Virus record (IMG/VR): IMGVR_UViG_3300044731_000783
Span: 1 to 63,770 of that record
From: a virus
Taxonomy: Duplodnaviria > Caudoviricetes
Length of the DNA: 63,770 nucleotides
Strand: one strand, 5' to 3'
Both the position numbers and the translations under genes were made by a program. The notes below the pieces were generated by a model that saw only the letters and a list, made by a program, of their open reading frames with translations, was not told the origin of the DNA and searched no databases. Of the stretch, positions 1 through 63,770 are shown one piece after another. How positions within the stretch are numbered: the first letter of the stretch is position 1; every line of letters starts with the position of its first letter.

Positions 1-287
1 ATACCTTCTAAGTCTTTTTTAGATTTTTGTTTTGTTGATTTATCGGCAACTAAACTTTTGATTTTTTCGTATGAATGTTTAAAAATGTCCTTATCTTCAT
101 TAGAAAATGCGGCTTTAAATCTTTCAAATGCGGCAATTGTTTTTCTAATCTCATCTTCTGTTTCTTCAGTTTCTTTTGAATATTTGTCAACAAGTTTTTT
201 AACTGTTGATTCAGGGTATTCTAATAATATTTTTTTTGTATTATAATTCTCGTTTACAACTTTAGAAAGTACTTTAATTAATTCCAT
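1..287 (-). CDS. Hypothetical, probably head-associated protein (runs off the left window edge; not in ORF track)
   Basis: Manual translation from ATG at 287: MELIKVLSKVVNENYNTKKILLEYPESTVKKLVDKY..., open to the edge; TATTTAT motif upstream (302-308). Confidence 0.8.
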   Translation of the reverse strand, partial: MELIKVLSKVVNENYNTKKILLEYPESTVKKLVDKYSKETEETEDEIRKTIAAFERFKAAFSNEDKDIFKHSYEKIKSLVADKSTKQKSKKDLEG

Positions 288-375
288 AACGTTTTTTCTT
301 TATAAATATTAGATTGTGGTAAAAAAAATGATAATAAAATCTTTAAATGTCAATATACTATATTTATTTTTAAGT

Positions 376-537
376 ATGGAAAAAAAAGAAGCAACAAAAG
401 TGGGGTGTCAGTCATGTAAAACAAGTAAAAAAATAAAAAACACACAAAAAGTAGTTTTTGTTTTTGGTGGTTTAATATTTTTATTATCGGTATATGGTAC
501 TATTAGATTAATACAAGATATATCATCTTTATTTTAA
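376..537 (+). CDS. Small CxxC protein with C-terminal transmembrane helix
   Basis: MEKKEATKVGCQSCK...VVFVFGGLIFLLSVYGTI; start moved from 316 to 376 because TATTTAT lies at 361-367. Confidence 0.65.
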   Translation: MEKKEATKVGCQSCKTSKKIKNTQKVVFVFGGLIFLLSVYGTIRLIQDISSLF

Positions 538-1469
538 TCTCTATCATATTTTACAAATTGATTTATTAGTAAATCACCATTAATCTCAAGTTTAAAACCT
601 TTTCCTTTTACTCTTAATGGTTTTGATGTATCAAACTTTTTTGGGAATTTAATTGTTAATTCACCATCAGGATGTGGTATTGAAAATGAATCTTCTTTTA
701 AATCATCAAGATCAAAAAAAGTATTATAAATTAAATTATTTCCAAATTTTTCAAACCCATTTTCTTTCTCAATCTGAACTCTAACTATTAAATCACCAAA
801 AATTCCATTTCTATAGTCTCCCATTCCTTGTAACCTAAAAAATTGACCATCATCAATACCATGTGGAATTTTAATTTCAATACTTTTCATTTCATCTTTA
901 CCCCCACTACCATTACACACAAAACAAGGATTTGGATTAATGGATCCGGAACCAGAACAAACCGGACATGCCATTGCAATCATTTGAATGAACATACCGC
1001 TACCCATTTGTTGCATAACTTGACCCATACCATTACACTGTGTACATACTTTTTTATCACCACCGGTACCACTACAAGTATCACAACTTGTTTTTCTTTT
1101 ATATGTAATTTCTTTTTTAGGTGAAAGGTATGATTCTAAAACACCAATATTTACATTAATATTTGTTGTATGTGTTCTTTGTTGTTGTCTTTGTTGACCA
1201 AAAACACTATTGAATAAATCACTCATAGAACTCCCAAACCCACCTCCACGCATTCCGGCAAATGGGTTTTTTCTTTCCGTATCGTATTGTCTTCTTTTTT
1301 CCTCATCACCTACTGTATCATAGGCTACAGATATTTTCTTGAACAGTTCTTCGTCGCCACCTTTATCCGGGTGATTTTCTTTTGCTAGTTTTCTATAAGC
1401 TTTTTTAATTTCGTCTTGTGTTGCAGTTTCTTCAACCCCTAATATTGAGTAATGTGTATCAGTATTCAT
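534..1469 (-). CDS. dnaJ: DnaJ co-chaperone (class A)
   Basis: J-domain with HPD, G/F-rich linker, four CxxCxGxG repeats, C-terminal domain (LRVKGKG). Confidence 0.95.
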   Translation of the reverse strand: MNTDTHYSILGVEETATQDEIKKAYRKLAKENHPDKGGDEELFKKISVAYDTVGDEEKRRQYDTERKNPFAGMRGGGFGSSMSDLFNSVFGQQRQQQRTHTTNINVNIGVLESYLSPKKEITYKRKTSCDTCSGTGGDKKVCTQCNGMGQVMQQMGSGMFIQMIAMACPVCSGSGSINPNPCFVCNGSGGKDEMKSIEIKIPHGIDDGQFFRLQGMGDYRNGIFGDLIVRVQIEKENGFEKFGNNLIYNTFFDLDDLKEDSFSIPHPDGELTIKFPKKFDTSKPLRVKGKGFKLEINGDLLINQFVKYDRD

Positions 1470-1514
1470 TTATTTTTAAATTTTGGTATTTTTATATAAT
1501 ATAGGAAATTGTTT

Positions 1515-2153
1515 ATGAAATATCTAATTGTTTTATTTAAAAATAAAGAAAGAAAACGAATAATCAAGAAATTTAAAACCTATGAGAGGGCAATAAACTT
1601 TTTTGATTCACAAATTTTAAAAAATAAAGAAATCATTTTTGATAAAGCAATAGAGAATGGTACTTATTGTTCATTTGAAATTGGTTTACTAGAAAAGGAT
1701 TCAAATAATTTTGATTTATACTTTGTTAAAGATGATATGGGTAGAAACTTAAAAATTAATCTTGACGATCCGGAATACAAAATATTAAACATTTCAAACT
1801 ACCTGGTTGAGGAGTTGATATTCGATATTTCAAAAAATAAAAAAATATCTTTTAATAAATTTGTTATAAACTATCTACCAAAAGGTTCAATAAAGTTAAT
1901 TTCTAAATTAAATAATAAGGTCGTTGTCCAGGATGATGATGTTGTGAATTTATTTTCACTAAAAAGTGATGAAGATTGTTATAGGTTTCTGGGTATTTTA
2001 GAAAATTATATGTTTAACAAAAAAAGGTCAGATTGTATCATAGTAACTGATGGTAATATAGCACAAAAAAAATACCTTTATAATCTATTACAATCAAAAG
2101 GTATTTCTAAATCAATTTTATACAAACAATCAACAACTCATTTTAAAGGTTGA
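1515..2153 (+). CDS. Hypothetical protein
   Basis: ~212-aa ORF divergent from dnaJ; ATG at 1515. Confidence 0.75.
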   Translation: MKYLIVLFKNKERKRIIKKFKTYERAINFFDSQILKNKEIIFDKAIENGTYCSFEIGLLEKDSNNFDLYFVKDDMGRNLKINLDDPEYKILNISNYLVEELIFDISKNKKISFNKFVINYLPKGSIKLISKLNNKVVVQDDDVVNLFSLKSDEDCYRFLGILENYMFNKKRSDCIIVTDGNIAQKKYLYNLLQSKGISKSILYKQSTTHFKG

Positions 2154-2469
2154 AAAGTCTTTTAAAGAATCCTTTTTTGGGTTCTTCGACTTTCTCAACC
2201 ACTTCCTCAACAACTTCATCAACAACTTCATCTTCAAATTTATATGAATTTTCCAAAATAAAAATTATTTCTGTACCAGAAATATCAATTTTTATTTGGT
2301 TTTCATCAATTTTTGTATTTTTTAAATTTCCTTTAATATAATTAAAATCCGCATAATCAACTTCGTATATTAAAACAGATTTACTTTTTGGGAATATTGC
2401 TTGGGCACCATCAACAATAAGTGCCAATTTTGTTAAGATATCCTCAAAACCGTTTTGATTCGTTTCCAT
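2143..2469 (-). CDS. Hypothetical protein
   Basis: 108-aa ORF, acidic EEVV repeats, amphipathic KKGFFKRLF tail. Confidence 0.7.
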   Translation of the reverse strand: METNQNGFEDILTKLALIVDGAQAIFPKSKSVLIYEVDYADFNYIKGNLKNTKIDENQIKIDISGTEIIFILENSYKFEDEVVDEVVEEVVEKVEEPKKGFFKRLFNL

Positions 2470-2621
2470 AATGTTTGTTTTTTTGGTTTTGGTATTATTT
2501 CATCTTTTTTCATTCCCTTTATTTCTTGAATGAATTTGGTTTTTTCTTTCTCTAGAGTTTCTTTGTCTTTTTTAATCTCGTTCAACAACCACTCCATCGT
2601 TTCCTCTTGTTTGGTCTTCAT
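2433..2621 (-). CDS. Small hypothetical protein (start may be 2597)
   Basis: ORF overlapping both neighbours in operon-like packing. Confidence 0.55.
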   Translation of the reverse strand: MKTKQEETMEWLLNEIKKDKETLEKEKTKFIQEIKGMKKDEIIPKPKKQTLWKRIKTVLRIS

Positions 2622-3006
2622 CTTCTATTGTTAAATTAAATTCTTTTATGTCAAATTTTAAAGTCTGTAGTTTATCTAAATTTTGTTTTTCAAATATTTT
2701 TTTTAACTCTTCAACTTTATTAAAAAATAATACTTCTTTTTCTTCCAACTCTTTATTATAATCTATAATTGATTTTAGATTTTGAATTGTTTTTGAAAGC
2801 TCTTCATCATTAAAATCAGAAACAAAAGATATTAACCTAGTACCTGGTTGTGATTTTTCTTGTTCTACAACCTTTCCTTCTATTGTATATTTTTTTGGTA
2901 ATTTCCAATTTTCGGGCAATTCAACATCAAAAGACAAATAATTTTTTAATTTTCTTATTGATTTTAGATATGGGAAAATTTTTTCAGTTTCAGTATAAAA
3001 AGTCAT
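2572..3006 (-). CDS. Hypothetical protein
   Basis: 144-aa ORF. Confidence 0.75.
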   Translation of the reverse strand: MTFYTETEKIFPYLKSIRKLKNYLSFDVELPENWKLPKKYTIEGKVVEQEKSQPGTRLISFVSDFNDEELSKTIQNLKSIIDYNKELEEKEVLFFNKVEELKKIFEKQNLDKLQTLKFDIKEFNLTIEDEDQTRGNDGVVVERD

Positions 3007-3010
3007 AATT

Positions 3011-3196
3011 TTAGTTTAATAGATAAGTTAATACATAAGAAATAAAAAAACCAAAAATAATAGTTTCTCTTTTAGAAATTACCATTTCTTTAGGTGGATT
3101 TTGTAAAAGAGAAACTATAAACATTGATAAAATTCTTAGAATACCAAGTAGTGAAAATATAAAAATAAATAAAAATAAATTGTTAATATCTAACAT
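3011..3196 (-). CDS. Small two-TM membrane protein
   Basis: 61 aa with two hydrophobic stretches. Confidence 0.65.
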   Translation of the reverse strand: MLDINNLFLFIFIFSLLGILRILSMFIVSLLQNPPKEMVISKRETIIFGFFISYVLTYLLN

Positions 3197-3198
3197 AA

Positions 3199-3378
3199 TT
3201 AATTTTTTCTAGCTTCTAAAATCTCACCTCTTAATGTTTTTAAAAATTCTCTCAATTCTTGTGATGTTTTTCTAGCTCTTGTTCCGGCAGTCTTATTACC
3301 AGCTTCAAATTTTTCAACATCAACAGTTAGTGAATCGACTAATGTTTTAATTTTTTGGATTGTTTTTTCTTCCGTCAT
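3199..3378 (-). CDS. Histone H1-like (Hc1 family) small protein (not in ORF track)
   Basis: Manual translation MTEEKTIQKIKTLVDSLTVDVEKFEAGNKTAGTRARKTSQELREFLKTLRGEILEARKN; the GNKxAGTRARK motif is typical of Hc1-like proteins. Confidence 0.85.
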   Translation of the reverse strand: MTEEKTIQKIKTLVDSLTVDVEKFEAGNKTAGTRARKTSQELREFLKTLRGEILEARKN

Positions 3379-3408
3379 TTTAATAAAAAATAAAAGTTTA
3401 TTGTTAAT

Positions 3409-3436
3409 AATATATGTGATTTATTTAGTTTGTCAA
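3409..3436 (-). promoter_or_regulatory. -35/-10 type promoter
   Basis: TTGACA-N16-TATATT upstream of the Hc1-like gene. Confidence 0.6.
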
Positions 3437-3906
3437 TACATTAATACCATATTACTATCTATTGATCGATAAATCGTCAATAACACATCTAAATCAGATT
3501 TTGTAAATGGTTTTTTTCTGTCAAACATTTCTGTAAAAAAATCCGGTATTGATTTTTTTACTTTATCTTCTGAATGTTTGTAAAAAATTTCAATAAAAAA
3601 ATCTTTAAAATAATCGTAATGATCTCCGGTTTCATTTATTAAAATATTTTCTTTTTCAAAATTTTTAAGATTTTCTTTCCAACACCAATTAAAATGGTTT
3701 AAATTATCATCTTCAGACATTGTTATTTTACTTTCGTTATCATCTGAAAAACCACCTAAATACGTGTCATAAATTATCATAGATAATGAATATGTGAAAT
3801 CATAAAATAATTCCATTTTTTCAAATATTATATTGTTGGTTTTGAACCATATATCAACCTCATTATATTCTAATGGTTTACTGATATAATTAAAAAAATT
3901 CTCCAT
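3433..3906 (-). CDS. Hypothetical protein
   Basis: 157-aa ORF; TTTACA-N16-TATAAT upstream. Confidence 0.75.
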   Translation of the reverse strand: MENFFNYISKPLEYNEVDIWFKTNNIIFEKMELFYDFTYSLSMIIYDTYLGGFSDDNESKITMSEDDNLNHFNWCWKENLKNFEKENILINETGDHYDYFKDFFIEIFYKHSEDKVKKSIPDFFTEMFDRKKPFTKSDLDVLLTIYRSIDSNMVLMY

Positions 3907-3954
3907 AAGACTATATCCTATGGAGAATTATAAGTTCATTTAAGATTTTGTAAA

Positions 3955-5229
3955 TTATTGAGTCTTTTGACTATACCCCATTAATTGTTGTATTCTACTA
4001 AACTCCTCGTTTAATTTTTTATTTTCAACACTTTCTGTTTTTATTTTAATTCCATTACCACCATTTTCACCAACACCATCAGTTACAGGTTGTTTTGATT
4101 TACGATAAGCAGTCATTTTTGCTTTATGATATTTTTGTTCTTTTCTTTTTTTGTTAATTCTTTCACCAAGTTCAGTTTCTTCAGCATTAGCCCATTCTGG
4201 ATTATTACCAGTTCTTGATGAACCAGCAATATTATCGTCCATCCATTTATTATCGTATTGAACTTCGTCTGGCACTAAATCCTCCATTCCTGGGTGCATA
4301 AAATCATCTAAAAATTCTTTACCATCATCAGACATTGTATATTTTTTTGTGTTCATCTTAGCTAACTGACCATTTCCTTTAGGAAAATGTTTAGGGTTTG
4401 TTTCATACTTACCTTTAGAACCATCTTTTAGATAGTCTGTAAGTTTTTTGGCAACAGAGTCAAGGTATTCTTTATTTTCTTTACCAGATCCTTTATGTGC
4501 TTTTTCATATGCTGAAAGTCCTTTTGGTTGTACACCTTTTTTAATATTATCTTTTTTCTTTTCTTCATTAACAATTCCTTCGATGATATCAATAATTTCA
4601 TTTTCAGTAAACAATGCTGATTCTTCGCCATCAACTAATCTATATAATGTTTCTTCTAAATTTGAGTTATCAGTATATTCTCTATCACCAAATTTAAATT
4701 TACCACCTTTTTTAGTTTTTAATAAGGCACCAGTGAAAGCATTTCCTTCCTCAACTTCTTCATCCATTCCTGCGGTAAAATCTGAAGCTCCGGTACCAAA
4801 TTCTAAAATATCACCTTTTTTCATTCCACATTCAACACACTGTCCTTCATAAAATTCACTAGAACCACATTCACAAACATTATCTTCCATATATTCACCT
4901 TTATTACCGCACTCCATACATTCTTTTTCTTTCATCTCACCTCTTAATCGTTTGAAGTCTTCTCTATCTAGTCTACCGTTTTTATTTGTATCTAATTTAC
5001 TTTGTTTACCATACAATTTTTCCATAACTTCAGCTGACATATTTCCACATTCCATACATTCCCCTTCAACCATAGGTGAACCACATTCACAAGTTTCACC
5101 TTCAGCAACATAGTCAAATGAGGTTGGTGCATTTTTAAGTTTTGCGTAAATTGAATCTGCTTTTTCTTCAAGTGTTTCTGTTAAAATTCGATTTACCAAT
5201 CTATCTAAATAATTTTTACTACTATTCAT
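3955..5229 (-). CDS. Putative head-associated protein with repeated Cys motifs and an EF-hand-like loop
   Basis: CECG/CMECG repeats, DTNKNGRLDREDF, C-terminal LNEEFSRIQQLMGY; TATTTAT upstream. Confidence 0.6.
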   Translation of the reverse strand: MNSSKNYLDRLVNRILTETLEEKADSIYAKLKNAPTSFDYVAEGETCECGSPMVEGECMECGNMSAEVMEKLYGKQSKLDTNKNGRLDREDFKRLRGEMKEKECMECGNKGEYMEDNVCECGSSEFYEGQCVECGMKKGDILEFGTGASDFTAGMDEEVEEGNAFTGALLKTKKGGKFKFGDREYTDNSNLEETLYRLVDGEESALFTENEIIDIIEGIVNEEKKKDNIKKGVQPKGLSAYEKAHKGSGKENKEYLDSVAKKLTDYLKDGSKGKYETNPKHFPKGNGQLAKMNTKKYTMSDDGKEFLDDFMHPGMEDLVPDEVQYDNKWMDDNIAGSSRTGNNPEWANAEETELGERINKKRKEQKYHKAKMTAYRKSKQPVTDGVGENGGNGIKIKTESVENKKLNEEFSRIQQLMGYSQKTQ

Positions 5230-5253
5230 AATATATTTTTTTATAATAAATAC

Positions 5254-5961
5254 TTACAAGTTTTTGTTTATTTTGATTTCCTGTAATATTATTTCTTTAA
5301 TATTATCTTCACTTAAACCATACTTCATTGACATTTTTTTGATAGTAGTTTTAAGAGTTTCATTTTCAAAAATATTAAGAGCTTTAATATCACCTTGATT
5401 ACAATATGGAAATCTTTTACATTTTTTTTTAACCTGGACGAATTTACCTCCTGGAATTTGTGTTTTTGATTTACCTCTCCAATCTTTTTTACTTGTTGAT
5501 TTAGCCCAAGCTTTAGGTGTTACATAAACACCAACACCAGCACCAGCACTGGTAGCTTCTTTAGTTTCAACTTTCTTTTTTTCTCCTAATGATAACATAG
5601 GTTCAAAAGTTCCTGACATGCCACCAGTTGACATAGCCTCTTTATTTTCTTCTTTTTTACCTCGACTATTAAGAATAGAATTTAAAAATTCATTCACTTG
5701 TTCGGAATCTTTTAGATGTTTTTTTATTTCTTGTCTTATTTTTGTATTAGACAATTTTTTATTTTTAACCAATTTAAGAATCTCAAGTATTGACGATTCT
5801 TTTTTTAAGAATTTCAATGGTTCGTAATCCATATCTTCTTCTCTTAATTCTTTAGCATTATTCATCACTGAAGCTCTGGCTTTTGCGGCATCTGGTCCTA
5901 GAACTTGATTGTCAGTTAAAGCAGCGTTTAATGATTTTTCAAAATTATTTATTAAATCCAT
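5254..5961 (-). CDS. Hypothetical, probably head-associated protein
   Basis: 235 aa; two KEA-x-S..G..P segments; KKKCKRFPYCNQG. Confidence 0.6.
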   Translation of the reverse strand: MDLINNFEKSLNAALTDNQVLGPDAAKARASVMNNAKELREEDMDYEPLKFLKKESSILEILKLVKNKKLSNTKIRQEIKKHLKDSEQVNEFLNSILNSRGKKEENKEAMSTGGMSGTFEPMLSLGEKKKVETKEATSAGAGVGVYVTPKAWAKSTSKKDWRGKSKTQIPGGKFVQVKKKCKRFPYCNQGDIKALNIFENETLKTTIKKMSMKYGLSEDNIKEIILQEIKINKNL

Positions 5962-6209
5962 TACATACCTTTAAATTTAGACTCCCAGAAACTTCTTTGT
6001 TGATACATTATTGTATAAAATTCTCTGAAAGATTTGATTATCAAGTCTTTTAACTGACCGTCTAATTTACCACCTCTTTTCATCTCTTTTGAAATCCTTT
6101 CAACAAGTTTATCCTCAAATTGTTTTGTTGTATTTGAGTTTAGAAAATCTTTAATTTCTTTTCTAACTAACGTTTCAATTTCCCTTTTATCTGATTGACT
6201 TAGTGGCAT
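5961..6209 (-). CDS. Hypothetical protein
   Basis: 82-aa ORF, TAATG-type translational coupling on both sides. Confidence 0.7.
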   Translation of the reverse strand: MPLSQSDKREIETLVRKEIKDFLNSNTTKQFEDKLVERISKEMKRGGKLDGQLKDLIIKSFREFYTIMYQQRSFWESKFKGM

Positions 6210-6619
6210 TATTTAAATAATTGTATATAGGTTATTGTTGCAAAAACAAATCCTGAAACAATCTCAATGATGTTGTTTTTGATTTTAATTTTTTTTAATT
6301 GATCTCGTAAATCTTTATTATCCTCTTCAATCAATTTGTATTTTTCTTCGGTACTTTTTATAAGTACTTCACTATTACGATCTTTTTCTTCCAAATCTTT
6401 AATTACTGTATCTTGTTTGTTTGTTTTTTTAACTAATTCATCAATTTCTTTTTTATCTAAAATTGATAATTTTTTTAATTTATCTAACTCATTTAAATCC
6501 TTTAAGACTTCTCTTCCAATCTCGGATGGAAAACAAATAACACTAGTATCTTTTATTTCTTTTTGACCAAAAGTCAAAAATGAGAATGTTAAAAAAATAA
6601 ATAAAATTAAATTTTTCAT
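6209..6619 (-). CDS. Signal-peptide/coiled-coil/TM protein, possible spanin-like
   Basis: N-terminal hydrophobic signal, coiled coil, C-terminal TM; near amidase. Confidence 0.45.
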   Translation of the reverse strand: MKNLILFIFLTFSFLTFGQKEIKDTSVICFPSEIGREVLKDLNELDKLKKLSILDKKEIDELVKKTNKQDTVIKDLEEKDRNSEVLIKSTEEKYKLIEEDNKDLRDQLKKIKIKNNIIEIVSGFVFATITYIQLFK

Positions 6620-6621
6620 AA

Positions 6622-6975
6622 TTAATATTTGTATCTAGCTTTAAAGGCACTATCAATTTGTTTATTTGTCCATTTAGGAATTTCCTTATCTTTTATCTCA
6701 TAATAGTTATTAACTGTTGTTTTTTGTGATTTAATATTTTCAATATTTTCATCAATTCTTTGTATATCTTTTTTACTAACCGCTATTGAGTCGTCTAGGT
6801 CTTTTTGTTTCTTTTTTAAATCTGTAATTTTTAAATCCAATTGATCTAATTTATATTTTAATAAATCACTTTTATCTGGTGCTGGAGTAAAAATTTTAAT
6901 TAATAAAAAAATTGTGGTTATTGTTAATATAACCAACATAATTTCTTTAAAGTATTTTAAAAAAAATTGTTTCAT
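6622..6975 (-). CDS. N-terminal TM plus coiled-coil protein, possible inner-membrane spanin-like
   Basis: Single TM followed by heptad-rich region; lysis-like context. Confidence 0.45.
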   Translation of the reverse strand: MKQFFLKYFKEIMLVILTITTIFLLIKIFTPAPDKSDLLKYKLDQLDLKITDLKKKQKDLDDSIAVSKKDIQRIDENIENIKSQKTTVNNYYEIKDKEIPKWTNKQIDSAFKARYKY

Positions 6976-7607
6976 TTATCACTTGTTTTTTTTCTAACGG
7001 CAATAACTTTTGACCATTTTGTTTTAAACTTCTCATAATAAGTTTTAAGTTTTTGAATCATTTCAAGGAAATCTTCGTCTATTTGCATCATTGTTCCATT
7101 TATATAAACGCCGTTATTTTCTCCTATTGAAAAGAAGAATTCAACGTCATATTCCGTTATTTTTCCGGACCATTCTACATTATTTGGGTATAGATTTAAT
7201 TTGTTGAAGTCAACAATTTCTGAAACCTCTGAAACAAATTCATCCATACTTTCTTGAAAAGCGGTTTTGTCATCAGTTGTTAGTTGTAAATCTTTTGTTT
7301 CTTTACCATGAATGTATAATATTCCACCTGAAATTCTATAACCCTTTTTTTTGTCTGATTTTATACTATCACTATCGTCTTTTTCTTCGTCATCAGCTGT
7401 TTCATATTCAATATCTCTTTCAATACTTTTTTTAGGATTATCTCTTTTAGTTATATTATTTGGTGTGTCGATTTTACCATCTTCACCTTGTTCTAAAATA
7501 AGTCCATATCTTTTTTTAATTTCGGTAGATTCCTGAATTAATTTTTCACCACCTAAAATTGCTCTAGATTTTTTTAATAAATTTCTAATTTCTTCACTAT
7601 TACTCAT
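6972..7607 (-). CDS. Hypothetical protein
   Basis: 211-aa ORF with acidic linker. Confidence 0.7.
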   Translation of the reverse strand: MSNSEEIRNLLKKSRAILGGEKLIQESTEIKKRYGLILEQGEDGKIDTPNNITKRDNPKKSIERDIEYETADDEEKDDSDSIKSDKKKGYRISGGILYIHGKETKDLQLTTDDKTAFQESMDEFVSEVSEIVDFNKLNLYPNNVEWSGKITEYDVEFFFSIGENNGVYINGTMMQIDEDFLEMIQKLKTYYEKFKTKWSKVIAVRKKTSDK

Positions 7608-8196
7608 TGTCTAATTTTTTAATAAAATATTCAAAATCAAAAGCCGGACTTAAATCTGTAGCATCTTCATCAATATTTGATCTTGTTATGATACCACTAA
7701 ATGTTTCCAATCTATTTGTTTTTGTGTTATGTCCGATACAAATTGGACTGATTTTAAATTTTTCGGAGAGTTTTATACACAAATTTGCAGTTTCATCTAA
7801 CTGTTTTTTTGTATATGGTTCCCAGAAAAAATAATCTCGCCATTTTTTATCAAAAACCTTTTCCTTATAAATACTTCCTAACCAATTAATGTGATAACTT
7901 TTTAATGGTTGTTTTTCCAACCAACCTAAATTTTCTAAAGAAATTATTATCGATTGTTTATCGTATATTGGGTTGTTTAATAATTTACCGTAATTTTCAT
8001 CATCCATTGTTTGTAATATAATACCTTCTTTTGTTATTATATAATGCGGTAATTTATTATATTTGTTGTTAAACCTATGTCTTAAACTTGTTAAGTACTC
8101 GTCACCATTTCTAGAAGTATGTGTTAATATTATTTGGATTTTCTTATCTTCTTTACCGATATGATTATAAATTTTTTTGTCAAGTATTTTAGACAT
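7600..8196 (-). CDS. N-acetylmuramoyl-L-alanine amidase-like protein (Amidase_2 fold)
   Basis: IILTHTS, PHYIITKEG, SIIISLEN, PYTKKQL, CIGHN, DLSPAFDF motifs. Confidence 0.75.
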   Translation of the reverse strand: MSKILDKKIYNHIGKEDKKIQIILTHTSRNGDEYLTSLRHRFNNKYNKLPHYIITKEGIILQTMDDENYGKLLNNPIYDKQSIIISLENLGWLEKQPLKSYHINWLGSIYKEKVFDKKWRDYFFWEPYTKKQLDETANLCIKLSEKFKISPICIGHNTKTNRLETFSGIITRSNIDEDATDLSPAFDFEYFIKKLDNE

Positions 8197-9229
8197 TTTT
8201 TGTATATGTTAATCTTTTTATACTTGATTCAAGTGGTAAGGACTCAGTTGGTATAAAATTTTCTTTTGTTGTTGTGGTTGTTTCTACAACCCAATAATCC
8301 TCATTCTCAAAATATTCTTCATCATTAGCTTGGTCGGTACTTGGTCGGTGGTTAGTCGGTACTTGGTCGGTTTCTTGTACGGTAACTTGTATGGTATCAT
8401 GTATGGTATCATGTATGGTAACTTCGTCTTTCCGTTTCCCTTTAAATGCTTGATTTGTTGCAATAACTAAAGTAATTGCCAGTGGATCAAAAACAAAAAT
8501 TAAAATCAAGATAAAAAGGTTTGCGGTTCTTTTAACATTCCAATCTAATAATTCACTAATATATTTAATAGCACCTAACTCACTTCCGGATATCTCCTGG
8601 GATTGCATATCAAGAATCTTAACATCAAGTTTTGTAATACTATCATTAAACGTATCAATTTTTTTAGATATTGTGTCACGTCTTACTTGAGCTTCTTTTA
8701 GTTGTCCTTCAAATGATTTTCTATTTGCATTATTTGCTCTTGTAATTAATTGACCAGTTTTTTGATCGACAGTTTGTGTTGTCGTGTTATTAGAAAGACC
8801 ATCTCTTAATTTTGTTATATCACCATCAAGAGTTGTTTTTTCTTTTATTAATTCAAGTTTTATCTCTTCAAATCTTTTTTTCTTTACTTCGACATTTTTT
8901 ATTTGTTTTTCACCAATTTCAAGTTTTGCGATATTCCCTTGAAACCCGGTACTTAATAGTCCGTAAATACCAAGTGATGTTATTACAGATAAAGTAATTA
9001 GTGCTATTGTCATATAGATTTTTAATGCACCATACGTTTCTTTCCACTTGTCGTGAAGATATGTTGCTATCGCTATCTTTGATATTTCAAGGAATGTTCC
9101 CATAATAATGACTGGTATTGCAACACCAACAAATACAACTGATAGACCAACAACACTATAATATGCGGCGGTTCCGGATAAACCTAAAGCACAAAATAAT
9201 AAAAACCAGGGTAAAAATTTTTCTTTCAT
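8189..9229 (-). CDS. Multi-TM membrane protein with long coiled coil
   Basis: Three N-terminal TMs, coiled coil, C-terminal TM (IFVFDPLAI), low-complexity tail. Confidence 0.75.
   Translation of the reverse strand: MKEKFLPWFLLFCALGLSGTAAYYSVVGLSVVFVGVAIPVIIMGTFLEISKIAIATYLHDKWKETYGALKIYMTIALITLSVITSLGIYGLLSTGFQGNIAKLEIGEKQIKNVEVKKKRFEEIKLELIKEKTTLDGDITKLRDGLSNNTTTQTVDQKTGQLITRANNANRKSFEGQLKEAQVRRDTISKKIDTFNDSITKLDVKILDMQSQEISGSELGAIKYISELLDWNVKRTANLFILILIFVFDPLAITLVIATNQAFKGKRKDEVTIHDTIHDTIQVTVQETDQVPTNHRPSTDQANDEEYFENEDYWVVETTTTTKENFIPTESLPLESSIKRLTYTKNV
8329..8421. repeat. Compound short tandem repeat array (4 x 11 bp then 4 x 12 bp)
   Basis: GTCGGT at 8333, 8344, 8355, 8366; CWTGTAYGGTAW at 8374, 8386, 8398, 8410. 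Confidence 0.85.
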
Positions 9230-9239
9230 ATTTTATATA

Positions 9240-9779
9240 TTATAAATAAACAACTTGTATATTTAAAGTATTAAATTGTTCAAGGGTAACTCTTTTAGCA
9301 CTTTTATTCTGATCTTTGGTTTTTAAAAAATTACCATTTTCCGAAAATGCTGATGTTATTATATTAAAAAAATTCCCATCTTTACTAATTAAAAATTCCA
9401 TATAATCAAAATTTTTATCATCTTCATTATCATCTCTTTTTTTTATGAAAATTAGTTTATTATTTTCTGGGTTTATTTTATTAAAACTTTCATAAACTTT
9501 GTTTAATTCAGACCTAAAAGTATTTCTAACCATGCTATCTGGTACCGCCAATCTTGGTTGAGCTTGAAATTTAGAACGTCTTGTTTCGATATATTCTTTA
9601 TATAATTCAACTATTTCATCATATGAAAGATTTCCAAATCTTTCCTCTCTCTGGTGATATGTAGATTTTAACTGAATTAACTTATTATCAATTAATTCTG
9701 AAAAAATTAATTTACCGCTTTCTTTTTTTCTACCACTTTCAAATAAAATAGTATTTTTTAATACGTTAATAAGTTTCAT
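9240..9779 (-). CDS. Hypothetical protein with leader-like N-terminus
   Basis: Start reassigned to 9779 (MKLINVLKNTILFES) because the longer start lies within a terminator and TATTTAT sits at 9784-9790. Confidence 0.7.
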   Translation of the reverse strand: MKLINVLKNTILFESGRKKESGKLIFSELIDNKLIQLKSTYHQREERFGNLSYDEIVELYKEYIETRRSKFQAQPRLAVPDSMVRNTFRSELNKVYESFNKINPENNKLIFIKKRDDNEDDKNFDYMEFLISKDGNFFNIITSAFSENGNFLKTKDQNKSAKRVTLEQFNTLNIQVVYL

Positions 9780-9793
9780 ATTTATAAATATAC

Positions 9794-9819
9794 AAAAAGG
9801 TGGGTTTTGGCCCACCTTT
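9794..9819 (-). terminator. Intrinsic terminator
   Basis: Minus strand AAAGGTGGG-CCAAAA-CCCACCTTT running into a T-tract. Confidence 0.85.
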
Positions 9820-9934
9820 CTGATTTTCCAATAATACGACTTGAGGAATTTAAACCCGACACTCTAACCGCGGTATCACGACGACTTACGACCCTAGGAG
9901 TAAGCTTCCCAGTCTTTGTGTTAACCACATTGAC
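9794..9934 (-). ncRNA. Candidate structured small RNA (~140 nt), family unrecognised
   Basis: GC-richer intergenic stretch between a consensus Bacteroidota promoter and a terminator; several stems; only a 14-codon ATG ORF. Confidence 0.55.
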
Positions 9935-9938
9935 AATA

Positions 9939-9969
9939 CAAAGATATAAATATTTTTTAATCTACCAAA
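9939..9969 (-). promoter_or_regulatory. Bacteroidota-type -33/-7 promoter
   Basis: TTTG-N19-TATCTTTG. Confidence 0.75.
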
Positions 9970-10808
9970 ATTTCTTGACGAATATTTTTAAAAATATGTG
10001 TAATTACATCTACGGTCCAACCATTTCCTAACATATTAAACCTTTGTGTATTTGATACCATTGATGAGTAATTATCTGGGACCGTCTGTAATCTTTCACA
10101 TTCAAGTGGTGAAAATAACCTATCCTCACCAGTTACAGCTTTTATCTCCAAATAACATTTTGGTGTTATATTTTTACCCCATCCGTGTGCCAATTCACGG
10201 GTAAGTGTTGGTGCCTTGCCAGTTGCTTTATAATTTTTAGCATAATAAAGTTGTGCTTGTATTGTTTTTGGTGGTAGTATTTTATGTTCTCCAGAATAAT
10301 CAATAATATCTTTAACTAAGATTCCCTTATCTTCCGGTTGTTCAATGCCTGGTATATTTGTCCAGTATAATCTTTCTCTACTTTGAGCTGAAACCAAATT
10401 ACTATTTATTCTTATTGGTTCAACACCCATATGTTCTGTAATTACTTGTTCGTGTTCTTTTTTCATTTTAACATTTTCAAGTAAAAAATATTTTGGGTTT
10501 AATTCTTCTTTTAATCTAACAAATTCAAAAAACAACTTACTTCTTGGGTCGTCAAAATTTAATCTTTTGCCGGCAAATGAAAATCCTTGACAAGGTGAAC
10601 CACCAAACATAATATCAATTTTTGGTAAATCACTTCCTTTAACATCTAAAATATCACCAATCTGAATTGTTTCCGGATAATTGTGTTGTGTTACCTGGAT
10701 AGCGTATTTATCAATTTCTGAAGCAAAATACTTATCATACTTTATCCCAACTCTATTAAGAGCAATCTGTCCACAGGACATTCCATCAAATAAACTTAAT
10801 ACATTCAT
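9957..10808 (-). CDS. DNA (cytosine-5)-methyltransferase
   Basis: LFDG motif I, GSPCQ, LENV, QSRER, GNGW. Confidence 0.95.
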   Translation of the reverse strand: MNVLSLFDGMSCGQIALNRVGIKYDKYFASEIDKYAIQVTQHNYPETIQIGDILDVKGSDLPKIDIMFGGSPCQGFSFAGKRLNFDDPRSKLFFEFVRLKEELNPKYFLLENVKMKKEHEQVITEHMGVEPIRINSNLVSAQSRERLYWTNIPGIEQPEDKGILVKDIIDYSGEHKILPPKTIQAQLYYAKNYKATGKAPTLTRELAHGWGKNITPKCYLEIKAVTGEDRLFSPLECERLQTVPDNYSSMVSNTQRFNMLGNGWTVDVITHIFKNIRQEILVD

Positions 10809-11659
10809 AGTCCTTTAAATATATGTGAAATTACATCAACTGTCCACCCATTTCCAATCATTTTTTTTCTTTGGTTTAAAGAAACTAATGAAGTGTAATT
10901 ATCTGGTAGTGTTTGTAATCTTTCATATTCAAGAATGTTGAGTTCCCTCATAATATTATTAACAATCACACCATAATTACAAGCAGTGTTTAATGTGTTT
11001 GTTTTTCCGTTACTAACACGACCTCTTCTATTTTTACTACTTGGAAATTCCAAATTTACACAATCTCCGTGTTTTGCAAATAAATACCCTATTTTTGTTC
11101 CGTTTTTTATTTTAAAAATGTTATCTTTAATATCAAGAATAATTCTATTATCATCTACTATTTTTTCATCCCCATTTGACTCTAAAATATCAAGTATATT
11201 AATATTTTTATCCTCTATATTTTTATCGAATGGGATATTGGTCCAATACAATCTCTGTCTTTTCTGTGCTGAAAAAAACTTACTATCAATCATAACTGGT
11301 TCAAAACCAATTGTATCTGTTATGATTTTTTCCCATTCTTTTTTCATTACAACATTTTCAAGAAGAAAATATTTTGGTTTAACTTCATTTAATACTCTAA
11401 TGTATTCCCAAAATAAACCACTTTTACCATCAAATCCAGAATTATCACCAGACCTACTAAACGATTGACATGGAGATCCACCAATTACTAAATCTATCTT
11501 TGGTAAATTTTTTGTGTCTAAACCAACAATACTACCCAACTGTATTGTATCTGGGTAGTGGTTTTGTGTTACGGTAATCGCGTGCTTATCAATTTCTGAT
11601 GCAAAATATTTATCATACTTTATACTGGCTCTATTAAGAGCAATCTGTCCACAGGACAT
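10751..11659. repeat. 31-bp exact direct repeat shared by the two MTase 5' ends
   Basis: ctctattaagagcaatctgtccacaggacat at 10751-10781 and 11629-11659. Confidence 0.9.
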
Positions 11660-11689
11660 CCCATCAAAAAGAGAAAGTACATTCATCAT
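10805..11689 (-). CDS. DNA (cytosine-5)-methyltransferase, tandem paralogue
   Basis: LFDG, GSPCQ, LENV, QKRQR, GNGW. Confidence 0.95.
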   Translation of the reverse strand: MMNVLSLFDGMSCGQIALNRASIKYDKYFASEIDKHAITVTQNHYPDTIQLGSIVGLDTKNLPKIDLVIGGSPCQSFSRSGDNSGFDGKSGLFWEYIRVLNEVKPKYFLLENVVMKKEWEKIITDTIGFEPVMIDSKFFSAQKRQRLYWTNIPFDKNIEDKNINILDILESNGDEKIVDDNRIILDIKDNIFKIKNGTKIGYLFAKHGDCVNLEFPSSKNRRGRVSNGKTNTLNTACNYGVIVNNIMRELNILEYERLQTLPDNYTSLVSLNQRKKMIGNGWTVDVISHIFKGL

Positions 11690-12486
11690 AGATAGTCAAA
11701 TAATTCAGATGATTCATTACGAAGTCTACGAAGTGCTTTCTCTTTAATCTGTCTAACTCTTTCTTTTGTTAGATTGAAATCTGAGCCGATGTCTTCAAGT
11801 GTTCTTGGTGTTCCTGTAAGACCAAAGTAATCCCCTATGATAGATTTTTCACGGTCATCTAAAACATTTAACAATGATAATAACTTATCTTTTAAAATAT
11901 CTTTTGTATCAAATCCCGCATCTGGTGCTACCGCATCCGGATTTTCAATTAGGTCAATAAGCGTATCACCTTCCTCATTGATATTCATATCAAGATTGAT
12001 AATCGAAGGTAGTGATGTGAACTTATCGTCAAGTTTTTTACCAGATTGTTCAACTTCTTTTTTGGCTTTTTGTAAGTCTTGTACAACATTAACCGGGAGT
12101 CTAATTGTTCTAGCATTGTCATTTAGTGACTGGATGATTGATTGTTTAACCCACCATACTGCGTATGATATAAATCTTAAATCCTTATTCCAATCAAAGT
12201 TTTTAATTGCTTTCATAAGTCCTAAGTTTCCTTCAGCAATTAAGTCTGGAAGGTCAAGGCCTTGATTTTGATACTGTTTTGCAACTGTAATTACAAAACG
12301 TAAATTTCCTTCCAATAACTCACCTTCTATTTTTTTTCTTTCTCTTTCTGAAATCTCATCAGATTTCATTTTTACGGCTAATTCTTTTTCACGATCAGGT
12401 GTCATAACCTTAATCTTTCTAATGTCTTTTAGGTAGTGATAAATCTCTTCCTGGTTAATTGGTACTCCGGTGTTTTTTTCTTTCAT
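11686..12486 (-). CDS. RNA polymerase sigma-70 factor (RpoD/SigA-like, lacking region 1.1)
   Basis: NLRFVITVAKQY, DLIAEGNLGLMKA, RFISYAVWW, RTIRLP, TKERVRQIKEKAL. Confidence 0.95.
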   Translation of the reverse strand: MKEKNTGVPINQEEIYHYLKDIRKIKVMTPDREKELAVKMKSDEISERERKKIEGELLEGNLRFVITVAKQYQNQGLDLPDLIAEGNLGLMKAIKNFDWNKDLRFISYAVWWVKQSIIQSLNDNARTIRLPVNVVQDLQKAKKEVEQSGKKLDDKFTSLPSIINLDMNINEEGDTLIDLIENPDAVAPDAGFDTKDILKDKLLSLLNVLDDREKSIIGDYFGLTGTPRTLEDIGSDFNLTKERVRQIKEKALRRLRNESSELFDYL

Positions 12487-12490
12487 ATAT

Positions 12491-13009
12491 TTATGCTTGT
12501 TTTGAATATTCGTCTAATTTATCTTTCTCTGCTCTTGTAAGCGAGTCTATACCTTGATCTACAATTTTATCTAAAATTTCGTCAAGAGTCAAATCACAAA
12601 CGTTATTTTTTAAAAACTCATCAACCCTTTTTCTGTGTTCTTCCATAAATGCAGCGACATCAAAAGTAAGTTTTGGTTTTTGGTTTGTTACTGTTGGTTT
12701 ACGTCCTCTTTTTTTCTTACCAATAAGGTGTTCAAAATTATTTTTGTCCATATCGGATGAAACGCTTTTTGCGTTTTGGACTAAAACAAACATAAACTCT
12801 GGAACATCATCTTTTATAAGATTGACATATTCTTCTACTTCACTTTGTGACAAATTACTCTCAAAGTTAAAGATGGTGTGGTTTTCACCGTAAACAAATT
12901 TAAGTTGTTCTTCTTTTATAATGTGAACTAATTCGTGTGCAAATTTTTGGTTTGACTCGGTTTCATCCCAGTTATCATTACAGGGGTAGACAAATAGTAA
13001 GTATTTCAT
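12491..13009 (-). CDS. Hypothetical protein with C-terminal DUF6576-like domain
   Basis: LDEILDKIVDQGIDSLTRAEKDKL. Confidence 0.65.
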   Translation of the reverse strand: MKYLLFVYPCNDNWDETESNQKFAHELVHIIKEEQLKFVYGENHTIFNFESNLSQSEVEEYVNLIKDDVPEFMFVLVQNAKSVSSDMDKNNFEHLIGKKKRGRKPTVTNQKPKLTFDVAAFMEEHRKRVDEFLKNNVCDLTLDEILDKIVDQGIDSLTRAEKDKLDEYSKQA

Positions 13010-13028
13010 AGAGTTTTTATTTATACGA

Positions 13029-13036
13029 CAAAGATA
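13029..13036 (-). promoter_or_regulatory. Bacteroidota-type -7 element
   Basis: TATCTTTG about 20 nt upstream of 13009; no clear -33 element. Confidence 0.55.
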
Positions 13037-13066
13037 AGAAAAAGTTTCTGATATTTTGTTTTTTTA

Positions 13067-13984
13067 CTAGATTAAATTTTTTATTCTTTTTTGTGTTAAA
13101 TCAAAATAATTCTTGTCTAATTCACAACCTATAAAATTTCTTTCATTATTAATACAAGAAATAGCAGTCGAACCTCCACCCATAAATGGGTCTAAAATTA
13201 TATCACCCTTATTTGAACATACATTGACTAATCTTTCTATCAATTTTAAAGGTTTTTCTGTTGGGTGAATTTTTTCTTCTTTTGGTATATAAAAATTTAT
13301 ATCATCAAAAACATCTGTTAATCCCATTGGTAGATTAAAAGTATAAACAATGTCTTCATATTTTGGTAAACCCCCAAATAAACTACTTAATTTATCCCAA
13401 TCCTCTTTAGTTGGTTCTTGTAATTTTTTTTGTTTTTTGCCAGCAATTGAAGACCATGTCCCACCACCATTAGTTGCCTTACCTAAAAAAGTATTAATTT
13501 CTTTTGCGTTTAAGCCCTTTTCATTTGCTTTTGATTGTAATAAGTCTCTAATATAATCATTACTATCTTTAACAAAATAATAAATATGTTCAGTAGTTGT
13601 TGGGAACATTTTTAATTTTGGGGATATCCTACCGGCCGCACTCTTCATTCCTTTCCAAATAACAATTTGTTGTCTAAATTTAAAACCATTTTCTTCTATT
13701 ATTGGTAATAAATTAGCTAATTGGTAACTGTAACCAAAAATAAAAAATGAAGCGCTTTTTTTTGTTATTCTAGATATTTCAACAATCCACTCTGAACACC
13801 AATTTTTATATTCATCAATTGTTTTCCATTGTTTATCCCATTCTTCATCAACAACACCCCAATATGGTGGATCTGTTATACAAGAGTCAACACACTCATC
13901 TGGTAAATTTTTTAAAAATTCAACACAATCTTGATTATATATTTTATTTAATTCTACGAATTGTTTTTCCTCTTTCTTTTCCAT
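13067..13984 (-). CDS. DNA amino-methyltransferase (N6-A/N4-C, beta class)
   Basis: N-terminal DPPY, HPTEKP, C-terminal ILDPFMGGGST. Confidence 0.93.
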   Translation of the reverse strand: MEKKEEKQFVELNKIYNQDCVEFLKNLPDECVDSCITDPPYWGVVDEEWDKQWKTIDEYKNWCSEWIVEISRITKKSASFFIFGYSYQLANLLPIIEENGFKFRQQIVIWKGMKSAAGRISPKLKMFPTTTEHIYYFVKDSNDYIRDLLQSKANEKGLNAKEINTFLGKATNGGGTWSSIAGKKQKKLQEPTKEDWDKLSSLFGGLPKYEDIVYTFNLPMGLTDVFDDINFYIPKEEKIHPTEKPLKLIERLVNVCSNKGDIILDPFMGGGSTAISCINNERNFIGCELDKNYFDLTQKRIKNLI

Positions 13985-14735
13985 GTGTTGTTTTTTTATT
14001 TTTTATATCAATAAATTCAAATATTTCATTGTATTGATAAATATCTTTAATTATTTTAAAATCTTTATTTAAAACCTTGGACATTTTTTTTAAAATTTTT
14101 TCATCATATTCGATTTTTTTAGTTTCATTTCTTTCAACAACAATACCAAAATCATCATCAAATTTTATTGTAATTGATGTTGTTTCAATTGGGTTTGATG
14201 CGTAAAAATCAGCAGAAAAGGGTAAAAAATTTTTATTTTTAGATTTACCAAGTTTATTTTGTGTTTTTAATATTTGAATAAAATGTTCATTATTAGCATC
14301 AATAACATATTGTTTTAAATAAAATGTGTTACACTCATAAGAATTTTTTTCTGGATATAAAACCCATAAATGATATAATGGTATTCCATATTCAAAATTA
14401 GCCTTAGTATCTATTGACCATCGTGAATCCGAAATATATTCAAAATCTGTTGAACTACATAAACATTTTTCAGCAAAAAAATGTAATTTTCCACCACAAT
14501 TAATACACTTTTTTGGTTGTACCAAGGACGTAGCTTTAGTCTCATCTTTATTATCGTGGTCATATCCATGGGATATCGAACCGGTACCTTTTATGTCGTG
14601 TTCAATACATGTTAGTAATTCAAATTCATCATCAGAAAAACCAATAGAAATTGGTGTGTTATATTTCTTACCAAGTTTGATTTTTTCAAACCAATTACTG
14701 GTTAAATTTTTTATTGTTATTAATGTTTTGTCCAT
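13944..14735 (-). CDS. Putative type II restriction endonuclease, MamI-like
   Basis: G-Y-D...E-T-K (PD-(D/E)xK), Q-x-x-KCxxCG, DSRW, NFLPFSADFYASNPI recall the MamI family; overlaps the MTase. Confidence 0.65.
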   Translation of the reverse strand: MDKTLITIKNLTSNWFEKIKLGKKYNTPISIGFSDDEFELLTCIEHDIKGTGSISHGYDHDNKDETKATSLVQPKKCINCGGKLHFFAEKCLCSSTDFEYISDSRWSIDTKANFEYGIPLYHLWVLYPEKNSYECNTFYLKQYVIDANNEHFIQILKTQNKLGKSKNKNFLPFSADFYASNPIETTSITIKFDDDFGIVVERNETKKIEYDEKILKKMSKVLNKDFKIIKDIYQYNEIFEFIDIKNKKTTHGKERGKTIRRIK

Positions 14736-14740
14736 AACAA

Positions 14741-14772
14741 CAAACTTACAAAAAATATTTTAATTTACCAAA
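14741..14772 (-). promoter_or_regulatory. Bacteroidota-type -33/-7 promoter
   Basis: TTTG-N20-TAAGTTTG ending 5 nt before the endonuclease ATG. Confidence 0.65.
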
Positions 14773-17138
14773 ACTTTTGAAATATTTTCTTCTTTTTTAA
14801 TCTTCACAGAAAAATCACACCATTGGTTAATTAATGGGTTATGCGAAATAATGAATATCTTATCAAAATAATCTTTAATTTTAACAAAAAACTCAAACAC
14901 CATTTCCAAGTTATCGTTACTAATTTTCCCAAAAACTTCATCAAATACAACCGAATTTGGTTTTGGTAAACTACATATTTTGCTCAATACCGATCTTAAT
15001 GCAAGAGAGGCTAAAGTCCTCTCGAAACCTGATCCGGAAACCATTAATTTCTCAATACCGGTGCTATTATCGATCATTAAAAATTCAACTTCACTTTTGT
15101 CATTAATTCTAATTTCCATTTTAAAATGACAACTATCTTCCATCAATCTTTGTAATTCAGAGTTAATTAGTGGCATCATAGTTTTCATAATAATTTTTGA
15201 AACACCGTTCTTACCGTAAGATTCAAGATATATTTTGTAAATTTTATCTTTATCTTCTTCTTCCTGGATTTTCACAATCATTTTTTTATTGTGGTCAATT
15301 TTTTCATCGGTTGTTTTAATACTGTACTCGGTTGAAGAAATTTGTTGGTTCTTATTTTTTTTCATTTGTTCAAGTTCGTCAATTCTAATGTCAGCCTTAA
15401 TTAACATTTCGTCAATTTTCAAATTAGATTTGATTTTATCCTGTACTTCATTCCATCTTTCCAACTTACTATTTAACCCGGAAATTTTTAAATCACAACT
15501 TTCAATACTTAAATCATATTTTTCTTTGATAAGTTTGTTTTTTTCATACTCATCAAACTGTCTTTTAGTTTCAACAAATTCTTTTTCTTTGACCGATAAC
15601 TCATTCAATAATACCTCTTTATGTGCTTTTTGAGTGATAAGTCCTGCAAGTTCCGAAATTTTTTGTTGGGTAATTGCAGCGTTCATTAGTTCAATTCCAC
15701 AGTGTTCACACTTAATCCCACCTTTAACCGAACTTTTTAATTTTTCAATTTCAGTTATTTTTGTATCAAGTGTAATCTTTTCGGTATTAACTTTTTTGTA
15801 TTCTTCCTTGACCTCATCATGCTTATCTTCATAATAATAGTTTTCCGGCTCAACAACATTTAATTCATTTAATTTTTCCTGGAATGATTCTTTTTGACCA
15901 TTTAAATTCTGGATTTCAATTTGAGTTTCTTGTGGGTTCATAAGAGCAATTTCCTTATCAATGTCTGTATGTTTTTTCTTTAACATATCATCACGATATT
16001 CTTTACCCTTACTTAATTTTTGTTCGATATCCTTTAACTCATTCTTATACTCAACAATTGATTCATTATAACTAACGATTTGGTCCTCATAAGTTTTAAT
16101 ATCCGATTTTAACTGTTCAGAACTATAAAGATTTGATAGTTTTGATTTGTTAAAGTCCGAATAAATTTCTTTTGCAACCTCCTCTTTCCGTTTTAAAAAC
16201 TCAAGACCCATAAATCTTGAAAGGACTTGTCCTCTGGCTGTTGGTTTTGACTCCAATAGATCTTCAAGATTTGTTGCTGTTGTTAGAATGGTCATTAAGA
16301 AATCCTCCTTTGTTCCAATGGAATTTTTAATGAACGCTTCAGTTTCCCTTCTTTGTTCTCCGGTGAAGTTTTGTAGTGATCCGTCGTGTAATTTTTTAAA
16401 GAAATCTAATTCTGTTTTTACATTCCAGTCACCCTTTTTAGATTTTTTTCTTTCAATCTTTCTCAAGATAATATAATCTTCACCATCAATTGTGATTTCA
16501 CCTTTAACCGATACTACATCTTTATCTGTAAACCGGTTAAAGATTTCCTCAGCTTTTGATGTTTTTGTTGTCTCATTGAAAAATAAGAACATCAACAAAT
16601 CCACCGTAAGAACCGTTTTTCCACCAAAATTAGGTGGATTAGATTCAACAACGACTAAACCATTTAGTTTGTCAAAATCTAATCTTTGGTTTTCGCCATA
16701 TGATAAAAAATTTGAGAACTCAATGTTTCTAATATACCATTTTTTAAATTGTGTTATATCAACATCACCTTCTTCCATTTTGTTTTCAACCATTCGGTTT
16801 AATTCCAAAACTTTATCTAGACTTTTTTCATAATTTTTTGATTCCAAAAATTTCTTTAATAAATCCAATTGATAATTTGTGTCAGTAATATTAACTGAAA
16901 CGTCAACTGTTTGCATTGTTTCCTGGTCTACATTCTTAACTTTTGTTAACACATTAACATTAGTTGTGTTGTATTTCTTTTGGAAATAATGTTTAACACT
17001 TTTAATTTTATCTTGTGTAAAATTTTCTTGGAAATCTTCCCATACTACTTGTATAGATGGGTTTTCAAACTTTGAAAAGTCCAAATCTTTTATCATAATA
17101 TTGTAATTGTATAATCTTGGTGGATTAAATAAATCCAT
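14760..17138 (-). CDS. SbcC/Rad50/gp46-like recombination ATPase with N-terminal extension
   Basis: NFLSYG, Walker A NFGGKT, zinc hook CEHC, SGSGFE signature, VVFDE Walker B, IISH. Confidence 0.92.
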   Translation of the reverse strand: MDLFNPPRLYNYNIMIKDLDFSKFENPSIQVVWEDFQENFTQDKIKSVKHYFQKKYNTTNVNVLTKVKNVDQETMQTVDVSVNITDTNYQLDLLKKFLESKNYEKSLDKVLELNRMVENKMEEGDVDITQFKKWYIRNIEFSNFLSYGENQRLDFDKLNGLVVVESNPPNFGGKTVLTVDLLMFLFFNETTKTSKAEEIFNRFTDKDVVSVKGEITIDGEDYIILRKIERKKSKKGDWNVKTELDFFKKLHDGSLQNFTGEQRRETEAFIKNSIGTKEDFLMTILTTATNLEDLLESKPTARGQVLSRFMGLEFLKRKEEVAKEIYSDFNKSKLSNLYSSEQLKSDIKTYEDQIVSYNESIVEYKNELKDIEQKLSKGKEYRDDMLKKKHTDIDKEIALMNPQETQIEIQNLNGQKESFQEKLNELNVVEPENYYYEDKHDEVKEEYKKVNTEKITLDTKITEIEKLKSSVKGGIKCEHCGIELMNAAITQQKISELAGLITQKAHKEVLLNELSVKEKEFVETKRQFDEYEKNKLIKEKYDLSIESCDLKISGLNSKLERWNEVQDKIKSNLKIDEMLIKADIRIDELEQMKKNKNQQISSTEYSIKTTDEKIDHNKKMIVKIQEEEDKDKIYKIYLESYGKNGVSKIIMKTMMPLINSELQRLMEDSCHFKMEIRINDKSEVEFLMIDNSTGIEKLMVSGSGFERTLASLALRSVLSKICSLPKPNSVVFDEVFGKISNDNLEMVFEFFVKIKDYFDKIFIISHNPLINQWCDFSVKIKKEENISKVLVN

Positions 17139-17141
17139 TTT

Positions 17142-17486
17142 TTATTTTTCTAATTCTGAAATTTGGTCTTCAACTTGTGATTCTTCTCTGTCTGCAATTG
17201 AAAATCCGGCACTATCAAATTCTGGTTCTTCCACTTGGAACATACCTTGGTTGTTTTCTTTAAATTCAACAATTGAGTTTAATTCAGTATCGTCAATAAC
17301 ACTAAATGGTGTTTCATTGCCCCCAACAGTTACATTTAATTGTTGTTCAAGACTTTCAGCATCTTTTTGTTCTGCCATTTGTTTCATCATCTTGTTTAGT
17401 GCGTTTTGCATTGCATATCTTTCTTGTGCAATTCTACGGTTTTTTTTTTCTACTTTTGCTCTATGAGCTTTTGCTGCTTTTCCCAT
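17142..17486 (-). CDS. Hypothetical protein (basic N-terminus, acidic C-terminus)
   Basis: 114-aa ORF. Confidence 0.7.
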   Translation of the reverse strand: MGKAAKAHRAKVEKKNRRIAQERYAMQNALNKMMKQMAEQKDAESLEQQLNVTVGGNETPFSVIDDTELNSIVEFKENNQGMFQVEEPEFDSAGFSIADREESQVEDQISELEK

Positions 17487-17498
17487 TTTTATTTATAT

Positions 17499-17891
17499 TT
17501 AATCGTTTAAAATTTCTTCTTTAGTTTCTTCTATATAAACTTGTTGTTTTGTTGGTCTATTTTCTTCAAACCATTCAATAATTGCATTTATTGCCCAAAC
17601 TGAACCGGCCGAAAACATTCCATCAAAAAATACACAATAATATTCATCAAGTCCAATAAAACAGTATGTTGGTGAAAACATTGTTAATGATAAAAAAAAT
17701 CCAACCCAGGTCCCGGTACATAACATACACTGTATTAATTCGGATATAAATTTACCTAAGAAATTAAATGGTGTATTTTCATTGTTACCCCAATTATGGA
17801 TTTTTTGTCTTAATCCATTAAATATGGATCCATAAACAAGTATGGTTGTCATTCCGTAAGCCGCAATCATAAAAATTAATAACTCTATCAT
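17499..17891 (-). CDS. Membrane protein, DUF1360-like
   Basis: TMs with LIQCMLCTGTWVG. Confidence 0.6.
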   Translation of the reverse strand: MIELLIFMIAAYGMTTILVYGSIFNGLRQKIHNWGNNENTPFNFLGKFISELIQCMLCTGTWVGFFLSLTMFSPTYCFIGLDEYYCVFFDGMFSAGSVWAINAIIEWFEENRPTKQQVYIEETKEEILND

Positions 17892-18484
17892 ATTGTATCA
17901 TTTAAATTTGAACCTCTCATAAAAAACCCTTTTAATGGATTTTTAGTTACTTTCAGTTCTTGGTTTATTCTTTCTAATTCTTTTATTTTTTCATCTCGAT
18001 CCAATATCTCCTTTCTTAATTTTTGGAGTGTTTCCTGGAGCATTTTTGTTTGTGTGTCGTCTAACTTTATGTCTAAATTACGTCTAAGTTCGTCTAACTC
18101 TTCATCTTTTTTAGACATTTCGTCTTCTAACTTGGTAATTTTTTCGCCAAGTTCATTTACTTGGTTGTCATCAGTAATGTATATTTCTTTTTCAATAATT
18201 CTATCAACTGGGACTTCCCTTATAACCTCAACAATTTTTTCAACTTCTTTTATAACTTCAACCGGTATTTCAACTCGTTTTTCAACAATTACTTCTTTTA
18301 TTAAGTCTTTTTCACCTTCATTAAGTGGTTTTTCCAAAAGTCCGTACTTTTCAATGTTAAAACCAGTGTCAAAACATTTTTTAATAAACCCATCAACATC
18401 TTCAATGTTATTTAGTTTACAATAACTTTCAACACTTTTACTAAAAATTTTTGAGTACTTCGGTTCCATTTTCAATATCTTCAA
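17888..18484 (-). CDS. Coiled-coil protein with V/E/K/P-rich repeats
   Basis: VEKRVEIPVEVIKEVEKIVEVIREVPVDRIIEK. Confidence 0.7.
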   Translation of the reverse strand: MKILKMEPKYSKIFSKSVESYCKLNNIEDVDGFIKKCFDTGFNIEKYGLLEKPLNEGEKDLIKEVIVEKRVEIPVEVIKEVEKIVEVIREVPVDRIIEKEIYITDDNQVNELGEKITKLEDEMSKKDEELDELRRNLDIKLDDTQTKMLQETLQKLRKEILDRDEKIKELERINQELKVTKNPLKGFFMRGSNLNDTI

Positions 18485-19220
18485 ATGATTTTATGGAAAA
18501 CTTTAAAAATGGTTTTGGGTTGAATAAATCGGTATATGTGTATTCTTTTGTTTCAATATCATAAACACCATATCCGTGTCTTCCAATACTTTCTCCTATA
18601 TTATTTTGGATTGTTGATCCAATCATATAACCTTTTCCAGTTTTAAACTTGAACTCAGCTCTTTTATGAATATCTCCACACAATACAACATCAAGACCAT
18701 CAAACTTTTCAACATCATACGCATCCTCACCAAATTCAAATCCTAAGTCGGTTTTTAACCCAGATATTGGTCCGTGGAATAACCCAACTTTAATTCCGGT
18801 TGCAACATTTAAATCTGGTGGAATATTTCCTTGGTATTGCGAATAAACACACCAACTAATATTCTCATCTTCGTACACACCACGGTCCCTATAGTAAACA
18901 ATGTTTTTATTATTTAATGAATTTATAATTGGTGTTAAGGCATCTAATCTTTCGGTATTATTAACCAAAAAGTCGTGGTTTCCAGGAATAATAATAGTTT
19001 TAGCAACAAAAGAACATTCTGTTAATATCCAAGAAACCATTTCAATAAGTTCTGGTGTCATTTGATTCTTTGAATGTACCAAATCACCGGTAAATACAAT
19101 TCGGTCCGGTTCCATCTCTCTCCATTGTTCAATTGCAGTTTCCAAAATTGATTTATACAAATCGTGATCTTTAAAAAGACGAATATGTAAATCGGAAAAG
19201 TGTACTATTTTTTTAATCAT
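18441..19220 (-). CDS. SbcD/Mre11/gp47-like metallophosphoesterase nuclease
   Basis: SDLH, TGDL, GNHD, FHG, GDIH motifs. Confidence 0.92.
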   Translation of the reverse strand: MIKKIVHFSDLHIRLFKDHDLYKSILETAIEQWREMEPDRIVFTGDLVHSKNQMTPELIEMVSWILTECSFVAKTIIIPGNHDFLVNNTERLDALTPIINSLNNKNIVYYRDRGVYEDENISWCVYSQYQGNIPPDLNVATGIKVGLFHGPISGLKTDLGFEFGEDAYDVEKFDGLDVVLCGDIHKRAEFKFKTGKGYMIGSTIQNNIGESIGRHGYGVYDIETKEYTYTDLFNPKPFLKFSIKSFEDIENGTEVLKNF

Positions 19221-19450
19221 TACATTACAATTTTTGGGGGTGTTCCTAAATCATCATACCCATCATCTTTGAATGGGTTTTTTGGTGCTGGTATTTGAAT
19301 TGGTATTGTGGTTCTTGAATTTGGAAAAAGTGAGCTAACCTCTTTAACTTCATTCATTTTTTCAATAATTGGTGACATAGAGATATGTTCATCTTCTAAT
19401 CTGCCGTGTAAATAACCTTCTAACCAAAAATAAAATTCTTTGTGTGTCAT
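19220..19450 (-). CDS. Hypothetical protein
   Basis: 76 aa, MTxxEFxxWLEGY start; coupled to neighbours. Confidence 0.7.
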   Translation of the reverse strand: MTHKEFYFWLEGYLHGRLEDEHISMSPIIEKMNEVKEVSSLFPNSRTTIPIQIPAPKNPFKDDGYDDLGTPPKIVM

Positions 19451-19593
19451 GCTAATTCTCTGTTATAAAGATTTACTAAAATAATTCTTGCAAATCTGAA
19501 ATCTTTTGTTTTATTTAATTTTAAACCATACGCGTTTGCAATAGTTTTGAGGTGCGGATAAGCCTCACTAATTGTCATTTTACCAATTTCCAT
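19447..19593 (-). CDS. Small hypothetical protein (not in ORF track)
   Basis: MEIGKMTISEAYPHLKTIANAYGLKLNKTKDFRFARIILVNLYNRELA; fills the gap exactly, with ATGA overlap. Confidence 0.75.
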   Translation of the reverse strand: MEIGKMTISEAYPHLKTIANAYGLKLNKTKDFRFARIILVNLYNRELA

Positions 19594-19595
19594 AA

Positions 19596-19811
19596 TTAGT
19601 CAATAAAAAGTTCAAAATCTTTATTTACGTGTCCACAGTCATTACACATATATGTTGGGAATGGTACTAATGTGTCTTCAGAACTTCCAGTTAATAATTT
19701 TGGTACTTTTTTTAACATCGTAACTTCTTTGAAGTATTTTGATTCACATTTTTCACATTTTACAGTTTCCTGTTCTCTTAAATGAATTTTTGGTTTAATA
19801 ATGTCATCCAT
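19596..19811 (-). CDS. Zinc-ribbon protein
   Basis: CEKC...CNDCG. Confidence 0.75.
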   Translation of the reverse strand: MDDIIKPKIHLREQETVKCEKCESKYFKEVTMLKKVPKLLTGSSEDTLVPFPTYMCNDCGHVNKDFELFID

Positions 19812-19827
19812 AATTTTTTTTATTTAA

Positions 19828-19856
19828 AATATAGTTTATTTTTTTAGTTTTGTCAA
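19828..19856 (-). promoter_or_regulatory. -35/-10 type promoter
   Basis: TTGACA-N17-TATATT. Confidence 0.7.
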
Positions 19857-20699
19857 TTGTGATTTTATATCCATTTGGAGTATTGCGTCAATTGTATTTT
19901 TATCAACTCTATACTCAACATATTCCCTATCTTCTGTTAGTCTCACAATAATACAACCAAGTAGTTTTATATCTTCATATTTGGACCCTTCAAGCATTTT
20001 AATAAGTAGCTTACCATAAAGTGGTAATTGTGTTTTATAGTGACCGAGCGCGTTATTTGGTAGGTACTGGAAAGGTGGTCTCATTGGTTTTATATACTTT
20101 TGGACAATGAAGTTTTTCTCCTGGTTTGTTTTCCAGTCTGTTATTAAAATACCAATTTCACCTTTTGTACTTATAATCAACCAAACCTTATCTGGTTGAC
20201 CGGTATATCCAAGTTCTGGATGTCCTAATACAATCTCCGTATCAAGTAAAACACAACCTCTTTGTTTTAATAATTCAATGTAATTTTTACCAGCAACAAT
20301 CATAGTGTCACTCACAACAAGTTGTTGCATATCACATTTAAATATTGGTTGTCTTACTTCTTTATTAATATTAAATTCTTTTAATACGTGTTCTTCCAAG
20401 AAATAATGAACACGAGAACCCATATTTGTTGATCTTACACCTTTTTCAGCCCATTCAGCTAAAAGTCGTTCAGTTTCTTCAGGATTACCTCCGGACATCT
20501 CATATGCTTTCTCTTCTGTTGGGAACTCATCATAAAAAAGTTTCATAACCTTTGATACAGATGGGAAATCAGTTCTCAAATTTCCGTCAATGTCCAACAT
20601 TGTATATTTATGGGCTTCTTCCTCAAATGTTAATTGTAGTTCTTCTCTTTTTCTATTTAAAATTTCTCTTATTTCTTCTGCTATTTTATTTAAATCCAT
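19836..20699 (-). CDS. PD-(D/E)XK exonuclease-like protein
   Basis: PSVS, GSRVH, TE, GQPD, TDWKT, QLPLY. Confidence 0.8.
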   Translation of the reverse strand: MDLNKIAEEIREILNRKREELQLTFEEEAHKYTMLDIDGNLRTDFPSVSKVMKLFYDEFPTEEKAYEMSGGNPEETERLLAEWAEKGVRSTNMGSRVHYFLEEHVLKEFNINKEVRQPIFKCDMQQLVVSDTMIVAGKNYIELLKQRGCVLLDTEIVLGHPELGYTGQPDKVWLIISTKGEIGILITDWKTNQEKNFIVQKYIKPMRPPFQYLPNNALGHYKTQLPLYGKLLIKMLEGSKYEDIKLLGCIIVRLTEDREYVEYRVDKNTIDAILQMDIKSQLTKLKK

Positions 20700-21604
20700 T
20701 AGTCTCTTATTTCATAATAATAATCATTTATTTGACCTTTTAAGTCACAAACATCCCTATCATTTGGGAGTCTTACAATTTTAACTTTACCCCACAGTTC
20801 ACCACCATTTAATTCGTGGTATAATCTTACAGCATTTTCCCAAGCATCACCATCAAGACAAATTATAACATTTCCTTTTGCATTATTGTAGATTGTTTCA
20901 AAAAGAAGTTCGGACATATGTTTTCCAAGCATCACAACCGGATTATCCAAAAACATCCCATCAAAAGCACCCTCAACCAAATATATATCCTTATTCCAAT
21001 CAATCAAATTTTCCCAAAATATAATTTGGTCTTTTTCAGCTTCCGGATTACGGTATTTGGCTCTACTATTAACATCCCAACTTCTCCCAACATAATAGTT
21101 GAGTTTACCGTTTTTATCATAAGATGGTATTACAATTCTTCCAGCGTGACTTCCTTTATCACAAAATCCAATACCAAACCTTTCAATTATTTCATCGGTT
21201 ATTCCACGACTTTTAAGGTAATTATATGCTTGTTTTCTAACCGGGTATATTGGGTGGGAATCTTTAAATAATGTGAAATTTTCCGGAAGAACTACTTTTG
21301 GTTTTTTTGTTTTTACAACTTTCTCTGTTTCATCCGGTCTTAAAATGTTGTATAGTTTTTTTTGTTTTTTGGTCCCAAATTTCCCAAACAACTTTCCTAA
21401 AGATCCATGAGTTCCTTCACTATCACCACAGGACCAACATTTATAAACGTCGTTGAAGTAATTTACCTCAAGATTGTGTTTATTTCTATCTTCGTCACAC
21501 ACCGGACAATTAAAAGAAATTTGACCACGATTTGGGTAATGTAATCCGTGGTCACCTAAAACTTCTTCTAATAATTCAACCAATGCTTCTGTTGTATCTT
21601 CCAT
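20699..21604 (-). CDS. DNA primase (DnaG-like)
   Basis: CPVC/CWSC zinc domain, YLKSRGI, RIVIP, KYRNP, TOPRIM VEGAFD and DGD. Confidence 0.92.
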   Translation of the reverse strand: MEDTTEALVELLEEVLGDHGLHYPNRGQISFNCPVCDEDRNKHNLEVNYFNDVYKCWSCGDSEGTHGSLGKLFGKFGTKKQKKLYNILRPDETEKVVKTKKPKVVLPENFTLFKDSHPIYPVRKQAYNYLKSRGITDEIIERFGIGFCDKGSHAGRIVIPSYDKNGKLNYYVGRSWDVNSRAKYRNPEAEKDQIIFWENLIDWNKDIYLVEGAFDGMFLDNPVVMLGKHMSELLFETIYNNAKGNVIICLDGDAWENAVRLYHELNGGELWGKVKIVRLPNDRDVCDLKGQINDYYYEIRD

Positions 21605-21611
21605 TTACTAC

Positions 21612-21640
21612 AATATAAATGAAAAATATCACTTAATCAA
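21612..21640 (-). promoter_or_regulatory. -35/-10 type promoter
   Basis: TTGATT-N17-TATATT. Confidence 0.6.
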
Positions 21641-22157
21641 ATATTAATTTTTTACCGTTTCTTTTTGATTCATAAAAATCGGAAACATTAAGATAGTGCT
21701 TTAGAAATCTTTTATCTTCTATTTTATTTGCATCTATCGCAATATTTTCATCCTTGTGTTCACATTTTGAAACCATAATTGTTGACCAAATCCAAAGACT
21801 TTCATATAACCAGGTATTAACCATATAGTCATAATCCCAATTATATTTTTCACATTCTCTATGTACGTGTCTACCAATTTCAACAGTACCAATAACGTGA
21901 TCACCTAATTTTTTATTTGTTTCTTTTGATTTTTCAGTTCTAATTGCAAGACTTAATCCGGCTTGTGTTCCAATACCCATATATCCTAACCAACGATATG
22001 TGTCTAGTTTAAGGTCTGTTTCTGGTGTATCTAAATCTACAGCGGTTTTTAAATTAATTAAATGTCGTCTAAAAAACTTTTGATATTTTTCTTTATTTTC
22101 ATTCCAATAATGGTCTCTACGATTTTTATTAAAATACTCTTTAACGTCTAACCCCAT
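21633..22157 (-). CDS. Hypothetical accessory protein
   Basis: Start reassigned to ATG 22157 (MGLDVKEY), downstream of a TAnnTTTG element. Confidence 0.7.
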   Translation of the reverse strand: MGLDVKEYFNKNRRDHYWNENKEKYQKFFRRHLINLKTAVDLDTPETDLKLDTYRWLGYMGIGTQAGLSLAIRTEKSKETNKKLGDHVIGTVEIGRHVHRECEKYNWDYDYMVNTWLYESLWIWSTIMVSKCEHKDENIAIDANKIEDKRFLKHYLNVSDFYESKRNGKKLIFD

Positions 22158-22175
22158 AAATTTTAATTTTAAAAA

Positions 22176-22206
22176 CAAATATAAATAAAATATTTTAATT
22201 AAACAA
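22176..22206 (-). promoter_or_regulatory. Bacteroidota-type -33/-7 promoter
   Basis: TTG-N20-TATATTTG. Confidence 0.6.
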
Positions 22207-22243
22207 CTTCAAAAGATTTTTTTATTTTCTATATTTATTTTAT

Positions 22244-22465
22244 ATGGAAATAGATATTACAATTAATGACGTTACCGGTCAAACACCATATGACGTTTAC
22301 ATATGTGATACCGGTTCAACAACTTGTATATATGTTTCAACAATTAATACCGGTGACTTACCATACACATTTAGTGTTCCACCATTTTTTACAAACTTGG
22401 ACCGGTTTAATTTAAGAATAATAGATGACAATAATTGTCAAATTAATGAAATTTTATTAACATAA
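22244..22465 (+). CDS. Small beta-rich Cys-containing putative virion protein
   Basis: Paralogue of 34597..34893; TATTTAT at 22232-22238. Confidence 0.7.
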   Translation: MEIDITINDVTGQTPYDVYICDTGSTTCIYVSTINTGDLPYTFSVPPFFTNLDRFNLRIIDDNNCQINEILLT

Positions 22466-23505
22466 TGGCCTGTATTACATCAACATTTTGCGTATCAACT
22501 AATGTCTACCCCTACGATGGTGAGTATGATGTTGCCGGTACCTATAATTCCGAAGATTATTTTACAGGTGGTTCTTATTTTATATATTTTTCCACAATAG
22601 AAAATAGATGGTGTTTATCGGATTCGTTAGGAGGTACTTGTTATCAGTTTGGTCCAACCGGATTATTTTCAAGTTGTCCGGATTTAGATGAATCTTTTTT
22701 CTCTTCTGGAGCTTGTCCAACAACAACCACAACCACAACCTCACCTTGTGATGTTTTTGATTTTGAGGCGATTTTTGATTGTTTGGTCCCAACAACCACA
22801 ACCACAACTTCAACATCAACAACCACAACAACCACAACAATACCACCTTTTAATCCTTGTTCTGGTGTTTCAGTTAATGTTTCAATAAAAACATACACAA
22901 CAACAACCACAACTATTTTACCAACAACAACAACGACCACAACTATTAATCGTCCTTGTAATTTTGACGGTAATGCGCAATTCAATATATTTGATGAATA
23001 TATGAGATGTGGTAATAGTAAGAAATTCAGAGATTGTTTAACTGGTATTGACTATTACTCATCAGATGTAGTTTTATCACCAGTTGGTGTTTCGCCAACA
23101 CAAGGATATGTTTATAAAGCAGATGTTAATGGTGTTTCAGTTTGTATTACATTTGTTGGGCTTGTTGAAACTACAAGTGGTGTTGATAATATCAATTTAA
23201 TAGAAGAAATTGGTCTGGAAAATGAAGGCGGTTGTCTTGAATGTTTGCCGGATCCACCACCAACAACTACCACAACATCTACCTCAACAACAACCACAAC
23301 AACAATACCACCGTGTATTTTATCCGAATATTTGATAACAAATAATAATTTCTTACCAGCTGAGTTTAGATATACTGATTGTGATGGTAATACAATTAAC
23401 GACTTGTTACCTGGTAATTATGGAAATAAAACGGTTTGTTCACCAACAATTCCAATTGTTTTTGGTAATGCAACAATACAAGATACTGGATTTATTTGTA
23501 ATTAA
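22465..23505 (+). CDS. Cys-rich putative virion protein with poly-Thr tracts
   Basis: Four Thr runs separating Cys-rich modules. Confidence 0.75.
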   Translation: MACITSTFCVSTNVYPYDGEYDVAGTYNSEDYFTGGSYFIYFSTIENRWCLSDSLGGTCYQFGPTGLFSSCPDLDESFFSSGACPTTTTTTTSPCDVFDFEAIFDCLVPTTTTTTSTSTTTTTTTIPPFNPCSGVSVNVSIKTYTTTTTTILPTTTTTTTINRPCNFDGNAQFNIFDEYMRCGNSKKFRDCLTGIDYYSSDVVLSPVGVSPTQGYVYKADVNGVSVCITFVGLVETTSGVDNINLIEEIGLENEGGCLECLPDPPPTTTTTSTSTTTTTTIPPCILSEYLITNNNFLPAEFRYTDCDGNTINDLLPGNYGNKTVCSPTIPIVFGNATIQDTGFICN

Positions 23506-23510
23506 AAAAA

Positions 23511-23534
23511 AATATCGTCTAAAAAGACGATATT
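23511..23534. terminator. Terminator hairpin between convergent genes
   Basis: AATATCGTCT-AAAA-AGACGATATT, 10-bp stem next to an A-run; second weaker hairpin at 23541-23560. Confidence 0.75.
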
Positions 23535-23560
23535 TCAAATTATCGGTATTTTAAACGATA

Positions 23561-24169
23561 TTATTTCCAAATCTCTTTTGACCTCATATAACCCAGAGCA
23601 CAAGTATAAGCATCAGTCTGGTCAAAATTTTCTTTTTTAAGAGTGTTGTTTTTTGTATAGTGCCAAGTAATTTGGGGTTCTCTTTTTGCAACTTTTTCCC
23701 AAATTAACATTTTCTTATCAATGTCTTTTGGTAAGCCACCAAATAAAACGTACTTACCTTTATCGTTTTCTTGAACAAGGTCTGGCCAAGCATACTTTCT
23801 TGAATTGTATGTTGAGATAAACTCTGGTACTATACCTAAAATATTATAGATTTCTTTAAACACAAAACTATTAAATCTTAATAAAGTTTGTATTGTGTAT
23901 ACATTATTTGAATTTAAAAGTGGTTCTTCGATTATAACTTTAACTATACCGAGATTTAAATATTGTTTTAATTTTTCAGCAAATATTTCAGATTTCAATA
24001 ATAATTCTTTTATTTTATCATCTTCATCTTTACCCATTTTTGGTCTTGGCGAAATGTGCGTAAGTTCTAATAGCTCTTGTGATTGAATGTCAAATAAGGC
24101 CCAACCAATTGTTTTGGTTGAAATGTCTAATCCCAAAACTTTTGGTGAGTTTTTAATTTGTTTTCCCAT
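23561..24169 (-). CDS. RuvC-like Holliday junction resolvase
   Basis: VLGLDISTKTIGWA, IIEE, DQTDAY. Confidence 0.8.
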   Translation of the reverse strand: MGKQIKNSPKVLGLDISTKTIGWALFDIQSQELLELTHISPRPKMGKDEDDKIKELLLKSEIFAEKLKQYLNLGIVKVIIEEPLLNSNNVYTIQTLLRFNSFVFKEIYNILGIVPEFISTYNSRKYAWPDLVQENDKGKYVLFGGLPKDIDKKMLIWEKVAKREPQITWHYTKNNTLKKENFDQTDAYTCALGYMRSKEIWK

Positions 24170-24218
24170 AAAATTTCTTTTATTTAGAAAATAAACAATG
24201 TTAATAAAAATTAAAGTT

Positions 24219-26717
24219 TTAGAAATCTATTTTTACAACATATTGTTGGATTCCTTGTCTTAATGTTGGTGATTGTAGTTTAGACATAACAAGGACATCT
24301 TTATTATCATCAAGTAAAGCAATTTCAGTAATGTATGATTTTGTTCCACCACTCCAAGATGGATTTGTTGACACCTGAAATTCACTAGAACTTAAATTTA
24401 TTTTATATTTCATCTCATAAATTGTTGCTTGTATGTCTGTTTCAAATGCACCATAAAAATAATACTCGTCACCAAAATTAAGTTTTTTTCCAGTTGTGTT
24501 ATTTGGTGTTAATGGTATATAATCATTTAAATTATAGTATGGAGCAATATCATAATTGTCTGGTGATATTATAAATGTAGTTCCAGTTAATGATGACTGT
24601 GTAACATATCCATTATTAAAATTGTTACTAATTTGACTTGTAAAATCAATTAATCTCCATTGAGTTGGGTCTGGTCTTTCACCTGTATTTACTTTTTGTG
24701 CTAATATTTGGAATGTATCGGCGTAATAACCAAATGGTAAATCACAAGTTGGACAATAAATACTTGTTGTAGTTGTTGTTACCGGATAAAAAGTTGTAGT
24801 TGTTGTTGTATAAGGAAATGTTGTTGTGGTTGTTGTTGGCGAACTTCCTGGTTGTACCAAACAATTAAAATCACCCCCAAATCTTACAGCAACATTCTTT
24901 GATACCTCTGGGTTACACTCATTATTATTACCAACAATGTATGGATAATAATTACAATGTAGTGAATTTGTAAATCCAAATTTGTTTGATAAACGATATG
25001 TTATAAACATAGTTTGACTGTTTCCAGTAATAATACCTTGTGATGTTGTTGTTGTATCACAAGTATTTGGTGTGATTAAAGAAAGTTGTGGTGCTGGTAA
25101 TGTCCAGTTTCTATTTGCTTTATATGACATTGCCGCAATAATTTCTTCATCATCAATTATAATCATTTTACTATCCGGAAAAACTTTACCAACTCTACTT
25201 GGTATTCCATCAACATTTGGGTTTGTATCCCATAAATGATAATACCTAATTCCAGGTTGGTTCATATCTTCGTTCTTTTTTGATTTGATAAAATGAACTT
25301 GGAATAATTCTTTATCTTCAAAACCTGGAGGATCGACCCAAAATGTTTGTCCAAAACAACAATCTGGATTTTTATGCCACATTAACCAAGGAATGTGTAA
25401 TTTAAAATTTCGTGCTTGACCGGTCGTATCTGTTGGGTTTGTTGGGTTATAGGGTTGTAATGCAAATTTTTCACCATAAAAGAAATCTATTGTTTGGTTT
25501 GTGTAGTGAATAATTGCAATTGCTTTTTGTTCTTCCGGTTTAACTTGTACTATCTCACCAAAAGAATTGTTATAATAAGTCATACTTGTATCTGTTTGAC
25601 CCTTACTTGAGTTGTAACCAAAATATTCTTTAGTTCCAATGTAATCTACGGATCCAAATTTCGTGTAGTCTTCATATAGGTTTGATATTAATCCGGCAGG
25701 ATTTTCAGTCCAAGGAATATTCATATTCCAAACTTTTACATCAAATTGATCGGTATCACAAATAGATTCAAAATCAATAACTTGTTCACCCCAATGTGGC
25801 ATCGGTGTTACACTATCATATATTTGTTTCATATTTGATGGATAAATAATTACCCTAGAATAACAATTTAACTGAAAATATGTGAAATCTGGTGTTGGTC
25901 TATCTAGTGTTATTGTGTTTAAACAAACATCAACAATTCGATATGTTAAAATTGTATAACAACTATTTGCCGGCATAAAACATTCTGGTTCCGGAGGCAA
26001 TGGACACTGTGGACTAGGTGTTGGTGTAAAACAAGGTGTCTTACTTGGTGTGGGTGTTGGTGTAGGACTAGCACAAGGATCTGTTGGGTTAATAGTTGTT
26101 GTCGATGTTGTAGTTGTAGTACCAGTTGGTGTTGGTGTTGGTAATGGAACATTTACACATTCATAATTATATTTTGCTCTACCATCATAATATATTGTTA
26201 TAATATCACCAATCTGTGGTTTTGATTCATTAACATTACTATTACCTGAATAAATTAACTCAATTTTATTTGACCCATTTAATGTTGACATATCAACAAT
26301 ATAGTTTGGGCTTACAACATATTTGTTACCAACTAATACATCCCAATTTATTGTTGTTGCTGTTGTATTACCGGTAAAAAAACCTCTAAGTGGTGCTCTA
26401 TTAAAAACCGGTTCAATTACAGAATCCATAAATGGAATACCATAAGTGTTTGACTGATTTGAGTCGGCATAGTACGGATATTTAATATATTGTTTGTTTG
26501 ATTCTGGAACGCCACTTGAGTTTTGACTATTAAACTGTGGTTCCAAAACCATACTATTTGACTGATTGTAAGTTGATGATACTTTATCATAAGAAACTTC
26601 ACTATCTCCAACTTGGAAATATGAAATTTTAAAATTACCTTGTGATAATTTTTGTCTTCCTGTATCTGTAACTCTTGTACTTACAAGTCCTGATGTATTT
26701 TTAAGTATATATGCCAT
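24219..26717 (-). CDS. Putative baseplate/tail-fibre attachment protein with PT and poly-Thr linkers
   Basis: N-terminal TDTGRQKL...FQVGDSE and C-terminal YITEIALLDD...SKLQSP recall tail-collar/fibre attachment domains. Confidence 0.6.
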   Translation of the reverse strand: MAYILKNTSGLVSTRVTDTGRQKLSQGNFKISYFQVGDSEVSYDKVSSTYNQSNSMVLEPQFNSQNSSGVPESNKQYIKYPYYADSNQSNTYGIPFMDSVIEPVFNRAPLRGFFTGNTTATTINWDVLVGNKYVVSPNYIVDMSTLNGSNKIELIYSGNSNVNESKPQIGDIITIYYDGRAKYNYECVNVPLPTPTPTGTTTTTSTTTINPTDPCASPTPTPTPSKTPCFTPTPSPQCPLPPEPECFMPANSCYTILTYRIVDVCLNTITLDRPTPDFTYFQLNCYSRVIIYPSNMKQIYDSVTPMPHWGEQVIDFESICDTDQFDVKVWNMNIPWTENPAGLISNLYEDYTKFGSVDYIGTKEYFGYNSSKGQTDTSMTYYNNSFGEIVQVKPEEQKAIAIIHYTNQTIDFFYGEKFALQPYNPTNPTDTTGQARNFKLHIPWLMWHKNPDCCFGQTFWVDPPGFEDKELFQVHFIKSKKNEDMNQPGIRYYHLWDTNPNVDGIPSRVGKVFPDSKMIIIDDEEIIAAMSYKANRNWTLPAPQLSLITPNTCDTTTTSQGIITGNSQTMFITYRLSNKFGFTNSLHCNYYPYIVGNNNECNPEVSKNVAVRFGGDFNCLVQPGSSPTTTTTTFPYTTTTTTFYPVTTTTTSIYCPTCDLPFGYYADTFQILAQKVNTGERPDPTQWRLIDFTSQISNNFNNGYVTQSSLTGTTFIISPDNYDIAPYYNLNDYIPLTPNNTTGKKLNFGDEYYFYGAFETDIQATIYEMKYKINLSSSEFQVSTNPSWSGGTKSYITEIALLDDNKDVLVMSKLQSPTLRQGIQQYVVKIDF

Positions 26718-26736
26718 TATTTAATAAATATATCAT

Positions 26737-28989
26737 TTATATTTTTGATATTGAAATCTCCGTTTTAGGGTTTTGTATTTTAACCGGACAACAATCACAA
26801 TTAATAACTTTAGCGTTTGTTATAAACATTTGATAATTTTTACTAGCAGAACTACAAGGACCTATTGGCTGATTCACTAATAAATTTGTAAACGAACCGG
26901 TTATTGTTTGTCCATAAGTTAATGTAAAAGTGTTTTTATATTCTTTCTGACTGTTACTTTTAATAATTGGTGAATTTGAGCAAGGTAAACTGATTACAGA
27001 AGTTGTATTTGTTGTGTTAATTTGAGTTAATGTTCCAAAACCATTAACTGTTACTAAATTGTTATATTGTGGTTGTGGATTTAGATTTGATGGATAATAA
27101 TTTAAAATACTAATATGGTTAAGATCAAATTCTATTGAGTAACCTGGTTGTAAATTTGAGCCAATAATAAATGTATTATTATTTGTATTTGCTGATAGTG
27201 CAATACCAAATGCTGGGACTTGTTGTACTTGTATAACAACTGTTTGGATTGATATTGTCCCATTTGAATCTTTTACAAAGACAACATAAGTTCCTGCCTG
27301 TAGATTTTGGAATATTGGGTTAGGTGAATATGTTATACCATTATCAATTGAGTATTCATAAACTCCGGAACCACCATAAGCCTGTATTATAATACTACCA
27401 TCATTTTTACATTTAGCCGCATTTGTTGTTACATTAAAACCAACAATATTATTAACACTACAATCACCACTTAACACTGTTAAACTATAAACTTCTGGTG
27501 CTCCAAGTACTTGCCAACCAGTTAGTGGTGGTATTGATGTTGTATTATTTACAATTGTCGCATAACTTGATGGATAACCAGATAAAACCCAATTATTTGT
27601 ATTTCCTGTCGACCAATAAATATTGTATTGTGAATCATTAGATAACCAATTTGGTTTACCATTAAAATAATCGTTATATTCCAATTGGACTTGAGTTGTT
27701 TGGAAAGGTTCTGTACTACTACCACTTCTTAATGTAAAAATTACACATAAATTACCGTATGTTAATATTGGTTTAATTGTTGTTGTAGATGTTGTTGTAG
27801 TAGTTTCACCAGTTAAAACACAAGTTGTGTTTATTATAAAATCACCATAATAATCTGTAACTGTTGCTGTATATTCACCAACATTTAAATTTGTAATTAC
27901 AGGTGCAACACTTCCAATACCCCAAACAATCTCATATGGTGGAGTACCACCAGTTATTGATAATGATGCTTCACCATCATAAGAATAAGGTGTTGATGGG
28001 TGTGTTACAATACAATCAACACCCATTGGGAATATTGTAAGTACATCACATTCATTTCTTGGTTCTATTGTTATTGCTGGTGGTTGTGGACAATCACCAT
28101 TAACACATAAGCCACCTAATTTTATAGCAAATGGTCTTCTTATATTAAAAATTGGTCTTACTAAACTACAAATGCTTGTTGTTTGACCGGTTGGTAAATA
28201 AACCTCTAATAAGTTATAATCACAATCAACATATGTTGTTAAAAAAGGTTCTGAAGGTGTTTTAAAAGTATAACATTCACAATTACAAGTTTCTGCACTA
28301 GAAACAATTGTAAACTCATACTCTGTTGAGCAATCAATAATACCTAAATCTTTAACTAAAAATGGTGTTGTTGGTGTTTCTGGTGATGGTAGATCAATAT
28401 CAATATAAACAAATGTATCAACATAACCTGATAAACTATTATCAGTTGATGTTATCATTTTATAACCACCGTCACAACTTAATAAACCATAACATTGTTT
28501 CAAACAAGGGTGTTTTTGAACACATTGTTCACAACCAAATTCTTCATATTTTTCAAAGCCATTTATTACTGGAACATAATTACTTGTTGGTGGTGGTAAA
28601 ACTTTTGATATTGTTTTATTAAAAACAGTAATACATTGTAAATCAATAATTTCACCAGTTTCACTTTTAATATATTCTAAACCATATATAGCATCGTCTA
28701 TTGATAGTATTTTTTCATTACCATATATTGTATAAACTTCACTACTCTCACAACAAGAACTAAAACTATATGTAGAATTTGGTTTAAAAAAATCACTAAA
28801 CTTTAAATCTTCAATTGTGTTACCACTAAATGGGTAAGTATTACAAAAATTTATAAACGATGTTGTACCGGATTCTATAAATATTGTTATGGTATTACCA
28901 GAACAATCAACAAAAATTAAATCATTTTCTGTTGATCCGGTATTTGTAACAATCGCTACCCTACAATTGGTTAAACAAGTTCCTGCCAT
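26737..28989 (-). CDS. Cys-rich putative virion protein with SprB-like repeats
   Basis: DGEASLSITGGTPPYEIVW, DGSIIIQAYGGSGVYEYS, NLQAGTYVVFVKD; poly-Thr linker. Confidence 0.65.
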   Translation of the reverse strand: MAGTCLTNCRVAIVTNTGSTENDLIFVDCSGNTITIFIESGTTSFINFCNTYPFSGNTIEDLKFSDFFKPNSTYSFSSCCESSEVYTIYGNEKILSIDDAIYGLEYIKSETGEIIDLQCITVFNKTISKVLPPPTSNYVPVINGFEKYEEFGCEQCVQKHPCLKQCYGLLSCDGGYKMITSTDNSLSGYVDTFVYIDIDLPSPETPTTPFLVKDLGIIDCSTEYEFTIVSSAETCNCECYTFKTPSEPFLTTYVDCDYNLLEVYLPTGQTTSICSLVRPIFNIRRPFAIKLGGLCVNGDCPQPPAITIEPRNECDVLTIFPMGVDCIVTHPSTPYSYDGEASLSITGGTPPYEIVWGIGSVAPVITNLNVGEYTATVTDYYGDFIINTTCVLTGETTTTTSTTTIKPILTYGNLCVIFTLRSGSSTEPFQTTQVQLEYNDYFNGKPNWLSNDSQYNIYWSTGNTNNWVLSGYPSSYATIVNNTTSIPPLTGWQVLGAPEVYSLTVLSGDCSVNNIVGFNVTTNAAKCKNDGSIIIQAYGGSGVYEYSIDNGITYSPNPIFQNLQAGTYVVFVKDSNGTISIQTVVIQVQQVPAFGIALSANTNNNTFIIGSNLQPGYSIEFDLNHISILNYYPSNLNPQPQYNNLVTVNGFGTLTQINTTNTTSVISLPCSNSPIIKSNSQKEYKNTFTLTYGQTITGSFTNLLVNQPIGPCSSASKNYQMFITNAKVINCDCCPVKIQNPKTEISISKI

Positions 28990-29004
28990 TTAATTAATAA
29001 ATAA

Positions 29005-29985
29005 TCAAATATTTGTTTTTTTAATGTATGATTTCATAACATCAATATATTTTATTGTTGAGCTGTTTTTATCAACATAATCAAAATGATTTTTATCTTG
29101 TCGTAATTTTTCAATTGGGTCAACACTAATATATTCACCTTTGTAAAATTTTGTTAATTTCAAGTCGTCTGTGACTCCAGCCATATGAAGTATTGGTTTT
29201 TGTTCATAAATTTTAATATCGTCTGTAGCCCAAGAAAATGCCAACTCTTCTGATATTTTTGTTTGTACGTTTTTTTTCCATAAATTCCATAATAATGACC
29301 ACATTTCCGCTGTCCAAAATTGTATTTGGCCTGGATTAATTGGGTATCTTCTTTGGTAGTCCAACATCTGATTATAGAGTGGTGTACAATCTTCATATAT
29401 TTTATTCCAAAGTTTATAATTAGTATTTTTTATAAGATATTGTCCTCCACCTGAATTTTCTTGGTTGTCCTTTATTTTATTTACATCAATACCAACAACG
29501 TCGGCCATTTCTTCAATTAGTTGTCCTTTTCTTGAGTTTGGGTGTCTTTTCTCATATCTATCACAACAATCCATAATATAGTTGTAACCAATGTAACCAA
29601 TTGTGTCGGATAAATATGACACATCATCATTTAATAATTTTTCAAAATCTGGTAATTCCCTAAATATAATATCAGCATCATGTAAAAAAATTACTTTACC
29701 TAATTCTGGTTTTTCTTCTAATAATTTAGAAATTAAATATGGTTTTATACTTGGAATATATGATTTTTTATCTCTATTATCTTCGTAAAAATGAATATTA
29801 ATTCCTAATTTTTTTAATTCTAGTGCACCTTCAGATGGTTCTTTAACGCCGTGAACTAATGCTAAAATTACGTGAATTTGATTTGGGTCAATTCCTTTTT
29901 CTATAAAATTGTGAACATATAGTTTAATTTGCCAATGAAAATACGGAACATCCGGTTGTGCTGTTACAAATACAATATCTTTCAT
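29005..29985 (-). CDS. GT-A fold glycosyltransferase resembling protein O-glycosyltransferases (GT95/GT96-like)
   Basis: YFHWQ, YIPSIKP, FLHDADIIFR (DxD), WTAEMW, PILH. Confidence 0.65.
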   Translation of the reverse strand: MKDIVFVTAQPDVPYFHWQIKLYVHNFIEKGIDPNQIHVILALVHGVKEPSEGALELKKLGINIHFYEDNRDKKSYIPSIKPYLISKLLEEKPELGKVIFLHDADIIFRELPDFEKLLNDDVSYLSDTIGYIGYNYIMDCCDRYEKRHPNSRKGQLIEEMADVVGIDVNKIKDNQENSGGGQYLIKNTNYKLWNKIYEDCTPLYNQMLDYQRRYPINPGQIQFWTAEMWSLLWNLWKKNVQTKISEELAFSWATDDIKIYEQKPILHMAGVTDDLKLTKFYKGEYISVDPIEKLRQDKNHFDYVDKNSSTIKYIDVMKSYIKKTNI

Positions 29986-30030
29986 ATTGAAAATATATTC
30001 GTAAAAGTAAAAAAGTGAATTTAATATATC

Positions 30031-31251
30031 TTATATATAATACAATACCTCCGCAGTACCTAAAAATGTTGCTGTGTTGCTTAGTGGTGTTATACACACC
30101 CACATTTCGTCAAGTGTTCCGTTAACATTAGAACCAACCCTAATTTGATTATCATCCACTTTAACGTCAGTAACAGCCGTTGTTCCAGCTTGACCAATTA
30201 ATGATGTCATAATGTGTCCTGGTGATGTTATTGTTGTTGTGACAGTCCCGTTATATACTGAATACTGAAATGGTGAATTTGGTATGTCAGTCCAACTTGG
30301 GGTTACGGATAATGTAGGGTTAAATTCAATGGTTAGTAAGAAATTATCGTTTGAGGTGTTTAAAATGGATAAACTACTATATTGTGATGTCACTGATTTA
30401 TAACTTTCTTTAAGCCTATAACCAATATACGGATATTTTGTACCTGAAGTTCCTAAATTTGCGGTTGTTGAGTTTTGAACACCAACGGTTGAATAAAGTC
30501 CGTTTAACGCTCCTTCGGTTGATACTTGACTACATAACATATCAAAGTATCCTGAACCAACACCTACTTGTCTTATTTCATACCTAATTGGTTGATTTGG
30601 TGATGACATGTAAACGGTAGGTATATTATTTGCCGCAGTATAGTCTAAAAAATAAAATGTTTGACCCGATAATACCATTCCAAACCTCATCCTACCAACA
30701 CCTAACCATTGATAATCTACTGTCATTAGATTTGTGTTACTCCAATCAAAATTGTTTACGTCAAAGTCTGTATTATTCCAAGTTGTTGTATCGGCACTAT
30801 AAGTGCAAGAACCACTTAAATAAATGTTAAATGTTATAGCACTTGTTACACCATTACTTTCTAAAAAGAACCCGTCAAATACCGAATTGTACGTGGATGC
30901 CGTTGTTGATGTGAAACATCCAATTCGTTTAATTATATTTGTTTCTATTTGGAAGTTTGAAAAACTACCTTCAAATAGTTGACTTTTACCTGGTTGATAA
31001 ATTGGGTGTGTTTTAGTTTGTCTAATAACCAAATCATTATTTGCTGATGTTGACATTCTAACTCTTGCATATTGTTGGTTAAAAACTGATGTTGCAGTAC
31101 CTGCGGTTACTTCATTAACCTGTAAAGGATTTTTATCGTAAACGTGTTTAATGTCTAATAAATTTTGAACCGCTGCGGTTCTTAGTCTACCGAAAGCGTC
31201 CATATTTGGTCCGTCCGCGTACTTTATTGAGTTGTTAAAAATAAATGACAT
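30031..31251 (-). CDS. Putative virion structural protein (beta-rich)
   Basis: DAFGRLR N-terminal motif, YQPGKSQ, DYQWLGVG; structural cluster. Confidence 0.6.
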   Translation of the reverse strand: MSFIFNNSIKYADGPNMDAFGRLRTAAVQNLLDIKHVYDKNPLQVNEVTAGTATSVFNQQYARVRMSTSANNDLVIRQTKTHPIYQPGKSQLFEGSFSNFQIETNIIKRIGCFTSTTASTYNSVFDGFFLESNGVTSAITFNIYLSGSCTYSADTTTWNNTDFDVNNFDWSNTNLMTVDYQWLGVGRMRFGMVLSGQTFYFLDYTAANNIPTVYMSSPNQPIRYEIRQVGVGSGYFDMLCSQVSTEGALNGLYSTVGVQNSTTANLGTSGTKYPYIGYRLKESYKSVTSQYSSLSILNTSNDNFLLTIEFNPTLSVTPSWTDIPNSPFQYSVYNGTVTTTITSPGHIMTSLIGQAGTTAVTDVKVDDNQIRVGSNVNGTLDEMWVCITPLSNTATFLGTAEVLYYI

Positions 31252-31255
31252 AATA

Positions 31256-34200
31256 TTAAATTAAATACCAATTTCCGTTTCTCACCATAATGGTAAGAGA
31301 CATATAGTTTATATTCATATCAACATATGAATTTCCGTCAATCAAACCCGATGCCGGTGTTAATCTTATTCTAAAAAACCCGGAAGTTCCGGCTTCGTCT
31401 TTTATGACTAAATAATACCCGTCTCTTGACGTTGTTGTTGGTAATGTTAAATCAACATTTGATGATCCACTAACACCCCAATATACTTTATCCCAAGTTA
31501 AGGTTTGTGAGGATGTTATAGCACTTGTTGAGTAGTTTGCTGATTGAGAAATATCTCTTGTTTTTAAAATACCTGTTGATGTGTCTCTAACCAAGAAATT
31601 GTTATTAGTACTATCTGTTTCTGGCGTATTTTGTAATGCCAAATAATTTACGTGGAATGTACAAGCTGATACCGATACAACATCTTTACCATATGTTGCC
31701 GACATTATGTGATTAACCGTATTTCCACTACCACCTAAAATTGTTCCGAAATTAGAAATTGATGTGTTATTTATACCGCCTAATATTGATGAACCATTAC
31801 CAAATGCCGAATTACATCTACCACCGCCAATAAAATTACAAAGACCTATGGCTCTATTTGAAACTCCCCCAACTACGCTTGAGTGTGCTCCACATGTTGT
31901 ATTGCATTGCCCACCACCAATAAATGTGTAGTCACATCTTGTTGTATTATTTTGACCGTTACCTATAATTGAATAACAACCGGAAGTTGTATTTAATTTC
32001 CCATTGTTTACAGTACTAAAACAATCAACAGCAGTATTCCTATCACCATTATTAATAAATGAATACACACCAGATGTGGTATTACAATTACCATTATTAA
32101 TTGATGATTTAAAACCTAATACTGTATTATAAGTGCCGTTATTTACAGTTGTAAAATTTGTACACAATGCTTTATTAAATGCCCCATTATTAATAGTCGT
32201 CCAAGTAAGGTTTGCTGTATTACAAGTACCGTTATTTACAGTTGAGTAACCACCAGATGCGGTATTATTAAAACCATTACCAATAAACGAATATTGCCCA
32301 GTTGTTGTATTACCACAACCATCTCCAATTATCGAATAACAAGCATTTACCGTATTTCCAGAACCACCAATTATCATTGAGTAATTACAATTTGATTTAT
32401 TTATAGTTCCACTACCAATAAATGAATAATTACCATTTGACGTATTTTGACAACCACCAACAATTACAGAATATGTTTGTTGTGTTTTATTTTGGGTACC
32501 ACCACCAATAGTTGAGCCAAAACCATTTGTTGTGTTTTGATTTCCACCATTAATTGATGAGTAAAAATCTAAAGCGGTATTTGAATCACCTCCAGTAACA
32601 ACTGAAGATGAGTTTGCACTAACGTTAAGTCTACCTCCACCAACAAATGAACCATAGGCTGAACTAGTATTACGTTGCCCCCCACTAATTGTTGAGCTAT
32701 AACCACTTGATGTGTTACATACTCCACCACTTACAGTTACTGAATTATTATTTGTTGTGTTACAAGAACCACCACCAATAACAGAACTATCACCTAACGA
32801 CGTGTTAAGTATACCACCACTAATAACTGAAACATAACCACTTGATTTGTTACAAAGACCTCCACCAATTGTTGCATAATTGGCAGAGGCTGTATTACTA
32901 CCACCACCAGCAACTGTAGATCCACTACCAAAAGACCAATTATTAGTGCCACCACCAATTGTTCCATAAATAAAATTTGTCGTGTTACAATAACCACCAC
33001 TTATTGTTCCATAATCAGAACTATATAAAACACTATTATAATACCCACCCCCAATTACAGCACCACCACAACAATATAAACTATTTGTTAATAATATTTT
33101 ATTTTGAAGTCCTCCATTAATTGTTGAGTAACTTCCAGATGATGTTGTATTAACAATTAATTCAACACCATCATTAAGATTTAAAGAGCCAAAACAAGTA
33201 TTATCAAAAAATAATTTATCGCCATTTTGATAATTAAGACCTTTATTATTTATATATACATTACTTAATGTCCCTATTGGATTAAAATAAAAACTAAATG
33301 TACCATTTGTTCCATAAAGTGAGTCTGTTGATGTTGGCCCAAATGGACCATAATACCCACTAATAGTTGAACCAGTCCAATTGCAACTTGAAAATCCACC
33401 TATAAGTCCAGGTACACCAATTGTGTTTGCCTGACCGGCACCAATTATTGAACCAAACCCAAATGTTCTATTTATACTACCACCACCAATAAACGAATAA
33501 CAACCACAACTGGTATTATCAAGACCACCGGTTACAACAGAATACTTACATTGGACGTGATTAGCACCTCCACCACCGATAAACGATCTACCAGCTACTG
33601 TAGCATTACTATTTCCTTTACCACCAACAATTATAGTGTACGGACTACTTACAAAATTATTTTCTCCACCACCGATGAATGAATATAATCCGCTTGCAGT
33701 ATTGTTATGACCACCACTTACGGTTGATATGTAACCACTTGACGTGTTGCAAAGTCCGCCACCAATTGTTGAAAAATTACCATTTGATGTGTTACGTCGT
33801 CCACCACTTACGGTTGAATCTTGACCACTTGATGTGTTACAAAAACCACCACTTACGGTTGAATAATCACAGCTTGATGTGTTATTTAAACCACCACCTA
33901 TTGTTGAACCTTGACCACTTGTTGTATTACAATATCCACCACTTAATGTTGAGTAGTTTCCACTTGATGTGTTTTGACGACCGCCACCAATAAATGAATA
34001 ACCTTTAGTTGATGTGTTACAAAAACCACCGCTTATTGTTGAATAATCATTGGATACTGTATTATAACTTCCACCACCGATAAAATTACCATAACCTTGT
34101 TCTACAGTATTTGAAAGTCCGCCAACAATTGCAGATCTAGTTGTTGTTAAATCTTTAATAATATTACATTCTCCACCACCAATAAAAGAACCGCTTTGTT

Positions 34201-34564
34201 CTGAAATATTAAAATTCCCACCACCAATAAACGACCCAGGTCCAGAAGTTGTGTTAAAATACCCTCCACCAACAAATGAATAAAATCCACTTGCCGTATT
34301 TCCAGTACCTCCACCAACAAGTGAATAAATACCACTTGCGTCAGCATTAACACCAACTCTTTGTGTTGAGTAATTTCCGGATCCAGTTTCATACAATTGT
34401 GTTGCACCTGTAAAACCAGAAAAAATTGCATCAGATACTTGTTGTATTGTTGCTTTATATGATGATCCTGCCGGATTTTGAGAAGTATCACCAGTTATCA
34501 CAATATGAATTAAATCTTGTAATGTTACTCCGGTTGCTAATGTTCTATCGGTAAGAAATCCCAT
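31256..34564 (-). CDS. Tail fibre/adhesin-like protein with 15-aa Gly-rich solenoid repeats
   Basis: Dozens of (S/T)I(G/S)GGxxNTxSGxY repeats; C-terminal LTLP...IKDEAG...IDG fibre-like domain. Confidence 0.75.
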   Translation of the reverse strand: MGFLTDRTLATGVTLQDLIHIVITGDTSQNPAGSSYKATIQQVSDAIFSGFTGATQLYETGSGNYSTQRVGVNADASGIYSLVGGGTGNTASGFYSFVGGGYFNTTSGPGSFIGGGNFNISEQSGSFIGGGECNIIKDLTTTRSAIVGGLSNTVEQGYGNFIGGGSYNTVSNDYSTISGGFCNTSTKGYSFIGGGRQNTSSGNYSTLSGGYCNTTSGQGSTIGGGLNNTSSCDYSTVSGGFCNTSSGQDSTVSGGRRNTSNGNFSTIGGGLCNTSSGYISTVSGGHNNTASGLYSFIGGGENNFVSSPYTIIVGGKGNSNATVAGRSFIGGGGANHVQCKYSVVTGGLDNTSCGCYSFIGGGSINRTFGFGSIIGAGQANTIGVPGLIGGFSSCNWTGSTISGYYGPFGPTSTDSLYGTNGTFSFYFNPIGTLSNVYINNKGLNYQNGDKLFFDNTCFGSLNLNDGVELIVNTTSSGSYSTINGGLQNKILLTNSLYCCGGAVIGGGYYNSVLYSSDYGTISGGYCNTTNFIYGTIGGGTNNWSFGSGSTVAGGGSNTASANYATIGGGLCNKSSGYVSVISGGILNTSLGDSSVIGGGSCNTTNNNSVTVSGGVCNTSSGYSSTISGGQRNTSSAYGSFVGGGRLNVSANSSSVVTGGDSNTALDFYSSINGGNQNTTNGFGSTIGGGTQNKTQQTYSVIVGGCQNTSNGNYSFIGSGTINKSNCNYSMIIGGSGNTVNACYSIIGDGCGNTTTGQYSFIGNGFNNTASGGYSTVNNGTCNTANLTWTTINNGAFNKALCTNFTTVNNGTYNTVLGFKSSINNGNCNTTSGVYSFINNGDRNTAVDCFSTVNNGKLNTTSGCYSIIGNGQNNTTRCDYTFIGGGQCNTTCGAHSSVVGGVSNRAIGLCNFIGGGRCNSAFGNGSSILGGINNTSISNFGTILGGSGNTVNHIMSATYGKDVVSVSACTFHVNYLALQNTPETDSTNNNFLVRDTSTGILKTRDISQSANYSTSAITSSQTLTWDKVYWGVSGSSNVDLTLPTTTSRDGYYLVIKDEAGTSGFFRIRLTPASGLIDGNSYVDMNINYMSLTIMVRNGNWYLI
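33711..34050. repeat. 45-bp-period coding tandem repeats
   Basis: ccaccacttacggttga at 33711, 33801, 33846, with diverged copies in register. Confidence 0.85.
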
Positions 34565-34596
34565 TTATCTTTTATTTATAAATACATTAACTTTTA

Positions 34597-34893
34597 TTAT
34601 TGGAATTGATAAATTTCGTAATCCATAAAGAAGAAATCATCTCCGTCTTGGTATTGTTTTTCAACTGTCCCTTCATCAATACAAATTAATGTTGTTAATT
34701 TTTCACAACCAGTAGAATCAATTAATTTTAAACCAATTGCTGGTGCCATATCAAATTGACTTGGTAATGTTATTGTTATTGGTGTTGTTGTTATTTCACC
34801 AATATAAACACACTGATTTCCATAAACATCACAAGCAAACCCACTAAAAGGTGGTATAAGACCAACAATAGAATTTATAATTACTTGTGTCAT
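34597..34893 (-). CDS. Small beta-rich Cys-containing putative virion protein
   Basis: Shares G-x(2-3)-P-(Y/F)...CD...C(I/V)Y...P...ID..(N/G)C pattern with 22244..22465. Confidence 0.7.
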   Translation of the reverse strand: MTQVIINSIVGLIPPFSGFACDVYGNQCVYIGEITTTPITITLPSQFDMAPAIGLKLIDSTGCEKLTTLICIDEGTVEKQYQDGDDFFFMDYEIYQFQ

Positions 34894-34896
34894 TTT

Positions 34897-37110
34897 TTAA
34901 TCACATTCAACACAAGAAATATTATATTGTATTACCATATTAACAATAAATCTTGTATCATTTAAAAGATTGTAGGTTTCTTTTCTACAATTTTTATTTA
35001 TTTCATCACAGTCATTTGTTATTTTAACTGTGTTATTTTCGTAATCAATTATAACATCTCCAACACCAACAAAACCTTCTAAAATTGTTTGTAGTGTTTC
35101 ACCCCATAATAAATCGGAAGGGTAATCTTCTAAACTGTTAGAATAATAAAAATTACTTTCACTTAATTCATCACCAACTTTTACACTTAATATAAAATTT
35201 GCTTCATTTAAAACACAATTTGTATCACCAGATGTTAAATCACCAAAACCTTCATTAAACATTTGTTTAATACCTCGTTTACCCATAATTGTTGTGTTTT
35301 CAAATGTTTTTTGACAAATTGTTGTATATGAATAATCACCAAATAATTGAGTACCCAATAGTTTTATTACCCTATCAAAAGAACAACCATTATTATCTAT
35401 TACTTGTAATGAATAAAGACCATTTGTTAATCCGGTAACAAATAATCCAGTTTGACCACTTACATTTGGTGACCAATTATATGTAAATGGTGGTTCACCA
35501 CTAGTTATAACAACACTAATTTGACCATCGTTACCAAATACCGGATTAAAACCAATTAGATCAAAATACATTTGATTTGATGGTGTAATATAAACCGCAA
35601 CAAATTGTTGACATCCAGTTGCATCTGTTGTTGTTAATGTGTAATTACCTGGTTGTAAATTTTGAAAATTACCACTAAATTGTGTTATATTTTGTGGTGA
35701 GGTTGTTGGTCCAAATAAATTATAAGATATTGGTAATGTTGCACCAGTTGTTACTGTAGTAGTTATTGATCCATTATTCAAACCACAAGAAGTCCCAATG
35801 TTTATTGTGTTAATAGTGTATTTATCTTCATTAATTACTGATGTTGTTCCGGTATATATACAACCAGTACCATTATCAATTGTTATAATATAATCACCAG
35901 ATGAAACATTTGTGAAATTTTGAACTTGTCCATTAGGTACTGAAATTGCTGTTTGACCTGTGTTTCCAGAAAGTGTATATGTGTACGTACCAAGACCAAT
36001 ACCGTTATTAATTGTTATTAAAATACTTCCGTTATTTGAATTACAATTTGAATTTGTTGTTGATAACACAACGGTACCGAATGAACCAGGTGTCACTAGT
36101 GTTGTTTGTGTTGTAAAATTACATAAACCAGCATCAGTAACTGTAATATTATATGAACCACTTGTTAAACCAGTAAATGTATGTGTTGTGTCAAAAGAAA
36201 CAACTGAATCACCATTAGAACAATAATAGTAAAAAGGTGCAGTACCTCCGGTTGTAATTACCGTTATCTCACCATCATTTTGAAAACAAGATGGTTGTGT
36301 TAGTATTAATGAGCCGAGTCCAATTGTTTCTACAGTATCTATTTGAATTGAGTCTGTTTGTATACAACCATTTTGATTTGTTATTTCAACTGTGTATAAA
36401 CCTTGTGTTAAACCAGTAATGGTTGTTCCAGTTTGTCCGTTTACATTTGATAACCAATTTATTGTATAGGCACTTGTTGGTGTTGTTAGACCGGTTATAT
36501 ATATTTTTCCACTACCTTGCCCTTGGACACAACTAGCATCGTCTACTTTGTAATAACCAAAATTAAATGATGTGCTTGGTTTAATTATTACTGATTCACT
36601 AATTCCTTGACATCCACCACCATCATCACCAATTATAAAATAACTATCTGCTTGTAAATTGTTAAAGATAAAATAATCTTCACCAAATGATGTTTGACCA
36701 CTTGTTATAAATGTTGATGTTAAATCATACAATTCAAATGTTGATTGACCATAATTAAATTCAGTATAGGCGGTAATTGAACCACTTGGTAAATTACAGG
36801 TTGTATCATCACTTACCGCAAAAATTGTTGTTCCTGTTGAAATAACAAAGGATCTGATTATTGTTTGTGGTGGTGTTGGTGGTACAGTGGTCTCAACTAC
36901 TTGGAATGAATAATTCCCAAACGGTAGTCCACCAACATAGTATGAGTTTGATCCTGGTGATAAAATAGTTGTTGGTAATAATCCACTGCCTGAAATTTCA
37001 CTTACAACCCAATTTGGTGAGTTACCAGAAATTTCAAAATATAATTCACCAGAAGATGTGTTACCACAGTCACCGGTTATAGAAAAATCATATATATTAA
37101 GCCAACTCAT
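34897..37110 (-). CDS. Putative virion protein with tandem SprB-like/Ig-like repeats
   Basis: About seven repeats, e.g. PSCFQNDGEITVITTGGTAPFYY...GLTSGSYNITVTDAGLC. Confidence 0.7.
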   Translation of the reverse strand: MSWLNIYDFSITGDCGNTSSGELYFEISGNSPNWVVSEISGSGLLPTTILSPGSNSYYVGGLPFGNYSFQVVETTVPPTPPQTIIRSFVISTGTTIFAVSDDTTCNLPSGSITAYTEFNYGQSTFELYDLTSTFITSGQTSFGEDYFIFNNLQADSYFIIGDDGGGCQGISESVIIKPSTSFNFGYYKVDDASCVQGQGSGKIYITGLTTPTSAYTINWLSNVNGQTGTTITGLTQGLYTVEITNQNGCIQTDSIQIDTVETIGLGSLILTQPSCFQNDGEITVITTGGTAPFYYYCSNGDSVVSFDTTHTFTGLTSGSYNITVTDAGLCNFTTQTTLVTPGSFGTVVLSTTNSNCNSNNGSILITINNGIGLGTYTYTLSGNTGQTAISVPNGQVQNFTNVSSGDYIITIDNGTGCIYTGTTSVINEDKYTINTINIGTSCGLNNGSITTTVTTGATLPISYNLFGPTTSPQNITQFSGNFQNLQPGNYTLTTTDATGCQQFVAVYITPSNQMYFDLIGFNPVFGNDGQISVVITSGEPPFTYNWSPNVSGQTGLFVTGLTNGLYSLQVIDNNGCSFDRVIKLLGTQLFGDYSYTTICQKTFENTTIMGKRGIKQMFNEGFGDLTSGDTNCVLNEANFILSVKVGDELSESNFYYSNSLEDYPSDLLWGETLQTILEGFVGVGDVIIDYENNTVKITNDCDEINKNCRKETYNLLNDTRFIVNMVIQYNISCVECD

Positions 37111-37112
37111 TA

Positions 37113-40109
37113 TTAATTACATAAAATTGTGAAGTTTATTCCAACATTTATTTCAAATGTATCATCAACACTAATTGGTATACAATTAACATTATAGACC
37201 GTAACAGTATTATTTACCTCATCAATAAAATAAGTATAACCATCATTTTGTAAATTTGTTAAAGAACTATTTAAACCATCAATCCATTGTTGGTTTGTTG
37301 GGTAATTTTGATATCCGCTTGTTATTGTAAATGGTTCAATAATTAATGGTACACCATTATATCTGATATCAACATACCACTCACATACAATGGTATTTAA
37401 AAGGCAATCATTAGTTGTTAAATTATTTATTTCTAAATAATTGTTTAACGCGTTTGACAATATTGTTCCAAAAGAAACATTTGATGGGTTTGAATCCCAG
37501 GGGTATAAAGGACATTCAACAAATTGTACCGGACAATCATAAGCAAATAATTGTGTTGTAAGTTCACAAGGATTACAAGGTACCGGAACAATTCTACAAC
37601 CATATTGTCTTCTCCAAACAAACTTTTGTCTATGAAATATTGAGTTCTCAAGTCTAACGCCTGTGTTCCAAATTGTTGTTGCTGGTACCATTTGTTCTAT
37701 TAAACGAATCCAATAATCTCCCATACCATTTACATAATCAATTAATGGTTGGTATGTAAAATTATCATTTGGTATTCCGGCAATTTCTCTAGATTCTAGA
37801 TATTTCCAGTATATCGATTGTAGTGTTGGATAACCACCGGTTTTTCCGTCTGTTATAAATTGTCTATTTCTAACATTTATTGTGTTATGCCAAAATGTTT
37901 GTAAAAATTCAAAAAATGTTTTTTCTTTTGGTTTTGGGTTAATTTCAGTCCAATCAATACCACCTCTTTGTGGGTATGGAGTATTTGGATTTGGATTACA
38001 ATAGGTTGGTTCAATATAATTAAGTCCTTCATTTGGTATTGGGTAATTATACTGTCTAGACATTGTCCAGACATCATATGCCAAACCTAAACTTGGGTTT
38101 AACATAATGTCAACATTTTTAACATTTAATACTAAACAATCTTCCGATGTTGGGTAATAAGCGTTAAAATTACCATCAAAACTTGTTCTAAGTCCGGTCT
38201 CATTATCTGTCCAACTTTTTTTATTATCTTGAATTCTCCTTAATTTGAATCCTAAATTCATAAATGGAAAATATCTATATCTATCTAAATATTCTTCACC
38301 ATAATTAAATGGTCTTAATTTGGTTTGGTACGTTGGGTTTGTACCGGTAAACACCGAGGTTGTTAAATCAATTTTTTCCGGCATTCTATGTTGTGGTGTT
38401 GATTCAAACCAACCACCTCCAATTTGGAAAAAATAACTTTCACTTTCAACCGGCATACTAGGACAACCGAATTGATCTAACGGATAGTCAACAGATGTAA
38501 CACTAATATCTTTAGTCACACTAGATAATGTAACTCCAGTATATTGTACACCCATAATTGAATAAACGTCTGTTTGGTCTAAGACTGGTGTTTGTTGAGT
38601 ATAGGTACCCCCTGAAATTTTAGCATATTGGGTATCAAAATCATTTACATTAATTTTTTGATCCGCTAAATACACATATTCATTAAAATCAACCAAAAAA
38701 TCCGGAGCACCAATAAATCTTAAAAGTGTTTCAATAGATCTTCTTGTTCCTTTTGATTTAAAAAGATACGCGGAATTCATTATCAAATTTCTATAGAATT
38801 GATAATTTAACTCATCTGGTGTTTTACCAACTGGTAACCCACTAAATTGACTTTTTTCTGAAACAAAAACAGAATCCAAAAAGTCTTTATCGCTAATTGG
38901 TGAAATATTTATTTTCCAACCTAATGTTTGTGCTAAATTTTTTAAAAGTTGTGATGGTATATCATCTTTAATATTGTAATTAACAGAATTTATATTTGCT
39001 AACGCACCTATAAATTTTTTAGTTTCGTCAAAACTTCTACCATATATCTGTACAACTTTTTCAAATTTTCTATCAATAGTATCAAATTCTTTTAGTGCTG
39101 ATGTTGTATAAAATCTTGATATTAAATTTGTTGTGTAGTTATCTAAACTTACGGCAAAACTATTTAACGATGTTATATAATTTTCAAATTGATTTGATTT
39201 TATATCTAAATTCCAACTACCATCTAACGGAAATCTTAATGTTTTATTTGTAATTTTAAAAGTTCCATCATCATTTTCAACAGGTACTTTAAAATATGAA
39301 GTGTATATTGGTTGTATTTGTCTATTTAGTAAAAAATTTTCAACAGTATCAAAATTTTCGTTAAAAACTTTATTTACATAATAATCTGTTGGTCTTATTA
39401 AAAAATTTGATTGACTAAAGGTTTGATTTGGGAAAGGTTCACCTTCTAAATAAATCTTAAACGTAGTATCAGTCGGTTTTATCGGTACAATATCATTTAT
39501 TGGGTATTGTTCTTTGTTTATGAATAATGAATATTTTTGATAATTCTTTTTCATATTTCTCAATTCTGATGTTGTAACCTCATATGAAGCAGTATTTCTA
39601 TCTGCGTTAATTGAGAAGTCGATTGAAAATGGATTTTTAATTGTGTCTAAATAGATTTCCAACGTAGTTTCATTTTCAACTTTATCATATGATATATTTG
39701 TAATAGTATATCCAGTACTAAAATCTGATTTAAGACTACTAATTTGTAAAGCCGCTGGAAAAAAATTTATAATCCTTGTCAATGCGGCAGAAATTCTTAA
39801 TGATAAAGAACCGTATAGTGTGAAATTTGTAACTTCAGATAAATCATAATTTGGGTAGACCTGAAAGTTGTTTGCTAAAATCATTTTAGATTGTTCAACA
39901 CTTTCGATTTTTAAAGTATCTAAAGATATTGGGTCTGAAAATGTACCAATTTCAAAATTTCTATCTTGTTTTTCTGATATACCAGTTGTAAATTCAAAAT
40001 TTCCTTGGGTAAAACCACCACCGTCAACAAGTTGGAACCCAACTAAATTGTCAGAAAATGTGTTTTGTCCCGATGCCTGTGGTGGACAAGTAAATTTGTT
40101 TATTGCCAT
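37113..40109 (-). CDS. Baseplate wedge protein (P2 gpI/T4 gp7-like segment)
   Basis: IPSQLLKNLAQTLGW and LFKSKGTRRSIETLLRFIG. Confidence 0.65.
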   Translation of the reverse strand: MAINKFTCPPQASGQNTFSDNLVGFQLVDGGGFTQGNFEFTTGISEKQDRNFEIGTFSDPISLDTLKIESVEQSKMILANNFQVYPNYDLSEVTNFTLYGSLSLRISAALTRIINFFPAALQISSLKSDFSTGYTITNISYDKVENETTLEIYLDTIKNPFSIDFSINADRNTASYEVTTSELRNMKKNYQKYSLFINKEQYPINDIVPIKPTDTTFKIYLEGEPFPNQTFSQSNFLIRPTDYYVNKVFNENFDTVENFLLNRQIQPIYTSYFKVPVENDDGTFKITNKTLRFPLDGSWNLDIKSNQFENYITSLNSFAVSLDNYTTNLISRFYTTSALKEFDTIDRKFEKVVQIYGRSFDETKKFIGALANINSVNYNIKDDIPSQLLKNLAQTLGWKINISPISDKDFLDSVFVSEKSQFSGLPVGKTPDELNYQFYRNLIMNSAYLFKSKGTRRSIETLLRFIGAPDFLVDFNEYVYLADQKINVNDFDTQYAKISGGTYTQQTPVLDQTDVYSIMGVQYTGVTLSSVTKDISVTSVDYPLDQFGCPSMPVESESYFFQIGGGWFESTPQHRMPEKIDLTTSVFTGTNPTYQTKLRPFNYGEEYLDRYRYFPFMNLGFKLRRIQDNKKSWTDNETGLRTSFDGNFNAYYPTSEDCLVLNVKNVDIMLNPSLGLAYDVWTMSRQYNYPIPNEGLNYIEPTYCNPNPNTPYPQRGGIDWTEINPKPKEKTFFEFLQTFWHNTINVRNRQFITDGKTGGYPTLQSIYWKYLESREIAGIPNDNFTYQPLIDYVNGMGDYWIRLIEQMVPATTIWNTGVRLENSIFHRQKFVWRRQYGCRIVPVPCNPCELTTQLFAYDCPVQFVECPLYPWDSNPSNVSFGTILSNALNNYLEINNLTTNDCLLNTIVCEWYVDIRYNGVPLIIEPFTITSGYQNYPTNQQWIDGLNSSLTNLQNDGYTYFIDEVNNTVTVYNVNCIPISVDDTFEINVGINFTILCN

Positions 40110-41017
40110 TATCCGGTTATATTATTAAATGCCTTACTAAAATCTATATTAGTCCCACGATCTTGTCTAACTTCATAAAGAAGTTCATTAAACTGATCTT
40201 TAATTTCGTATAGATTGTATTGTTTATAGATATTATTTTGATTATCATAAATTGTGTAAATTCCATCATCAATAGATTTGGTTTGATTACCATAAAGTGC
40301 TATTGCTAGTGTTGAAATATCCTGGTCAACAATTTCAATTTCTGTTGTTATTGGATTGAAGAAGGTATTTGTGATAATAACATTCTGGTTTGGTTGACCA
40401 ATAAATGGTGTTGCACTTGGTTTGTTTGTTGGTGACGCCGAAGGTGATAGTGTACAGAATATTAAATTTGTAGCACTTTCAACATATCTATATCTAATAG
40501 ATTTTTGTGATGTGTTTGTTAAATTTTGATAAACCGGTTCGCAATAAAAAGATGAGGTGATTATTCTAAAAAAGTTTGGTATTTTTGTACCATTATCATT
40601 TAAATATTCAACTCTAAAACCAACTAGCCCTTGATTAACAAATTTATTTCTAAAGTCTGCCGGAACATTATTAATATCAATAACAATACCCTTAACATTT
40701 GGTAGTGCTGATAAAATACCACAATCGGTAATCTTTGTTCGTATTTCCGCTGGTCTAATATAAAGAGTATATATACCTAACCTATTAAATTGATCAGCAG
40801 GTAATTTTAAATTGTATAAACCACCGAGTATTTCTACATTAGCATTACCACCTGTATTATTGTTATGAAAATACGGTTTTAATACGTTTTTAGCGTCTAA
40901 TTTTGTTAGTAAAAAATTATCAGTATCATCCCTAGTTGGGGTATAATTTAATATGATTTCAACATCATCTGGACTAACGTCCGCTGGTCTTATTGTTCCG
41001 TAACTTCCTGTTGCCAC
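40109..41017 (-). CDS. Putative baseplate/tail structural protein (GTG start)
   Basis: 302-aa ORF; TATTTAT upstream; context. Confidence 0.55.
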   Translation of the reverse strand: MATGSYGTIRPADVSPDDVEIILNYTPTRDDTDNFLLTKLDAKNVLKPYFHNNNTGGNANVEILGGLYNLKLPADQFNRLGIYTLYIRPAEIRTKITDCGILSALPNVKGIVIDINNVPADFRNKFVNQGLVGFRVEYLNDNGTKIPNFFRIITSSFYCEPVYQNLTNTSQKSIRYRYVESATNLIFCTLSPSASPTNKPSATPFIGQPNQNVIITNTFFNPITTEIEIVDQDISTLAIALYGNQTKSIDDGIYTIYDNQNNIYKQYNLYEIKDQFNELLYEVRQDRGTNIDFSKAFNNITG

Positions 41018-41060
41018 AATTTAAAATTTAATTATGTTTATCTTTTTATAAATACAGAGT

Positions 41061-42233
41061 TTAGTATTTTTTGACTTTAAAATAACCATATCCATATTTA
41101 CTTATATCACCCAAATTATCAACTTCACCCAATCTTTCTATTGCTTCAAGTCCGGATATTTTACCTCGTTCCACAAATAACTCTGATTGGATTTGTGGTT
41201 CGTCAATAACATTTAGTAGTGCTTCATTTTTTGTTAATGCCGATAAAACATATTCATCTTTATCAATACCGTAGGATGAAATAAAATAAATTGTGGTACC
41301 ATCATTTATATCCCAATATAATATATCATTAACTGTGTACGCAGTGTAAGTATCTGTTGGGTCCGGACCATAAACAATACCATAACTTCCAGATGTCCCA
41401 GTAACCGGGACATTTAGTTTAAATTTACCACCATATAAATTAAATTTTGGTCCATATTGTGTTAAATCATTTAAGTTACTTTGTGTATAACCGGTTATTA
41501 AAAATGGTACAGTAGTGAATGTACTGCTATCATAATCATCAATGTTTGTATTAGAATCCCCAGTAAATATGTAATCATAACTCACTGGAGTTCCTGTCCA
41601 GTTACACCCGGTTGCTGTAAAATATGCAGTACCCGCCGAATTAGGTATATTTACATTGTCATATGGTAAATTGATTGGTTTTGTAACATTGGAGATTCCC
41701 CAAGGTGAATAACAAATTAATTTTATTTCATATTGTGTTGTTGCCGCTGGATATGTGTGTGTTAATGGATTACTATTTGTTAAAGTAACTAGAGGTGAAC
41801 CATCACCCCAATCTAAAACAAATGTACATAATTCTAAAAATTTTTTAACATCTGTTTCTGATGTATTATAAAATACAATAGTATATGGATTTAGTGTATT
41901 GGCTGACCATAAAAAATTAGTTATCACATCTTTTTGTAACACAGCACCATCAAATGGTGTATAGTAACCAAAATCAACTGTATTTTCCGTAAATAAAATT
42001 GGTAATGTTAAACAAGTTAAAAGTGATTCACCGTTTGTTCCACCACTTAAAACTAAATTCATTGGTAAATAATAACCCGTATCACCAGTTAGTGTTGTTA
42101 CTGTTGTCGCAGTAATTGGACAACAGGGGTCAATTAAAACTGAAACATCTGTTACACCAGTATATGGGACCGTAATTAAATCGCCTTTTATATTTTCTGG
42201 AGAAATTTTAAAGTAATACCTTTGTTCTTCCAT
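41061..42233 (-). CDS. Putative virion protein with PKD-like domain
   Basis: LDWGDGS...HTYP. Confidence 0.6.
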   Translation of the reverse strand: MEEQRYYFKISPENIKGDLITVPYTGVTDVSVLIDPCCPITATTVTTLTGDTGYYLPMNLVLSGGTNGESLLTCLTLPILFTENTVDFGYYTPFDGAVLQKDVITNFLWSANTLNPYTIVFYNTSETDVKKFLELCTFVLDWGDGSPLVTLTNSNPLTHTYPAATTQYEIKLICYSPWGISNVTKPINLPYDNVNIPNSAGTAYFTATGCNWTGTPVSYDYIFTGDSNTNIDDYDSSTFTTVPFLITGYTQSNLNDLTQYGPKFNLYGGKFKLNVPVTGTSGSYGIVYGPDPTDTYTAYTVNDILYWDINDGTTIYFISSYGIDKDEYVLSALTKNEALLNVIDEPQIQSELFVERGKISGLEAIERLGEVDNLGDISKYGYGYFKVKKY

Positions 42234-43045
42234 TATGGGTTAATATATTCGTACCAAGCAATTGGGTTTATTTCGTCACCGACTCTATTATTTGTCACAG
42301 TTGAGATTACCTCATATGTCTTGGTTGGATAATCCAGTTTTACTTTATAATAGAAATAATCAGAACTATCAAATGTAAAATAATTACCAGAAAGTGTTGA
42401 TTGTGGTCTATTCATCATTCTCACAAAAACACCAAGACGAGCATCAAAAAATTTCGCACTCATATAGAATTCATCTAAATTTATATAATCTCTACTTTTT
42501 AACCAATAAATAAAAAATCCTTCTTTATCTCCAATATAATCTAACCCCATTTTTGGTTTTCTAATTTGAACATTTGTTAAATATGGTGATATTGTTACGG
42601 TCTCAAAAAATCCTTGTTGCACCGGTAAAATTATTGTAAAATAATTTTTTTGACTAACCTCATCTCTTGTGTCATAAAAATCAATCTTAAAAAAAGATTT
42701 TGTGAATGGTTTAGAGTATGAATATATTTCTTGTTTGGTAAATCCTTCGTATTGATAACTATTAATCCAGGCGGCCGGATTATTTATTGTTTGTCCACTA
42801 TCAAAAAAATTAAATTCATAAAATATTTTTGTAACCAAATCATTTGTATTAGCCGACAAATAGGTATTATGTGCAAATCTTGATAATTCAAAATCATTAG
42901 GTGAACCAATTAAATCAATTAAAACTTGATCCTGGTATTCGTCAATTGCTTGATCACGTTCTGTAAAATCCCATTTTATTTCAATTGGAATATCAATCTG
43001 TTTATCAACAGTTGGTAATAATATTTTATACTTACTCACACTCAT
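42233..43045 (-). CDS. Putative virion structural protein
   Basis: 270-aa ORF coupled within the structural operon. Confidence 0.55.
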   Translation of the reverse strand: MSVSKYKILLPTVDKQIDIPIEIKWDFTERDQAIDEYQDQVLIDLIGSPNDFELSRFAHNTYLSANTNDLVTKIFYEFNFFDSGQTINNPAAWINSYQYEGFTKQEIYSYSKPFTKSFFKIDFYDTRDEVSQKNYFTIILPVQQGFFETVTISPYLTNVQIRKPKMGLDYIGDKEGFFIYWLKSRDYINLDEFYMSAKFFDARLGVFVRMMNRPQSTLSGNYFTFDSSDYFYYKVKLDYPTKTYEVISTVTNNRVGDEINPIAWYEYINP

Positions 43046-44789
43046 CTATAGTTGGGTCTGCGATTTCTGTTATGTTTTGAACACCGGTACCTTCAGAAAA
43101 TACTCTAAATATTGTATTTCTAAAGGGATAATGTGAACCGTTGGTAAATGGATAATCCACACCTAAACCTTCATTATCAATAAATCCATATGGATAAATA
43201 TCTCTCCATCTAAATCCACCTGAAAGGTTTGAATAGAACGAGTAATTGGGAATATCAGTAACCGTGTTTGGGTCACCTTCTTCAACATAATCCGAATAAA
43301 CACTCAATGTTAATGGTGTTAATGGAAAATAATAATAACCAAATTTGTTATTTAATGGTGAATTATCAATTGTTGTAAAATAGTTTTGGTTAAAAGTAAA
43401 TTTATGTATTTTTTTTGACACAATTCTTTCTTTTTGTTCATAGTCATTCCATTCACAAAAGTCCCCATCAATAGTATCACCAGAAACTAAATCTTGAGTA
43501 TAAAAACAAGGAAATAAACCATTTGGGTTATTTGGAAAATATGTTGAGGATGGTATTGTAGTATTAGATAATGTATTATTTATATCCCACCAAGGATTTG
43601 GTACTTGACCATCTAAATAAACATTAAAATAGTAACCTTCTTTTAATTTATTTGTCCAACCATAATAACCTTTCCAAATTGTTGTAAAAAATAATTCAGT
43701 TATTGGTCTTTTTTGATTATCAAGTAATGGACTTATATCTATATCAACATTAAATGATAATGTATAATTTTGACTTCCCTCTAATGTTGATGTTCTTGGG
43801 CAAGACGGTGGTGTCAAGATTGTTAAAGGAGTTCCACCAGACAATGTTTTTTCATATTGTGTTTTTAAATTAAAAATATTTTGTTCAAAACCACTATTAA
43901 CTAAAACTGCGTTTTCAGGATTGGTTAAAATTTTATGTCTTCTAATATAATATTTTGAGGTTGTTTCACCGGTGTTTGAAGTATCTAACATTCTTCTAAA
44001 TGTCCCTATTACACCAGTACTAAATATACCGCCGATAAAACCTATGTTGTCAATATTAAAAATATACTCATCACTACCAGACCCACTATCACCAAGTGAT
44101 GTTACCTGGAAAAAGTTATTTCCATTATAACTTAATGATAATTTAACATATTCACCAACATTTAGTCCGTGTTTCATAGGACATTTAAATGATACATAAT
44201 CACCAGTAATTTCTTTTATAAAGAACGGTATACCATCACTAGCAGTCCAATACCAAGTTATTATATATTCCGGATCAGTAGTATATAAAACTTTATTATA
44301 ATCATTTTCAAATGGATAGCTAACATAGTGGTTCCAATTGTATGTCGATGCACTTTGATTAACAAATAATTGATGATTTGGTAATCCGGATGTGTAACCA
44401 ATTTTATTATTGTCTGTTCTTATAAAGTCAAATTCACTATACTGTGGAAACCCAGACCAAGCTGGAGTTGTATTTGGGTAACATAAAACATTTTGTACGT
44501 TTTCAACTAAATTTGAATAATATAAATAATTGTAATATGGTTCATAGGTTGTTATTCCGGAATAAGCATTTTTAAAAATGTAAGCAAATTTTGTTGTTGG
44601 TCTAAATATAGAAGATCTTTGTCTTTCTTCGTCAAAAACTTGTTCTAAACTAATATCAATTGTTCTATCATACTCAACTTGTTCATGTGAAGTTTGTTTT
44701 AATATGATTTTTTCAGAACTATCAATATCACTAGCCCCTTGGAATCTTTTATTTCCTAATATTATTTTATTTGAGTCGTCAATTCCCAT
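43032..44789 (-). CDS. Putative virion structural protein
   Basis: 585 aa; HGLNVGEYVKLS beta-barrel-like motif; context. Confidence 0.55.
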   Translation of the reverse strand: MGIDDSNKIILGNKRFQGASDIDSSEKIILKQTSHEQVEYDRTIDISLEQVFDEERQRSSIFRPTTKFAYIFKNAYSGITTYEPYYNYLYYSNLVENVQNVLCYPNTTPAWSGFPQYSEFDFIRTDNNKIGYTSGLPNHQLFVNQSASTYNWNHYVSYPFENDYNKVLYTTDPEYIITWYWTASDGIPFFIKEITGDYVSFKCPMKHGLNVGEYVKLSLSYNGNNFFQVTSLGDSGSGSDEYIFNIDNIGFIGGIFSTGVIGTFRRMLDTSNTGETTSKYYIRRHKILTNPENAVLVNSGFEQNIFNLKTQYEKTLSGGTPLTILTPPSCPRTSTLEGSQNYTLSFNVDIDISPLLDNQKRPITELFFTTIWKGYYGWTNKLKEGYYFNVYLDGQVPNPWWDINNTLSNTTIPSSTYFPNNPNGLFPCFYTQDLVSGDTIDGDFCEWNDYEQKERIVSKKIHKFTFNQNYFTTIDNSPLNNKFGYYYFPLTPLTLSVYSDYVEEGDPNTVTDIPNYSFYSNLSGGFRWRDIYPYGFIDNEGLGVDYPFTNGSHYPFRNTIFRVFSEGTGVQNITEIADPTIDECE

Positions 44790-47700
44790 TATTGTTTTGC
44801 TGTATCAACATATAATTTTATGAATTTATCAATTGCTGTTTTCCCATTGTTAAGTCCAAAATAAAAGAAAAATGGTGCACCAACTAAAATTGCTTTACCA
44901 TTCGGTATTCCAGTTACAACACCTGTAGTTCCTGTTAATGGTTGGTTATTATTATCAAAATTTGTTATAAAACCAAAATTAGCTGTGTTTGTTAAATAAT
45001 ATTCGTTAGTATCTTCAAAGTCTAAATTTTGATAATAGTTTGAATAGAACCCGTTACTGGTTTGATTTTGATCTGCTGTTGTTAACCAATTATTATTTTC
45101 AGTTCCAAATATGTTTGGTGTTGGTCCAGTTATTTGCCATTTATAGTGTGGTACTTCTTGGTCTGATGAGTACCCAAAATAACTTACAACATCAAGACCA
45201 CAAGATGATGGATAAGTTTCAATACCAGGTGTTAATCTTCTTCTATATTGATATTCTTCTGTTGATGATGAAAAGAAAACACCAAATACCGGTCTTTGTT
45301 CTGATGTTGAGTCTTCTCCAATAAACAAAAAATTATTAGGATAATTTTCTTCAATATAAGGATTTATCCTCCATTCTGAATTTATTGATAAAGCTTGAGC
45401 AAAATCACCATCAATCCTATCACCTTTTCGAGTACTATTAAAAAATTGTATTATTGACCTACCTTCTGCCGCACCACCTGTTGCATTAACTGCAAATGGT
45501 AACATTTGGTCTCTAACTGAAGCATTTAATAATCTAGAAATAAAACCCATTTGTATTAAATCTGAATTATCAGAATATGATGTTGCTCTAACTTGGTCAA
45601 CAATATATCCATTAAATTGGTCACTATTACAAATTTGACTTATGAACTTATCTCTAGGTCCTAAATCCATAACAGTTGTTGGAAATTGTATTCTTTGTTC
45701 GTTGTAACCATACCCAGGATAAACATTAACTAAATAAGGTGGTAATGATGTGTTTATTGGTGGTGAATCAACACCGATAAAATTATTTCCATCCCAAGGT
45801 GATGAACGATAATAAAAACCTTTTGTTATTTCATTAAAAATTACAGTATCTTCACAATAATTATAAATTGGTTCATCCGGTTGTTGTAAGGTAAATGTTG
45901 TTGATTTATTAAATGAAAACATATAAAGAACACCATTTATCCAGTTATTTTGAAAAGTTTGTGAAAACACGCCTCTACATGCTGCAAACGTTAATCTAAA
46001 TCTTGTTATCCATTCTAATAATAATCTAGAATCTTTTTGATATTCTGGTATTAAATATATTTTTTTAAAGAATAATCCGGTTAATGGGTCTGGGTTTTCA
46101 ACGTAATTTAATAAACAATAACATCCTTGTTTTATTCTATCTGGTTTAACATCACAATTTGGGTTAACTCCTATATTTGTACCTGAACCAGTATAACATT
46201 GTAATGAAACCATTTGGTCACAATTAAGTGTTGAAGTTAAACTTTGAACAAATTGTGTTTCATCATAAACAGTTTGTCCAGCGTTTTGGTCTGGAGCAAA
46301 AGTTATTGTTGGGTTATTTGTTGTTCCTTCTGTATAATATGTAAAATTATCGTTTTGATGTAGACCGTAACTTGTTTGACCATAATTTTCTTGTGTTTTT
46401 GTTGATGTTGGGATTCTATCGCTTCTCATTACCAAATATTGTGTCGGTAATAAATTAGGGTCTGGATAATTTATTGGTGTTAAAGAATGTTTATGGTATG
46501 CTGTTGAGTACACTACATATTTTCTTAATGAAGATCCTGGTTCAATGTATAGATTAGTGTCATTTTGATTACCCCATAAATCATAAAAATCATATGGTGT
46601 TGAGTCTGTATTAGATGCTGTAAAAGAACCCCCAGCAAAATAGTAATTTGTTGTTGAGTCCACAATTGATGGTGATGGTGATATTATGGGTAAAAGTTTA
46701 TTTCTTTGTGAAGCACCATTTACACTATAATATGTACCAGAACTTAATGTTGATACAGTTGGAAATGATGGCCAAGGAACATATGTATTAACAGTTGATA
46801 CTGAATTATCATCTGTACATAAATAATAATATGGTAAATTAGATGTAAATGCGGTATATTCATTTCTAGTAATACCATTTTGATCAACGTAACTTGGACT
46901 TATTTTAAAATTATACGCTGGAAAATATAAATCTTGTGAAATATTTGTTGGTGTGTTATGACTTTTTGGTTTGTTTCCACCTGAATAACCTTGTATTGGT
47001 ACATTTAAATAATAATCACCCTCAACAATAACAGAACCAAATGATGTTTGTCCGAATAATTTTGATAAATCATATTTGTTTTTATATTTACCAGAATGTG
47101 GGTCAACACCTCTAGTTAATATTAAAATTTCATAACCAGAATAGTCATTTGATTTTGTTATAACATCTGGTATTTGTCCATACAAATAATTTGTGTTGTT
47201 GTATGGGTCACAAGAATTTTCAAATATAAATCTAGCGTCGTGATTTAAATATTTTTTAGGGAAATAGTTGTTTGTTGATGGTGAATAATTTGAATTTAAA
47301 ATAAATTGTGAGTATGTAAATCCTGTTATTACTTGGAAATATTCGATATCTGTAACAAATTTTAAATATGTTTCATTACCAGTATTTCCTGTTAATAAAT
47401 AAGAAGTTGGTGTCGCGTTTGTATTATTATTTGTTGGGTCAGCATAAACAACTTGTATAACCGTTGATGCAGATGTAGTTCCTGTTAAAGCATTATTACC
47501 AAATTGATTAACTGTGTTTGCAGTTATTGAATTATAGAATGTGGCTCCGGTTAAATTTTGATTACACAAAGATAGACTTGAATCTTGGAATGAGAATAAA
47601 TTACCTACACCTATTTGAGCTAAAGTACCTGGTTTTGCTAAAACAACTAATGGTTGGTCTAAATGACCTAGTGAACCAAAATTACTTGGAGTATTGAATA

Positions 47701-50700
47701 CTGTTTTTATTTGATTAACCCCATCAAAATATTTTTGTCTATAATTAAATTCATTTAGTTTCTGTGTATAAGATTCCGTTATTGGATAGGCCAACCATCT
47801 TTGTGAATCTGTTGGGTTATTAAATGTATTTCTAACTCTATCAGCCGCAAATAAAAATGGTTGTGGAGCGTGTAGTAATTTTTTATCTGGAATTCCTTGT
47901 TGGTCATTACCGGTATCTAATGACTCACTACCACTTATTAATCTTTGATAACCTAAACTTGCGGCAACAGCAACACCAGTATCAATATCTTGTTTAAAAA
48001 GACTATAAGATAATGATTTATATTGTTCAAATACGTTTGGTGTTATAGGACAATAATATGGTCCTTCGGATGCTAATAAATTACCATTATTGCTTGGTTG
48101 TTCTAAATTTGGGTGTGTCACATTAAAAGTGGCAATCAAATTCATTGGTGCTAAAAATGATGTTGACGTTGTTGCTGATGTTGGTATTCCTGCTGGTGGA
48201 GTAGCCCCATCAATATTTTGTTCTGAAGCAATTTGATTTGCGGCACCTTCTATTGTACTTGAATCAAAGTCATCTGACATTTCAGCATTTCCACAATCAC
48301 AATCACAAGTAGAACAATCTGGATAAGATAACATTGGTAAACCAAATCTTGGGAAACCCGTAACTTTAATTGCAAATAATATTGACACAGCTAATAATAA
48401 TAATGAAAATCCTAATTTTAATATTGCTGATATTACACTAGCTATTGTTGTTGCAACTAATCTTATTGACTCTAAAAGTGCTCCAATATCAAATACTGGT
48501 CCTGTTGGTGAAATTGTTGTAACAGAAAATCCAGTATTTATTGTTTCATAACCAGATTGTATTGATTCATACACTGCAATTCCAGCATCTATTGATTCTC
48601 TTAATGCTAAATAAATTAATACAAATTTTAAAATTGGCCAAATTAAGGCTATTAAATGGGCGATAAATAAAATTAATAAAAATGGTATTGTTAATATTGT
48701 AATAAACAAATTAAAAATAAAAAATATCCAATCAAAATTTCTAACAATATCATTTACTGGAAAAGTATTTACTGTTGATTTACAAGTTCGATTATCAATT
48801 TCTTTAATACCTAAATGTTTTGCTCTACCAATACCGTTTTTATATCTATCAAGAAACATTGCGGTAGTGTAAACTTTGTTATAATTAAATTCATAAAAAG
48901 TATCTTCACAATTAATTGCTGATTGTTCATCAACATAATCATCCCAATCAAGACTAAAGCTATATGACCTTAATAAGTCAAAATAGTCCTGTTGATAGTA
49001 TTTATATATAACTTCTGATTGTTGATTTGGGTCAACAAAATTTGGTATTATTTCAACTTGATCACCAGAATTTATAGGTATAACTTGTGTATCACCATAA
49101 TATGGTAATGAATTTATATTTACAGAATAAGAACTTATATTTATTGCCTCATCAAAAACTAAACCACCACCAGATGGGAATGTAATTGTAGTACTTATTG
49201 GACCACCCGGTATAGAAAAAAGTGTGTTTGGTGCACCATTAATACCAGTATAAAAAATTGATGAGGGTAATGTTGGGTCTGTTGGTACTATTGTTACAAT
49301 AATATAATTGTTCGCACTTAAACCTGTAATACCATTTAAAGGGTTTCCTAAATATGGTTGTGGTAGTAGTGGAAATAAAGTTGGTGAAATTGCAACTTGG
49401 AATGAATTTACGTTTGTTAATACTGGGTTTACTAAATCACCATTTGATGGTATTATAAAATCATCAGTTAATACTAATGGTTGTACTGTAAAATTTACCA
49501 ATGGTACTGGTGTTGTTGCAGTTTTTAATGGGTCGTTAGTATAACTCGATGAGTTCCACCCATGTTCTTTTACGTTTGGGACAAAAAAGTTTGCTCTCTG
49601 TATCTCATTTTGTAAACCACCCTCATTATTCCATTTGAATTTGAAGCGGTATTTTGCTTTTGTTGGGATACCAATTTTTGGGTCGTCTGAAATTGCCTGT
49701 TCACCAAATTCATTAGTGTAAATATAGTCCAAATTCATCGGTAAATTAACCAAGTATGAACCATCACCATCAATTACCTTACCATCTTGTTCTAGTCTAT
49801 ATTCCTCTAGTGTTGGTCTACCTAAATCATCAATATTTATTGTTTGTCTAATAGACAATATTTGTCCAGGACCCGCAACTAATTCACATAAATTTCCAGT
49901 ATTATTTTTTGGTTTACAACTAACTCTAATTGCATCATCATCATTTGTTGAAATTACTGAACCCATAAAAACAGCTTTCGGTTCTATACTAATGTTAGCT
50001 TCGCTTGTTAAATCAAAATCAACCCTAGTAATTCCCAATTGACAAATTTCCGGTTCACCCCATAATGGTGCAATATCAATAATTTTATTTAATGTTTTAA
50101 TTTGTGGTAATTCGTTTAGATTAGTCGATGATTTAAATTTTGAACCATTAACTTGTGTTTCATTGGCAACGCCAGCTTGGATTAAGTCTTGTGGTGTTAA
50201 TGAAAAACAACCCATATCAGATAAATCAATATCTAAAAATATTGTTTGGGTTCCAAGTGGAACACCAAAAATCATATAATCACCACTATCATTTGTTCTT
50301 GTTGTATATTTATAATACTTGTCATATACCTCAATATAACTTTGGTCTAATAAAACTTCTTTTCTTGTCGGGAATGTACCGGTAGCAATGTGACCATCAT
50401 ATGATTGTTCTTTTGGTAATAAATTATATCTATAACCTTCCTCATCAACATCAGCAATTGATGTGTAAGGATATATGTCTGTAATTACTGGATTTGTTGA
50501 GTCTTCATCTGACAATGGTATAAAAACAGAAATTCTCGCATTTGGTAATCCAAAACCACCATTTACAAATACTCTACCTACAACAACGCCATAGTCGGAA
50601 CATCGTCTATTATAAACATCACTTTGTAAAATTTTTAGTGATAATATGTTGATACTTTCAAAATCTTGTTCAAGATTAACTTTAATTGATTTATCAACAC

Positions 50701-50734
50701 CGACCTGGGTTCTTATTCTATGTGATTTTGGCAT
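44789..50734 (-). CDS. Large (1981 aa) putative tail/baseplate protein with internal hydrophobic helices
   Basis: N-terminal prealbumin/carboxypeptidase-regulatory-like motif (GRV...PNARIS...TNDSGDY...VPLG); two long hydrophobic segments. Confidence 0.65.
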   Translation of the reverse strand: MPKSHRIRTQVGVDKSIKVNLEQDFESINILSLKILQSDVYNRRCSDYGVVVGRVFVNGGFGLPNARISVFIPLSDEDSTNPVITDIYPYTSIADVDEEGYRYNLLPKEQSYDGHIATGTFPTRKEVLLDQSYIEVYDKYYKYTTRTNDSGDYMIFGVPLGTQTIFLDIDLSDMGCFSLTPQDLIQAGVANETQVNGSKFKSSTNLNELPQIKTLNKIIDIAPLWGEPEICQLGITRVDFDLTSEANISIEPKAVFMGSVISTNDDDAIRVSCKPKNNTGNLCELVAGPGQILSIRQTINIDDLGRPTLEEYRLEQDGKVIDGDGSYLVNLPMNLDYIYTNEFGEQAISDDPKIGIPTKAKYRFKFKWNNEGGLQNEIQRANFFVPNVKEHGWNSSSYTNDPLKTATTPVPLVNFTVQPLVLTDDFIIPSNGDLVNPVLTNVNSFQVAISPTLFPLLPQPYLGNPLNGITGLSANNYIIVTIVPTDPTLPSSIFYTGINGAPNTLFSIPGGPISTTITFPSGGGLVFDEAINISSYSVNINSLPYYGDTQVIPINSGDQVEIIPNFVDPNQQSEVIYKYYQQDYFDLLRSYSFSLDWDDYVDEQSAINCEDTFYEFNYNKVYTTAMFLDRYKNGIGRAKHLGIKEIDNRTCKSTVNTFPVNDIVRNFDWIFFIFNLFITILTIPFLLILFIAHLIALIWPILKFVLIYLALRESIDAGIAVYESIQSGYETINTGFSVTTISPTGPVFDIGALLESIRLVATTIASVISAILKLGFSLLLLAVSILFAIKVTGFPRFGLPMLSYPDCSTCDCDCGNAEMSDDFDSSTIEGAANQIASEQNIDGATPPAGIPTSATTSTSFLAPMNLIATFNVTHPNLEQPSNNGNLLASEGPYYCPITPNVFEQYKSLSYSLFKQDIDTGVAVAASLGYQRLISGSESLDTGNDQQGIPDKKLLHAPQPFLFAADRVRNTFNNPTDSQRWLAYPITESYTQKLNEFNYRQKYFDGVNQIKTVFNTPSNFGSLGHLDQPLVVLAKPGTLAQIGVGNLFSFQDSSLSLCNQNLTGATFYNSITANTVNQFGNNALTGTTSASTVIQVVYADPTNNNTNATPTSYLLTGNTGNETYLKFVTDIEYFQVITGFTYSQFILNSNYSPSTNNYFPKKYLNHDARFIFENSCDPYNNTNYLYGQIPDVITKSNDYSGYEILILTRGVDPHSGKYKNKYDLSKLFGQTSFGSVIVEGDYYLNVPIQGYSGGNKPKSHNTPTNISQDLYFPAYNFKISPSYVDQNGITRNEYTAFTSNLPYYYLCTDDNSVSTVNTYVPWPSFPTVSTLSSGTYYSVNGASQRNKLLPIISPSPSIVDSTTNYYFAGGSFTASNTDSTPYDFYDLWGNQNDTNLYIEPGSSLRKYVVYSTAYHKHSLTPINYPDPNLLPTQYLVMRSDRIPTSTKTQENYGQTSYGLHQNDNFTYYTEGTTNNPTITFAPDQNAGQTVYDETQFVQSLTSTLNCDQMVSLQCYTGSGTNIGVNPNCDVKPDRIKQGCYCLLNYVENPDPLTGLFFKKIYLIPEYQKDSRLLLEWITRFRLTFAACRGVFSQTFQNNWINGVLYMFSFNKSTTFTLQQPDEPIYNYCEDTVIFNEITKGFYYRSSPWDGNNFIGVDSPPINTSLPPYLVNVYPGYGYNEQRIQFPTTVMDLGPRDKFISQICNSDQFNGYIVDQVRATSYSDNSDLIQMGFISRLLNASVRDQMLPFAVNATGGAAEGRSIIQFFNSTRKGDRIDGDFAQALSINSEWRINPYIEENYPNNFLFIGEDSTSEQRPVFGVFFSSSTEEYQYRRRLTPGIETYPSSCGLDVVSYFGYSSDQEVPHYKWQITGPTPNIFGTENNNWLTTADQNQTSNGFYSNYYQNLDFEDTNEYYLTNTANFGFITNFDNNNQPLTGTTGVVTGIPNGKAILVGAPFFFYFGLNNGKTAIDKFIKLYVDTAKQ

Positions 50735-50817
50735 TAAAAATTCCTTTTTTCATAAATAGTTTATTTCCTATTTTAGAAAAATAATCTTAATTATAAAAAA
50801 GTAAAAATAAAAAATTT

Positions 50818-51210
50818 TTAACACATAACAGACATAACTTTATAGTCTTGTTTGTATTGATTCACATAACAATTATACGTTGCTTTAATTCTATCAGCAT
50901 CAGTTGATGTAGTGTTATTTGTTTTAAGTTCACATAATGAACTAACACATGACAGAATATTTTCCCTATTTGGTTCACCTCTCATTGTTTTAGAACAATA
51001 TCCATTAGGGTCAACACTTTTTAATTCTTTATTTGTAAGACCAACACTGTATTCACCCCAAGCGGTACTAAATTTTTCACCAACAGTTAAACATAAACCA
51101 TATTGATTTTTTTTAGCAAAAGCCTCTTGACTTGTTTGAGTAGTTTCTTTAAGAATTTTTTTAACAATTCTTTTTAAATCAGATTCAGTAAGTTTTATAA
51201 CTTTTTTCAT
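50818..51210 (-). CDS. Small Cys-containing protein with MKKVIKLTESDL leader
   Basis: MKKVIKLTESDLKRIVKKILKE; TATTTAT at 51223-51229. Confidence 0.75.
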   Translation of the reverse strand: MKKVIKLTESDLKRIVKKILKETTQTSQEAFAKKNQYGLCLTVGEKFSTAWGEYSVGLTNKELKSVDPNGYCSKTMRGEPNRENILSCVSSLCELKTNNTTSTDADRIKATYNCYVNQYKQDYKVMSVMC

Positions 51211-51237
51211 AATTTTTTAATTATAAATACTTTTTAA

Positions 51238-53076
51238 TTAAGAAAAATTAACACCCTTAAAGTTTAGAACTCTTACATTAATATCTTTGTTTGGATATCT
51301 AACTTGGTATGTTTGAGTTGGTTCAGCAAAAATTGTGTCAGCAATTAATTCAATCTGTTTTGTTTCCGCATCAACATATCTTTGTGATGTTTGTGATGAT
51401 GAATATTGTCCACCAACTTTGTTAAAGACCTGGATATCGGAAATACTAATTACACCATCTAAAGCCTGGATTTGTTTTCTAATCTCAGAGATATAAACAT
51501 TTTCACCCATTTGTCTATTTGATGGTGAAAAATATTTTGTAACAATATCAACAACCTGTGTTACTAGTGCTCCTTGATTTTGGCTAGCATCTAAAACAAC
51601 ATCAACATTTAACCCTAAATCAATTACATTTGCACTTTCAACCGAAATATAGTCATTTATCATTCTGTAATTTGACAAATAATTTGCAATATTTTGTTTT
51701 AATGTGTTTGATGTTATTTCAGTTAATTTACCTTCATTATCATATGAAAGTAATTTAATCTTAATTTTATTATTTTCTTCTGTAATTGTAACTTTTGCTG
51801 GAGCACCAAATTGTGATGGCATTGTTCTAATGATTGACTCATAATCATTTACTGTTACGGCTCTATTTTGGGCGGCAAAGTTAAATGTAACCATTTGTCT
51901 TACCTCTTCAGTTGATGGGTTATTTGCACCACCAATTGCCGCAGTTAGATTATTACATCTTAAAGAATTAATTACCGTTCTATTAACACTATCAGATGGT
52001 CCGTTTACTGCAAACGATACGGTACCAATTTGATTGATAACACCAATACCTAAATTACTTGTTTGTCCGCCACCAACTCTGTATTGTACAAACATTGTTG
52101 TGTTAGGTTTTAATGCACTTCCAAGTGCTAAGTTATTTGAATATTTTGATAAATTAAATCCTAAACCATCTCTTGTAAATTCTCTTAATTGTTCTTCGGC
52201 TGATGTGTTACCACCACCAAATGTCATTTTAAAGAATCCTTCTGGTGTATATTCTGTTATAAATTTATCACTTGTTAATATATATTTTCCAACCTTAATG
52301 CCGGGATTATCAGAAACTTTTGTTGGGTCTTCAACAAATACCCTATCTTCAATTAATGCTTTTACTTCATACCAACGATTATTTAAACCTAAAAATTCTT
52401 GTGGTTGTGGGACTGTGGTATATTGTGTACCTTCTTTTATTAAGACACTAGTAACACCTAGTACATTTTTTTCTGGTAAAAATAATTCAAAAAATGGTTT
52501 TACATCATTTGCTGTTATTACTCTTTTGAAAACCTTTGTTGATCCATTAACAACAACCTCTCTTTTTGTTATTGTATAGTTTATTAATTTACCGGTTGAA
52601 TCAAAATTTGGTGTTTTTAATCTATTTGGGAATCCTTCAGCGTTTATTGCTGATGAAAAATCAATATCATAAACAGTTTCAAATGGTTGTCCTCCACCAT
52701 TAACTTGTGCTCCTCTACGAAGTATACCACAATATCTTAAATCTTCTTTATCACCAAAAGCCGGAACTGTAATTGAGAAATCAACTAAAGCAACTGATGG
52801 TCTTTGTCCTGGTATTTTTAAACCGTACGTTCTTGCTATATCATATACCGATGACTTTTGTTGTGCATATTGTAAAACAGTCTCTTGGATACTTCTATCT
52901 ATATGAAAATGTAGGTTGTCACTAACTGCAGCATTTAAATCCATTAAAACAGAGAAAATACCTGCATCGTTAAAGTTTTGTACTAGTGTTGGGTAATATT
53001 GCCTTGTAAAATTTATTAATTCAGTTCTTAACCCCTGAAAATCCCTTACCGTATACGATATTTTTTTATCTGCCAT
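51238..53076 (-). CDS. Baseplate wedge subunit (T4 gp6/P2 gpJ-like)
   Basis: RDFQGLRTEL, YRVGGG, AAIGG, AQNRAVTVNDY. Confidence 0.88.
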   Translation of the reverse strand: MADKKISYTVRDFQGLRTELINFTRQYYPTLVQNFNDAGIFSVLMDLNAAVSDNLHFHIDRSIQETVLQYAQQKSSVYDIARTYGLKIPGQRPSVALVDFSITVPAFGDKEDLRYCGILRRGAQVNGGGQPFETVYDIDFSSAINAEGFPNRLKTPNFDSTGKLINYTITKREVVVNGSTKVFKRVITANDVKPFFELFLPEKNVLGVTSVLIKEGTQYTTVPQPQEFLGLNNRWYEVKALIEDRVFVEDPTKVSDNPGIKVGKYILTSDKFITEYTPEGFFKMTFGGGNTSAEEQLREFTRDGLGFNLSKYSNNLALGSALKPNTTMFVQYRVGGGQTSNLGIGVINQIGTVSFAVNGPSDSVNRTVINSLRCNNLTAAIGGANNPSTEEVRQMVTFNFAAQNRAVTVNDYESIIRTMPSQFGAPAKVTITEENNKIKIKLLSYDNEGKLTEITSNTLKQNIANYLSNYRMINDYISVESANVIDLGLNVDVVLDASQNQGALVTQVVDIVTKYFSPSNRQMGENVYISEIRKQIQALDGVISISDIQVFNKVGGQYSSSQTSQRYVDAETKQIELIADTIFAEPTQTYQVRYPNKDINVRVLNFKGVNFS

Positions 53077-53088
53077 CTTTAAAATTTA

Positions 53089-53550
53089 TTATATATTTAA
53101 TATTACAAAATCACTAGATTCAAAAGCAGAATTTGTAATTCTATAATCAATTCTAACTTTTGCGGTATGTTCTTTTTCAGCTAAACCCGGAACTCTATAC
53201 TCTCTAGTACCATCTGGTGTTATATATGTCGCACCAGGATCTGTATAACTCAAACTAGCGTCTTTAATTTCTATATTAGTGATTAAAATTCCGGGTAAGT
53301 AATTTGCAACACTGTCTCTAATTTCGGATTCAATCTCACTAAAAGTTGGTCCATCAAGTGGTTCAAATAAATACTCGTATAATCTTGTGCCAAAATCTGG
53401 TAAAAAATATCTACTACCTTTTCTTGTTAATAATAAATGAACTAAACTACTTTTTACTTCCTCATTACTACTATTTGTGGTAAACAAATATCTACCATCA
53501 TTAGAATCGTAAAATGGGAAATTTATACCATATGTAAATCCGTTTGCCAT
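53089..53550 (-). CDS. Baseplate protein gp25/gpW-like
   Basis: LLLTRKGSRYFLPDFGTRLYEYLFEP. Confidence 0.9.
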   Translation of the reverse strand: MANGFTYGINFPFYDSNDGRYLFTTNSSNEEVKSSLVHLLLTRKGSRYFLPDFGTRLYEYLFEPLDGPTFSEIESEIRDSVANYLPGILITNIEIKDASLSYTDPGATYITPDGTREYRVPGLAEKEHTAKVRIDYRITNSAFESSDFVILNI

Positions 53551-53589
53551 ATCAAATAAATATAGTAACTACGAGTTTTGAATAAAGAC

Positions 53590-54315
53590 TTACATTAAGT
53601 TACTATATTTTTCGTAAAAAATTTTTGGCATTTCTAAATGATTATAAGTTTTTGACGGTATTCTCAATGAAACTTTATTTTGCTCCATAGTTTTTATGTT
53701 TTTTTGATAACTAGGTATGCCACTCCAGTTTTCCCATCTAGAAATCATTTTTGTATTTGATGGTAATTTATTATAAGCTTTTGGTGTTGATGGATCAATT
53801 AAACCAATAAAATCGTAATCACCATTAAGTTGTGACCAAGTATTTATACCACCCCTAGAGAATCCACTAACCGATTTTATTCTAAAATTTTTAATACCAT
53901 TGTTTTTTAAAACATTTTTTAATGTTTCTAATGAATTTTCATAATTACTATATATCACATTTTTATTTCCAAAATAACCTTTAGCCTGATTTTTCATAAA
54001 CTTTGCACCATATTGTGTGCTTGGCATACCACCCCAAATTAAAGTAAAATCTTTTGACTTTGGGTTTTTTATGTCAACAATATATGAATTACTTTTTATT
54101 GTTGGTTGTGTTACTTTTTCATTTTCTGTTTTTTTGTTTTGGTTTGTATTACTTTCAGTCTCTTTTGATTTTATTACTTTATTAATTTTATCTTCAATTT
54201 TATCAACATTAATTTCTTTATTTTTTAATTTGTCTTTATTAACACCTAAAATTTTAGCAATTAGTGATAGAATAAAATCTTTTAATTCTGATTCGGTTAG
54301 TAAAACTTTTTTCAT
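53590..54315 (-). CDS. Alpha/beta-hydrolase-like protein with MKKVLLTESEL leader
   Basis: GFSRGG nucleophile elbow, GLIDP, C-terminal His (YNHLEMP). Confidence 0.55.
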   Translation of the reverse strand: MKKVLLTESELKDFILSLIAKILGVNKDKLKNKEINVDKIEDKINKVIKSKETESNTNQNKKTENEKVTQPTIKSNSYIVDIKNPKSKDFTLIWGGMPSTQYGAKFMKNQAKGYFGNKNVIYSNYENSLETLKNVLKNNGIKNFRIKSVSGFSRGGINTWSQLNGDYDFIGLIDPSTPKAYNKLPSNTKMISRWENWSGIPSYQKNIKTMEQNKVSLRIPSKTYNHLEMPKIFYEKYSNLM

Positions 54316-54348
54316 ATATGATAAATATGAATAGATAAAAAAAAATCC

Positions 54349-54576
54349 CTACTTTCGTAAGGATTCTTTTAAGTTTGTACTACCCTTTTCATATAAGGGT
54401 TCATATGGACAATGTTTACATTTTGATCCACAACACTTACCCCTCTTTATATGATAAGATTCAGACATTACAATATTTCCAAATTTATCTTTATAAAAAT
54501 CTGGTTCCGGAGTTTTTTTTGTCGTCTCCTGAACATATAGTTGTTGTATCCAATCTTTTGATGCGTTTACCGTCAT
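54349..54576 (-). CDS. DUF5522-like Cys/His protein
   Basis: DFY...YHIKRGKCCGSKCKHCPY. Confidence 0.75.
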   Translation of the reverse strand: MTVNASKDWIQQLYVQETTKKTPEPDFYKDKFGNIVMSESYHIKRGKCCGSKCKHCPYEPLYEKGSTNLKESLRK

Positions 54577-54602
54577 TTTAATTTTGTTTTCTTTGGTTAT
54601 AA

Positions 54603-54632
54603 AACGCTAACAATACTTGATATGTTAGCGTT
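54603..54632 (-). terminator. Hairpin downstream of RNR, probable terminator
   Basis: AACGCTAACA-N10-TGTTAGCGTT perfect 10-bp stem; T-run on the minus strand. Confidence 0.6.
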
Positions 54633-54660
54633 ATGTCATTACCCCAGGTTACTTTCATAA

Positions 54661-56520
54661 TTAAACAATTTCACACGCACCACCAGCACAAGCTGCTTCA
54701 CCACGAAGATCGGTGTTATCTTGTAACTCAATTACTTTTGTAAGATCAACATTTTTTAATGTTGTTGATAGTCTTTCAAAATCTTCTTTTGTACAATCTT
54801 CAAAAGGTGCTTGTGTGTAAGTTCCTCCGTTGTATGGTAAAACTGATAATCCATTATAGAATTTTCTATTTTTCCACATCCAATCACCAACTAAATCCCA
54901 CTCGTCTTCTTTAATCGAAACTGTTGCTGATACGTTGTGAGTATTTTGTCCAGTTCTATGTCCAGGTTTAATCCATTCTTGTGATACTTTTTTCACTCTC
55001 TCGAGCATTTGGAATACTGACTCGTATCTCAAAATTGATCCTTCTGGTGCTCTTTGTGGAATTGTAATTACCGCAGTGTCGTGTGGTCTAAAATATTCAT
55101 CTTCAACAAGTTCCGGGTGGTTGATTGCAAGATATGTATAAATTGCTTCATTCTTCCCAACACGGATTCTTCTTAAATAATAATCATTATGCCAAGCGTG
55201 AATTCCAGATGATGTTCCCAGTACTAATGATGAGGTACCAGATGGTTTAACAGTTGTCGTTCTTGCTGACTTGTTAATACCAATAAGTCCGGCAACTCTT
55301 TCATTTTCTTCTTTAACCGCTTGAGCTGCTGCTTTCATATCATAACCTAAAACAACACCTGATCCAATTCCTGTCATTCCAACACCGATAAGTGCATCTT
55401 TCTCTGTTGTTCTTTTCCAAACATCTCTCAAATAATGGAAGTCAGTGTAACCAGCTTGTAGTGTTCCAATAAAGGCCGCACCTTTCACTCTATTTTCAAA
55501 ATCCTCTTGAGATTCTAAATCTGAAGCGTTAACTTCGCACAAGTTACAGAATTGGTAAGGACGAAGTGCAATCTCACAACAAGGGTTTGTTCCCCAATCT
55601 TTATCGTTTGATAAATAGATTCCAGGTTCTCCAGCTCCAGACAATTCAATTCGTTTCCAAAGATCCATAAAATATTCTTGTGTTACTTTATGTCTTAAAA
55701 GAACTGCTGAATTGTTTGCTCTACCTCTTTGTGGATTTGATTCCCACCAGTTTCCGGACTTACAAGAAATCATTTCTTCATCGTCAGCACTAAATAATGA
55801 AATTAAAGCCGCTCTACGAATTCCACCGGCAAGTACAGCGTCAGCGATATGACATACGATGTCGTGTGTTTCAATAGGTGTTAATTTATCGCCATCATTT
55901 TTGTTTTCCATAACCTTTGTGATGTTGTGAATACAATCTTTTAAAGGTTGTGGTCCTGGTGCTTTTCCTCCAGATGTAACAAGAAGAGCTCCTTTTTGAC
56001 GAATGTCTGAAAAATCAAATATAGGTGTTGAAGATTTAGTTCCCATATACGATTCGATTAATACTTTAATTGCATCAGCCCATCCCTCAATAGAATCACC
56101 AATTAGGTATCTTCTTGTTCTTGTTGGGTTTGGTTTTTTAATTTCTGGTAATTTATCAACGTGATGTTTTTGTACTGAAAACCCAACGCCGGTTCCACCT
56201 AACAATAAAAACATTGTTTCTGAAAATGCGTCTGTGTGGTCTACCGGTAAGTAAGCACAGTTATAAACTCTGTTTGGTGAGATTTCAATTGGTTTACCAC
56301 CGAATTGTAATGATCTCATTGATGGTAAGATTTTCTTATCATATACCATTTTGTAGACGTTTTCAATCTCGTCTTTAATTTGTGGGTATTTTTTTTGGTG
56401 CATTTCTTTATTTCTTGTCACCAATTCTTCCCACGTCTCCCTTCTATTTAATTCAGGGACGAATTTAGCGTATTTCATATATACTGTAATATCGCTTAAT
56501 ATTTTTTGTGAAATATCCAT
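54661..56520 (-). CDS. nrdJ: Class II (adenosylcobalamin-dependent) ribonucleotide reductase
   Basis: LPSMRSLQFGG, YNC, TNPCCE, CNL, TVKPSGT, C-terminal CAGGAC. Confidence 0.93.
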   Translation of the reverse strand: MDISQKILSDITVYMKYAKFVPELNRRETWEELVTRNKEMHQKKYPQIKDEIENVYKMVYDKKILPSMRSLQFGGKPIEISPNRVYNCAYLPVDHTDAFSETMFLLLGGTGVGFSVQKHHVDKLPEIKKPNPTRTRRYLIGDSIEGWADAIKVLIESYMGTKSSTPIFDFSDIRQKGALLVTSGGKAPGPQPLKDCIHNITKVMENKNDGDKLTPIETHDIVCHIADAVLAGGIRRAALISLFSADDEEMISCKSGNWWESNPQRGRANNSAVLLRHKVTQEYFMDLWKRIELSGAGEPGIYLSNDKDWGTNPCCEIALRPYQFCNLCEVNASDLESQEDFENRVKGAAFIGTLQAGYTDFHYLRDVWKRTTEKDALIGVGMTGIGSGVVLGYDMKAAAQAVKEENERVAGLIGINKSARTTTVKPSGTSSLVLGTSSGIHAWHNDYYLRRIRVGKNEAIYTYLAINHPELVEDEYFRPHDTAVITIPQRAPEGSILRYESVFQMLERVKKVSQEWIKPGHRTGQNTHNVSATVSIKEDEWDLVGDWMWKNRKFYNGLSVLPYNGGTYTQAPFEDCTKEDFERLSTTLKNVDLTKVIELQDNTDLRGEAACAGGACEIV

Positions 56521-56545
56521 ATTTACAAATTTAATTATTTTATTT

Positions 56546-57937
56546 TTAATTTTCTACTGATTTTGTTTTTTCTTTTTGTTGTCTCTTTTCCAACAATTCC
56601 TTAACCCTTTGTCGTTGTCTTTCCTCTTTTTGTTCTTCTAAACCTAAGAATGTTGTTGTAGATTCTGTATCAATATCTAGCATTGCATTATCAAATTTGC
56701 AATTTTCAAATACCACACCGTCATCTCCTATACGAGATTTGGTAATTGCTATTGTGGCAAGTTTCATTTCTTTTTGTTGTAATGACTTTGCTACTGTTAT
56801 AATAACGTGACCTACTTGTGCTTTCTTAATTGATCCACCCATTTGGTCCGTTGTTACAACATCTGATGATATTGATGAACGGTTACCTTGTGTTGCGGTC
56901 CAACCAACTATGCTTAGTTCGTGACACATAGCTTCAAACGCTCTCATTACAGACCCTTCACTCTTCCATTCGTCCCCTAGGTTTTTATCCGGAACAACAC
57001 AATCAATATAATCTAAAATTACCATATCTATCTTTGTTCCGTCAGCAATCATCTTTCTAATCTCATTTTTGATTTGAAGCATTGTTTTGGTGTCAGATGG
57101 TAATTTTTTCAAGATTAGTTCATTTGGCATAGATTCCTTGATTTCTTTTACTTTTTGCATTACCTCATCCCTTTTTTCTGACAATTCGTCAGGATGAATT
57201 TTTGTCCAAAGGGTAAAATGTTTCCTTTGTATCACTTTTGGGTTGTCTTCAAAAAAGATTTGAAGAACGTTAAATCCAAGGTTAAATGCGTGATTCGCAA
57301 TCTTTGTTGTTAGAGTAGATTTTCCAACTCCGGTCGGTGCAAGTATTACACCAATTTCACCTTTAGCTAATCCTCCTTTCATTAGTCTATCGATACCAGG
57401 TATTCCCATTGGGATTGGGTGTCTGTAATCGTCATCTAGCACTTGATCTAGGTTTGAAAAGACATCCATAGCACTTGTGTCTTTTGAACCAACCAATAAG
57501 GCTTCTCTTACTAATTCTTCTAACGTGTCGTAGCTTTCAAACTCTCCACCGTCAATAATTTTTTGTGCCTTTTTCATCACTTTCTGTAACTCTTGTTGTT
57601 TACAGAATTTAAGTGCTTTTTCTTGTACGAAATCCACCCCCTCGATAGGTGCATCCTTGATTTTCTTAACAGTATCAAGGACAACTTTAATAGCAGTTTC
57701 CTGTTGTAATTCAGATTTGGCTACTTGTTCCAGAGTATCAAATGATGGTGTGTGGTCGTATTTTTTATAATACTCTTTTATCATCTGAATGATAATTTTA
57801 AAATACTTATTTTCAAAATAATTATTCTCAATTACATCAATGATTGAATGTGAAAATTCTTTGTCTACAATAATTTGGTTAAGTAATTGAATTTGAAAAT
57901 TGTTTCCGAGATACTCAAAGTTTTTGTTAGTCGCCAT
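56546..57937 (-). CDS. Replicative DNA helicase (DnaB/gp41-like)
   Basis: APTGVGKS, ILDYID, TATQGNR, KSR. Confidence 0.93.
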   Translation of the reverse strand: MATNKNFEYLGNNFQIQLLNQIIVDKEFSHSIIDVIENNYFENKYFKIIIQMIKEYYKKYDHTPSFDTLEQVAKSELQQETAIKVVLDTVKKIKDAPIEGVDFVQEKALKFCKQQELQKVMKKAQKIIDGGEFESYDTLEELVREALLVGSKDTSAMDVFSNLDQVLDDDYRHPIPMGIPGIDRLMKGGLAKGEIGVILAPTGVGKSTLTTKIANHAFNLGFNVLQIFFEDNPKVIQRKHFTLWTKIHPDELSEKRDEVMQKVKEIKESMPNELILKKLPSDTKTMLQIKNEIRKMIADGTKIDMVILDYIDCVVPDKNLGDEWKSEGSVMRAFEAMCHELSIVGWTATQGNRSSISSDVVTTDQMGGSIKKAQVGHVIITVAKSLQQKEMKLATIAITKSRIGDDGVVFENCKFDNAMLDIDTESTTTFLGLEEQKEERQRQRVKELLEKRQQKEKTKSVEN

Positions 57938-57976
57938 ATATTTTTCTTATGTTAGTAATGATAAATACTACTACAA

Positions 57977-58420
57977 TTAGATAAATTGTGGATAAAAATA
58001 ATTAAATTTTTTATCTGAAAAAATGTCAGTAAGTTCCGACAATATGCTTTTCAGCTTTGGGCGTAGGTCTACGGTATATCTCACCTTTGGTGGGTATACT
58101 TTTGCGTCAAATGATCTCTGACAAATTGTCATATTATCTACCTTAATATAAAGGTTAAAATTTTCATCTCCCTCCGTAATTGATGTGTTTAACACCTCCG
58201 GATTTTCCATAATTTCATATTTGTTCTCCAACATATAAACTACGGATCTCATTTTTAAATCAGTTTGTAGGGAGTTACAAAAAGATTTGATGTAGTCATA
58301 AAACTCTTCTGATTTGTGGGCATTTTTATTAAACCCTTTAACATTGAAAAATCTTTGTACCACAATGTTGTCATTACACATTAACAAAAATTCAACTTTT
58401 GTTACATCTTGTTCTCTCAT
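57977..58420 (-). CDS. Hypothetical protein in the replication operon
   Basis: 147-aa ORF. Confidence 0.75.
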   Translation of the reverse strand: MREQDVTKVEFLLMCNDNIVVQRFFNVKGFNKNAHKSEEFYDYIKSFCNSLQTDLKMRSVVYMLENKYEIMENPEVLNTSITEGDENFNLYIKVDNMTICQRSFDAKVYPPKVRYTVDLRPKLKSILSELTDIFSDKKFNYFYPQFI

Positions 58421-58424
58421 TTTT

Positions 58425-59441
58425 TTACTTTTTTGGTTTGTTTCTAAAATTTGTTTTTTCTTTTCTCGATAGTTTTAAAAATGGTCTTAAAAAATTTACC
58501 CAGGCGTCGTCACCTTTTGGTAGAAATTTAAAAAATCCGTCCTCCATCATCATTCTAATTAAGTTTCTATGTCCTCTTCCGTCTGGATCCAATGACTCGG
58601 AGTAATATAAACTAACTAGTTCTTTTCCTTCATCTGAAATAAGTGGGTTTGCAAGGTCCACCAATTTCTCATTTATGACAAAAAACTCTTCTCCAAAAAT
58701 CCCTTCTTTGGTTTTACCACTAAGTAGATTTTGTAAGGCTACATTTCCTTTTTGTTCTGTTAACAACTTTTCAGCCTTGGTTAAAATATCGGTATATTTA
58801 ACCTCACTTTCAAGTATTTCTGGAAATAATTTAAGAAATGTTTTTTCACCAAGATAAAAGATACCATCAATATTATCCGAACTATCACCGGTTAATATTT
58901 TGTAGGTTTTAATATTATAGTGGGGGATTTCAGATGAATCCATCTTAATTCCATCCCCCAGTTTATAATATCTCTTATGTTGTGGTGAGTATATAGAGAC
59001 CCTATCGGAAATAAGTTGTGTTAAATCCCTATCTGAAGAAAAAATAGTCTTATCTTCATCCTGTGATATTTGACAATAATAAGCGACCAAATCATCGGCC
59101 TCTGATTGTTCAACTTCTAATTGTCTTACAAACATCTCTTCAAGGTATTGTTTTACCCTCTCTTTTTGTTTTAAAAAAGATTGTTCTTTAAAATCTTCGT
59201 CGTCTTTTTGTTTACGATTTAATTTGTACTTTGGGTATATAATTCTTCTTTGTGATGATCCGGTATCGCTATCCCAAAACACAACAACTTTATTGTAGTT
59301 ATTTTCTTCTAAAAATCGTCTTAGAGTGTTTAAAAAATGCCAAGTACCACCAACGTGTTCACCTTTGTTAAAAAAGTCTCTAACACCGTGGAAACCGATT
59401 TTTAGAAGGTTATTACCATCTACCAATAAAGTTTTAGTCAT
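58425..59441 (-). CDS. 5'-3' exonuclease/flap endonuclease (PolA N-terminal/T4 RNase H-like)
   Basis: LLVDGNN, YKLNR, EADD, SSDRDLTQL, GDSSDNIDG. Confidence 0.93.
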   Translation of the reverse strand: MTKTLLVDGNNLLKIGFHGVRDFFNKGEHVGGTWHFLNTLRRFLEENNYNKVVVFWDSDTGSSQRRIIYPKYKLNRKQKDDEDFKEQSFLKQKERVKQYLEEMFVRQLEVEQSEADDLVAYYCQISQDEDKTIFSSDRDLTQLISDRVSIYSPQHKRYYKLGDGIKMDSSEIPHYNIKTYKILTGDSSDNIDGIFYLGEKTFLKLFPEILESEVKYTDILTKAEKLLTEQKGNVALQNLLSGKTKEGIFGEEFFVINEKLVDLANPLISDEGKELVSLYYSESLDPDGRGHRNLIRMMMEDGFFKFLPKGDDAWVNFLRPFLKLSRKEKTNFRNKPKK

Positions 59442-60456
59442 TTAATTCTTCGTTTGATTGGTTTGACAATACTGGTTCTTTTTCAACAATGTAGTCACCA
59501 AGGAATTCACTAAATATTGCTTCCATAACTGGTACACATATTGAGTTACCGGCAAGTGAGACATGTCCTTTTGTTGATAATGATGTTGTTAACAATAAAT
59601 CAATATCTTCGTCACGAACACCCATAAATCTATATCCCTCTCTTGCCGTGATATTTCTTACTCTACCATCTTCAGTCATAATCTGTGGTGAACCACTTGT
59701 TGTAAGACAAGGTGAGCAACCGTCAACAGAATATATTCTTCTTGTTTGGTCATAATTTACATCATCTCTTCTTGCTATTAACTTACATATTGTATTTCCT
59801 TTTGGTTGGTGTGGTGTGTATGGACAGTCAATGAATAATTCTGGGTCCTGTGTATCCTCAATAAAAGACCTCATTGGGATTCTTGTTTTTTTGTAGTTAT
59901 CAACATTCTCCATTCTTGTTGCAACATCAGTATGGTCTCCATTAAGAACTGAAATCATAAATACTCTTTCTCTATTTTGTGGACAACCAAAGTCGGCACC
60001 ATTAAGTAATCTCCAATATGATGTGTAACCAAGACCTCTTAAAAAATAGATATGTTTTTTAAAATTTTCATAATGATTTTTTGAGATAAGGTTTTTAACG
60101 TTTTCCATTAACAAATACTTAGGTCTATTTGTTGATAAAATTCTTTCAACATCAAATAATAACCCACTTCTAGTCCCTTCTTTAATACCTCTTTGAACTC
60201 CTGAGATTGAAATGTCTTGGCAAGGGAATGAATATGTTAATAGGTCACACTCTGGAAAATTATTGTGGTCAATTTTTGTAATATCACCTAAATTACCCAT
60301 TTGTGTTTTATGTAAAACATCATAACACTCATTTGCTTGTTTGAAATTGTCACAGTTAGCAACATTTTCATGGTCAACACCAATATATTTAAGTGCTAAT
60401 TCTTGTGTTCCATACCCGGAAAATAAAGAAACAACTTTTAATTTATTCTTGTTCAT
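59434..60456 (-). CDS. DNA (cytosine-5)-methyltransferase
   Basis: LFSGYG, SFPCQD, MENV, QNRER, AGNSI. Confidence 0.93.
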   Translation of the reverse strand: MNKNKLKVVSLFSGYGTQELALKYIGVDHENVANCDNFKQANECYDVLHKTQMGNLGDITKIDHNNFPECDLLTYSFPCQDISISGVQRGIKEGTRSGLLFDVERILSTNRPKYLLMENVKNLISKNHYENFKKHIYFLRGLGYTSYWRLLNGADFGCPQNRERVFMISVLNGDHTDVATRMENVDNYKKTRIPMRSFIEDTQDPELFIDCPYTPHQPKGNTICKLIARRDDVNYDQTRRIYSVDGCSPCLTTSGSPQIMTEDGRVRNITAREGYRFMGVRDEDIDLLLTTSLSTKGHVSLAGNSICVPVMEAIFSEFLGDYIVEKEPVLSNQSNEELND

Positions 60457-61453
60457 ATACCTTTTCTTCTTTTAAATCAAATTCACCATCTACACCTATA
60501 ATTGTTTTCCAATATTCGGCATATTCACTTTTGTAAGTCTCAATAGACTTTTTTTCTTCTGTAGCATCTTTTCCAGGTAAGAAACCGTGTGGGGTTACAA
60601 TAATCTTACCATCTTCAAAACCAAGTCCATTGATATGGTTTTTCATAACAGATACCTTTGTTCTTGATGCAAACTTCACAGTTCTTTTATCTTTAGTAGC
60701 TGTAATTTTTGTTGTTCCAGCACCTTTTTGATTTCCGTATAAAAATACCAAAGATGAGTTTAACCAAATTGCTTCACCACCTTTTGCTTTAATTTTTGGT
60801 TGTCCAAATGGATTATCTGGTAATTCAACCCAAGGTTGGTTTACAATAATTAAAGTGTTCTCGTATTTTGAATCTGCTTTTCTTGATCCGGAAATTCTTT
60901 GATTAATACCCATACCAATCTTATCTGCTAAAACACTTGCATTGTGTTGTTTCCCACCTTTACCTTCGTAAGTCATTTTACAAGGGACAGAACCAACTGA
61001 ATCCCACATAATACATAATGAATAGTCTAACTCACCCTTTTCTTGAGCATCTAACAAATCATTAATATAATCTGTAATTTGTTCAATATAACTAAAATTA
61101 TTATTAAATAGAAAGAATCCGTCCCAAGTTAATTCACCAGTTTCTTCATCAACAACTTCCTCACATTCAAAACCCATTAGTCTTGAGTGTTCAAAAGACC
61201 ATTTTTGCTCTGTAATAATGAATACCGGAAGAATTTCTTTTTTCTGTGCATCAACAGCTGTTTTTACAAGTGCTGTTGTTTTACCAGTATCAGAATGTCC
61301 CAAAAACATATTGATATGCCCCATAGCAGGTCCTGGAAGACCAACAGCATCTAAAAATGCTGGACCTAAATCAAAATATCTTTGTGGTTTGTATTTTGCG
61401 TCCGAAGAGAATTTTTTCTTAATCGAACTAAAGTCAGTTTTTTTTATTGCCAT
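60443..61453 (-). CDS. recA: RecA/UvsX-like recombinase
   Basis: GHSDTGKT, WDSVG, IIVNQ, KGGEA. Confidence 0.88.
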   Translation of the reverse strand: MAIKKTDFSSIKKKFSSDAKYKPQRYFDLGPAFLDAVGLPGPAMGHINMFLGHSDTGKTTALVKTAVDAQKKEILPVFIITEQKWSFEHSRLMGFECEEVVDEETGELTWDGFFLFNNNFSYIEQITDYINDLLDAQEKGELDYSLCIMWDSVGSVPCKMTYEGKGGKQHNASVLADKIGMGINQRISGSRKADSKYENTLIIVNQPWVELPDNPFGQPKIKAKGGEAIWLNSSLVFLYGNQKGAGTTKITATKDKRTVKFASRTKVSVMKNHINGLGFEDGKIIVTPHGFLPGKDATEEKKSIETYKSEYAEYWKTIIGVDGEFDLKEEKVYEQE

Positions 61454-61466
61454 ATACTTTTTTTAT

Positions 61467-62147
61467 CTAAATATAGTTAATCATTTTATAATAATCATCA
61501 TTAAAGTTTGGATTTAATTCAAAATTACCGAGATTATTTTTAGTCATTTCGTCAATTTTTTTATAAATAATTTCTTTTGGTGTATCACCAAATCCAGAAA
61601 CGTGATATGTATTCATTCCCCATCTATAAATCATAGTTGGTTTACCATTATCTTCATAAATTTTTGCATTATTTTTAAACGTAATATCAAAATCTTCACC
61701 AAAATTTTTGTCCGGAAATTGGATTCTATTTATATAACTTTTAGTATAAACATTTCCATTATTTACGTTTCCACCGATTTTATCAAACTTATTATGTATA
61801 AAAAAATAATGGGTCTTTGGTCTGTATATTTCATACCCAGGATTTGCATTAATAAAACCTTCGGTTATGTTTAAAGCATCCGGACCTAAAAGATCGTCAT
61901 CATCTAATCGATAAATGTAATTATAAGAACATTTACTAAAACCCCACTCAAGTTTTTTGGAAATACTTGTAAACCTCTCTTTTAAGTTAAAAATTTTTAC
62001 TTGTGGGTGATTAAATGTATAAACATTATTAGGGCTATCATTTATTACAACCATCTCACTATTTGAATTATTTTGTAATAAAAAAGACTGTATTGCCTCT
62101 TCAAGTAAGTGGTGTCTTTGGTATGTTAAAGTTAAAACTGAAATCAT
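61467..62147 (-). CDS. Glycosyltransferase family 2
   Basis: ISVLTLTY, VVIND, RLDDDD, GED. Confidence 0.85.
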   Translation of the reverse strand: MISVLTLTYQRHHLLEEAIQSFLLQNNSNSEMVVINDSPNNVYTFNHPQVKIFNLKERFTSISKKLEWGFSKCSYNYIYRLDDDDLLGPDALNITEGFINANPGYEIYRPKTHYFFIHNKFDKIGGNVNNGNVYTKSYINRIQFPDKNFGEDFDITFKNNAKIYEDNGKPTMIYRWGMNTYHVSGFGDTPKEIIYKKIDEMTKNNLGNFELNPNFNDDYYKMINYI

Positions 62148-62159
62148 ATAAAAAAATAA

Positions 62160-62194
62160 AACTTGGACACCTTGTCTAGGTAGATGTCCAAGTT
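62160..62194 (-). terminator. Intrinsic terminator after SSB
   Basis: AACTTGGACA...TGTCCAAGTT 10-bp stem followed by T-tract on the minus strand. Confidence 0.8.
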
Positions 62195-62202
62195 AATTAA
62201 TA

Positions 62203-63069
62203 TTAGAATGGTAACTCTTCATCAACATCATCACCGGCTTGTGGGTCCTCAACTTTTGTTTCAGTTTTTGTTTTTCCACCACCCATTGAGATTTCTTCCT
62301 CAGAAGTATTACTATAGATGTATTTTCCAGCATCAGAATCCCATCTTGGTGTTTCACCACGAGCAATCGCTTCAAGATATTCAGCTGGTTTTTTAGAGTA
62401 TACATCTTCCCAAGTAAGTTCGTCTTCCAACCAAGATGTCATTGTTTCTTCGTCTTCGTGAACTGGAGTTGGGTCATCATACATAACTGTTTGGATTACA
62501 GTGTAGAAAGCTCCTTTTGGAGTTTTTGCTTTTGTTAATTCGAGGATTAAATCTCTTCCTTTTTCACCATCAGCAACATCACCTTTTGCTTTATAGATTG
62601 GAATAATTTTATCAAAAATCCCTTCTTGTTTGTAATTGTGTTTGAATCTCCAGAATTTAGGTCCATCCTGTTCGTTGTCACGGTCAATTACCTTAACAAT
62701 ATAAAACTTACGAGGTTTGTATTGTTTTGCCAATTCTTTGTCAGATTCTTTACCAGTTGACATAAGAACATCATAAACTTCACTTAAAGGTGAACGTTCA
62801 TTGTCATTTTTTCCTGGATCATAGAATTTCTGCCATTTTCCGTCCACAAGAATTTCGTGGAACCATACCTCTTTAAAAGGTGAAGATCCGTCTGGAGTAG
62901 GTAAAATACGGATTTTCTTTTGTGCTTGCTTTTCGTTGTCTTTAAGTATTGCAGCAAAATACTTTTTCATTCTTTCTTCTTGTGACATCTTTGCAGTGGA
63001 AGAAGAACCACTTTGTTTTGAGCTTTCATACTGAGCCAAAACCGCATCTAAAACATTGTTTGTCGCCAT
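62203..63069 (-). CDS. Single-stranded DNA-binding protein (gp32-like)
   Basis: IRILP, aromatic OB-fold-like core, GRDL, acidic tail ending DEELPF. Confidence 0.8.
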   Translation of the reverse strand: MATNNVLDAVLAQYESSKQSGSSSTAKMSQEERMKKYFAAILKDNEKQAQKKIRILPTPDGSSPFKEVWFHEILVDGKWQKFYDPGKNDNERSPLSEVYDVLMSTGKESDKELAKQYKPRKFYIVKVIDRDNEQDGPKFWRFKHNYKQEGIFDKIIPIYKAKGDVADGEKGRDLILELTKAKTPKGAFYTVIQTVMYDDPTPVHEDEETMTSWLEDELTWEDVYSKKPAEYLEAIARGETPRWDSDAGKYIYSNTSEEEISMGGGKTKTETKVEDPQAGDDVDEELPF

Positions 63070-63099
63070 ATATATATTAATTAAAAGTTTACAATAGAA

Positions 63100-63128
63100 A
63101 ATATAAGTTAAATTAGTGTCGCAGTCAA
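63100..63128 (-). promoter_or_regulatory. -35/-10 type promoter
   Basis: TTGACT-N17-TATATT. Confidence 0.7.
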
Positions 63129-63146
63129 TAAGGTATTAAAAAAATA

Positions 63147-63175
63147 GTTTAAGGTCGTAAATTTCGACCTTAAAC
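63147..63175 (-). terminator. Intrinsic terminator
   Basis: GTTTAAGGTCG-N7-CGACCTTAAAC 11-bp stem with downstream T-tract on the minus strand. Confidence 0.85.
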
Positions 63176-63176
63176 A

Positions 63177-63770
63177 TTACATCATATTATTATCCTCATT
63201 TTCGTCATAATCATTAAATGATGTTTTAACTTCTTCCGGTGAATAATCTTCAATATCATCAGATGTTAAAACATATTCATTTTTTCCTGATTGTCTCATC
63301 TCTTCTTGTTTGTCAACAAAAAAGTCAGACAATTTTTGTTTAAATGGCCCAGAATCTAAACTTCTTAATTCAAGTTTTTCTTCTGGAGTTTTTGGTTTAA
63401 ACTGATCAAATTTAGTTTCAAGACTATTAATCTTTTGTACTAACTGATCCATTTCACCTAATTTTGTTTCTAAAGTTGATAATTGGTTAAATAAATTATT
63501 AAAATATTCCTCTTGTTTATCTGACATTGATTTTTGTGTGTCAACAAGATCTGTAATATCTAATTCTTCTTCGCCACCTTCTTCACCTTCAGTTTCTGTA
63601 TCTAATTCTTCAACATCCGCATCTTGTGCAATATCAACTGGTGGTGCTCCTGTTGGAGCTGGTGTTCCTCCCGGTGGTGGTGGAACATCTCCTTCTGGTG
63701 CCGGCGGCGCTCCTCCCGGTGGTGGTGGAACATCTCCACCTGGTAATGGTAAGTCTCCTCCCGGTACTGG
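63177..63770 (-). CDS. Pro-rich/acidic coiled-coil protein (start lies beyond the right window edge)
   Basis: The 116-aa ORF extends in frame to the edge: PVPGGDLPLPGGDVPPPPGGAPP...EELDITDLVDTQKSMSDK. Confidence 0.8.
   Translation of the reverse strand, partial: PVPGGDLPLPGGDVPPPPGGAPPAPEGDVPPPPGGTPAPTGAPPVDIAQDADVEELDTETEGEEGGEEELDITDLVDTQKSMSDKQEEYFNNLFNQLSTLETKLGEMDQLVQKINSLETKFDQFKPKTPEEKLELRSLDSGPFKQKLSDFFVDKQEEMRQSGKNEYVLTSDDIEDYSPEEVKTSFNDYDENEDNNMM
63666..63737. repeat. 27-bp direct repeat, 45-bp period (GDVPPPPGG)
   Basis: tcctcccggtggtggtggaacatctcc at 63666 and 63711. Confidence 0.9.

Follow-up and report, generated by a model that had tools for sequence, protein, structure and literature searches.

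Methylase-associated excess of CCGG in a clade of uncultured jumbo phages from freshwater

The DNA analysed here, a 63.8-kb genome fragment of an uncultured lake (freshwater) jumbo phage deposited in IMG/VR (30% GC, 22% complete; hereafter the window), raises the question of how a methylase-bearing phage comes to be rich in the palindrome CCGG. The original prediction was that such sites may be actively maintained, either as a methylation self-mark or through biased T:G repair. Base composition predicts 31.9 CCGG in the window; 145 are present, and the ratio of 4.43 is the highest among the 256 tetramers. The first 23 kb, for which about 50 sites had been estimated, contain 52 (11.5 expected), and successive 10-kb bins hold 15, 21, 33, 24, 21, 20 and 11 sites, the last bin spanning 3.8 kb. 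The ratio is 3.58 under a first-order Markov model and 1.36 under the maximal-order model, where about eight tetramer pairs outrank CCGG and the value is hence unremarkable; the maximal-order ratio is 1.53 in G041, a 224-kb relative (76% complete) with 479 CCGG. The excess extends evenly along both the 64 kb of the window and the 224 kb of G041.

Almost all sites of the window (141 of 145) lie inside called ORFs, the calls being a greedy pick of the longest ORFs without a gene finder. With a hyphen at the codon boundary, 58 of them read CCG-G, 81 xCC-GGx and 2 xxC-CGG. The sites arise via context-specific codon choice in two reading frames, CCG-G and xCC-GG. ACCGGT, the hexamer of the ACC-GGT choices noted earlier, is seen 32 times in the window, and the 222-nt ORF in Table 1 carries its four CCGG at positions 22275, 22311, 22350 and 22402, as originally described.

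Correction for codons and dipeptides, suggested earlier as a check, left the excess in place. In the coding DNA of the window, with 300 shuffles for each null, a synonymous-codon shuffle within genes yielded 51.4 ± 5.7 CCGG against the 141 observed (ratio 2.74, z 15.7), and a codon-order shuffle yielded 47.0 ± 5.9 (z 15.8). The dinucleotide-preserving shuffle, which is unable to move the 58 CCG-G sites, yielded 112.6 ± 4.9 (ratio 1.25, z 5.8). Under the synonymous-codon null, the ratio for CCGG tops those of all tetramers in the window as well as in G041. Other words are avoided: CAGG/CCTG occur 145 times where the codon null gives 256, CGGG/CCCG are likewise scarce, and GATC (83 vs 146.6, z −7.4) and above all CATG (25 vs 176 by composition; 24 vs 110.4 by the codon null, z −12.5) fall below expectation.

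The excess is real, but its size drops below the roughly fivefold value first proposed once the codon-context habits of the family are allowed for, with odds ratios of 1.6–3.7. Against context-matched codon pairs, the window shows odds ratios of 2.67 and 3.68 (p 7e-8 and 7e-10) and G041 shows 2.46 and 2.83; against the transition neighbour alone they are 1.57–1.88 (p 0.024 to 1e-4). The context-matched excess amounts to about 1.6–3.7-fold, and codon context common to the family contributes part of the 4.4-fold figure. The fractions of xCC-G(non-G) and xCG-G(non-G) are 0.14–0.17 and 0.12–0.20 in all five compared genomes, regardless of their CCGG status. The CpG/TpG ratio at CCGG is 0.94 in the window and 0.78 in G041, compared with 0.00–0.37 in other CpG contexts, the lowest value being that of TCGA in G041. 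The companion word CCWGG had also been thought frequent. This holds by composition (58 vs 22.9) and under the synonymous shuffle (56 vs 40.1, z 4.9), but the codon-order shuffle already expects 53.0 of the 56 coding sites (z 0.5), and the CCWGG excess is largely accounted for by codon and amino-acid content.

Table 1 Features of the window discussed in the text
Feature	Position	Strand	Remarks
Window-wide CCGG excess	1–63770	none (palindrome)	145 sites, 11–33 per 10-kb bin
C5-cytosine methylase M1, 283 aa	9957–10808	−	in tandem with M2; PF00145, 7e-47
C5-cytosine methylase M2, 294 aa	10805–11689	−	PF00145, 3.8e-41
DNA methylase, N6/N4 type	13067–13984	−	PF01555, 7.6e-43
222-nt ORF with four CCGG	22244–22465	+	3/3 potential synonymous CCGG positions used
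Virion structural gene	30031–31251	−	0/9 potential CCGG positions used
C5-cytosine methylase M3, 340 aa	59434–60456	−	PF00145, 5.4e-59

The three C5-methylase genes originally recognized match PF00145 with 160.9 (M1), 142.0 (M2) and 200.7 bits (M3; curated cut-off 22 bits) and TIGR00675 with 151.0, 136.9 and 184.4 bits, respectively (cut-off 100.65 bits). A fourth DNA methylase, of the N6/N4 type, was absent from the earlier list; locus L215 carries a copy with 100% identity, there are matches of 26% in G028, 36% in L276 and 36% over 55 residues in G015, and no ortholog of it was found in G041 or G045. Members of the tandem methylase array vary between relatives. M3 has its best solved relatives in 4dkj and 8c56 (E 3e-41), which we take to be the CpG methylase M.MpeI, and its orthologs (75–98% identity) occur in carriers with CCGG at 0.0–3.8 times expectation. 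M1 is probably not the CCGG enzyme, judging from an 82% ortholog in G045, where CCGG stands at 0.74 times expectation.

M2 is the best candidate for a CCGG-linked methylase, a specificity predicted from sequence comparison. The catalytic Pro-Cys motif GGSPCQSFS is present in M2 and all 15 aligned relatives. G041 and the loci L210–L223, with CCGG at 1.0–5.7 times expectation, hold orthologs that are 79–89% identical; no carrier of the M2 type avoids CCGG, and the M2 cluster (14 loci; CCGG minimum 0.7, median 2.2) is the sole cluster with a CCGG median above 1 while the other 4-bp palindromes all have medians of at most 0.6. Both large CCGG-rich records, the window and G041, carry an M2 ortholog, and the depleted ones carry no close ortholog; in G045 the best matches are 49–54% identical. 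Bacterial relatives of M2 are at most 50% identical, and its closest relatives in cultured phages infect Cellulophaga, Flavobacterium, Synechococcus and Pelagibacter. The assignment to CCGG is not secure, because an M2-like enzyme with 63% identity and a similar core of the target-recognition region occurs in genomes with zero CCGG. Some M2 carriers have CCGG at merely 1.0–1.6 times expectation.

Comparison of relatives with and without methylases bore out the suspected link, in that CCGG tracks methylase content. The complete 294-kb genome G015 and the complete 304-kb genome G028, both without C5-methylases, contain 0 and 104 CCGG, respectively, the latter being 0.59 times expectation; G003 (214 kb), also without a C5-methylase, has 136. 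In G045, which has four C5-methylases but no M2 ortholog, depletion of CCGG gives odds ratios of 0.36 and 0.42. The window falls in a well-supported DnaB clade of ten rows, nine of which have CCGG at 2.0 times expectation or more, and the excess is clade-specific. It is also seen in non-ORF DNA, with 28 sites vs 4.6 expected in G041 and 6 vs 0.9 in G002 (6-fold in both), as compared with 0.7–1.7-fold in G045 (8 vs 4.6), G028 and G003. Some relatives are purged entirely of CCGG, GATC or TCGA (zero in 224–294 kb), and AGCT stands at 1.3–1.9 times expectation in lineages with a different small methylase and zero CCGG, GGCC and GCGC. Within the window, the virion structural gene matches L005 at 98% identity and is probably a recently exchanged module; over the 20 kb of L005, CCGG stands at 0.9 times expectation.

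The predicted repair route found no counterpart in the phage records searched. Profile searches detected neither Vsr (PF03852) nor HhH-GPD, UDG or MutS (MutS_V) proteins in the window and four large relatives, the 76%-complete CCGG-rich genome yielded no Vsr-like gene, and a Vsr-only search of 30 further records, 29 of which have CCGG at 2.0 times expectation or more in the piece examined, gave no match over the cut-off. One stretch of 20.3 bits, below the cut-off, lies inside a 538-aa DUF7487 and Mom protein of G044. The donor words CTGG/CCAG, whose depletion biased T:G repair would entail, are present 300 times vs 265.1 ± 9.2 (ratio 1.13).

Our tentatively preferred explanation, a possible one that we hold at less than even confidence, is that methylation frees CCGG from the pressure towards its removal and that a modest methylation-linked bias may act on top, three layers adding up. 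The codon-context habits of the family favour a third-position C or G before G and disfavour alternatives containing CAG or CTG; this layer is observed, and it alone brings neutral CCGG to about 1.6 times what base composition gives (51 vs 32). The next layer is evidently strong pressure in the habitat from CCGG-cutting restriction enzymes, under which relatives without C5-methylases have depleted or removed the word, while the clade of the window would instead methylate it with a phage C5-methylase, most likely M2. The association of CCGG with methylase content is observed; the specificity of M2 and CCGG methylation itself are suggested by the sequences. The 63% enzyme in zero-CCGG genomes and the carriers near expectation count against the explanation. 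Finally, a mutation or mismatch-correction bias may favour C:G, as opposed to T:G, where CCGG is methylated or half-cognate, in the manner of a very-short-patch-like ratchet. Since no gene of this kind turned up in the phage, the repair would have to come from the host, a contribution that is purely conjectural. We would regard the bias as one of mutation or repair rather than of site selection, since sites turn over, scatter randomly and exceed expectation outside ORFs. It is the least certain part. The low maximal-order Markov ratios, the modest odds ratios against the transition neighbour, the missing repair gene and the undepleted donor words were all counted against the explanation, as was the comparison with G045, in which the rise of CCGG draws on all synonymous alternatives and not mainly on transition partners.

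A simpler account, which we consider somewhat unlikely, dispenses with any positive force: CCGG protected by a methylase would merely drift to the high, context-set neutral equilibrium of the family. The maximal-order ratios and the dinucleotide-preserving null agree with it, as do the CCG/CGG preference common to the whole family and the avoidance of CAGG/CCTG and CGGG/CCCG, which pushes choices to CCGG and CTGG. The continuum among M2 carriers is what differing times since methylase gain would produce, and the genome set contains no truly neutral reference. Yet context-matched fractions are the same, at 0.13–0.18, across all genomes, whereas CCGG-forming choices reach 0.21–0.35 in rich genomes, and drift alone accounts poorly for an excess that stays when only the transition neighbour is compared, for the top rank of CCGG among tetramers under the codon null, and for the difference between rich and poor genomes in non-ORF DNA.

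Direct selection for many methylated sites as a self-mark, read by a phage or host factor for strand discrimination in repair, nuclease protection or telling phage from host DNA, would suit an excess that is drawn from all synonymous alternatives, runs evenly through both large records and is kept across a clade. The sites themselves speak against site-by-site selection, and this part of the original prediction was not upheld. Their spacing is Poisson-like (coefficient of variation of gaps 0.99 and 1.00), as in a random draw from potential sites, with the largest gaps as in the null; of the 35 CCGG that align with the 86%-identical L215, 22 are kept, no different from the tetramer average of 0.63, and at 16 CCGG of L215 the window carries another word, both showing gains as well as losses. 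Only 28% of potential positions are used, unevenly among genes; no longer motif was found around the sites, no MutS homolog was detected, and the annotation shows no MutH-type reader. We regard such selection as quite improbable. Phages often match their hosts in oligonucleotide usage, and a CCGG-rich host could be copied if the phage shared its mutation and repair or adapted its codon pairs. This seems very unlikely to us, as sister phages whose core proteins are 70–90% identical span 0 to 4.4 times expectation and their codon-context fractions for choices that do not form CCGG are near equal.

Several known systems invite comparison with the CCGG excess of the window. Under Vsr repair, CCWGG becomes enriched and words of the CTWGG type become depleted. 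The dcm gene is described in an operon with vsr, whose product repairs T:G mismatches arising from deamination of 5-methylcytosine (PMC4924334, PMC12907096). As in that system, the target of a C5-methylase is over-represented here and not eroded, and biased correction of T:G to C:G at the methylated word is proposed. In contrast, the donor words are not depleted in the window, none of the searched phage records yielded Vsr, a viral genome and the word CCGG are concerned, and sister lineages stand at the opposite extreme. The cyanobacterial palindrome HIP1 (GCGATCGC) and its alternates, one of which is built on rCCGGy and accompanied by an rCCGGy-specific methylase, are described as abundant along with specific methylases, with a ratchet of methylation-dependent mismatch repair as a proposed cause (Elhai 2015, PMC4390886). 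A GC-rich palindrome is abundant in the phage as well, and its methylase-linked excess through biased repair has a precedent in that proposal. HIP1 is reported as 15- to 300-fold over-represented, selected for retention and periodically spaced (PMC5861425). The phage word, unlike HIP1, is 4 bp long, with turnover and random spacing, and its 2- to 4-fold excess (in the window 4.4-fold over composition, 2.7-fold over the codon null) stays below 15-fold.

The avoidance of CATG and the purged relatives follow the general pattern of restriction-site avoidance by phages, of which CCGG in the clade of the window is the reverse; a slight surplus of over-represented sites is all that is described there, and it is limited to methyl-directed (Type IIM) enzymes (Rusinov et al. 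2018, PMC6286503). Methylases are reported to be abundant in chloroviruses (PMC7248222). Like the C5-methylases of that group, those of the window are several and presumably shield the phage genome against enzymes of the host. In the Bacillus phages SPR and phi3T, orphan or multiple C5-methylases likewise serve as anti-restriction devices; unlike a single multispecific protein, those studied here are separate small proteins of 265–300 aa. Among reports on phage anti-restriction C5-methylases, none was found in which the protected word becomes enriched.

A bolder conjecture, to which we attach a low probability, is that site-specific C5 methylation by a phage itself builds up its own target word without a Vsr-type enzyme, possibly because the methylase shields half-cognate sites or biases mismatch processing there. 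If true, it would apply to methylase-bearing phages in general, with CCGG in the clade of the window and AGCT in other lineages as instances, and the oligonucleotide excesses of a phage could reveal the specificities of its methylases. Methylase-bearing and CCGG-purged sister phages together offer a natural experiment in which to follow the effects of restriction and methylation on a genome.

The tetramer CCGG occurs 145 times in the window against 31.9 occurrences expected from base composition, and by composition its observed/expected ratio (4.43) ranks first among the 256 tetramers. The original prediction had tallied about 50 sites in the first 23 kb, close to the 52 counted (11.5 expected), and the four sites that it placed in one 222-nt ORF are present. 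Markov ratios for CCGG are 3.58 (first order) and 1.36 (maximal order). For contrast, GGCC, CGCG and GCGC occur 17, 8 and 4 times, respectively, and the CpG dinucleotide is depleted (0.65). With self-made ORF calls as the gene set, 141 of the 145 sites lie inside ORFs, as CCG-G (58), xCC-GGx (81) and xxC-CGG (2; hyphens mark codon boundaries). The enrichment persists after codon correction, as synonymous shuffling within genes yields 51.4 ± 5.7 sites (z 15.7); codon-order shuffling yields 47.0 ± 5.9, and a dinucleotide-preserving shuffle, whose construction leaves the 58 CCG-G sites fixed, 112.6 ± 4.9 (z 5.8). Under the synonymous null CCGG ranks first among tetramers by observed/null ratio, with 135 versus 49.9 sites in the window (from a somewhat stricter ORF set) and 424 versus 197.6 in the relative G041 (224 kb). 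CCWGG, also noted as seemingly frequent, exceeds the synonymous null (56 versus 40.1, z 4.9) but not the codon-order null (53.0, z 0.5), and hence mostly reflects amino-acid and codon content. CATG is strongly avoided in the window (25 versus 176 by composition; 24 versus 110 under the codon null, z -12.5), and GATC, TCGA, AGCT, TGCA and CTGC/GCAG also fall below the codon null.

Codon choice in the window depends on the following bases. CCG accounts for 35% of the proline codons before a G that is not followed by G and for 1-6% elsewhere, while the threonine codon ACC reaches 37% before GG, 16% before a G not followed by G and 7-8% in other contexts; no increase before GG is seen for AAC, GAC or TAC. 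It is thus the tetramer that carries the signal, in two reading frames, and the effect lies in the DNA and not in translation. Third-position C or G before G is favoured throughout the family independently of CCGG status, with baseline fractions in five genomes of 0.14-0.17 (xCC-G[not G]) and 0.12-0.20 (xCG-G[not G]). Comparison of baselines, from context-matched ones (see the table of records) to the transition neighbour alone (odds ratios 1.57-1.88 in the window and G041), divides the 4.4-fold excess into a codon-usage component of about 1.6-fold and an additional CCGG-specific component that amounts to 1.6- to 3.7-fold, depending on the baseline. The CpG/TpG ratio at CCGG is 0.94 in the window and 0.78 in G041, compared with 0.00-0.37 in the remaining CpG contexts. 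Words containing CAG/CTG are also avoided in the window, G041 and the CCGG-depleted relative G045 (CAGG/CCTG in the window, 145 versus 256). That CCGG is high merely through avoidance of CAGG/CCTG and CGGG/CCCG was nevertheless rejected, because G045 avoids CAGG as well, yet its xCC-GG fraction is only 0.06, and because the C:T and G:A odds ratios remain at 1.57-1.88. The avoided neighbour flips by lineage, being CAGG/CCTG in the window, G041 and G045 and CTGG/CCAG in G028, G015 and G003; the two groups differ in xCA-GG (0.20-0.25 versus 0.56-0.60) and CCA-G (0.54-0.61 versus 0.12-0.22).

CCGG in the window and in six large IMG/VR records analysed whole (times expectation, observed over base-composition expectation; odds ratios, CCGG-forming codon choices against context-matched baselines)
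Record	Length	CheckV completeness	CCGG sites	Times expectation	Odds ratio, xCC before GG	Odds ratio, CCG before G
Window	63,770 bp	22%	145	4.43	2.67	3.68
G041	224 kb	76%	479	3.73	2.46	2.83
G002	92 kb	31%	153	3.13
G003	214 kb	71%	136	1.13
G045	296 kb	100%	115	0.74	0.36	0.42
G028	304 kb	100%	104	0.59	0.21	0.29
G015	294 kb	100%	0	0	0	0

In DNA outside any chosen ORF of at least 150 nt, the rich relatives G041 and G002 carry 28 and 6 CCGG sites (4.6 and 0.9 expected); the counts for G045, G028 and G003 are 8, 6 and 7 (4.6, 8.2 and 5.0 expected). tRNA genes were considered as the origin of these sites in G041 and rejected, none being found there.

The window is linear, has 30.1% GC and constitutes an entire IMG/VR record; since its relatives in that database reach 294-304 kb, it represents part of a jumbo phage genome. 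The minus strand carries nearly all of the genes. The T4-like replication and recombination set comprises a DnaB-type helicase, a primase, a gp32-like protein, a protein weakly matching RecA/UvsX, a 5'-3' exonuclease and, together with a metallophosphoesterase, an SbcC-like protein. Other products are a ribonucleotide reductase, a sigma-70-type factor, DnaJ, a cell-wall amidase, and baseplate and virion proteins. The reductase gene and an adjacent small ORF have orthologs (86-93%) in G041, whereas the complete genomes G045, G028 and G015 lack them. No match among cultured phages was obtained by megablast with 10 kb of the window or by tblastn with a conserved structural protein. Among the lake-water metagenome runs listed, 24 of 24 contained at least half of the words sampled from a 10-kb stretch; the phage is thus common in such runs, and methylome and population data should be obtainable.

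Loci were fetched around a virion gene (67), M3 (80) and M2 (80), and in those of at least 8 kb, shorter ones being left out, the CCGG content varies between 0.0 and 5.7 times that expected from composition. At the lower extreme, the complete 293,850-bp genome G015 (L164-L178), which encodes no C5-methylase, lacks both CCGG and GATC. Each full 20-kb piece of G041 (223,671 bp, L152-L163) holds 34-52 CCGG sites, and this genome lacks TCGA. A DnaB tree of 31 rows was labelled as rich (2.0 times expectation or more) or poor, with loci below 9 kb or matches below 430 residues dropped and three rows at 1.3-2.0 unclassified. The clade of the window (99% support) comprises 10 rows, nine at 2.0 times or more and one at 1.5 times. 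The labels require at least five changes on this tree, of which only one is forced by well-supported branches, and 500 label shuffles produced equal clustering only once. The rich state is therefore a trait of a clade, and it possibly arose independently several times.

The three C5-methylases expected in the window were confirmed, and an N6/N4-type methylase was found in addition. C5-methylases are absent from G015, G028 and G003, whereas G041 and G045 encode four each. The small ones (265-300 aa; window and L210-L289) occur in tandem, one to six genes to an array, with a membership that varies between relatives; in the close relatives of the window the array adjoins the sigma-factor gene. 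With their swapped members, such arrays resemble a store of exchangeable specificity cassettes. For M1, G045 encodes an 82% ortholog, and the orthologs of M3 (75-98%) occur in loci at 0.0 to 3.8 times the CCGG expectation. Orthologs of M2 (79-89%) were found in G041 and 14 loci (L210-L223) with CCGG at 1.0 to 5.7 times expectation; the enzymes of G045 closest to M2 are merely 49-54% identical. Among clusters defined at 68% identity, whose loci are phylogenetically non-independent, that of M2 (14 distinct loci) is the sole one with a CCGG median above 1 (median 2.2, minimum 0.7), all other 4-bp palindromes having medians of at most 0.6 in it; clusters C3 and C4 (7 loci each) show 0.0-0.3 and 0.0, respectively. 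Apart from the M2 type, no gene of the left and right thirds of the window is restricted to CCGG-rich relatives. The association has exceptions: some M2 carriers reach just 1.0-1.6 times expectation, and the CCGG-rich loci L276, L234 and L277 lack the M2 type within the stretch available. An M2-like enzyme with 63% identity and a similar target-recognition core occurs in three loci with zero CCGG and AGCT at 1.4-1.6.

In other phage lineages with different clusters of small C5-methylases (L226-L228, L235-L236, L258-L259, L263, L266-L267, L270-L271), AGCT reaches 1.3-1.9 times expectation, and CCGG and GGCC are absent or nearly so, as is GCGC in cluster C4. In L284, GCGC stands at 2.6 and CGCG at 2.8. 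These AGCT-, GCGC- and CGCG-rich lineages may represent the same phenomenon with other words.

The specificity of M2 could not be borrowed from a neighbouring restriction gene, since its bacterial matches are too distant: ten loci in bacterial genomes gave full-length matches of at most 50% identity and one partial match (121 residues, 67%). The best tblastn matches among phages, at most 57% identical, came from Cellulophaga, Synechococcus, Flavobacterium and Pelagibacter phages and are annotated as "DNA methylase". Comparisons with PDB, NCBIfam and PADLOC yielded family membership alone and no methylase specificity. The N6/N4-type methylase overlaps a 263-aa ORF, and both are 100% identical in L215; the ORF is absent from the other relatives, and the methylase has weak matches (26-36%) in G028, G015 and L276. 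The pair may be a recently moved methylase or a cassette resembling a restriction-modification system.

Coordinates of the features discussed (window unless stated otherwise)
Feature	Position	Strand	Product or remark
C5-methylase array	9957-11689		adjoins sigma-factor gene in close relatives
M1	9957-10808	-	C5-methylase, 283 aa
M2	10805-11689	-	C5-methylase, 294 aa
Putative moved methylase or cassette	13067-14735		includes the next two features
N6/N4-type methylase	13067-13984
263-aa ORF	13944-14735
ORF with high-depth bin	22465-23505
High-depth bin	22669-23335
Virion structural gene	30031-31251
Ribonucleotide reductase gene and adjacent small ORF	54349-56520
M3	59434-60456	-	C5-methylase, 340 aa
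538-aa ORF	128-1744 of L290 (G044)		DUF7487, Mom-family domain, PD-(D/E)XK stretch

The sites themselves show little order. Their spacing has a coefficient of variation of 0.99 in the window and 1.00 in G041, without regularity, and in both the largest gaps match random draws from potential sites. No longer motif was found in the flanks; flanking positions are A/T in 83% (window) and 77% (G041) of cases, compared with 70% overall, and CCCGG/CCGGG is relatively avoided in the window (CCG-GG, 2 of 37). Synonymous choice could create CCGG at 488 positions, of which 139 (28%) are used, unevenly among genes (chi-square p 0.007) and without a difference between accessory and core genes (5/14 and 134/474, p 0.55). 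The virion structural gene uses none of its nine potential positions; it is 98% identical to genes of low-CCGG relatives and absent from G041 and G045, which suggests a recent module exchange in which the local composition may not yet have been acquired. In alignment with the 86%-identical and equally rich L215, 22 of 35 CCGG sites are conserved, the same as the tetramer mean (0.63), and 16 sites of L215 stand opposite other words in the window, mostly CCAG or CTGG. Logan contigs from four lake runs, covering 20 kb, were short and mostly identical and contained no variant usable for a CCGG mutation spectrum. In three of these runs the summed contig depth rises from about 1-7 to 400-650 in one bin, and it is 22.7 there in run X20; the bin is probably a repetitive stretch common to other organisms.

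CCGG restriction is clearly a major pressure on this phage family, as judged from the purged genomes, and the clade of the window escapes it, most probably through methylation of CCGG. Above the relaxed state there is a CCGG-specific surplus that is modest, highly significant and genome-wide. Relaxation alone, with no added force on CCGG, is a serious rival, as the maximal-order Markov excess is small and the set of genomes lacks a truly neutral reference. Selection on individual CCGG sites fits less well, because the sites are unordered and turn over and the surplus extends outside ORFs in two rich relatives; a genome-wide surplus of this kind is better explained by a bias in mutation or mismatch correction. 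The original prediction had proposed, as an alternative to a methylation self-mark, biased T:G repair tied to the phage methylases, but Vsr is absent from the window, five large relatives and 30 further records, all but three of these records being fragments. The lone stretch matching the Vsr profile (20.3 bits) is part of a DUF7487 and Mom protein, and HhH-GPD, UDG and MutS_V were not found in the five records searched. As a bias enzyme is absent from the phage sequences examined, its supply by a host enzyme, or the bias as an effect of the methylase itself, is conjecture. The donor words CTGG/CCAG are not depleted in the window (ratio 1.13), a measure with little power at equilibrium, and the gain of CCGG relative to G045 is taken from all alternatives. 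In the 538-aa ORF of the CCGG-rich G044, the PD-(D/E)XK stretch is a sub-threshold MTES_1575/Vsr-like match (17-20 bits); the protein may be another DNA-modification enzyme.

The nearest precedents for a methylase-linked word excess are the E. coli Dcm/Vsr system and, in cyanobacteria, iterated palindromes linked to methylases. A methylation-dependent repair ratchet has been proposed for the cyanobacterial palindromes, of which an rCCGGy variant is known (PMC4390886). A full-text literature search, supplementary tables excepted, retrieved no paper in which the word targeted by a phage methylase was described as enriched; such tables, e.g. the per-site ratios of Rusinov et al. 2018, may bear on this point.

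A single phage family spans both extremes of CCGG content, from one site per 440-470 bp down to none in a complete genome of 294 kb, and the switch goes hand in hand with the set of small C5-methylases present in a variable tandem array. Short palindromes in phage genomes are usually interpreted in one direction, as avoidance. The family provides a natural system for the speed at which restriction and methylation remodel synonymous sites, for the assignment of methylase specificities of uncultured phages from genome statistics, and for a question left open by Dcm/Vsr of E. coli and HIP1 of cyanobacteria, namely whether methylation can by itself raise the frequency of its target word like a ratchet.

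Follow-up and report, generated by a model that had tools for sequence, protein, structure and literature searches.

The closest described arrangement to the one reported here is that of type III toxin-antitoxin modules, in which, according to the available excerpts of PMC3401426, a promoter, a pseudoknotted RNA and a terminator are followed within 1-50 bp by a gene for a protein of about 170-190 amino acids. A wider pool of possible counterparts comes from a 2023 survey of intergenic sequences in IMG/VR, which yielded 8495 unnamed candidate structured RNAs (PMC10690425); in the portion of that paper available, many of the candidates have terminators or fixed positions upstream of genes, like the RNA described here, and no function is assigned to them. 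Large aquatic phages that are predicted to infect Bacteroidota were described in 2025, as stated in the accessible part of PMC12619734. The element considered in this report occupies positions 9794-9935 on the minus strand of a 63,770-base stretch of phage DNA (the whole stretch that was analysed, referred to as the window) and, as judged from sequence comparison, is a real and new family of structured phage RNA. To our knowledge, very few small RNAs of Bacteroidota phages or of jumbo phages have been described, and we know of none that explains this RNA. The published full texts, to the extent that they were accessible, contain no description of it, and it may sit unnamed in the supplementary alignments of PMC10690425.

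The window is rated 22% complete by CheckV and its relatives among IMG/VR contigs reach 270-304 kb, so that the window is a fragment of a jumbo phage genome. Its genes lie on the minus strand almost throughout. The DNA runs that contain the stretch from 9794 to 9969 are lake-water metagenomes from 23 studies, and comparison of the stretch with the phage collection of GenBank returned the dcm gene as its sole match and no close relative. In the direction of transcription the gene order around the RNA, all on the minus strand, is a sigma-70-family factor (11686-12486), two C5-cytosine methylases (10805-11689 and 9957-10808), the RNA, a 179-aa open reading frame (ORF) without a family (9240-9779), a membrane protein gene (8189-9229) and an amidase gene (7600-8196). 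The second methylase gene, dcm, ends with its stop codon at 9959-9957 and is directly upstream of the RNA, while the 179-aa ORF is the RNA's constant neighbour on the other side. The methylase paralogues are arranged in tandem and overlap (9957-11689). Contigs from one DNA run (X5) skip 10444-11380 or 10484-11385, which suggests variants with a single or recombined methylase.

The promoter-like site of the RNA, TTTG-N19-TATCTTTG (9969-9939, minus strand), was read directly from the sequence; its TTTG box (9969-9966) is located inside the final codons of dcm, and TATCTTTG (9946-9939) is 11 nt past the methylase stop. We take the TTTG/TATCTTTG site to be the Bacteroidota promoter consensus. A site of the form TTTG-N17-21-TAnnTTTG is found at most 110 nt upstream of the RNA core in 32 of 35 distinct contexts. 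Two contexts, L117 and L130, have no promoter of their own (out of 34 with complete upstream sequence), and in the third context without the site, L173, the end of the locus cuts the upstream sequence. At the opposite end of the element a terminator scan located an intrinsic terminator (9822-9793, minus strand) with a stem of 12 pairs, six of them G-C, followed by T5. Terminator-like sites numbered 3 in 2 kb versus 0.8 expected, and the stem and T run are also encountered in the relatives whose sequences were compared; the terminator stems vary between versions with identical cores. The initial annotation had described TTTG-N19-TATCTTTG, a G+C-richer intergenic stretch and a strong terminator, and all of these were found on the minus strand. 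G+C content is 47% at 9800-9899 and 51% at 9855-9934, versus 30.1% for the whole window, and the RNA stretch is the second-highest 80-nt window in G+C overall and the highest outside coding sequence. The other top 80-nt peaks (63649-63728 and 25987-26066) lie inside ORFs; the regions at 63640-63770 and 25987-26140 consist of repeats with many codons for G, P and T within large minus-strand ORFs. Host polymerase would transcribe the RNA from the TTTG/TATCTTTG site, and transcription would terminate at 9794.

Related loci were collected from IMG/VR contigs, 80 by way of the sigma factor and 80 by way of the membrane protein, and blastn located an RNA core of 74-100 nt in 12 of these 160. The closest relatives (99% sigma identity) lack the RNA, and have in common with the window the methylase end and the promoter only. 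An 18-letter pattern of the core matched 16 IMG/VR stretches, and in metagenomes the core was confirmed in 25 of the 29 stretches matched; the others were three chance matches (L219, L228 and L231) and one stretch that ends after the hairpin designated P3 (L213). An exact 33-nt pattern had no match in IMG/VR. A match from the genome collection, to a contig of a Lewinellaceae metagenome-assembled genome (L233), was dismissed as chance, as its flanks are unrelated, and provides no hint of a host. Altogether 22 distinct versions of the window's subtype, A1, were obtained, with RNA cores of 74-95 nt that are about 90% identical between versions. The A1 covariance model, applied with default filters to 164 sources, recovered A1 copies only. 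In three loci (L041, L048 and L062) the RNA follows the sigma gene region with no dcm upstream, and it is therefore not an appendage of the methylase.

The secondary structure of A1 was derived from a MAFFT alignment of 19 of the 22 distinct versions; L213 was excluded as incomplete, and L214 and L222 were excluded as their cores duplicate others and the A-rich tail alone differs. Over four helices 97.2% of 398 cells are paired, versus 35-50% in controls slid by 1-3 columns. Covariation among homologues, which the initial annotation had named as a check on the structure, was found at 5 of 21 pairs that have changed on both sides across the 19 versions, a number reached by none of 500 shuffles. 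From its 5′-end, the RNA starts with a variable hairpin (9917-9929, minus strand, as are all elements of the fold) that reads UGUG/CACA in the window and ACAAAC/GUUUGU in most relatives, such that the hairpin is kept among relatives and the sequence is not. P1 (9894-9912) consists of CUGGGA/UCCUAG, with 9912-9907 pairing with 9899-9894 around a 7-nt loop (9906-9900). P2 (9858-9877) consists of GAUAC/GUGUC, where 9877-9872 pairs with 9864 and 9862-9858, leaving A9863 bulged, and the 7-nt loop has the sequence RCGGUUA. P3 (9845-9857), helix 4 of the alignment, is a small GGG/UCC hairpin with an A-rich loop. P4 (9827-9844), which was traced by eye from the alignment rows, is a UCAA/UUGGA hairpin with one bulged G and is followed by a run of A.

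All cells of P1 and P2 (100%) are paired. P1 has two double changes (C-G in 16 versions and U-A in 3; A-U in 18 and U-A in 1), and P2 has double changes in three of its six pairs, with a closing pair that spans the bulge. Three pairs of P3 are invariant, including a G-U pair in 19 of 19 versions, so they show no covariation, and a fourth pair is open in 11 of 19. The third pair of P4 is, by eye, G-C in 8, U-G in 5 and A-U in 6 of the 19 versions; MAFFT leaves the 3′ strand of this hairpin out of register. G-U pairs that are present in 19 of 19 versions (P1 and P3) establish the gene strand as the RNA strand. The folding energy is unremarkable, with a z-score of +0.75 for the core and of -1.42 when the terminator is included, and, since it is no better than that of shuffles, the case for structure rests on comparison. 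The CUGGGA/UCCUAG and UGAUAC/GUGUCG helices that had been proposed from the window sequence are present and are kept in relatives, with double changes. A long-range pairing of UGUGGU with ACCGCG plus CAC with GUG had been proposed as well, but its 5′ partner is in the hairpin region that is replaced in most relatives, and this pairing was dropped as it shows no conservation among them.

The loop of P1 can engage in a further interaction (9884-9905, minus strand), namely a pseudoknot or alternative stem in which loop positions 9905-9900 (GCUUAC) pair with 9889-9884 (GUAAGU). This pairing had also been anticipated, and it is present in 19 of 19 aligned versions; the helix is 100% paired in A1, with a one-sided change alone (G-U in 17 and A-U in 2). 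In the RNAalifold drawing the loop-downstream helix appears as a simple stem and P1 is absent, and the pseudoknot is preferred over the plain stem because P1 has double changes. The linkers between the two knot helices are 1 nt and 5 nt, which is the classical H-type geometry. An equivalent loop-downstream pairing of 5-6 bp, composed of other letters, is found in a second subtype (A2) and, by eye, also in a third (A3) and in a different RNA of these phages (type B). When the 20 nt downstream of P1 were shuffled, the observed complementary run was reached in 12-16% of cases for A1, 2-6% for A2, 7% for A3 and 19% for type B (P from 0.02 to 0.19), so that the complementarity taken by itself is of weak significance. 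The pseudoknot is plausible because the pairing recurs at the same place with different letters.

A2 is a diverged RNA that precedes a 168-aa class of the ORF, and five versions of it have been noted in 15 of 23 loci. Placed on the same five helices, its cells are paired in 130 of 130 cases versus 36-50% when slid, and it differs from A1 in letters at P1, the knot, the P2 stem and P4; two of its pair positions are variable, and the changes are one-sided with pairing kept. With filters off, the best match of the A1 covariance model in three of three A2 loci is the A2 RNA, in register, with scores of 12.0, 11.8 and 9.8 bits (E 0.3-0.9) and one chance match of 10.7 bits among them, so this likeness appears weak by score and telling by position. 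A3 is the third RNA, located before a 163-aa class of the ORF, and possesses, by eye, a 6-bp loop-downstream complement; the A1 covariance model does not detect it. In DNA run X4 one contig matches the window between 10050 and 9921 and carries A2 sequence beyond that point, so that a co-occurring strain has a different cassette, with the switch at 9921, within the 5′ hairpin of the RNA.

The association of the RNA with its downstream ORF extends over all three subtypes, as the ORF starts 109-123 nt past the core motif in 33 of 35 distinct contexts. The two exceptions are L213, which has no ORF, and L220, where the RNA runs straight into the membrane protein gene; with an RNA that lacks the ORF, the link between the two is not absolute. 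In the window the ATG of the ORF is 15 nt beyond the T run of the terminator. A tblastn search with the 179-aa ORF found homologues in RNA-bearing loci only (30 loci with 11 distinct upstream regions). The three RNA subtypes correspond to three ORF subfamilies of about 179, 168 and 163 aa, and RNA subtype and ORF subfamily change together. The neighbouring proteins are 46-60% identical, versus about 90% for the RNA core. In 8 of the 23 loci from the A2-type ORF search the ORF is 44% identical and is not preceded by the RNA, and such RNA-less homologues are awkward for an obligatory toxin-antidote pair. At L191-L199 this 44%-identical subfamily adjoins a divergent gene and has the motif TATTTAT 7 nt before its ATG.

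The same motif is located 4 nt before the ATG of the window ORF (9784-9790, minus strand) and precedes the ORF in every subtype compared, RNA-less copies included. In the window, 12 of the 53 ORFs on the minus strand have a copy at most 40 nt upstream of their start, versus 1.08 at random positions, which are mostly coding, so that the enrichment over AT-rich spacers is smaller than 12 versus 1.08 implies. The 12 sites are 4-23 nt upstream of the ORF starts, many of which belong to structural genes (minus strand, for example 57967, 54327, 53562, 51229, 34584, 26730, 9790, 9248 and 5252). TATTTAT may serve in translation, as a signal, or as a promoter specific to the phage, in which case it is perhaps the phage sigma factor that uses it. 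If it is a phage-specific promoter, the ORF would be transcribed alone and the terminator would represent a true 3′-end.

The ORF family is composed of 118 clusters at 90% identity, all unnamed and without a Pfam domain. The window protein has no match in Pfam, PHROGs or PADLOC; other family members gave sub-threshold rows only, such as MuF_C in 2 of 10 at E 0.02, below the cut-off, and ten remote members yielded nothing above the cut-off in Pfam. Comparison with the PDB gave no match by profile and none by Foldseek at E <= 0.001. The AlphaFold model of the ORF, built from a 10-sequence alignment, has a pLDDT of 72 and a pTM of 0.71; its top Foldseek rows (HigB2, YoeB, RelE and ParE) have E values of 0.3-2.6 and probabilities of at most 0.16, and were set aside as no evidence. 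BFVD contained one uncharacterised relative only, and the ESM Atlas no usable match. A profile search of 1.84 billion representatives gave 90 matches, all unannotated, among which long multi-stretch matches look like repeat noise, and a single-protein locus search with the ORF gave 13 stretches, none of them confirmed. All three subfamilies keep residues T40, H42, R47 and G49 unchanged. The A1 proteins are basic, with a pI of 9.1-9.5, and those of A2 and A3 are acidic.

Searches of the window and 10 loci returned no match in Rfam 15 at the gathering score and no tRNA or tmRNA gene with ARAGORN, in keeping with the initial failure to recognise a family. With Rfam at E values up to 10, terminator-driven noise only was seen, and no riboswitch. 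6S RNA is a long, mostly double-stranded rod with a central bubble that resembles an open promoter. The suggestion that the present RNA is 6S-like does not hold, as it folds into a series of short hairpins and has no 6S match in Rfam.

Other small RNAs are encountered in the same region of these genomes. The phage clade has a second small RNA, type B, which is much commoner (for example L031:7645-7752, L099:5370-5477 and L017:6802-6909, with 40 more versions) and forms five helices, with 98.3% of 924 cells paired and 9 double-changed pairs in 98 cells. It often starts 3-4 nt past the stop of the sigma gene or of the small ORF; in some cases it has a promoter of its own, and frequently the next gene is a convergent one. 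By eye, type B is like the A subtypes in its order of parts, with a hairpin whose loop can pair further on, then two hairpins and a longer one, an A-rich spacer and the terminator, yet it differs in having no profile similarity to A (the B model finds nothing on A, and the A model nothing on B) and in its frequent position right after a stop codon or before a convergent gene. Applied to the window, the type-B model detected neither B nor A, its best match of 16.3 bits being inside a gene on the other strand, and type B itself has no match in Rfam among the 10 loci searched. In the nearest relatives, further G+C-rich and structured-looking RNAs (types C-F) are located behind the same promoter (L002:8541, L004:8508, L119:5379, L153:5433 and L041:6831, and additionally L003:8550, L010:7738, L049:9796 and L007:6831), and L041 has RNA types C, A and B in a row. 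The interval between the sigma gene and the membrane protein gene has the appearance of an island in which small-RNA cassettes can be exchanged.

The comparisons show that the element is conserved and strand-specific, that its helices have undergone compensatory changes and that it shares a cassette with an ORFan. With regard to function, protein binding with the neighbour's product as partner is favoured: the reading we tentatively prefer, at a little under an even chance, is that of a new phage small-RNA family in a cassette with an ORFan, acting by binding a protein and likeliest that encoded by its own neighbour. By comparison, the RNA has, in order, the variable 5′ hairpin, the hairpin with its plausible knot, two hairpins with conserved loops, the fourth hairpin, the A run and the terminator; the second half of the cassette, an ORFan of 163-179 aa, begins about 15 nt past the terminator, and its protein would make contact with the RNA. 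Neither a nuclease nor an RNA-binding fold can be recognised in the ORF product, which is basic in A1 only; both points speak against this reading, as do the lack of a promoter in L117 and L130 and the lack of tandem repeats. At the other extreme, it is highly improbable that the element has no function as RNA and represents either a gene for a small peptide or simply the 3′ untranslated region of the dcm operon with its terminator. Two metatranscriptome runs contained 5% of the sampled words; one of them (X23) gave a single 202-nt contig of depth 2.6 (9879-10078) that bridges the dcm end, the promoter and the first 70 nt of the RNA, as expected of an operon end, and the other (X24) gave contigs of the dcm genes only, where contigs of this kind carry no ends or strand and may stem from DNA carry-over. 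A peptide could be read from the sole frame that is open through the core, which is uninterrupted in 13 of 19 versions and has stops in 6. The 14-codon ATG frame noted at the outset is indeed present, with its ATG at 9930, alongside a 48-codon GTG frame at 9782-9928, and its start is absent in most relatives; the stops in the sole open frame and the missing ATG are the reasons for regarding the region as non-coding. The compensatory changes in the helices, and the occurrence of the element in L041, L048 and L062 without dcm upstream, also argue against an untranslated end or a peptide gene. The analysis supports the original proposal of a structured non-coding RNA that has a promoter-like site and ends in a terminator, in that the element is conserved and strand-specific.

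Two further readings grant the RNA a function that does not involve the neighbouring protein as a partner. A free-standing small RNA that acts in trans as a decoy, sponge or regulator, with the ORF as a neighbour by shared inheritance in the island, is unlikely but keeps a modest chance. It would agree with the RNA's own promoter-like site and strong terminator, with the unrelated RNAs that fill the same slot behind the same promoter in the nearest relatives, with the three different RNAs in a row in L041, with the cassette swap at 9921 in a co-occurring strain and with the retention of the RNA without an ORF in L220; it is at odds with the tracking of ORF subfamily by RNA subtype and with the fixed spacing, and there is neither a known target nor an apparent unstructured seed region. 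Less probable again, with a rather small chance, is a cis-acting leader, a riboswitch-like attenuator whose core would sense a ligand or host factor and set the terminator before the ORF. It is a riboswitch-type feature that a conserved, structured domain precedes the genes of a single family at a set distance, and here the position is constant in 33 of 35 contexts; the core is far better conserved than the gene, the layout of compact pseudoknot and terminator (with an A-rich linker in A2) is of the appropriate kind, and in L117 and L130 the element is inside an operon without a promoter. A weak hint in the same direction is that in folds ending before the 3′ arm of the terminator, 7 of 19 versions show pairing between the 5′ arm and the segment of the P1 loop. 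However, this alternative pairing is missing in 12 of 19 versions and in the window copy, where 2 of 12 nt of the 5′ arm pair upstream, and to other partners. The terminator stems vary while the invariant core shows no matching change, with no covariation between core and terminator stems, and Rfam offers no riboswitch even at E up to 10. In addition, most positions around the knot are different between A1 and A2, which is unlike a shared ligand pocket, and the ORF keeps its own TATTTAT with or without the RNA.

The significance of the finding is that a conserved RNA with a plausible pseudoknot, which co-varies with an ORFan, represents a concrete RNA-protein pair, which could be a repeat-less relative of type III systems, an autoregulatory operator or a new attenuator. 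The presence of different RNAs behind the same promoter in near-identical phages suggests cassette exchange like that of accessory genes. If confirmed, the family and type B would merit Rfam entries and would improve the annotation of lake viromes.

Compared with known systems, the locus shares features with two classes of element. The preQ1-I, fluoride and SAM-II-like riboswitches are small RNAs with an H-type pseudoknot directly before a terminator and gene start, and the present RNA is like them in this layout and in being better conserved than its gene. It differs in having three extra hairpins, no covariance-model match and no conserved antiterminator, and the region where a pocket would be expected is unlike between the RNA subtypes. 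With the type III systems (ToxIN, CptIN and TenpIN) it shares the order of promoter, RNA, terminator and gene, seen here in 33 of 35 contexts, and RNA and protein types that are cognate. Here, however, the RNA is a single unit of 140 nt and not a tandem array (TRF at a minimum score of 30 found no repeats at 9700-10000, where a 7-nt direct repeat at 45-nt spacing is all that occurs), the ORF is outside the ToxN/AbiQ, CptN and TenpN families according to Pfam, PADLOC and PDB, and homologous ORFs also occur without the RNA. The locus is not a member of the ToxIN, CptIN or TenpIN families, since it lacks both a repeat array and a protein like ToxN, CptN or TenpN. By analogy with these systems, and as a speculation to which we give a small chance, the RNA and the ORFan might constitute a repeat-less fourth kind of RNA-protein toxin-antidote or effector module of jumbo phages, in which one pseudoknotted RNA per protein would replace the processed repeat arrays, and which would be carried in a rapidly exchanging cassette island for use in competition between phages or against host defence.

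Follow-up and report, generated by a model that had tools for sequence, protein, structure and literature searches.

A phage-borne GT-A glycosyltransferase family coupled to poly-threonine proteins, with a likely but inferred role in virion O-glycosylation

A 63,770-nt stretch of a tailed-phage genome (Caudoviricetes, IMG/VR record IMGVR_UViG_3300044731_000783; hereafter the window, at its full length) encodes a stand-alone member of phrog_4417, a large phage-borne family that profile comparison places as distant kin of the plant enzymes that arabinosylate hydroxyproline (hydroxyproline O-arabinosyltransferases, Pfam HPAT). Its GT-A fold, conserved DxD aspartates and metal-site His, distant similarity to HPAT proteins and genomic coupling with poly-Thr across unrelated phages and partners support the reading that this enzyme O-glycosylates poly-Thr tracts of phage virion proteins in the cytoplasm. 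We consider this likely (probability roughly 0.72), without any biochemical evidence; catalysis, the Thr acceptor, the donor sugar and the anomeric outcome are all inferred. In this view, the product of ORF 29005-29985 would be a soluble, metal-dependent GT-A glycosyltransferase that, in the cytoplasm of the infected cell, uses a nucleotide sugar to glycosylate the Thr hydroxyls of poly-Thr tracts forming disordered tails or linkers of structural proteins. The acceptors in the window phage would be the 750- and 832-aa proteins encoded directly downstream, plus a 346-aa protein encoded on the opposite strand, and the resulting particle would bear mucin-like, sugar-coated spacers. What the particle might gain from this (for example shielding, protease resistance, solubility or adhesion) is likewise inferred; the rigidity, protease resistance and adhesion proposed in the first-pass annotation are still speculation. 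The features discussed below are:

30031..31251, minus strand: virion structural protein (phrog_1645, E 1.6e-48), upstream neighbour of the glycosyltransferase
29992..30020, minus strand: conserved upstream element, ATTCACTTT (30012-30020) ... TATATT (29992-29997), in the 45-nt gap before the glycosyltransferase start codon
29005..29985, minus strand: predicted stand-alone GT-A glycosyltransferase, 326 aa, phrog_4417; DxD = D103/D105, H267 putative metal-binding His
26737..28989, minus strand: Cys-rich 750-aa candidate acceptor; poly-Thr tract at residues 396-404 (window 27778-27804)
24219..26717, minus strand: 832-aa candidate acceptor; PT/poly-Thr linker at residues 193-225 (window 26043-26141) and three Thr runs at residues 625-652 (24762-24845)
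23509..23536, minus strand: terminator-like hairpin (12-bp stem and T run) between the convergent genes 23561-24169 (minus) and 22465-23505 (plus)
22465..23505, plus strand, opposite to the glycosyltransferase: 346-aa candidate acceptor; five poly-Thr tracts (window 22717-22944 and 23254-23304)

ORF 29005-29985 matched phrog_4417 ("unknown function") with an E-value of 2.1e-69 and no Pfam or NCBIfam model; Pfam Glyco_transf_8 gave no match even at E up to 1. The five ordered motifs listed in the first-pass annotation were all found: YFHWQ (15-19), YIPSIKP (76-82), LHDADIIFR (101-109), WTAEMW (224-229) and PILH (264-267). They are not chance strings: across 56 aligned homologs (mean column identity 33%), Y76, D105, W224 and H267 never vary, and conservation is 90% or higher at Y15, W18, Q19, D103, M228 and W229. 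That the DxD aspartates and the His stay fixed, or nearly so, at such divergence speaks for catalysis having been retained. The AF2 model (pLDDT 97.3) predicts with high confidence a GT-A fold, with glycogenin (Z 15.7), Skp1 alpha-galactosyltransferase (14.6), LgtC (14.2), UGGT (13.9), WbbM (13.6), GlyE (13.5) and the PBCV-1 capsid glycosyltransferase A64R (11.3) among its neighbours of solved structure, and Foldseek was concordant (UGGT, E 5e-7). The structural comparison suggested as a check in the first-pass annotation is passed: the top neighbours are mostly protein- or glycoprotein-directed (glycogenin, Skp1 galactosyltransferase, UGGT, GlyE), and no DNA glycosyltransferase occurs among the 50 best. 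Nonetheless, the fold leaves the acceptor class undetermined, as the lipo-oligosaccharide and O-antigen enzymes LgtC and WbbM are interleaved with them, within about 2 Z units of the top. Neither the glycosyltransferase (maximum KD19 0.85) nor any of the three Thr-rich proteins contains a hydrophobic segment, which fits modification in the cytoplasm.

The hhalign comparison of the glycosyltransferase family with 25 bacterial proteins carrying PF23452 (HPAT) yielded a probability of 93.3% (E 2.6e-7, 249 columns) and brought the YxxWQ, DxD, W..(D/E)M and PI.H motifs into register. The relationship is remote: the window protein stays below the Pfam HPAT threshold, and among the 56 family members no more than 2 give weak HPAT matches (best E 0.09). 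Some PF23452-carrying bacterial proteins are fused to a PqqD domain (PF05402), and a second glycosyltransferase domain (PF11397 GlcNAc, O-FucT, GT6 or Glyco_transf_7C) is present in 8 of 18 fused homologs scanned. In CAZy, GT95 comprises the plant hydroxyproline O-arabinosyltransferases (HPAT) and GT96 the peptidyl-Ser alpha-galactosyltransferase; both glycosylate hydroxyl side chains of repetitive proteins rich in proline. The GT95 part of the earlier 'GT95/GT96-like' label, the only part on which the comparison bears, is supported, below the Pfam threshold. Unlike the plant enzymes, the window protein is soluble, without a membrane anchor, and its presumed acceptor is Thr rather than Hyp or Ser.

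Candidate acceptors were sought as [TSP] runs of at least 6 residues with at least 4 Thr in the 55 ORFs of the window. Such tracts are confined to exactly the three ORFs in which poly-Thr and PTPTPT linkers had been noted beforehand: 22465-23505 (five tracts; 19.4% Thr, 5.5% Cys), 24219-26717 (four; 11.9% Thr, 2.0% Cys) and 26737-28989 (one; 11.9% Thr, 4.1% Cys). The 832-aa protein contains a PTPTPT / SPTPTPTPS linker, and its 22 relatives (59-79% identity) vary in the linkers; its AF2 model is unusable. The 750-aa protein shows only a weak, below-threshold match to the SprB repeat (E 0.0014) and has no match in cultured phages. In many related loci a poly-Thr ORF on the opposite strand occupies the position that the 346-aa gene has here. 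As none of the three has an above-threshold PHROG or Pfam match that would assign it to the virion, or a match in cultured phages, their virion membership is inferred from gene position only.

The placement of the glycosyltransferase inside the structural cluster held: it and the two Thr-rich genes that follow occupy the downstream end of a run of same-strand genes that starts from a baseplate-J-like gene (51238-53076) and includes virion-structural-protein matches at 34897-37110 and 30031-31251, the latter (phrog_1645) directly upstream of it. The 750-aa gene begins 15 nt downstream of the glycosyltransferase, the 832-aa gene follows after a further 19 nt, and no terminator-like site separates the three on that strand. 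The transcription unit likely ends at the hairpin 23509-23536, beyond a RuvC-like gene (23561-24169, minus strand; assigned from phrog_159/827). A primase-like ORF (20699-21604) was read from its translation, with no family match.

The coupling with poly-Thr extends to unrelated phages. In 8 of 8 cultured lineages sampled (phiFL1A, iLp84, VPE25, Chryseobacterium MA9V-3, phiCTP1, Staphylococcus SA2, Lactobacillus Semele and Arcanobacterium TPWB06) the homolog lies in a virion module next to poly-Thr-bearing tail-tube, capsid or neighbouring proteins, the runs being mostly C-terminal tails of tail tube and major head proteins; annotated partners are always capsid, tail tube, portal or scaffold/protease proteins. 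Non-homologous partners adjoin the glycosyltransferase, in both gene orders, and the modules belong to lytic and temperate phages, not to lysogenic-conversion or replication loci. The family was found in 77 of 50,697 cultured phage records, a yardstick for the reverse test below. Six phages served as matched negatives: their tail-tube proteins are 37-60% identical to that of phiFL1A, and the locus fetched for each holds no glycosyltransferase. In these phages both capsid and tail-tube proteins end where the poly-Thr tails of phiFL1A begin (longest Thr run 2-3 versus 7).

Among 80 loci from bacterial genomes, a same-strand T5+ ORF lies no more than 300 nt from 26 of 38 stand-alone forms versus 2 of 42 fused forms. 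Within 3 kb, a T5+ ORF is found for just 3 of the 42 fused forms and is missing from 10 of the 38 stand-alone loci (4 with full flanks, 6 with less than 1500 nt of upstream sequence). Counted as 50% identity clusters, poly-Thr within 3 kb occurs in 7/7 stand-alone versus 2/14 fused (Fisher p 3e-4), although cultured lineages and clusters have common ancestry and the counts are not fully independent. The fused homologs show that members of the family also occur outside poly-Thr contexts. For the lineage to which the window belongs, a T5+ ORF lies less than 3 kb from the glycosyltransferase in 67 of 70 informative loci, the run being in the immediately adjacent ORF in only 31. In the reverse direction, 118 IMG/VR stretches were fetched solely for at least 10 consecutive Thr codons, of which 82 had an in-frame T8+ ORF; 8 of these encode the glycosyltransferase, which in each case directly follows the poly-Thr gene on its strand, and 74 do not (the loci are short, median 9.2 kb). 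These eight enzymes are 32-57% identical to each other and 32-37% to the window protein; most of their partners are not mutually homologous, and two begin with a major-tail-protein domain. The co-occurrence check suggested in the first-pass annotation is passed strongly, in both directions, and its core reading of a phage O-glycosyltransferase acting on Thr-rich virion tracts is supported by fold and co-occurrence, without biochemistry.

Phage virion glycosylation itself is already known. Mycobacteriophages reportedly O-glycosylate their virions with phage-encoded glycosyltransferases, the glycans being carried by extensions at the C-termini of the capsid and tail-tube subunits (Freeman et al. 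2023, Cell Host Microbe; cited in PMC12619734, PMC10877033). Similarly, capsid and tail tube are poly-Thr-tailed beside the glycosyltransferase in Enterococcus, Lactobacillus, Staphylococcus, Clostridium and Arcanobacterium phages. However, the enzyme family is different (the 77 cultured records that contain it include no Mycobacterium phage), its hosts are Bacillota, Bacteroidota and others, the presumed acceptor is a homopolymeric Thr run, and the window tracts are internal linkers of large proteins rather than C-terminal tails; no biochemical demonstration exists for this family. Sugar-coated phage particles may thus be far more widespread than this one known case suggests.

The GT8-type retaining GT-A enzymes glycogenin, Gat1 (the Skp1 galactosyltransferase) and GlyE, several of which act on proteins or protein-bound glycans, align over ~210-230 residues (Z 13.5-15.7) and share the DxD + His metal site; GlyE, which belongs to the pneumococcal pathway for a serine-rich-repeat adhesin and decorates this protein, is a close functional analogy. 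However, sequence identity is only 8-12%, Glyco_transf_8 is not matched, and a retaining mechanism is not established for the window protein. Chlorovirus PBCV-1 A64R is likewise a virus-encoded cytoplasmic GT-A enzyme acting on a virion protein independently of the host secretory machinery, and giant-virus GT8-like proteins turned up in the viral fold search; these systems belong to eukaryotic viruses with atypical N-linked capsid glycans and lack a poly-Thr acceptor. PT-rich linkers joining the folded modules of secreted bacterial and fungal glycoside hydrolases, which the PTPTPT linker of the 832-aa protein resembles, are O-glycosylated and thereby protected from proteolysis, but by membrane-bound or secretory-pathway enzymes, not by a cytoplasmic phage enzyme.

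The best-surviving alternative, which we regard as unlikely, is that the enzyme acts on something other than protein, namely phage DNA or a glycan of the host envelope (lipo-oligosaccharide, O-antigen, teichoic acid or capsule precursor), with the Thr-rich adjacency due to module inheritance or another link, e.g. Thr-rich proteins that bind that glycan. In its favour are the high ranks of LgtC and WbbM, the 39 of 42 fused chromosomal homologs without poly-Thr within 3 kb, and several DNA methylases and a separate GT2 encoded in the window, which imply that DNA modification is active in this phage. That GT2 (61467-62147; PF00535, E 7.6e-10) exists as noted earlier; the proposal that it extends the glycans is unsupported, since it is surrounded by replication and DNA-methylase genes. 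Against a non-protein acceptor speak the location in virion modules, the persistence of the adjacency with non-homologous partners in either order, the loss of poly-Thr tails from otherwise homologous proteins of relatives lacking the enzyme, the absence of DNA glycosyltransferases among the best structural neighbours, and remote homologs that are HPAT-family proteins, some PqqD-fused.

Somewhat less probable is that the poly-Thr tracts serve merely as flexible linkers and that the GT-like protein acts on other sites, or has a non-catalytic role in assembly or as a minor structural component. Its association with the tracts would then be a by-product of elaborately decorated virions in which both are typical. 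Thr/Pro linkers are indeed frequent in multi-domain extracellular proteins, and the phiFL2B homolog is named 'major tail protein' in one record (possibly an annotation slip). However, the catalytic residues are conserved, the coupling is specific to Thr runs and immediate (the next gene in 8/8 reverse-test loci), and the tails come and go with the enzyme among homologous capsid and tail-tube proteins. It is about equally improbable that the acceptors of this jumbo phage are not virion parts (e.g. released at lysis, or intracellular), so that the window would encode protein glycosylation without a glycosylated particle: the three proteins do lack structural-protein matches and the 346-aa gene lies beside the primase-like and RuvC-like genes, but the 750- and 832-aa genes extend the baseplate, fibre-like and virion structural string without a terminator-like site, and the annotated partners in every cultured relative are structural or assembly proteins as listed above.

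Returning to the preferred reading, the first-pass annotation had taken a -35/-10-like upstream element to fit synthesis of the glycosyltransferase before its substrates. Such timing by a private sigma-70 promoter is unsupported, given the short gaps and uninterrupted strand described above. Sigma-70-like sites in the region are not commoner than in shuffles (83 observed vs 77.9 +/- 8.6). The element on which the idea rested, TTCACT-N16-TATATT, is present at 30019-29992 on the minus strand. The conserved element (29992-30020) has here its only sense-strand copy in the window. Its function is not shown; its conservation is, with ATTCA.T ... TA..TTT retained in at least 80% of the relatives' upstream sequences (39 distinct) while the surroundings vary.

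The gene at 29005-29985(-) encodes a 326-aa protein (hereafter GT), which neighbors genes for three Thr-rich proteins:

29005-29985 (-), putative glycosyltransferase GT, 326 aa
26737-28989 (-), Thr-rich protein, 750 aa
24219-26717 (-), Thr-rich protein, 832 aa
22465-23505 (+), Thr-rich protein, 346 aa

The first-pass annotation had reported five ordered motifs in GT (YFHWQ, YIPSIKP, LHDADIIFR, WTAEMW and PILH) and poly-Thr tracts in the three nearby ORFs; both observations were confirmed, with all five motifs present in the order stated. The motifs coincide with the family's best-conserved positions (56 sequences, 33% mean column identity): Y76, D105, W224 and H267 do not vary, and at least 90% of the members share Y15, W18, Q19, D103, M228 and W229. 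GT belongs to phrog_4417 ("unknown function"), whose profile it matches over the full length (E 2.1e-69; GT residues 6-319 against positions 3-290 of 293), and its family comprises 1201 proteins in a 90%-clustered set, or 820 representatives at 50% clustering. No model in Pfam or NCBIfam matches GT, and searches of the sequences of solved structures with GT and with the family profile (phmmer, hmmsearch) returned nothing meaningful.

The AlphaFold (AF2) model of GT, calculated from an alignment of 56 diverse homologs (pLDDT 97.3, pTM 0.93), reveals a single Rossmann-like α/β/α domain of the GT-A fold. A Foldseek-independent search of 48,161 PDB representatives reported 105 chains with Z ≥8, of which the best 23 rows are all glycosyltransferases and those with Z 13-16 span residues 1-326 (Glycogenin-1, Z 15.7; Skp1 glucoside alpha-galactosyltransferase, Z 14.6; LgtC, Z 14.2; UGGT catalytic domain, Z 13.9; WbbM, Z 13.6; GlyE from the pneumococcal serine-rich-repeat adhesin pathway, Z 13.5; further down, PBCV-1 capsid glycosyltransferase A64R, Z 11.3). 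Foldseek concurs, with 442 PDB matches at E ≤0.001 and UGGT, GTA/GTB and glycogenin at the top. The closest viral models belong to uncharacterised phage proteins (TM 0.87) and to Orf49 of Lactobacillus phage LP65 (TM 0.71), with giant-virus GT8-like enzymes next. The likeness to GT8 is structural only (8-12% identity), and none of the 56 family members matches Glyco_transf_8 at E ≤1. D103-x-D105 and H267 fit the usual divalent-metal site of GT-A enzymes, a role that is inferred here, and the fold neighbors hint at a retaining mechanism, which remains a possibility and is not established.

The first-pass annotation had called GT "GT95/GT96-like". In the ESM-Atlas cluster of GT look-alikes, 10% of members are assigned to PF23452 (HPAT, "hydroxyproline O-arabinosyltransferase family"). 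PF23452 does not match GT itself at E ≤1, its gathering threshold is not reached by any of the 56 family members (two give weak hits, best E 0.09), and 10 further homologs give no hit. A PF23452 search of four genomes bearing the GT family identified one 290-aa ORF (L368:1327-2196; 25.7 bits, cut-off 23.9), which is also matched collinearly by the GT family profile (E 8.6e-9 among 15 ORFs). NCBIfam has no model for this HPAT-like ORF, nor for gp51 of phage phiFL1A. The ORF has 74 relatives, most with a precomputed PF23452 assignment and some fused to PqqD. Comparison of the GT family alignment with that of 25 of these bacterial proteins, most of them carrying PF23452, by hhalign gave a probability of 93.3% (E 2.6e-7, 249 columns), with the motifs in register: PYxxWQ; Y.P...P vs Y..NR.; hDsDIIF vs LDpDxVFR; W.AdMW vs WESDM.A; PI.H vs PIIHY; and fYKg.Y vs WYKQ.Y. 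D103/D105 and H267 fall in the columns of D108/D110 and H231 in the HPAT-bearing proteins. We regard the phage family as a remote relative of HPAT, in the same superfamily at the profile level and not a member by the Pfam threshold; neither a Hyp acceptor nor a UDP-L-arabinofuranose donor is implied. Thus, the GT95 part of the earlier assignment held at the profile level only, and no evidence bears on GT96.

The relatives P0328-P0344 of the same ORF are bacterial HPAT-family proteins (PF23452) fused to PqqD (PF05402). PqqD is a peptide-recognition element of RiPP pathways, and these fusions may represent an uncharacterised class of peptide-glycosylating RiPP enzymes.

Many GT homologs are also fused to a second domain, and in 8 of the 18 fused forms scanned it matches another glycosyltransferase (PF11397 GlcNAc, n=6, two of them also with O-FucT; Glyco_transf_7C, n=2; GT6, n=1), which places the family among glycan-building enzymes. 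F5/8 type C matches were found in three of the 18.

With tblastn, GT homologs were found in 77 of 50,697 cultured phage records, from hosts including Lactobacillus, Enterococcus, Staphylococcus, Lactococcus, Clostridium, Chryseobacterium and Arcanobacterium. In all eight cultured lineages examined the homolog lies within the virion module and the adjoining proteins contain poly-Thr runs. In phiFL1A, phiCTP1, Staphylococcus SA2 and Arcanobacterium TPWB06 it immediately follows the tail-tube gene. In iLp84 it separates the head genes from the head-tail adaptor, and in VPE25 it separates the neck and tail genes from unannotated genes upstream; it is preceded by a small ORF with 44% Thr in Lactobacillus Semele, and by two ORFs with 20/20 Ser/Thr windows in Chryseobacterium MA9V-3. 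Typically, the tail tube and major head proteins end in such runs, which take up the final 10-25 residues; C-terminal tails of this kind on the tail tube or capsid occur beside GT in phiFL1A, iLp84, VPE25, phiCTP1, SA2 and TPWB06, and other carriers are the portal (phiCTP1) and the assembly protease/scaffold (SA2, TPWB06).

The tail-tube gene shares its 3' end with a short ORF in a different reading frame in SA2 (L167:9661-9924) and TPWB06 (L169:9714-9920; 68 aa, 53% Thr). By analogy with SPP1 gp17.1*, this ORF looks like a tail-tube extension made by programmed frameshift, which would create a long poly-Thr arm directly upstream of GT.

The association extends to bacterial genomes, from which 80 loci were retrieved with the family profile. 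Among 38 loci with stand-alone homologs (<400 aa), an ORF with a run of at least five Thr (T5+) is adjacent (same strand, ≤300 nt) in 26 and present within 3 kb in 28, vs two and three, respectively, of the 42 loci with fused homologs. When 249 GT-bearing loci were collapsed into single-linkage clusters at 50% identity, poly-Thr was found within 3 kb in 7/7 informative stand-alone vs 2/14 fused clusters (Fisher p 3e-4, with the reservation that the counts share ancestry). Poly-Thr neighbors are missing from fused bacterial homologs and also from some stand-alone ones. Bacteroidota chromosomes (Chitinophaga, Pedobacter, Mucilaginibacter; L293, L305, L313, L331 and similar loci) encode two-domain forms of ~580 aa that combine the GT family with a Glyco_transf_7C-type domain and lack poly-Thr neighbors; their acceptor might differ from that of the phage forms.

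The co-occurrence was also recovered when the search started from poly-Thr. IMG/VR was screened blindly for runs of ten Thr codons, which yielded 118 stretches (~1.0 Mb in total), 82 of which contain an in-frame ORF with a run of at least eight Thr. Eight of these 82 loci contain GT, and in each the GT gene directly follows the poly-Thr ORF on the same strand. Pairwise identity among these eight GTs is 32-57%, and their identity to the window GT is 32-37%; their partner proteins are mostly mutually unrelated, with two that start with a major-tail-protein domain. The HPAT profile found no match in the 118 poly-Thr loci. Homologs of the phiFL1A tail tube (37-60% identity) occur in Streptococcus prophages, Lactobacillus phiJL-1, Pediococcus cIP1 and SPP1-like Bacillus phages, and six such loci have neither GT nor a T5+ ORF. 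In these GT-less relatives the capsid and tail-tube proteins stop where the Thr tails of phiFL1A start: one capsid, for example, ends with "...PEGVVEATIEA..." and a short Ala/Gly/Pro tail, whereas that of phiFL1A continues from "...PEGVVEATISGE" into a 20-residue Thr-rich tail.

In the window itself, poly-Thr/PT tracts are confined to the three ORFs 22465-23505(+), 24219-26717(-) and 26737-28989(-) (55 ORFs tabulated), where they form internal linkers of proteins that are also Cys-rich and whose virion status is positional only. Nearly all window genes are on the minus strand, and GT and the Thr-rich genes lie at the downstream end of a virion gene string that includes a baseplate-J-like protein (51238-53076), a 1981-aa protein, a 1102-aa Gly/Ser/Asn-repeat protein and two "virion structural protein" matches (34897-37110 and 30031-31251). 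Only 15 and 19 nt separate the GT, 750-aa and 832-aa genes, and no terminator-like site interrupts them on this strand, so the three proteins are probably co-produced, late and in the cytoplasm; a strong hairpin lies 3' of the gene that comes next. A search for RNA sequencing runs that could show expression returned none. GT and all three Thr-rich proteins lack a hydrophobic segment and therefore look soluble and cytoplasmic. The 80 closest IMG/VR loci retain the order GT, 440-760-aa protein, 820-1080-aa protein, a T5+ ORF lies within 3 kb of GT in 67 of 70 informative loci of this lineage, and the 832-aa protein is well conserved except for its linkers. Searches of cultured phages found no match for the 832- and 750-aa proteins (tblastn) or for positions 22000-35000 (megablast), and an Atlas search with the 832-aa protein led only to unnamed clusters composed solely of viral proteins. 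The AF2 model of the 832-aa protein (23-sequence alignment) had a pLDDT of 40.6 and was unusable.

The 1102-aa protein (31256-34564(-)) consists almost entirely of degenerate ~18-residue repeats (G-G-x-x-N-T-x-S-G-x-x-S-x-I/V-G/S-G-G); it has no family match, and is probably a beta-helical fibre or spike.

The central claim of the first-pass annotation, an O-glycosyltransferase for Thr-rich virion tracts, is supported as likely. We propose, with a probability of about 0.72, that GT and the poly-Thr tracts represent a phage virion glycosylation system defined by an unannotated HPAT-related GT-A family; there is no biochemistry, and catalysis, donor, linkage and benefit have not been shown. In the cytoplasm, GT would bind an NDP-sugar at its DxD/His metal site and pass the sugar on to Thr hydroxyls of the disordered runs. 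Where a lineage has fused or additional glycosyltransferase domains, these may lengthen the glycan. The presence of LgtC and WbbM among the close structural neighbors limits the acceptor reading. In cultured GT relatives the arrangement resembles the O-glycosylation of mycobacteriophage virions, i.e. a phage glycosyltransferase combined with candidate acceptor extensions of the capsid or tail tube, whereas in the window the tracts are internal linkers of three proteins of unproven virion status. The transferase, however, is not shared, as none of the 77 records with the GT family is from a Mycobacterium phage (tblastn, organism tally). Freeman et al. 2023 (Cell Host Microbe) reportedly saw little sign of virion glycosylation in the wider phage population, and to our knowledge glycosylated phage particles have not been documented outside mycobacteriophages. 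In the literature searched (most subscription journals were outside its scope, so this is not proof of absence) we found no description that connects phage glycosylation with the GT family, HPAT-like enzymes or poly-Thr tails.

A bolder reading, which as a whole we favor only slightly over its negation, is that phrog_4417 marks a general "glyco-tag" system of tailed phages, in which a short Thr run suffices as the substrate. Any exposed virion protein (capsid, tail tube, portal, fibre) could carry such a run, at its end or internally, and would then be modified by one soluble HPAT-like transferase. If so, mucin-like coats would occur on phages of Bacillota (among them the Enterococcus and Staphylococcus phages under study for therapy), Bacteroidota and Actinomycetota and on abundant aquatic jumbo phages, and the plant extensin-type glycosyltransferases and the phage family would share an ancient ancestry in protein-hydroxyl glycosylation.

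The glycosylation proposal itself gives a family of "unknown function" a specific, testable role and its substrates a simple sequence signature, and the question can be addressed directly, since cultured, tractable GT-positive phages exist. If confirmed, it would alter the interpretation of virion masses, cryo-EM densities and antigenicity in phages of Enterococcus, Staphylococcus, Lactobacillus and Clostridium, matter for how stable therapeutic phages are and how antibodies recognise them, provide a compact enzyme-plus-tag pair for glyco-engineering in the bacterial cytoplasm, and account for the conspicuous poly-Thr linkers of abundant aquatic jumbo phages.

Two subsidiary claims of the first-pass annotation found no support. 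Synthesis of GT before its substrates had been inferred from a -35/-10-like element; TTCACT-N16-TATATT is indeed present upstream of GT, but sigma-70-like sites are no denser than expected by chance, and this promoter reading was dropped as evidence. The upstream element, in particular ATTCACTTT, is nevertheless conserved 5' of GT in relatives and unique in the window; a genuine signal is possible, perhaps one read by the sigma-70-family factor that the phage encodes (11686-12486(-), with regions 1.2, 2 and 4). The proposal that the GT2 at 61467 extends the glycans is unsupported: nothing ties it to the GT system, and there is no evidence either way. This gene is surrounded by RecA-like, C5-methylase, exonuclease and gp32-like genes, and because of these replication/methylase neighbors it is at least as likely to act on DNA or on the envelope.

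The window encodes three C5-cytosine and one N6/N4 DNA methyltransferases within 64 kb (9957-10808, 10805-11689, 59434-60456 and 13067-13984, all (-)). One C5 enzyme lies two genes away from the GT2 (61467-62147), which is reminiscent of the methylase-plus-glycosyltransferase clusters for DNA hypermodification described in bioRxiv 10.1101/2023.12.21.572611.

CheckV estimated the completeness of the 63,770-bp IMG/VR record at 22%; the window thus represents only part of a jumbo tailed-phage genome of about 290 kb. Its GC content is ~30%, and copies of the GT gene with 70-73% identity are found on contigs of 270-308 kb. The replication genes comprise a DnaB-like helicase, a class II ribonucleotide reductase, a 5'-3' exonuclease and gp32-like and RecA-like proteins; another group consists of the DNA methylases, the sigma-70-family factor and a DnaJ homolog. 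The latter (534-1469(-)) is full-length, with a J domain, a CXXCXGXG zinc domain and a C-terminal domain. DnaJ homologs have been described in the "moraphages" (PMC12619734), which have jumbo genomes of ≤307 kb, Bacteroidota hosts and four core glycosyltransferase orthogroups; the window may belong to this lineage, on the basis of the DnaJ gene and jumbo size alone, without sequence comparison. Finally, a 5.3-kb contig in a Woesearchaeota MAG (L288) bears a GT copy 70% identical to that of the window, and is most likely a mis-binned piece of a phage from the same lineage.
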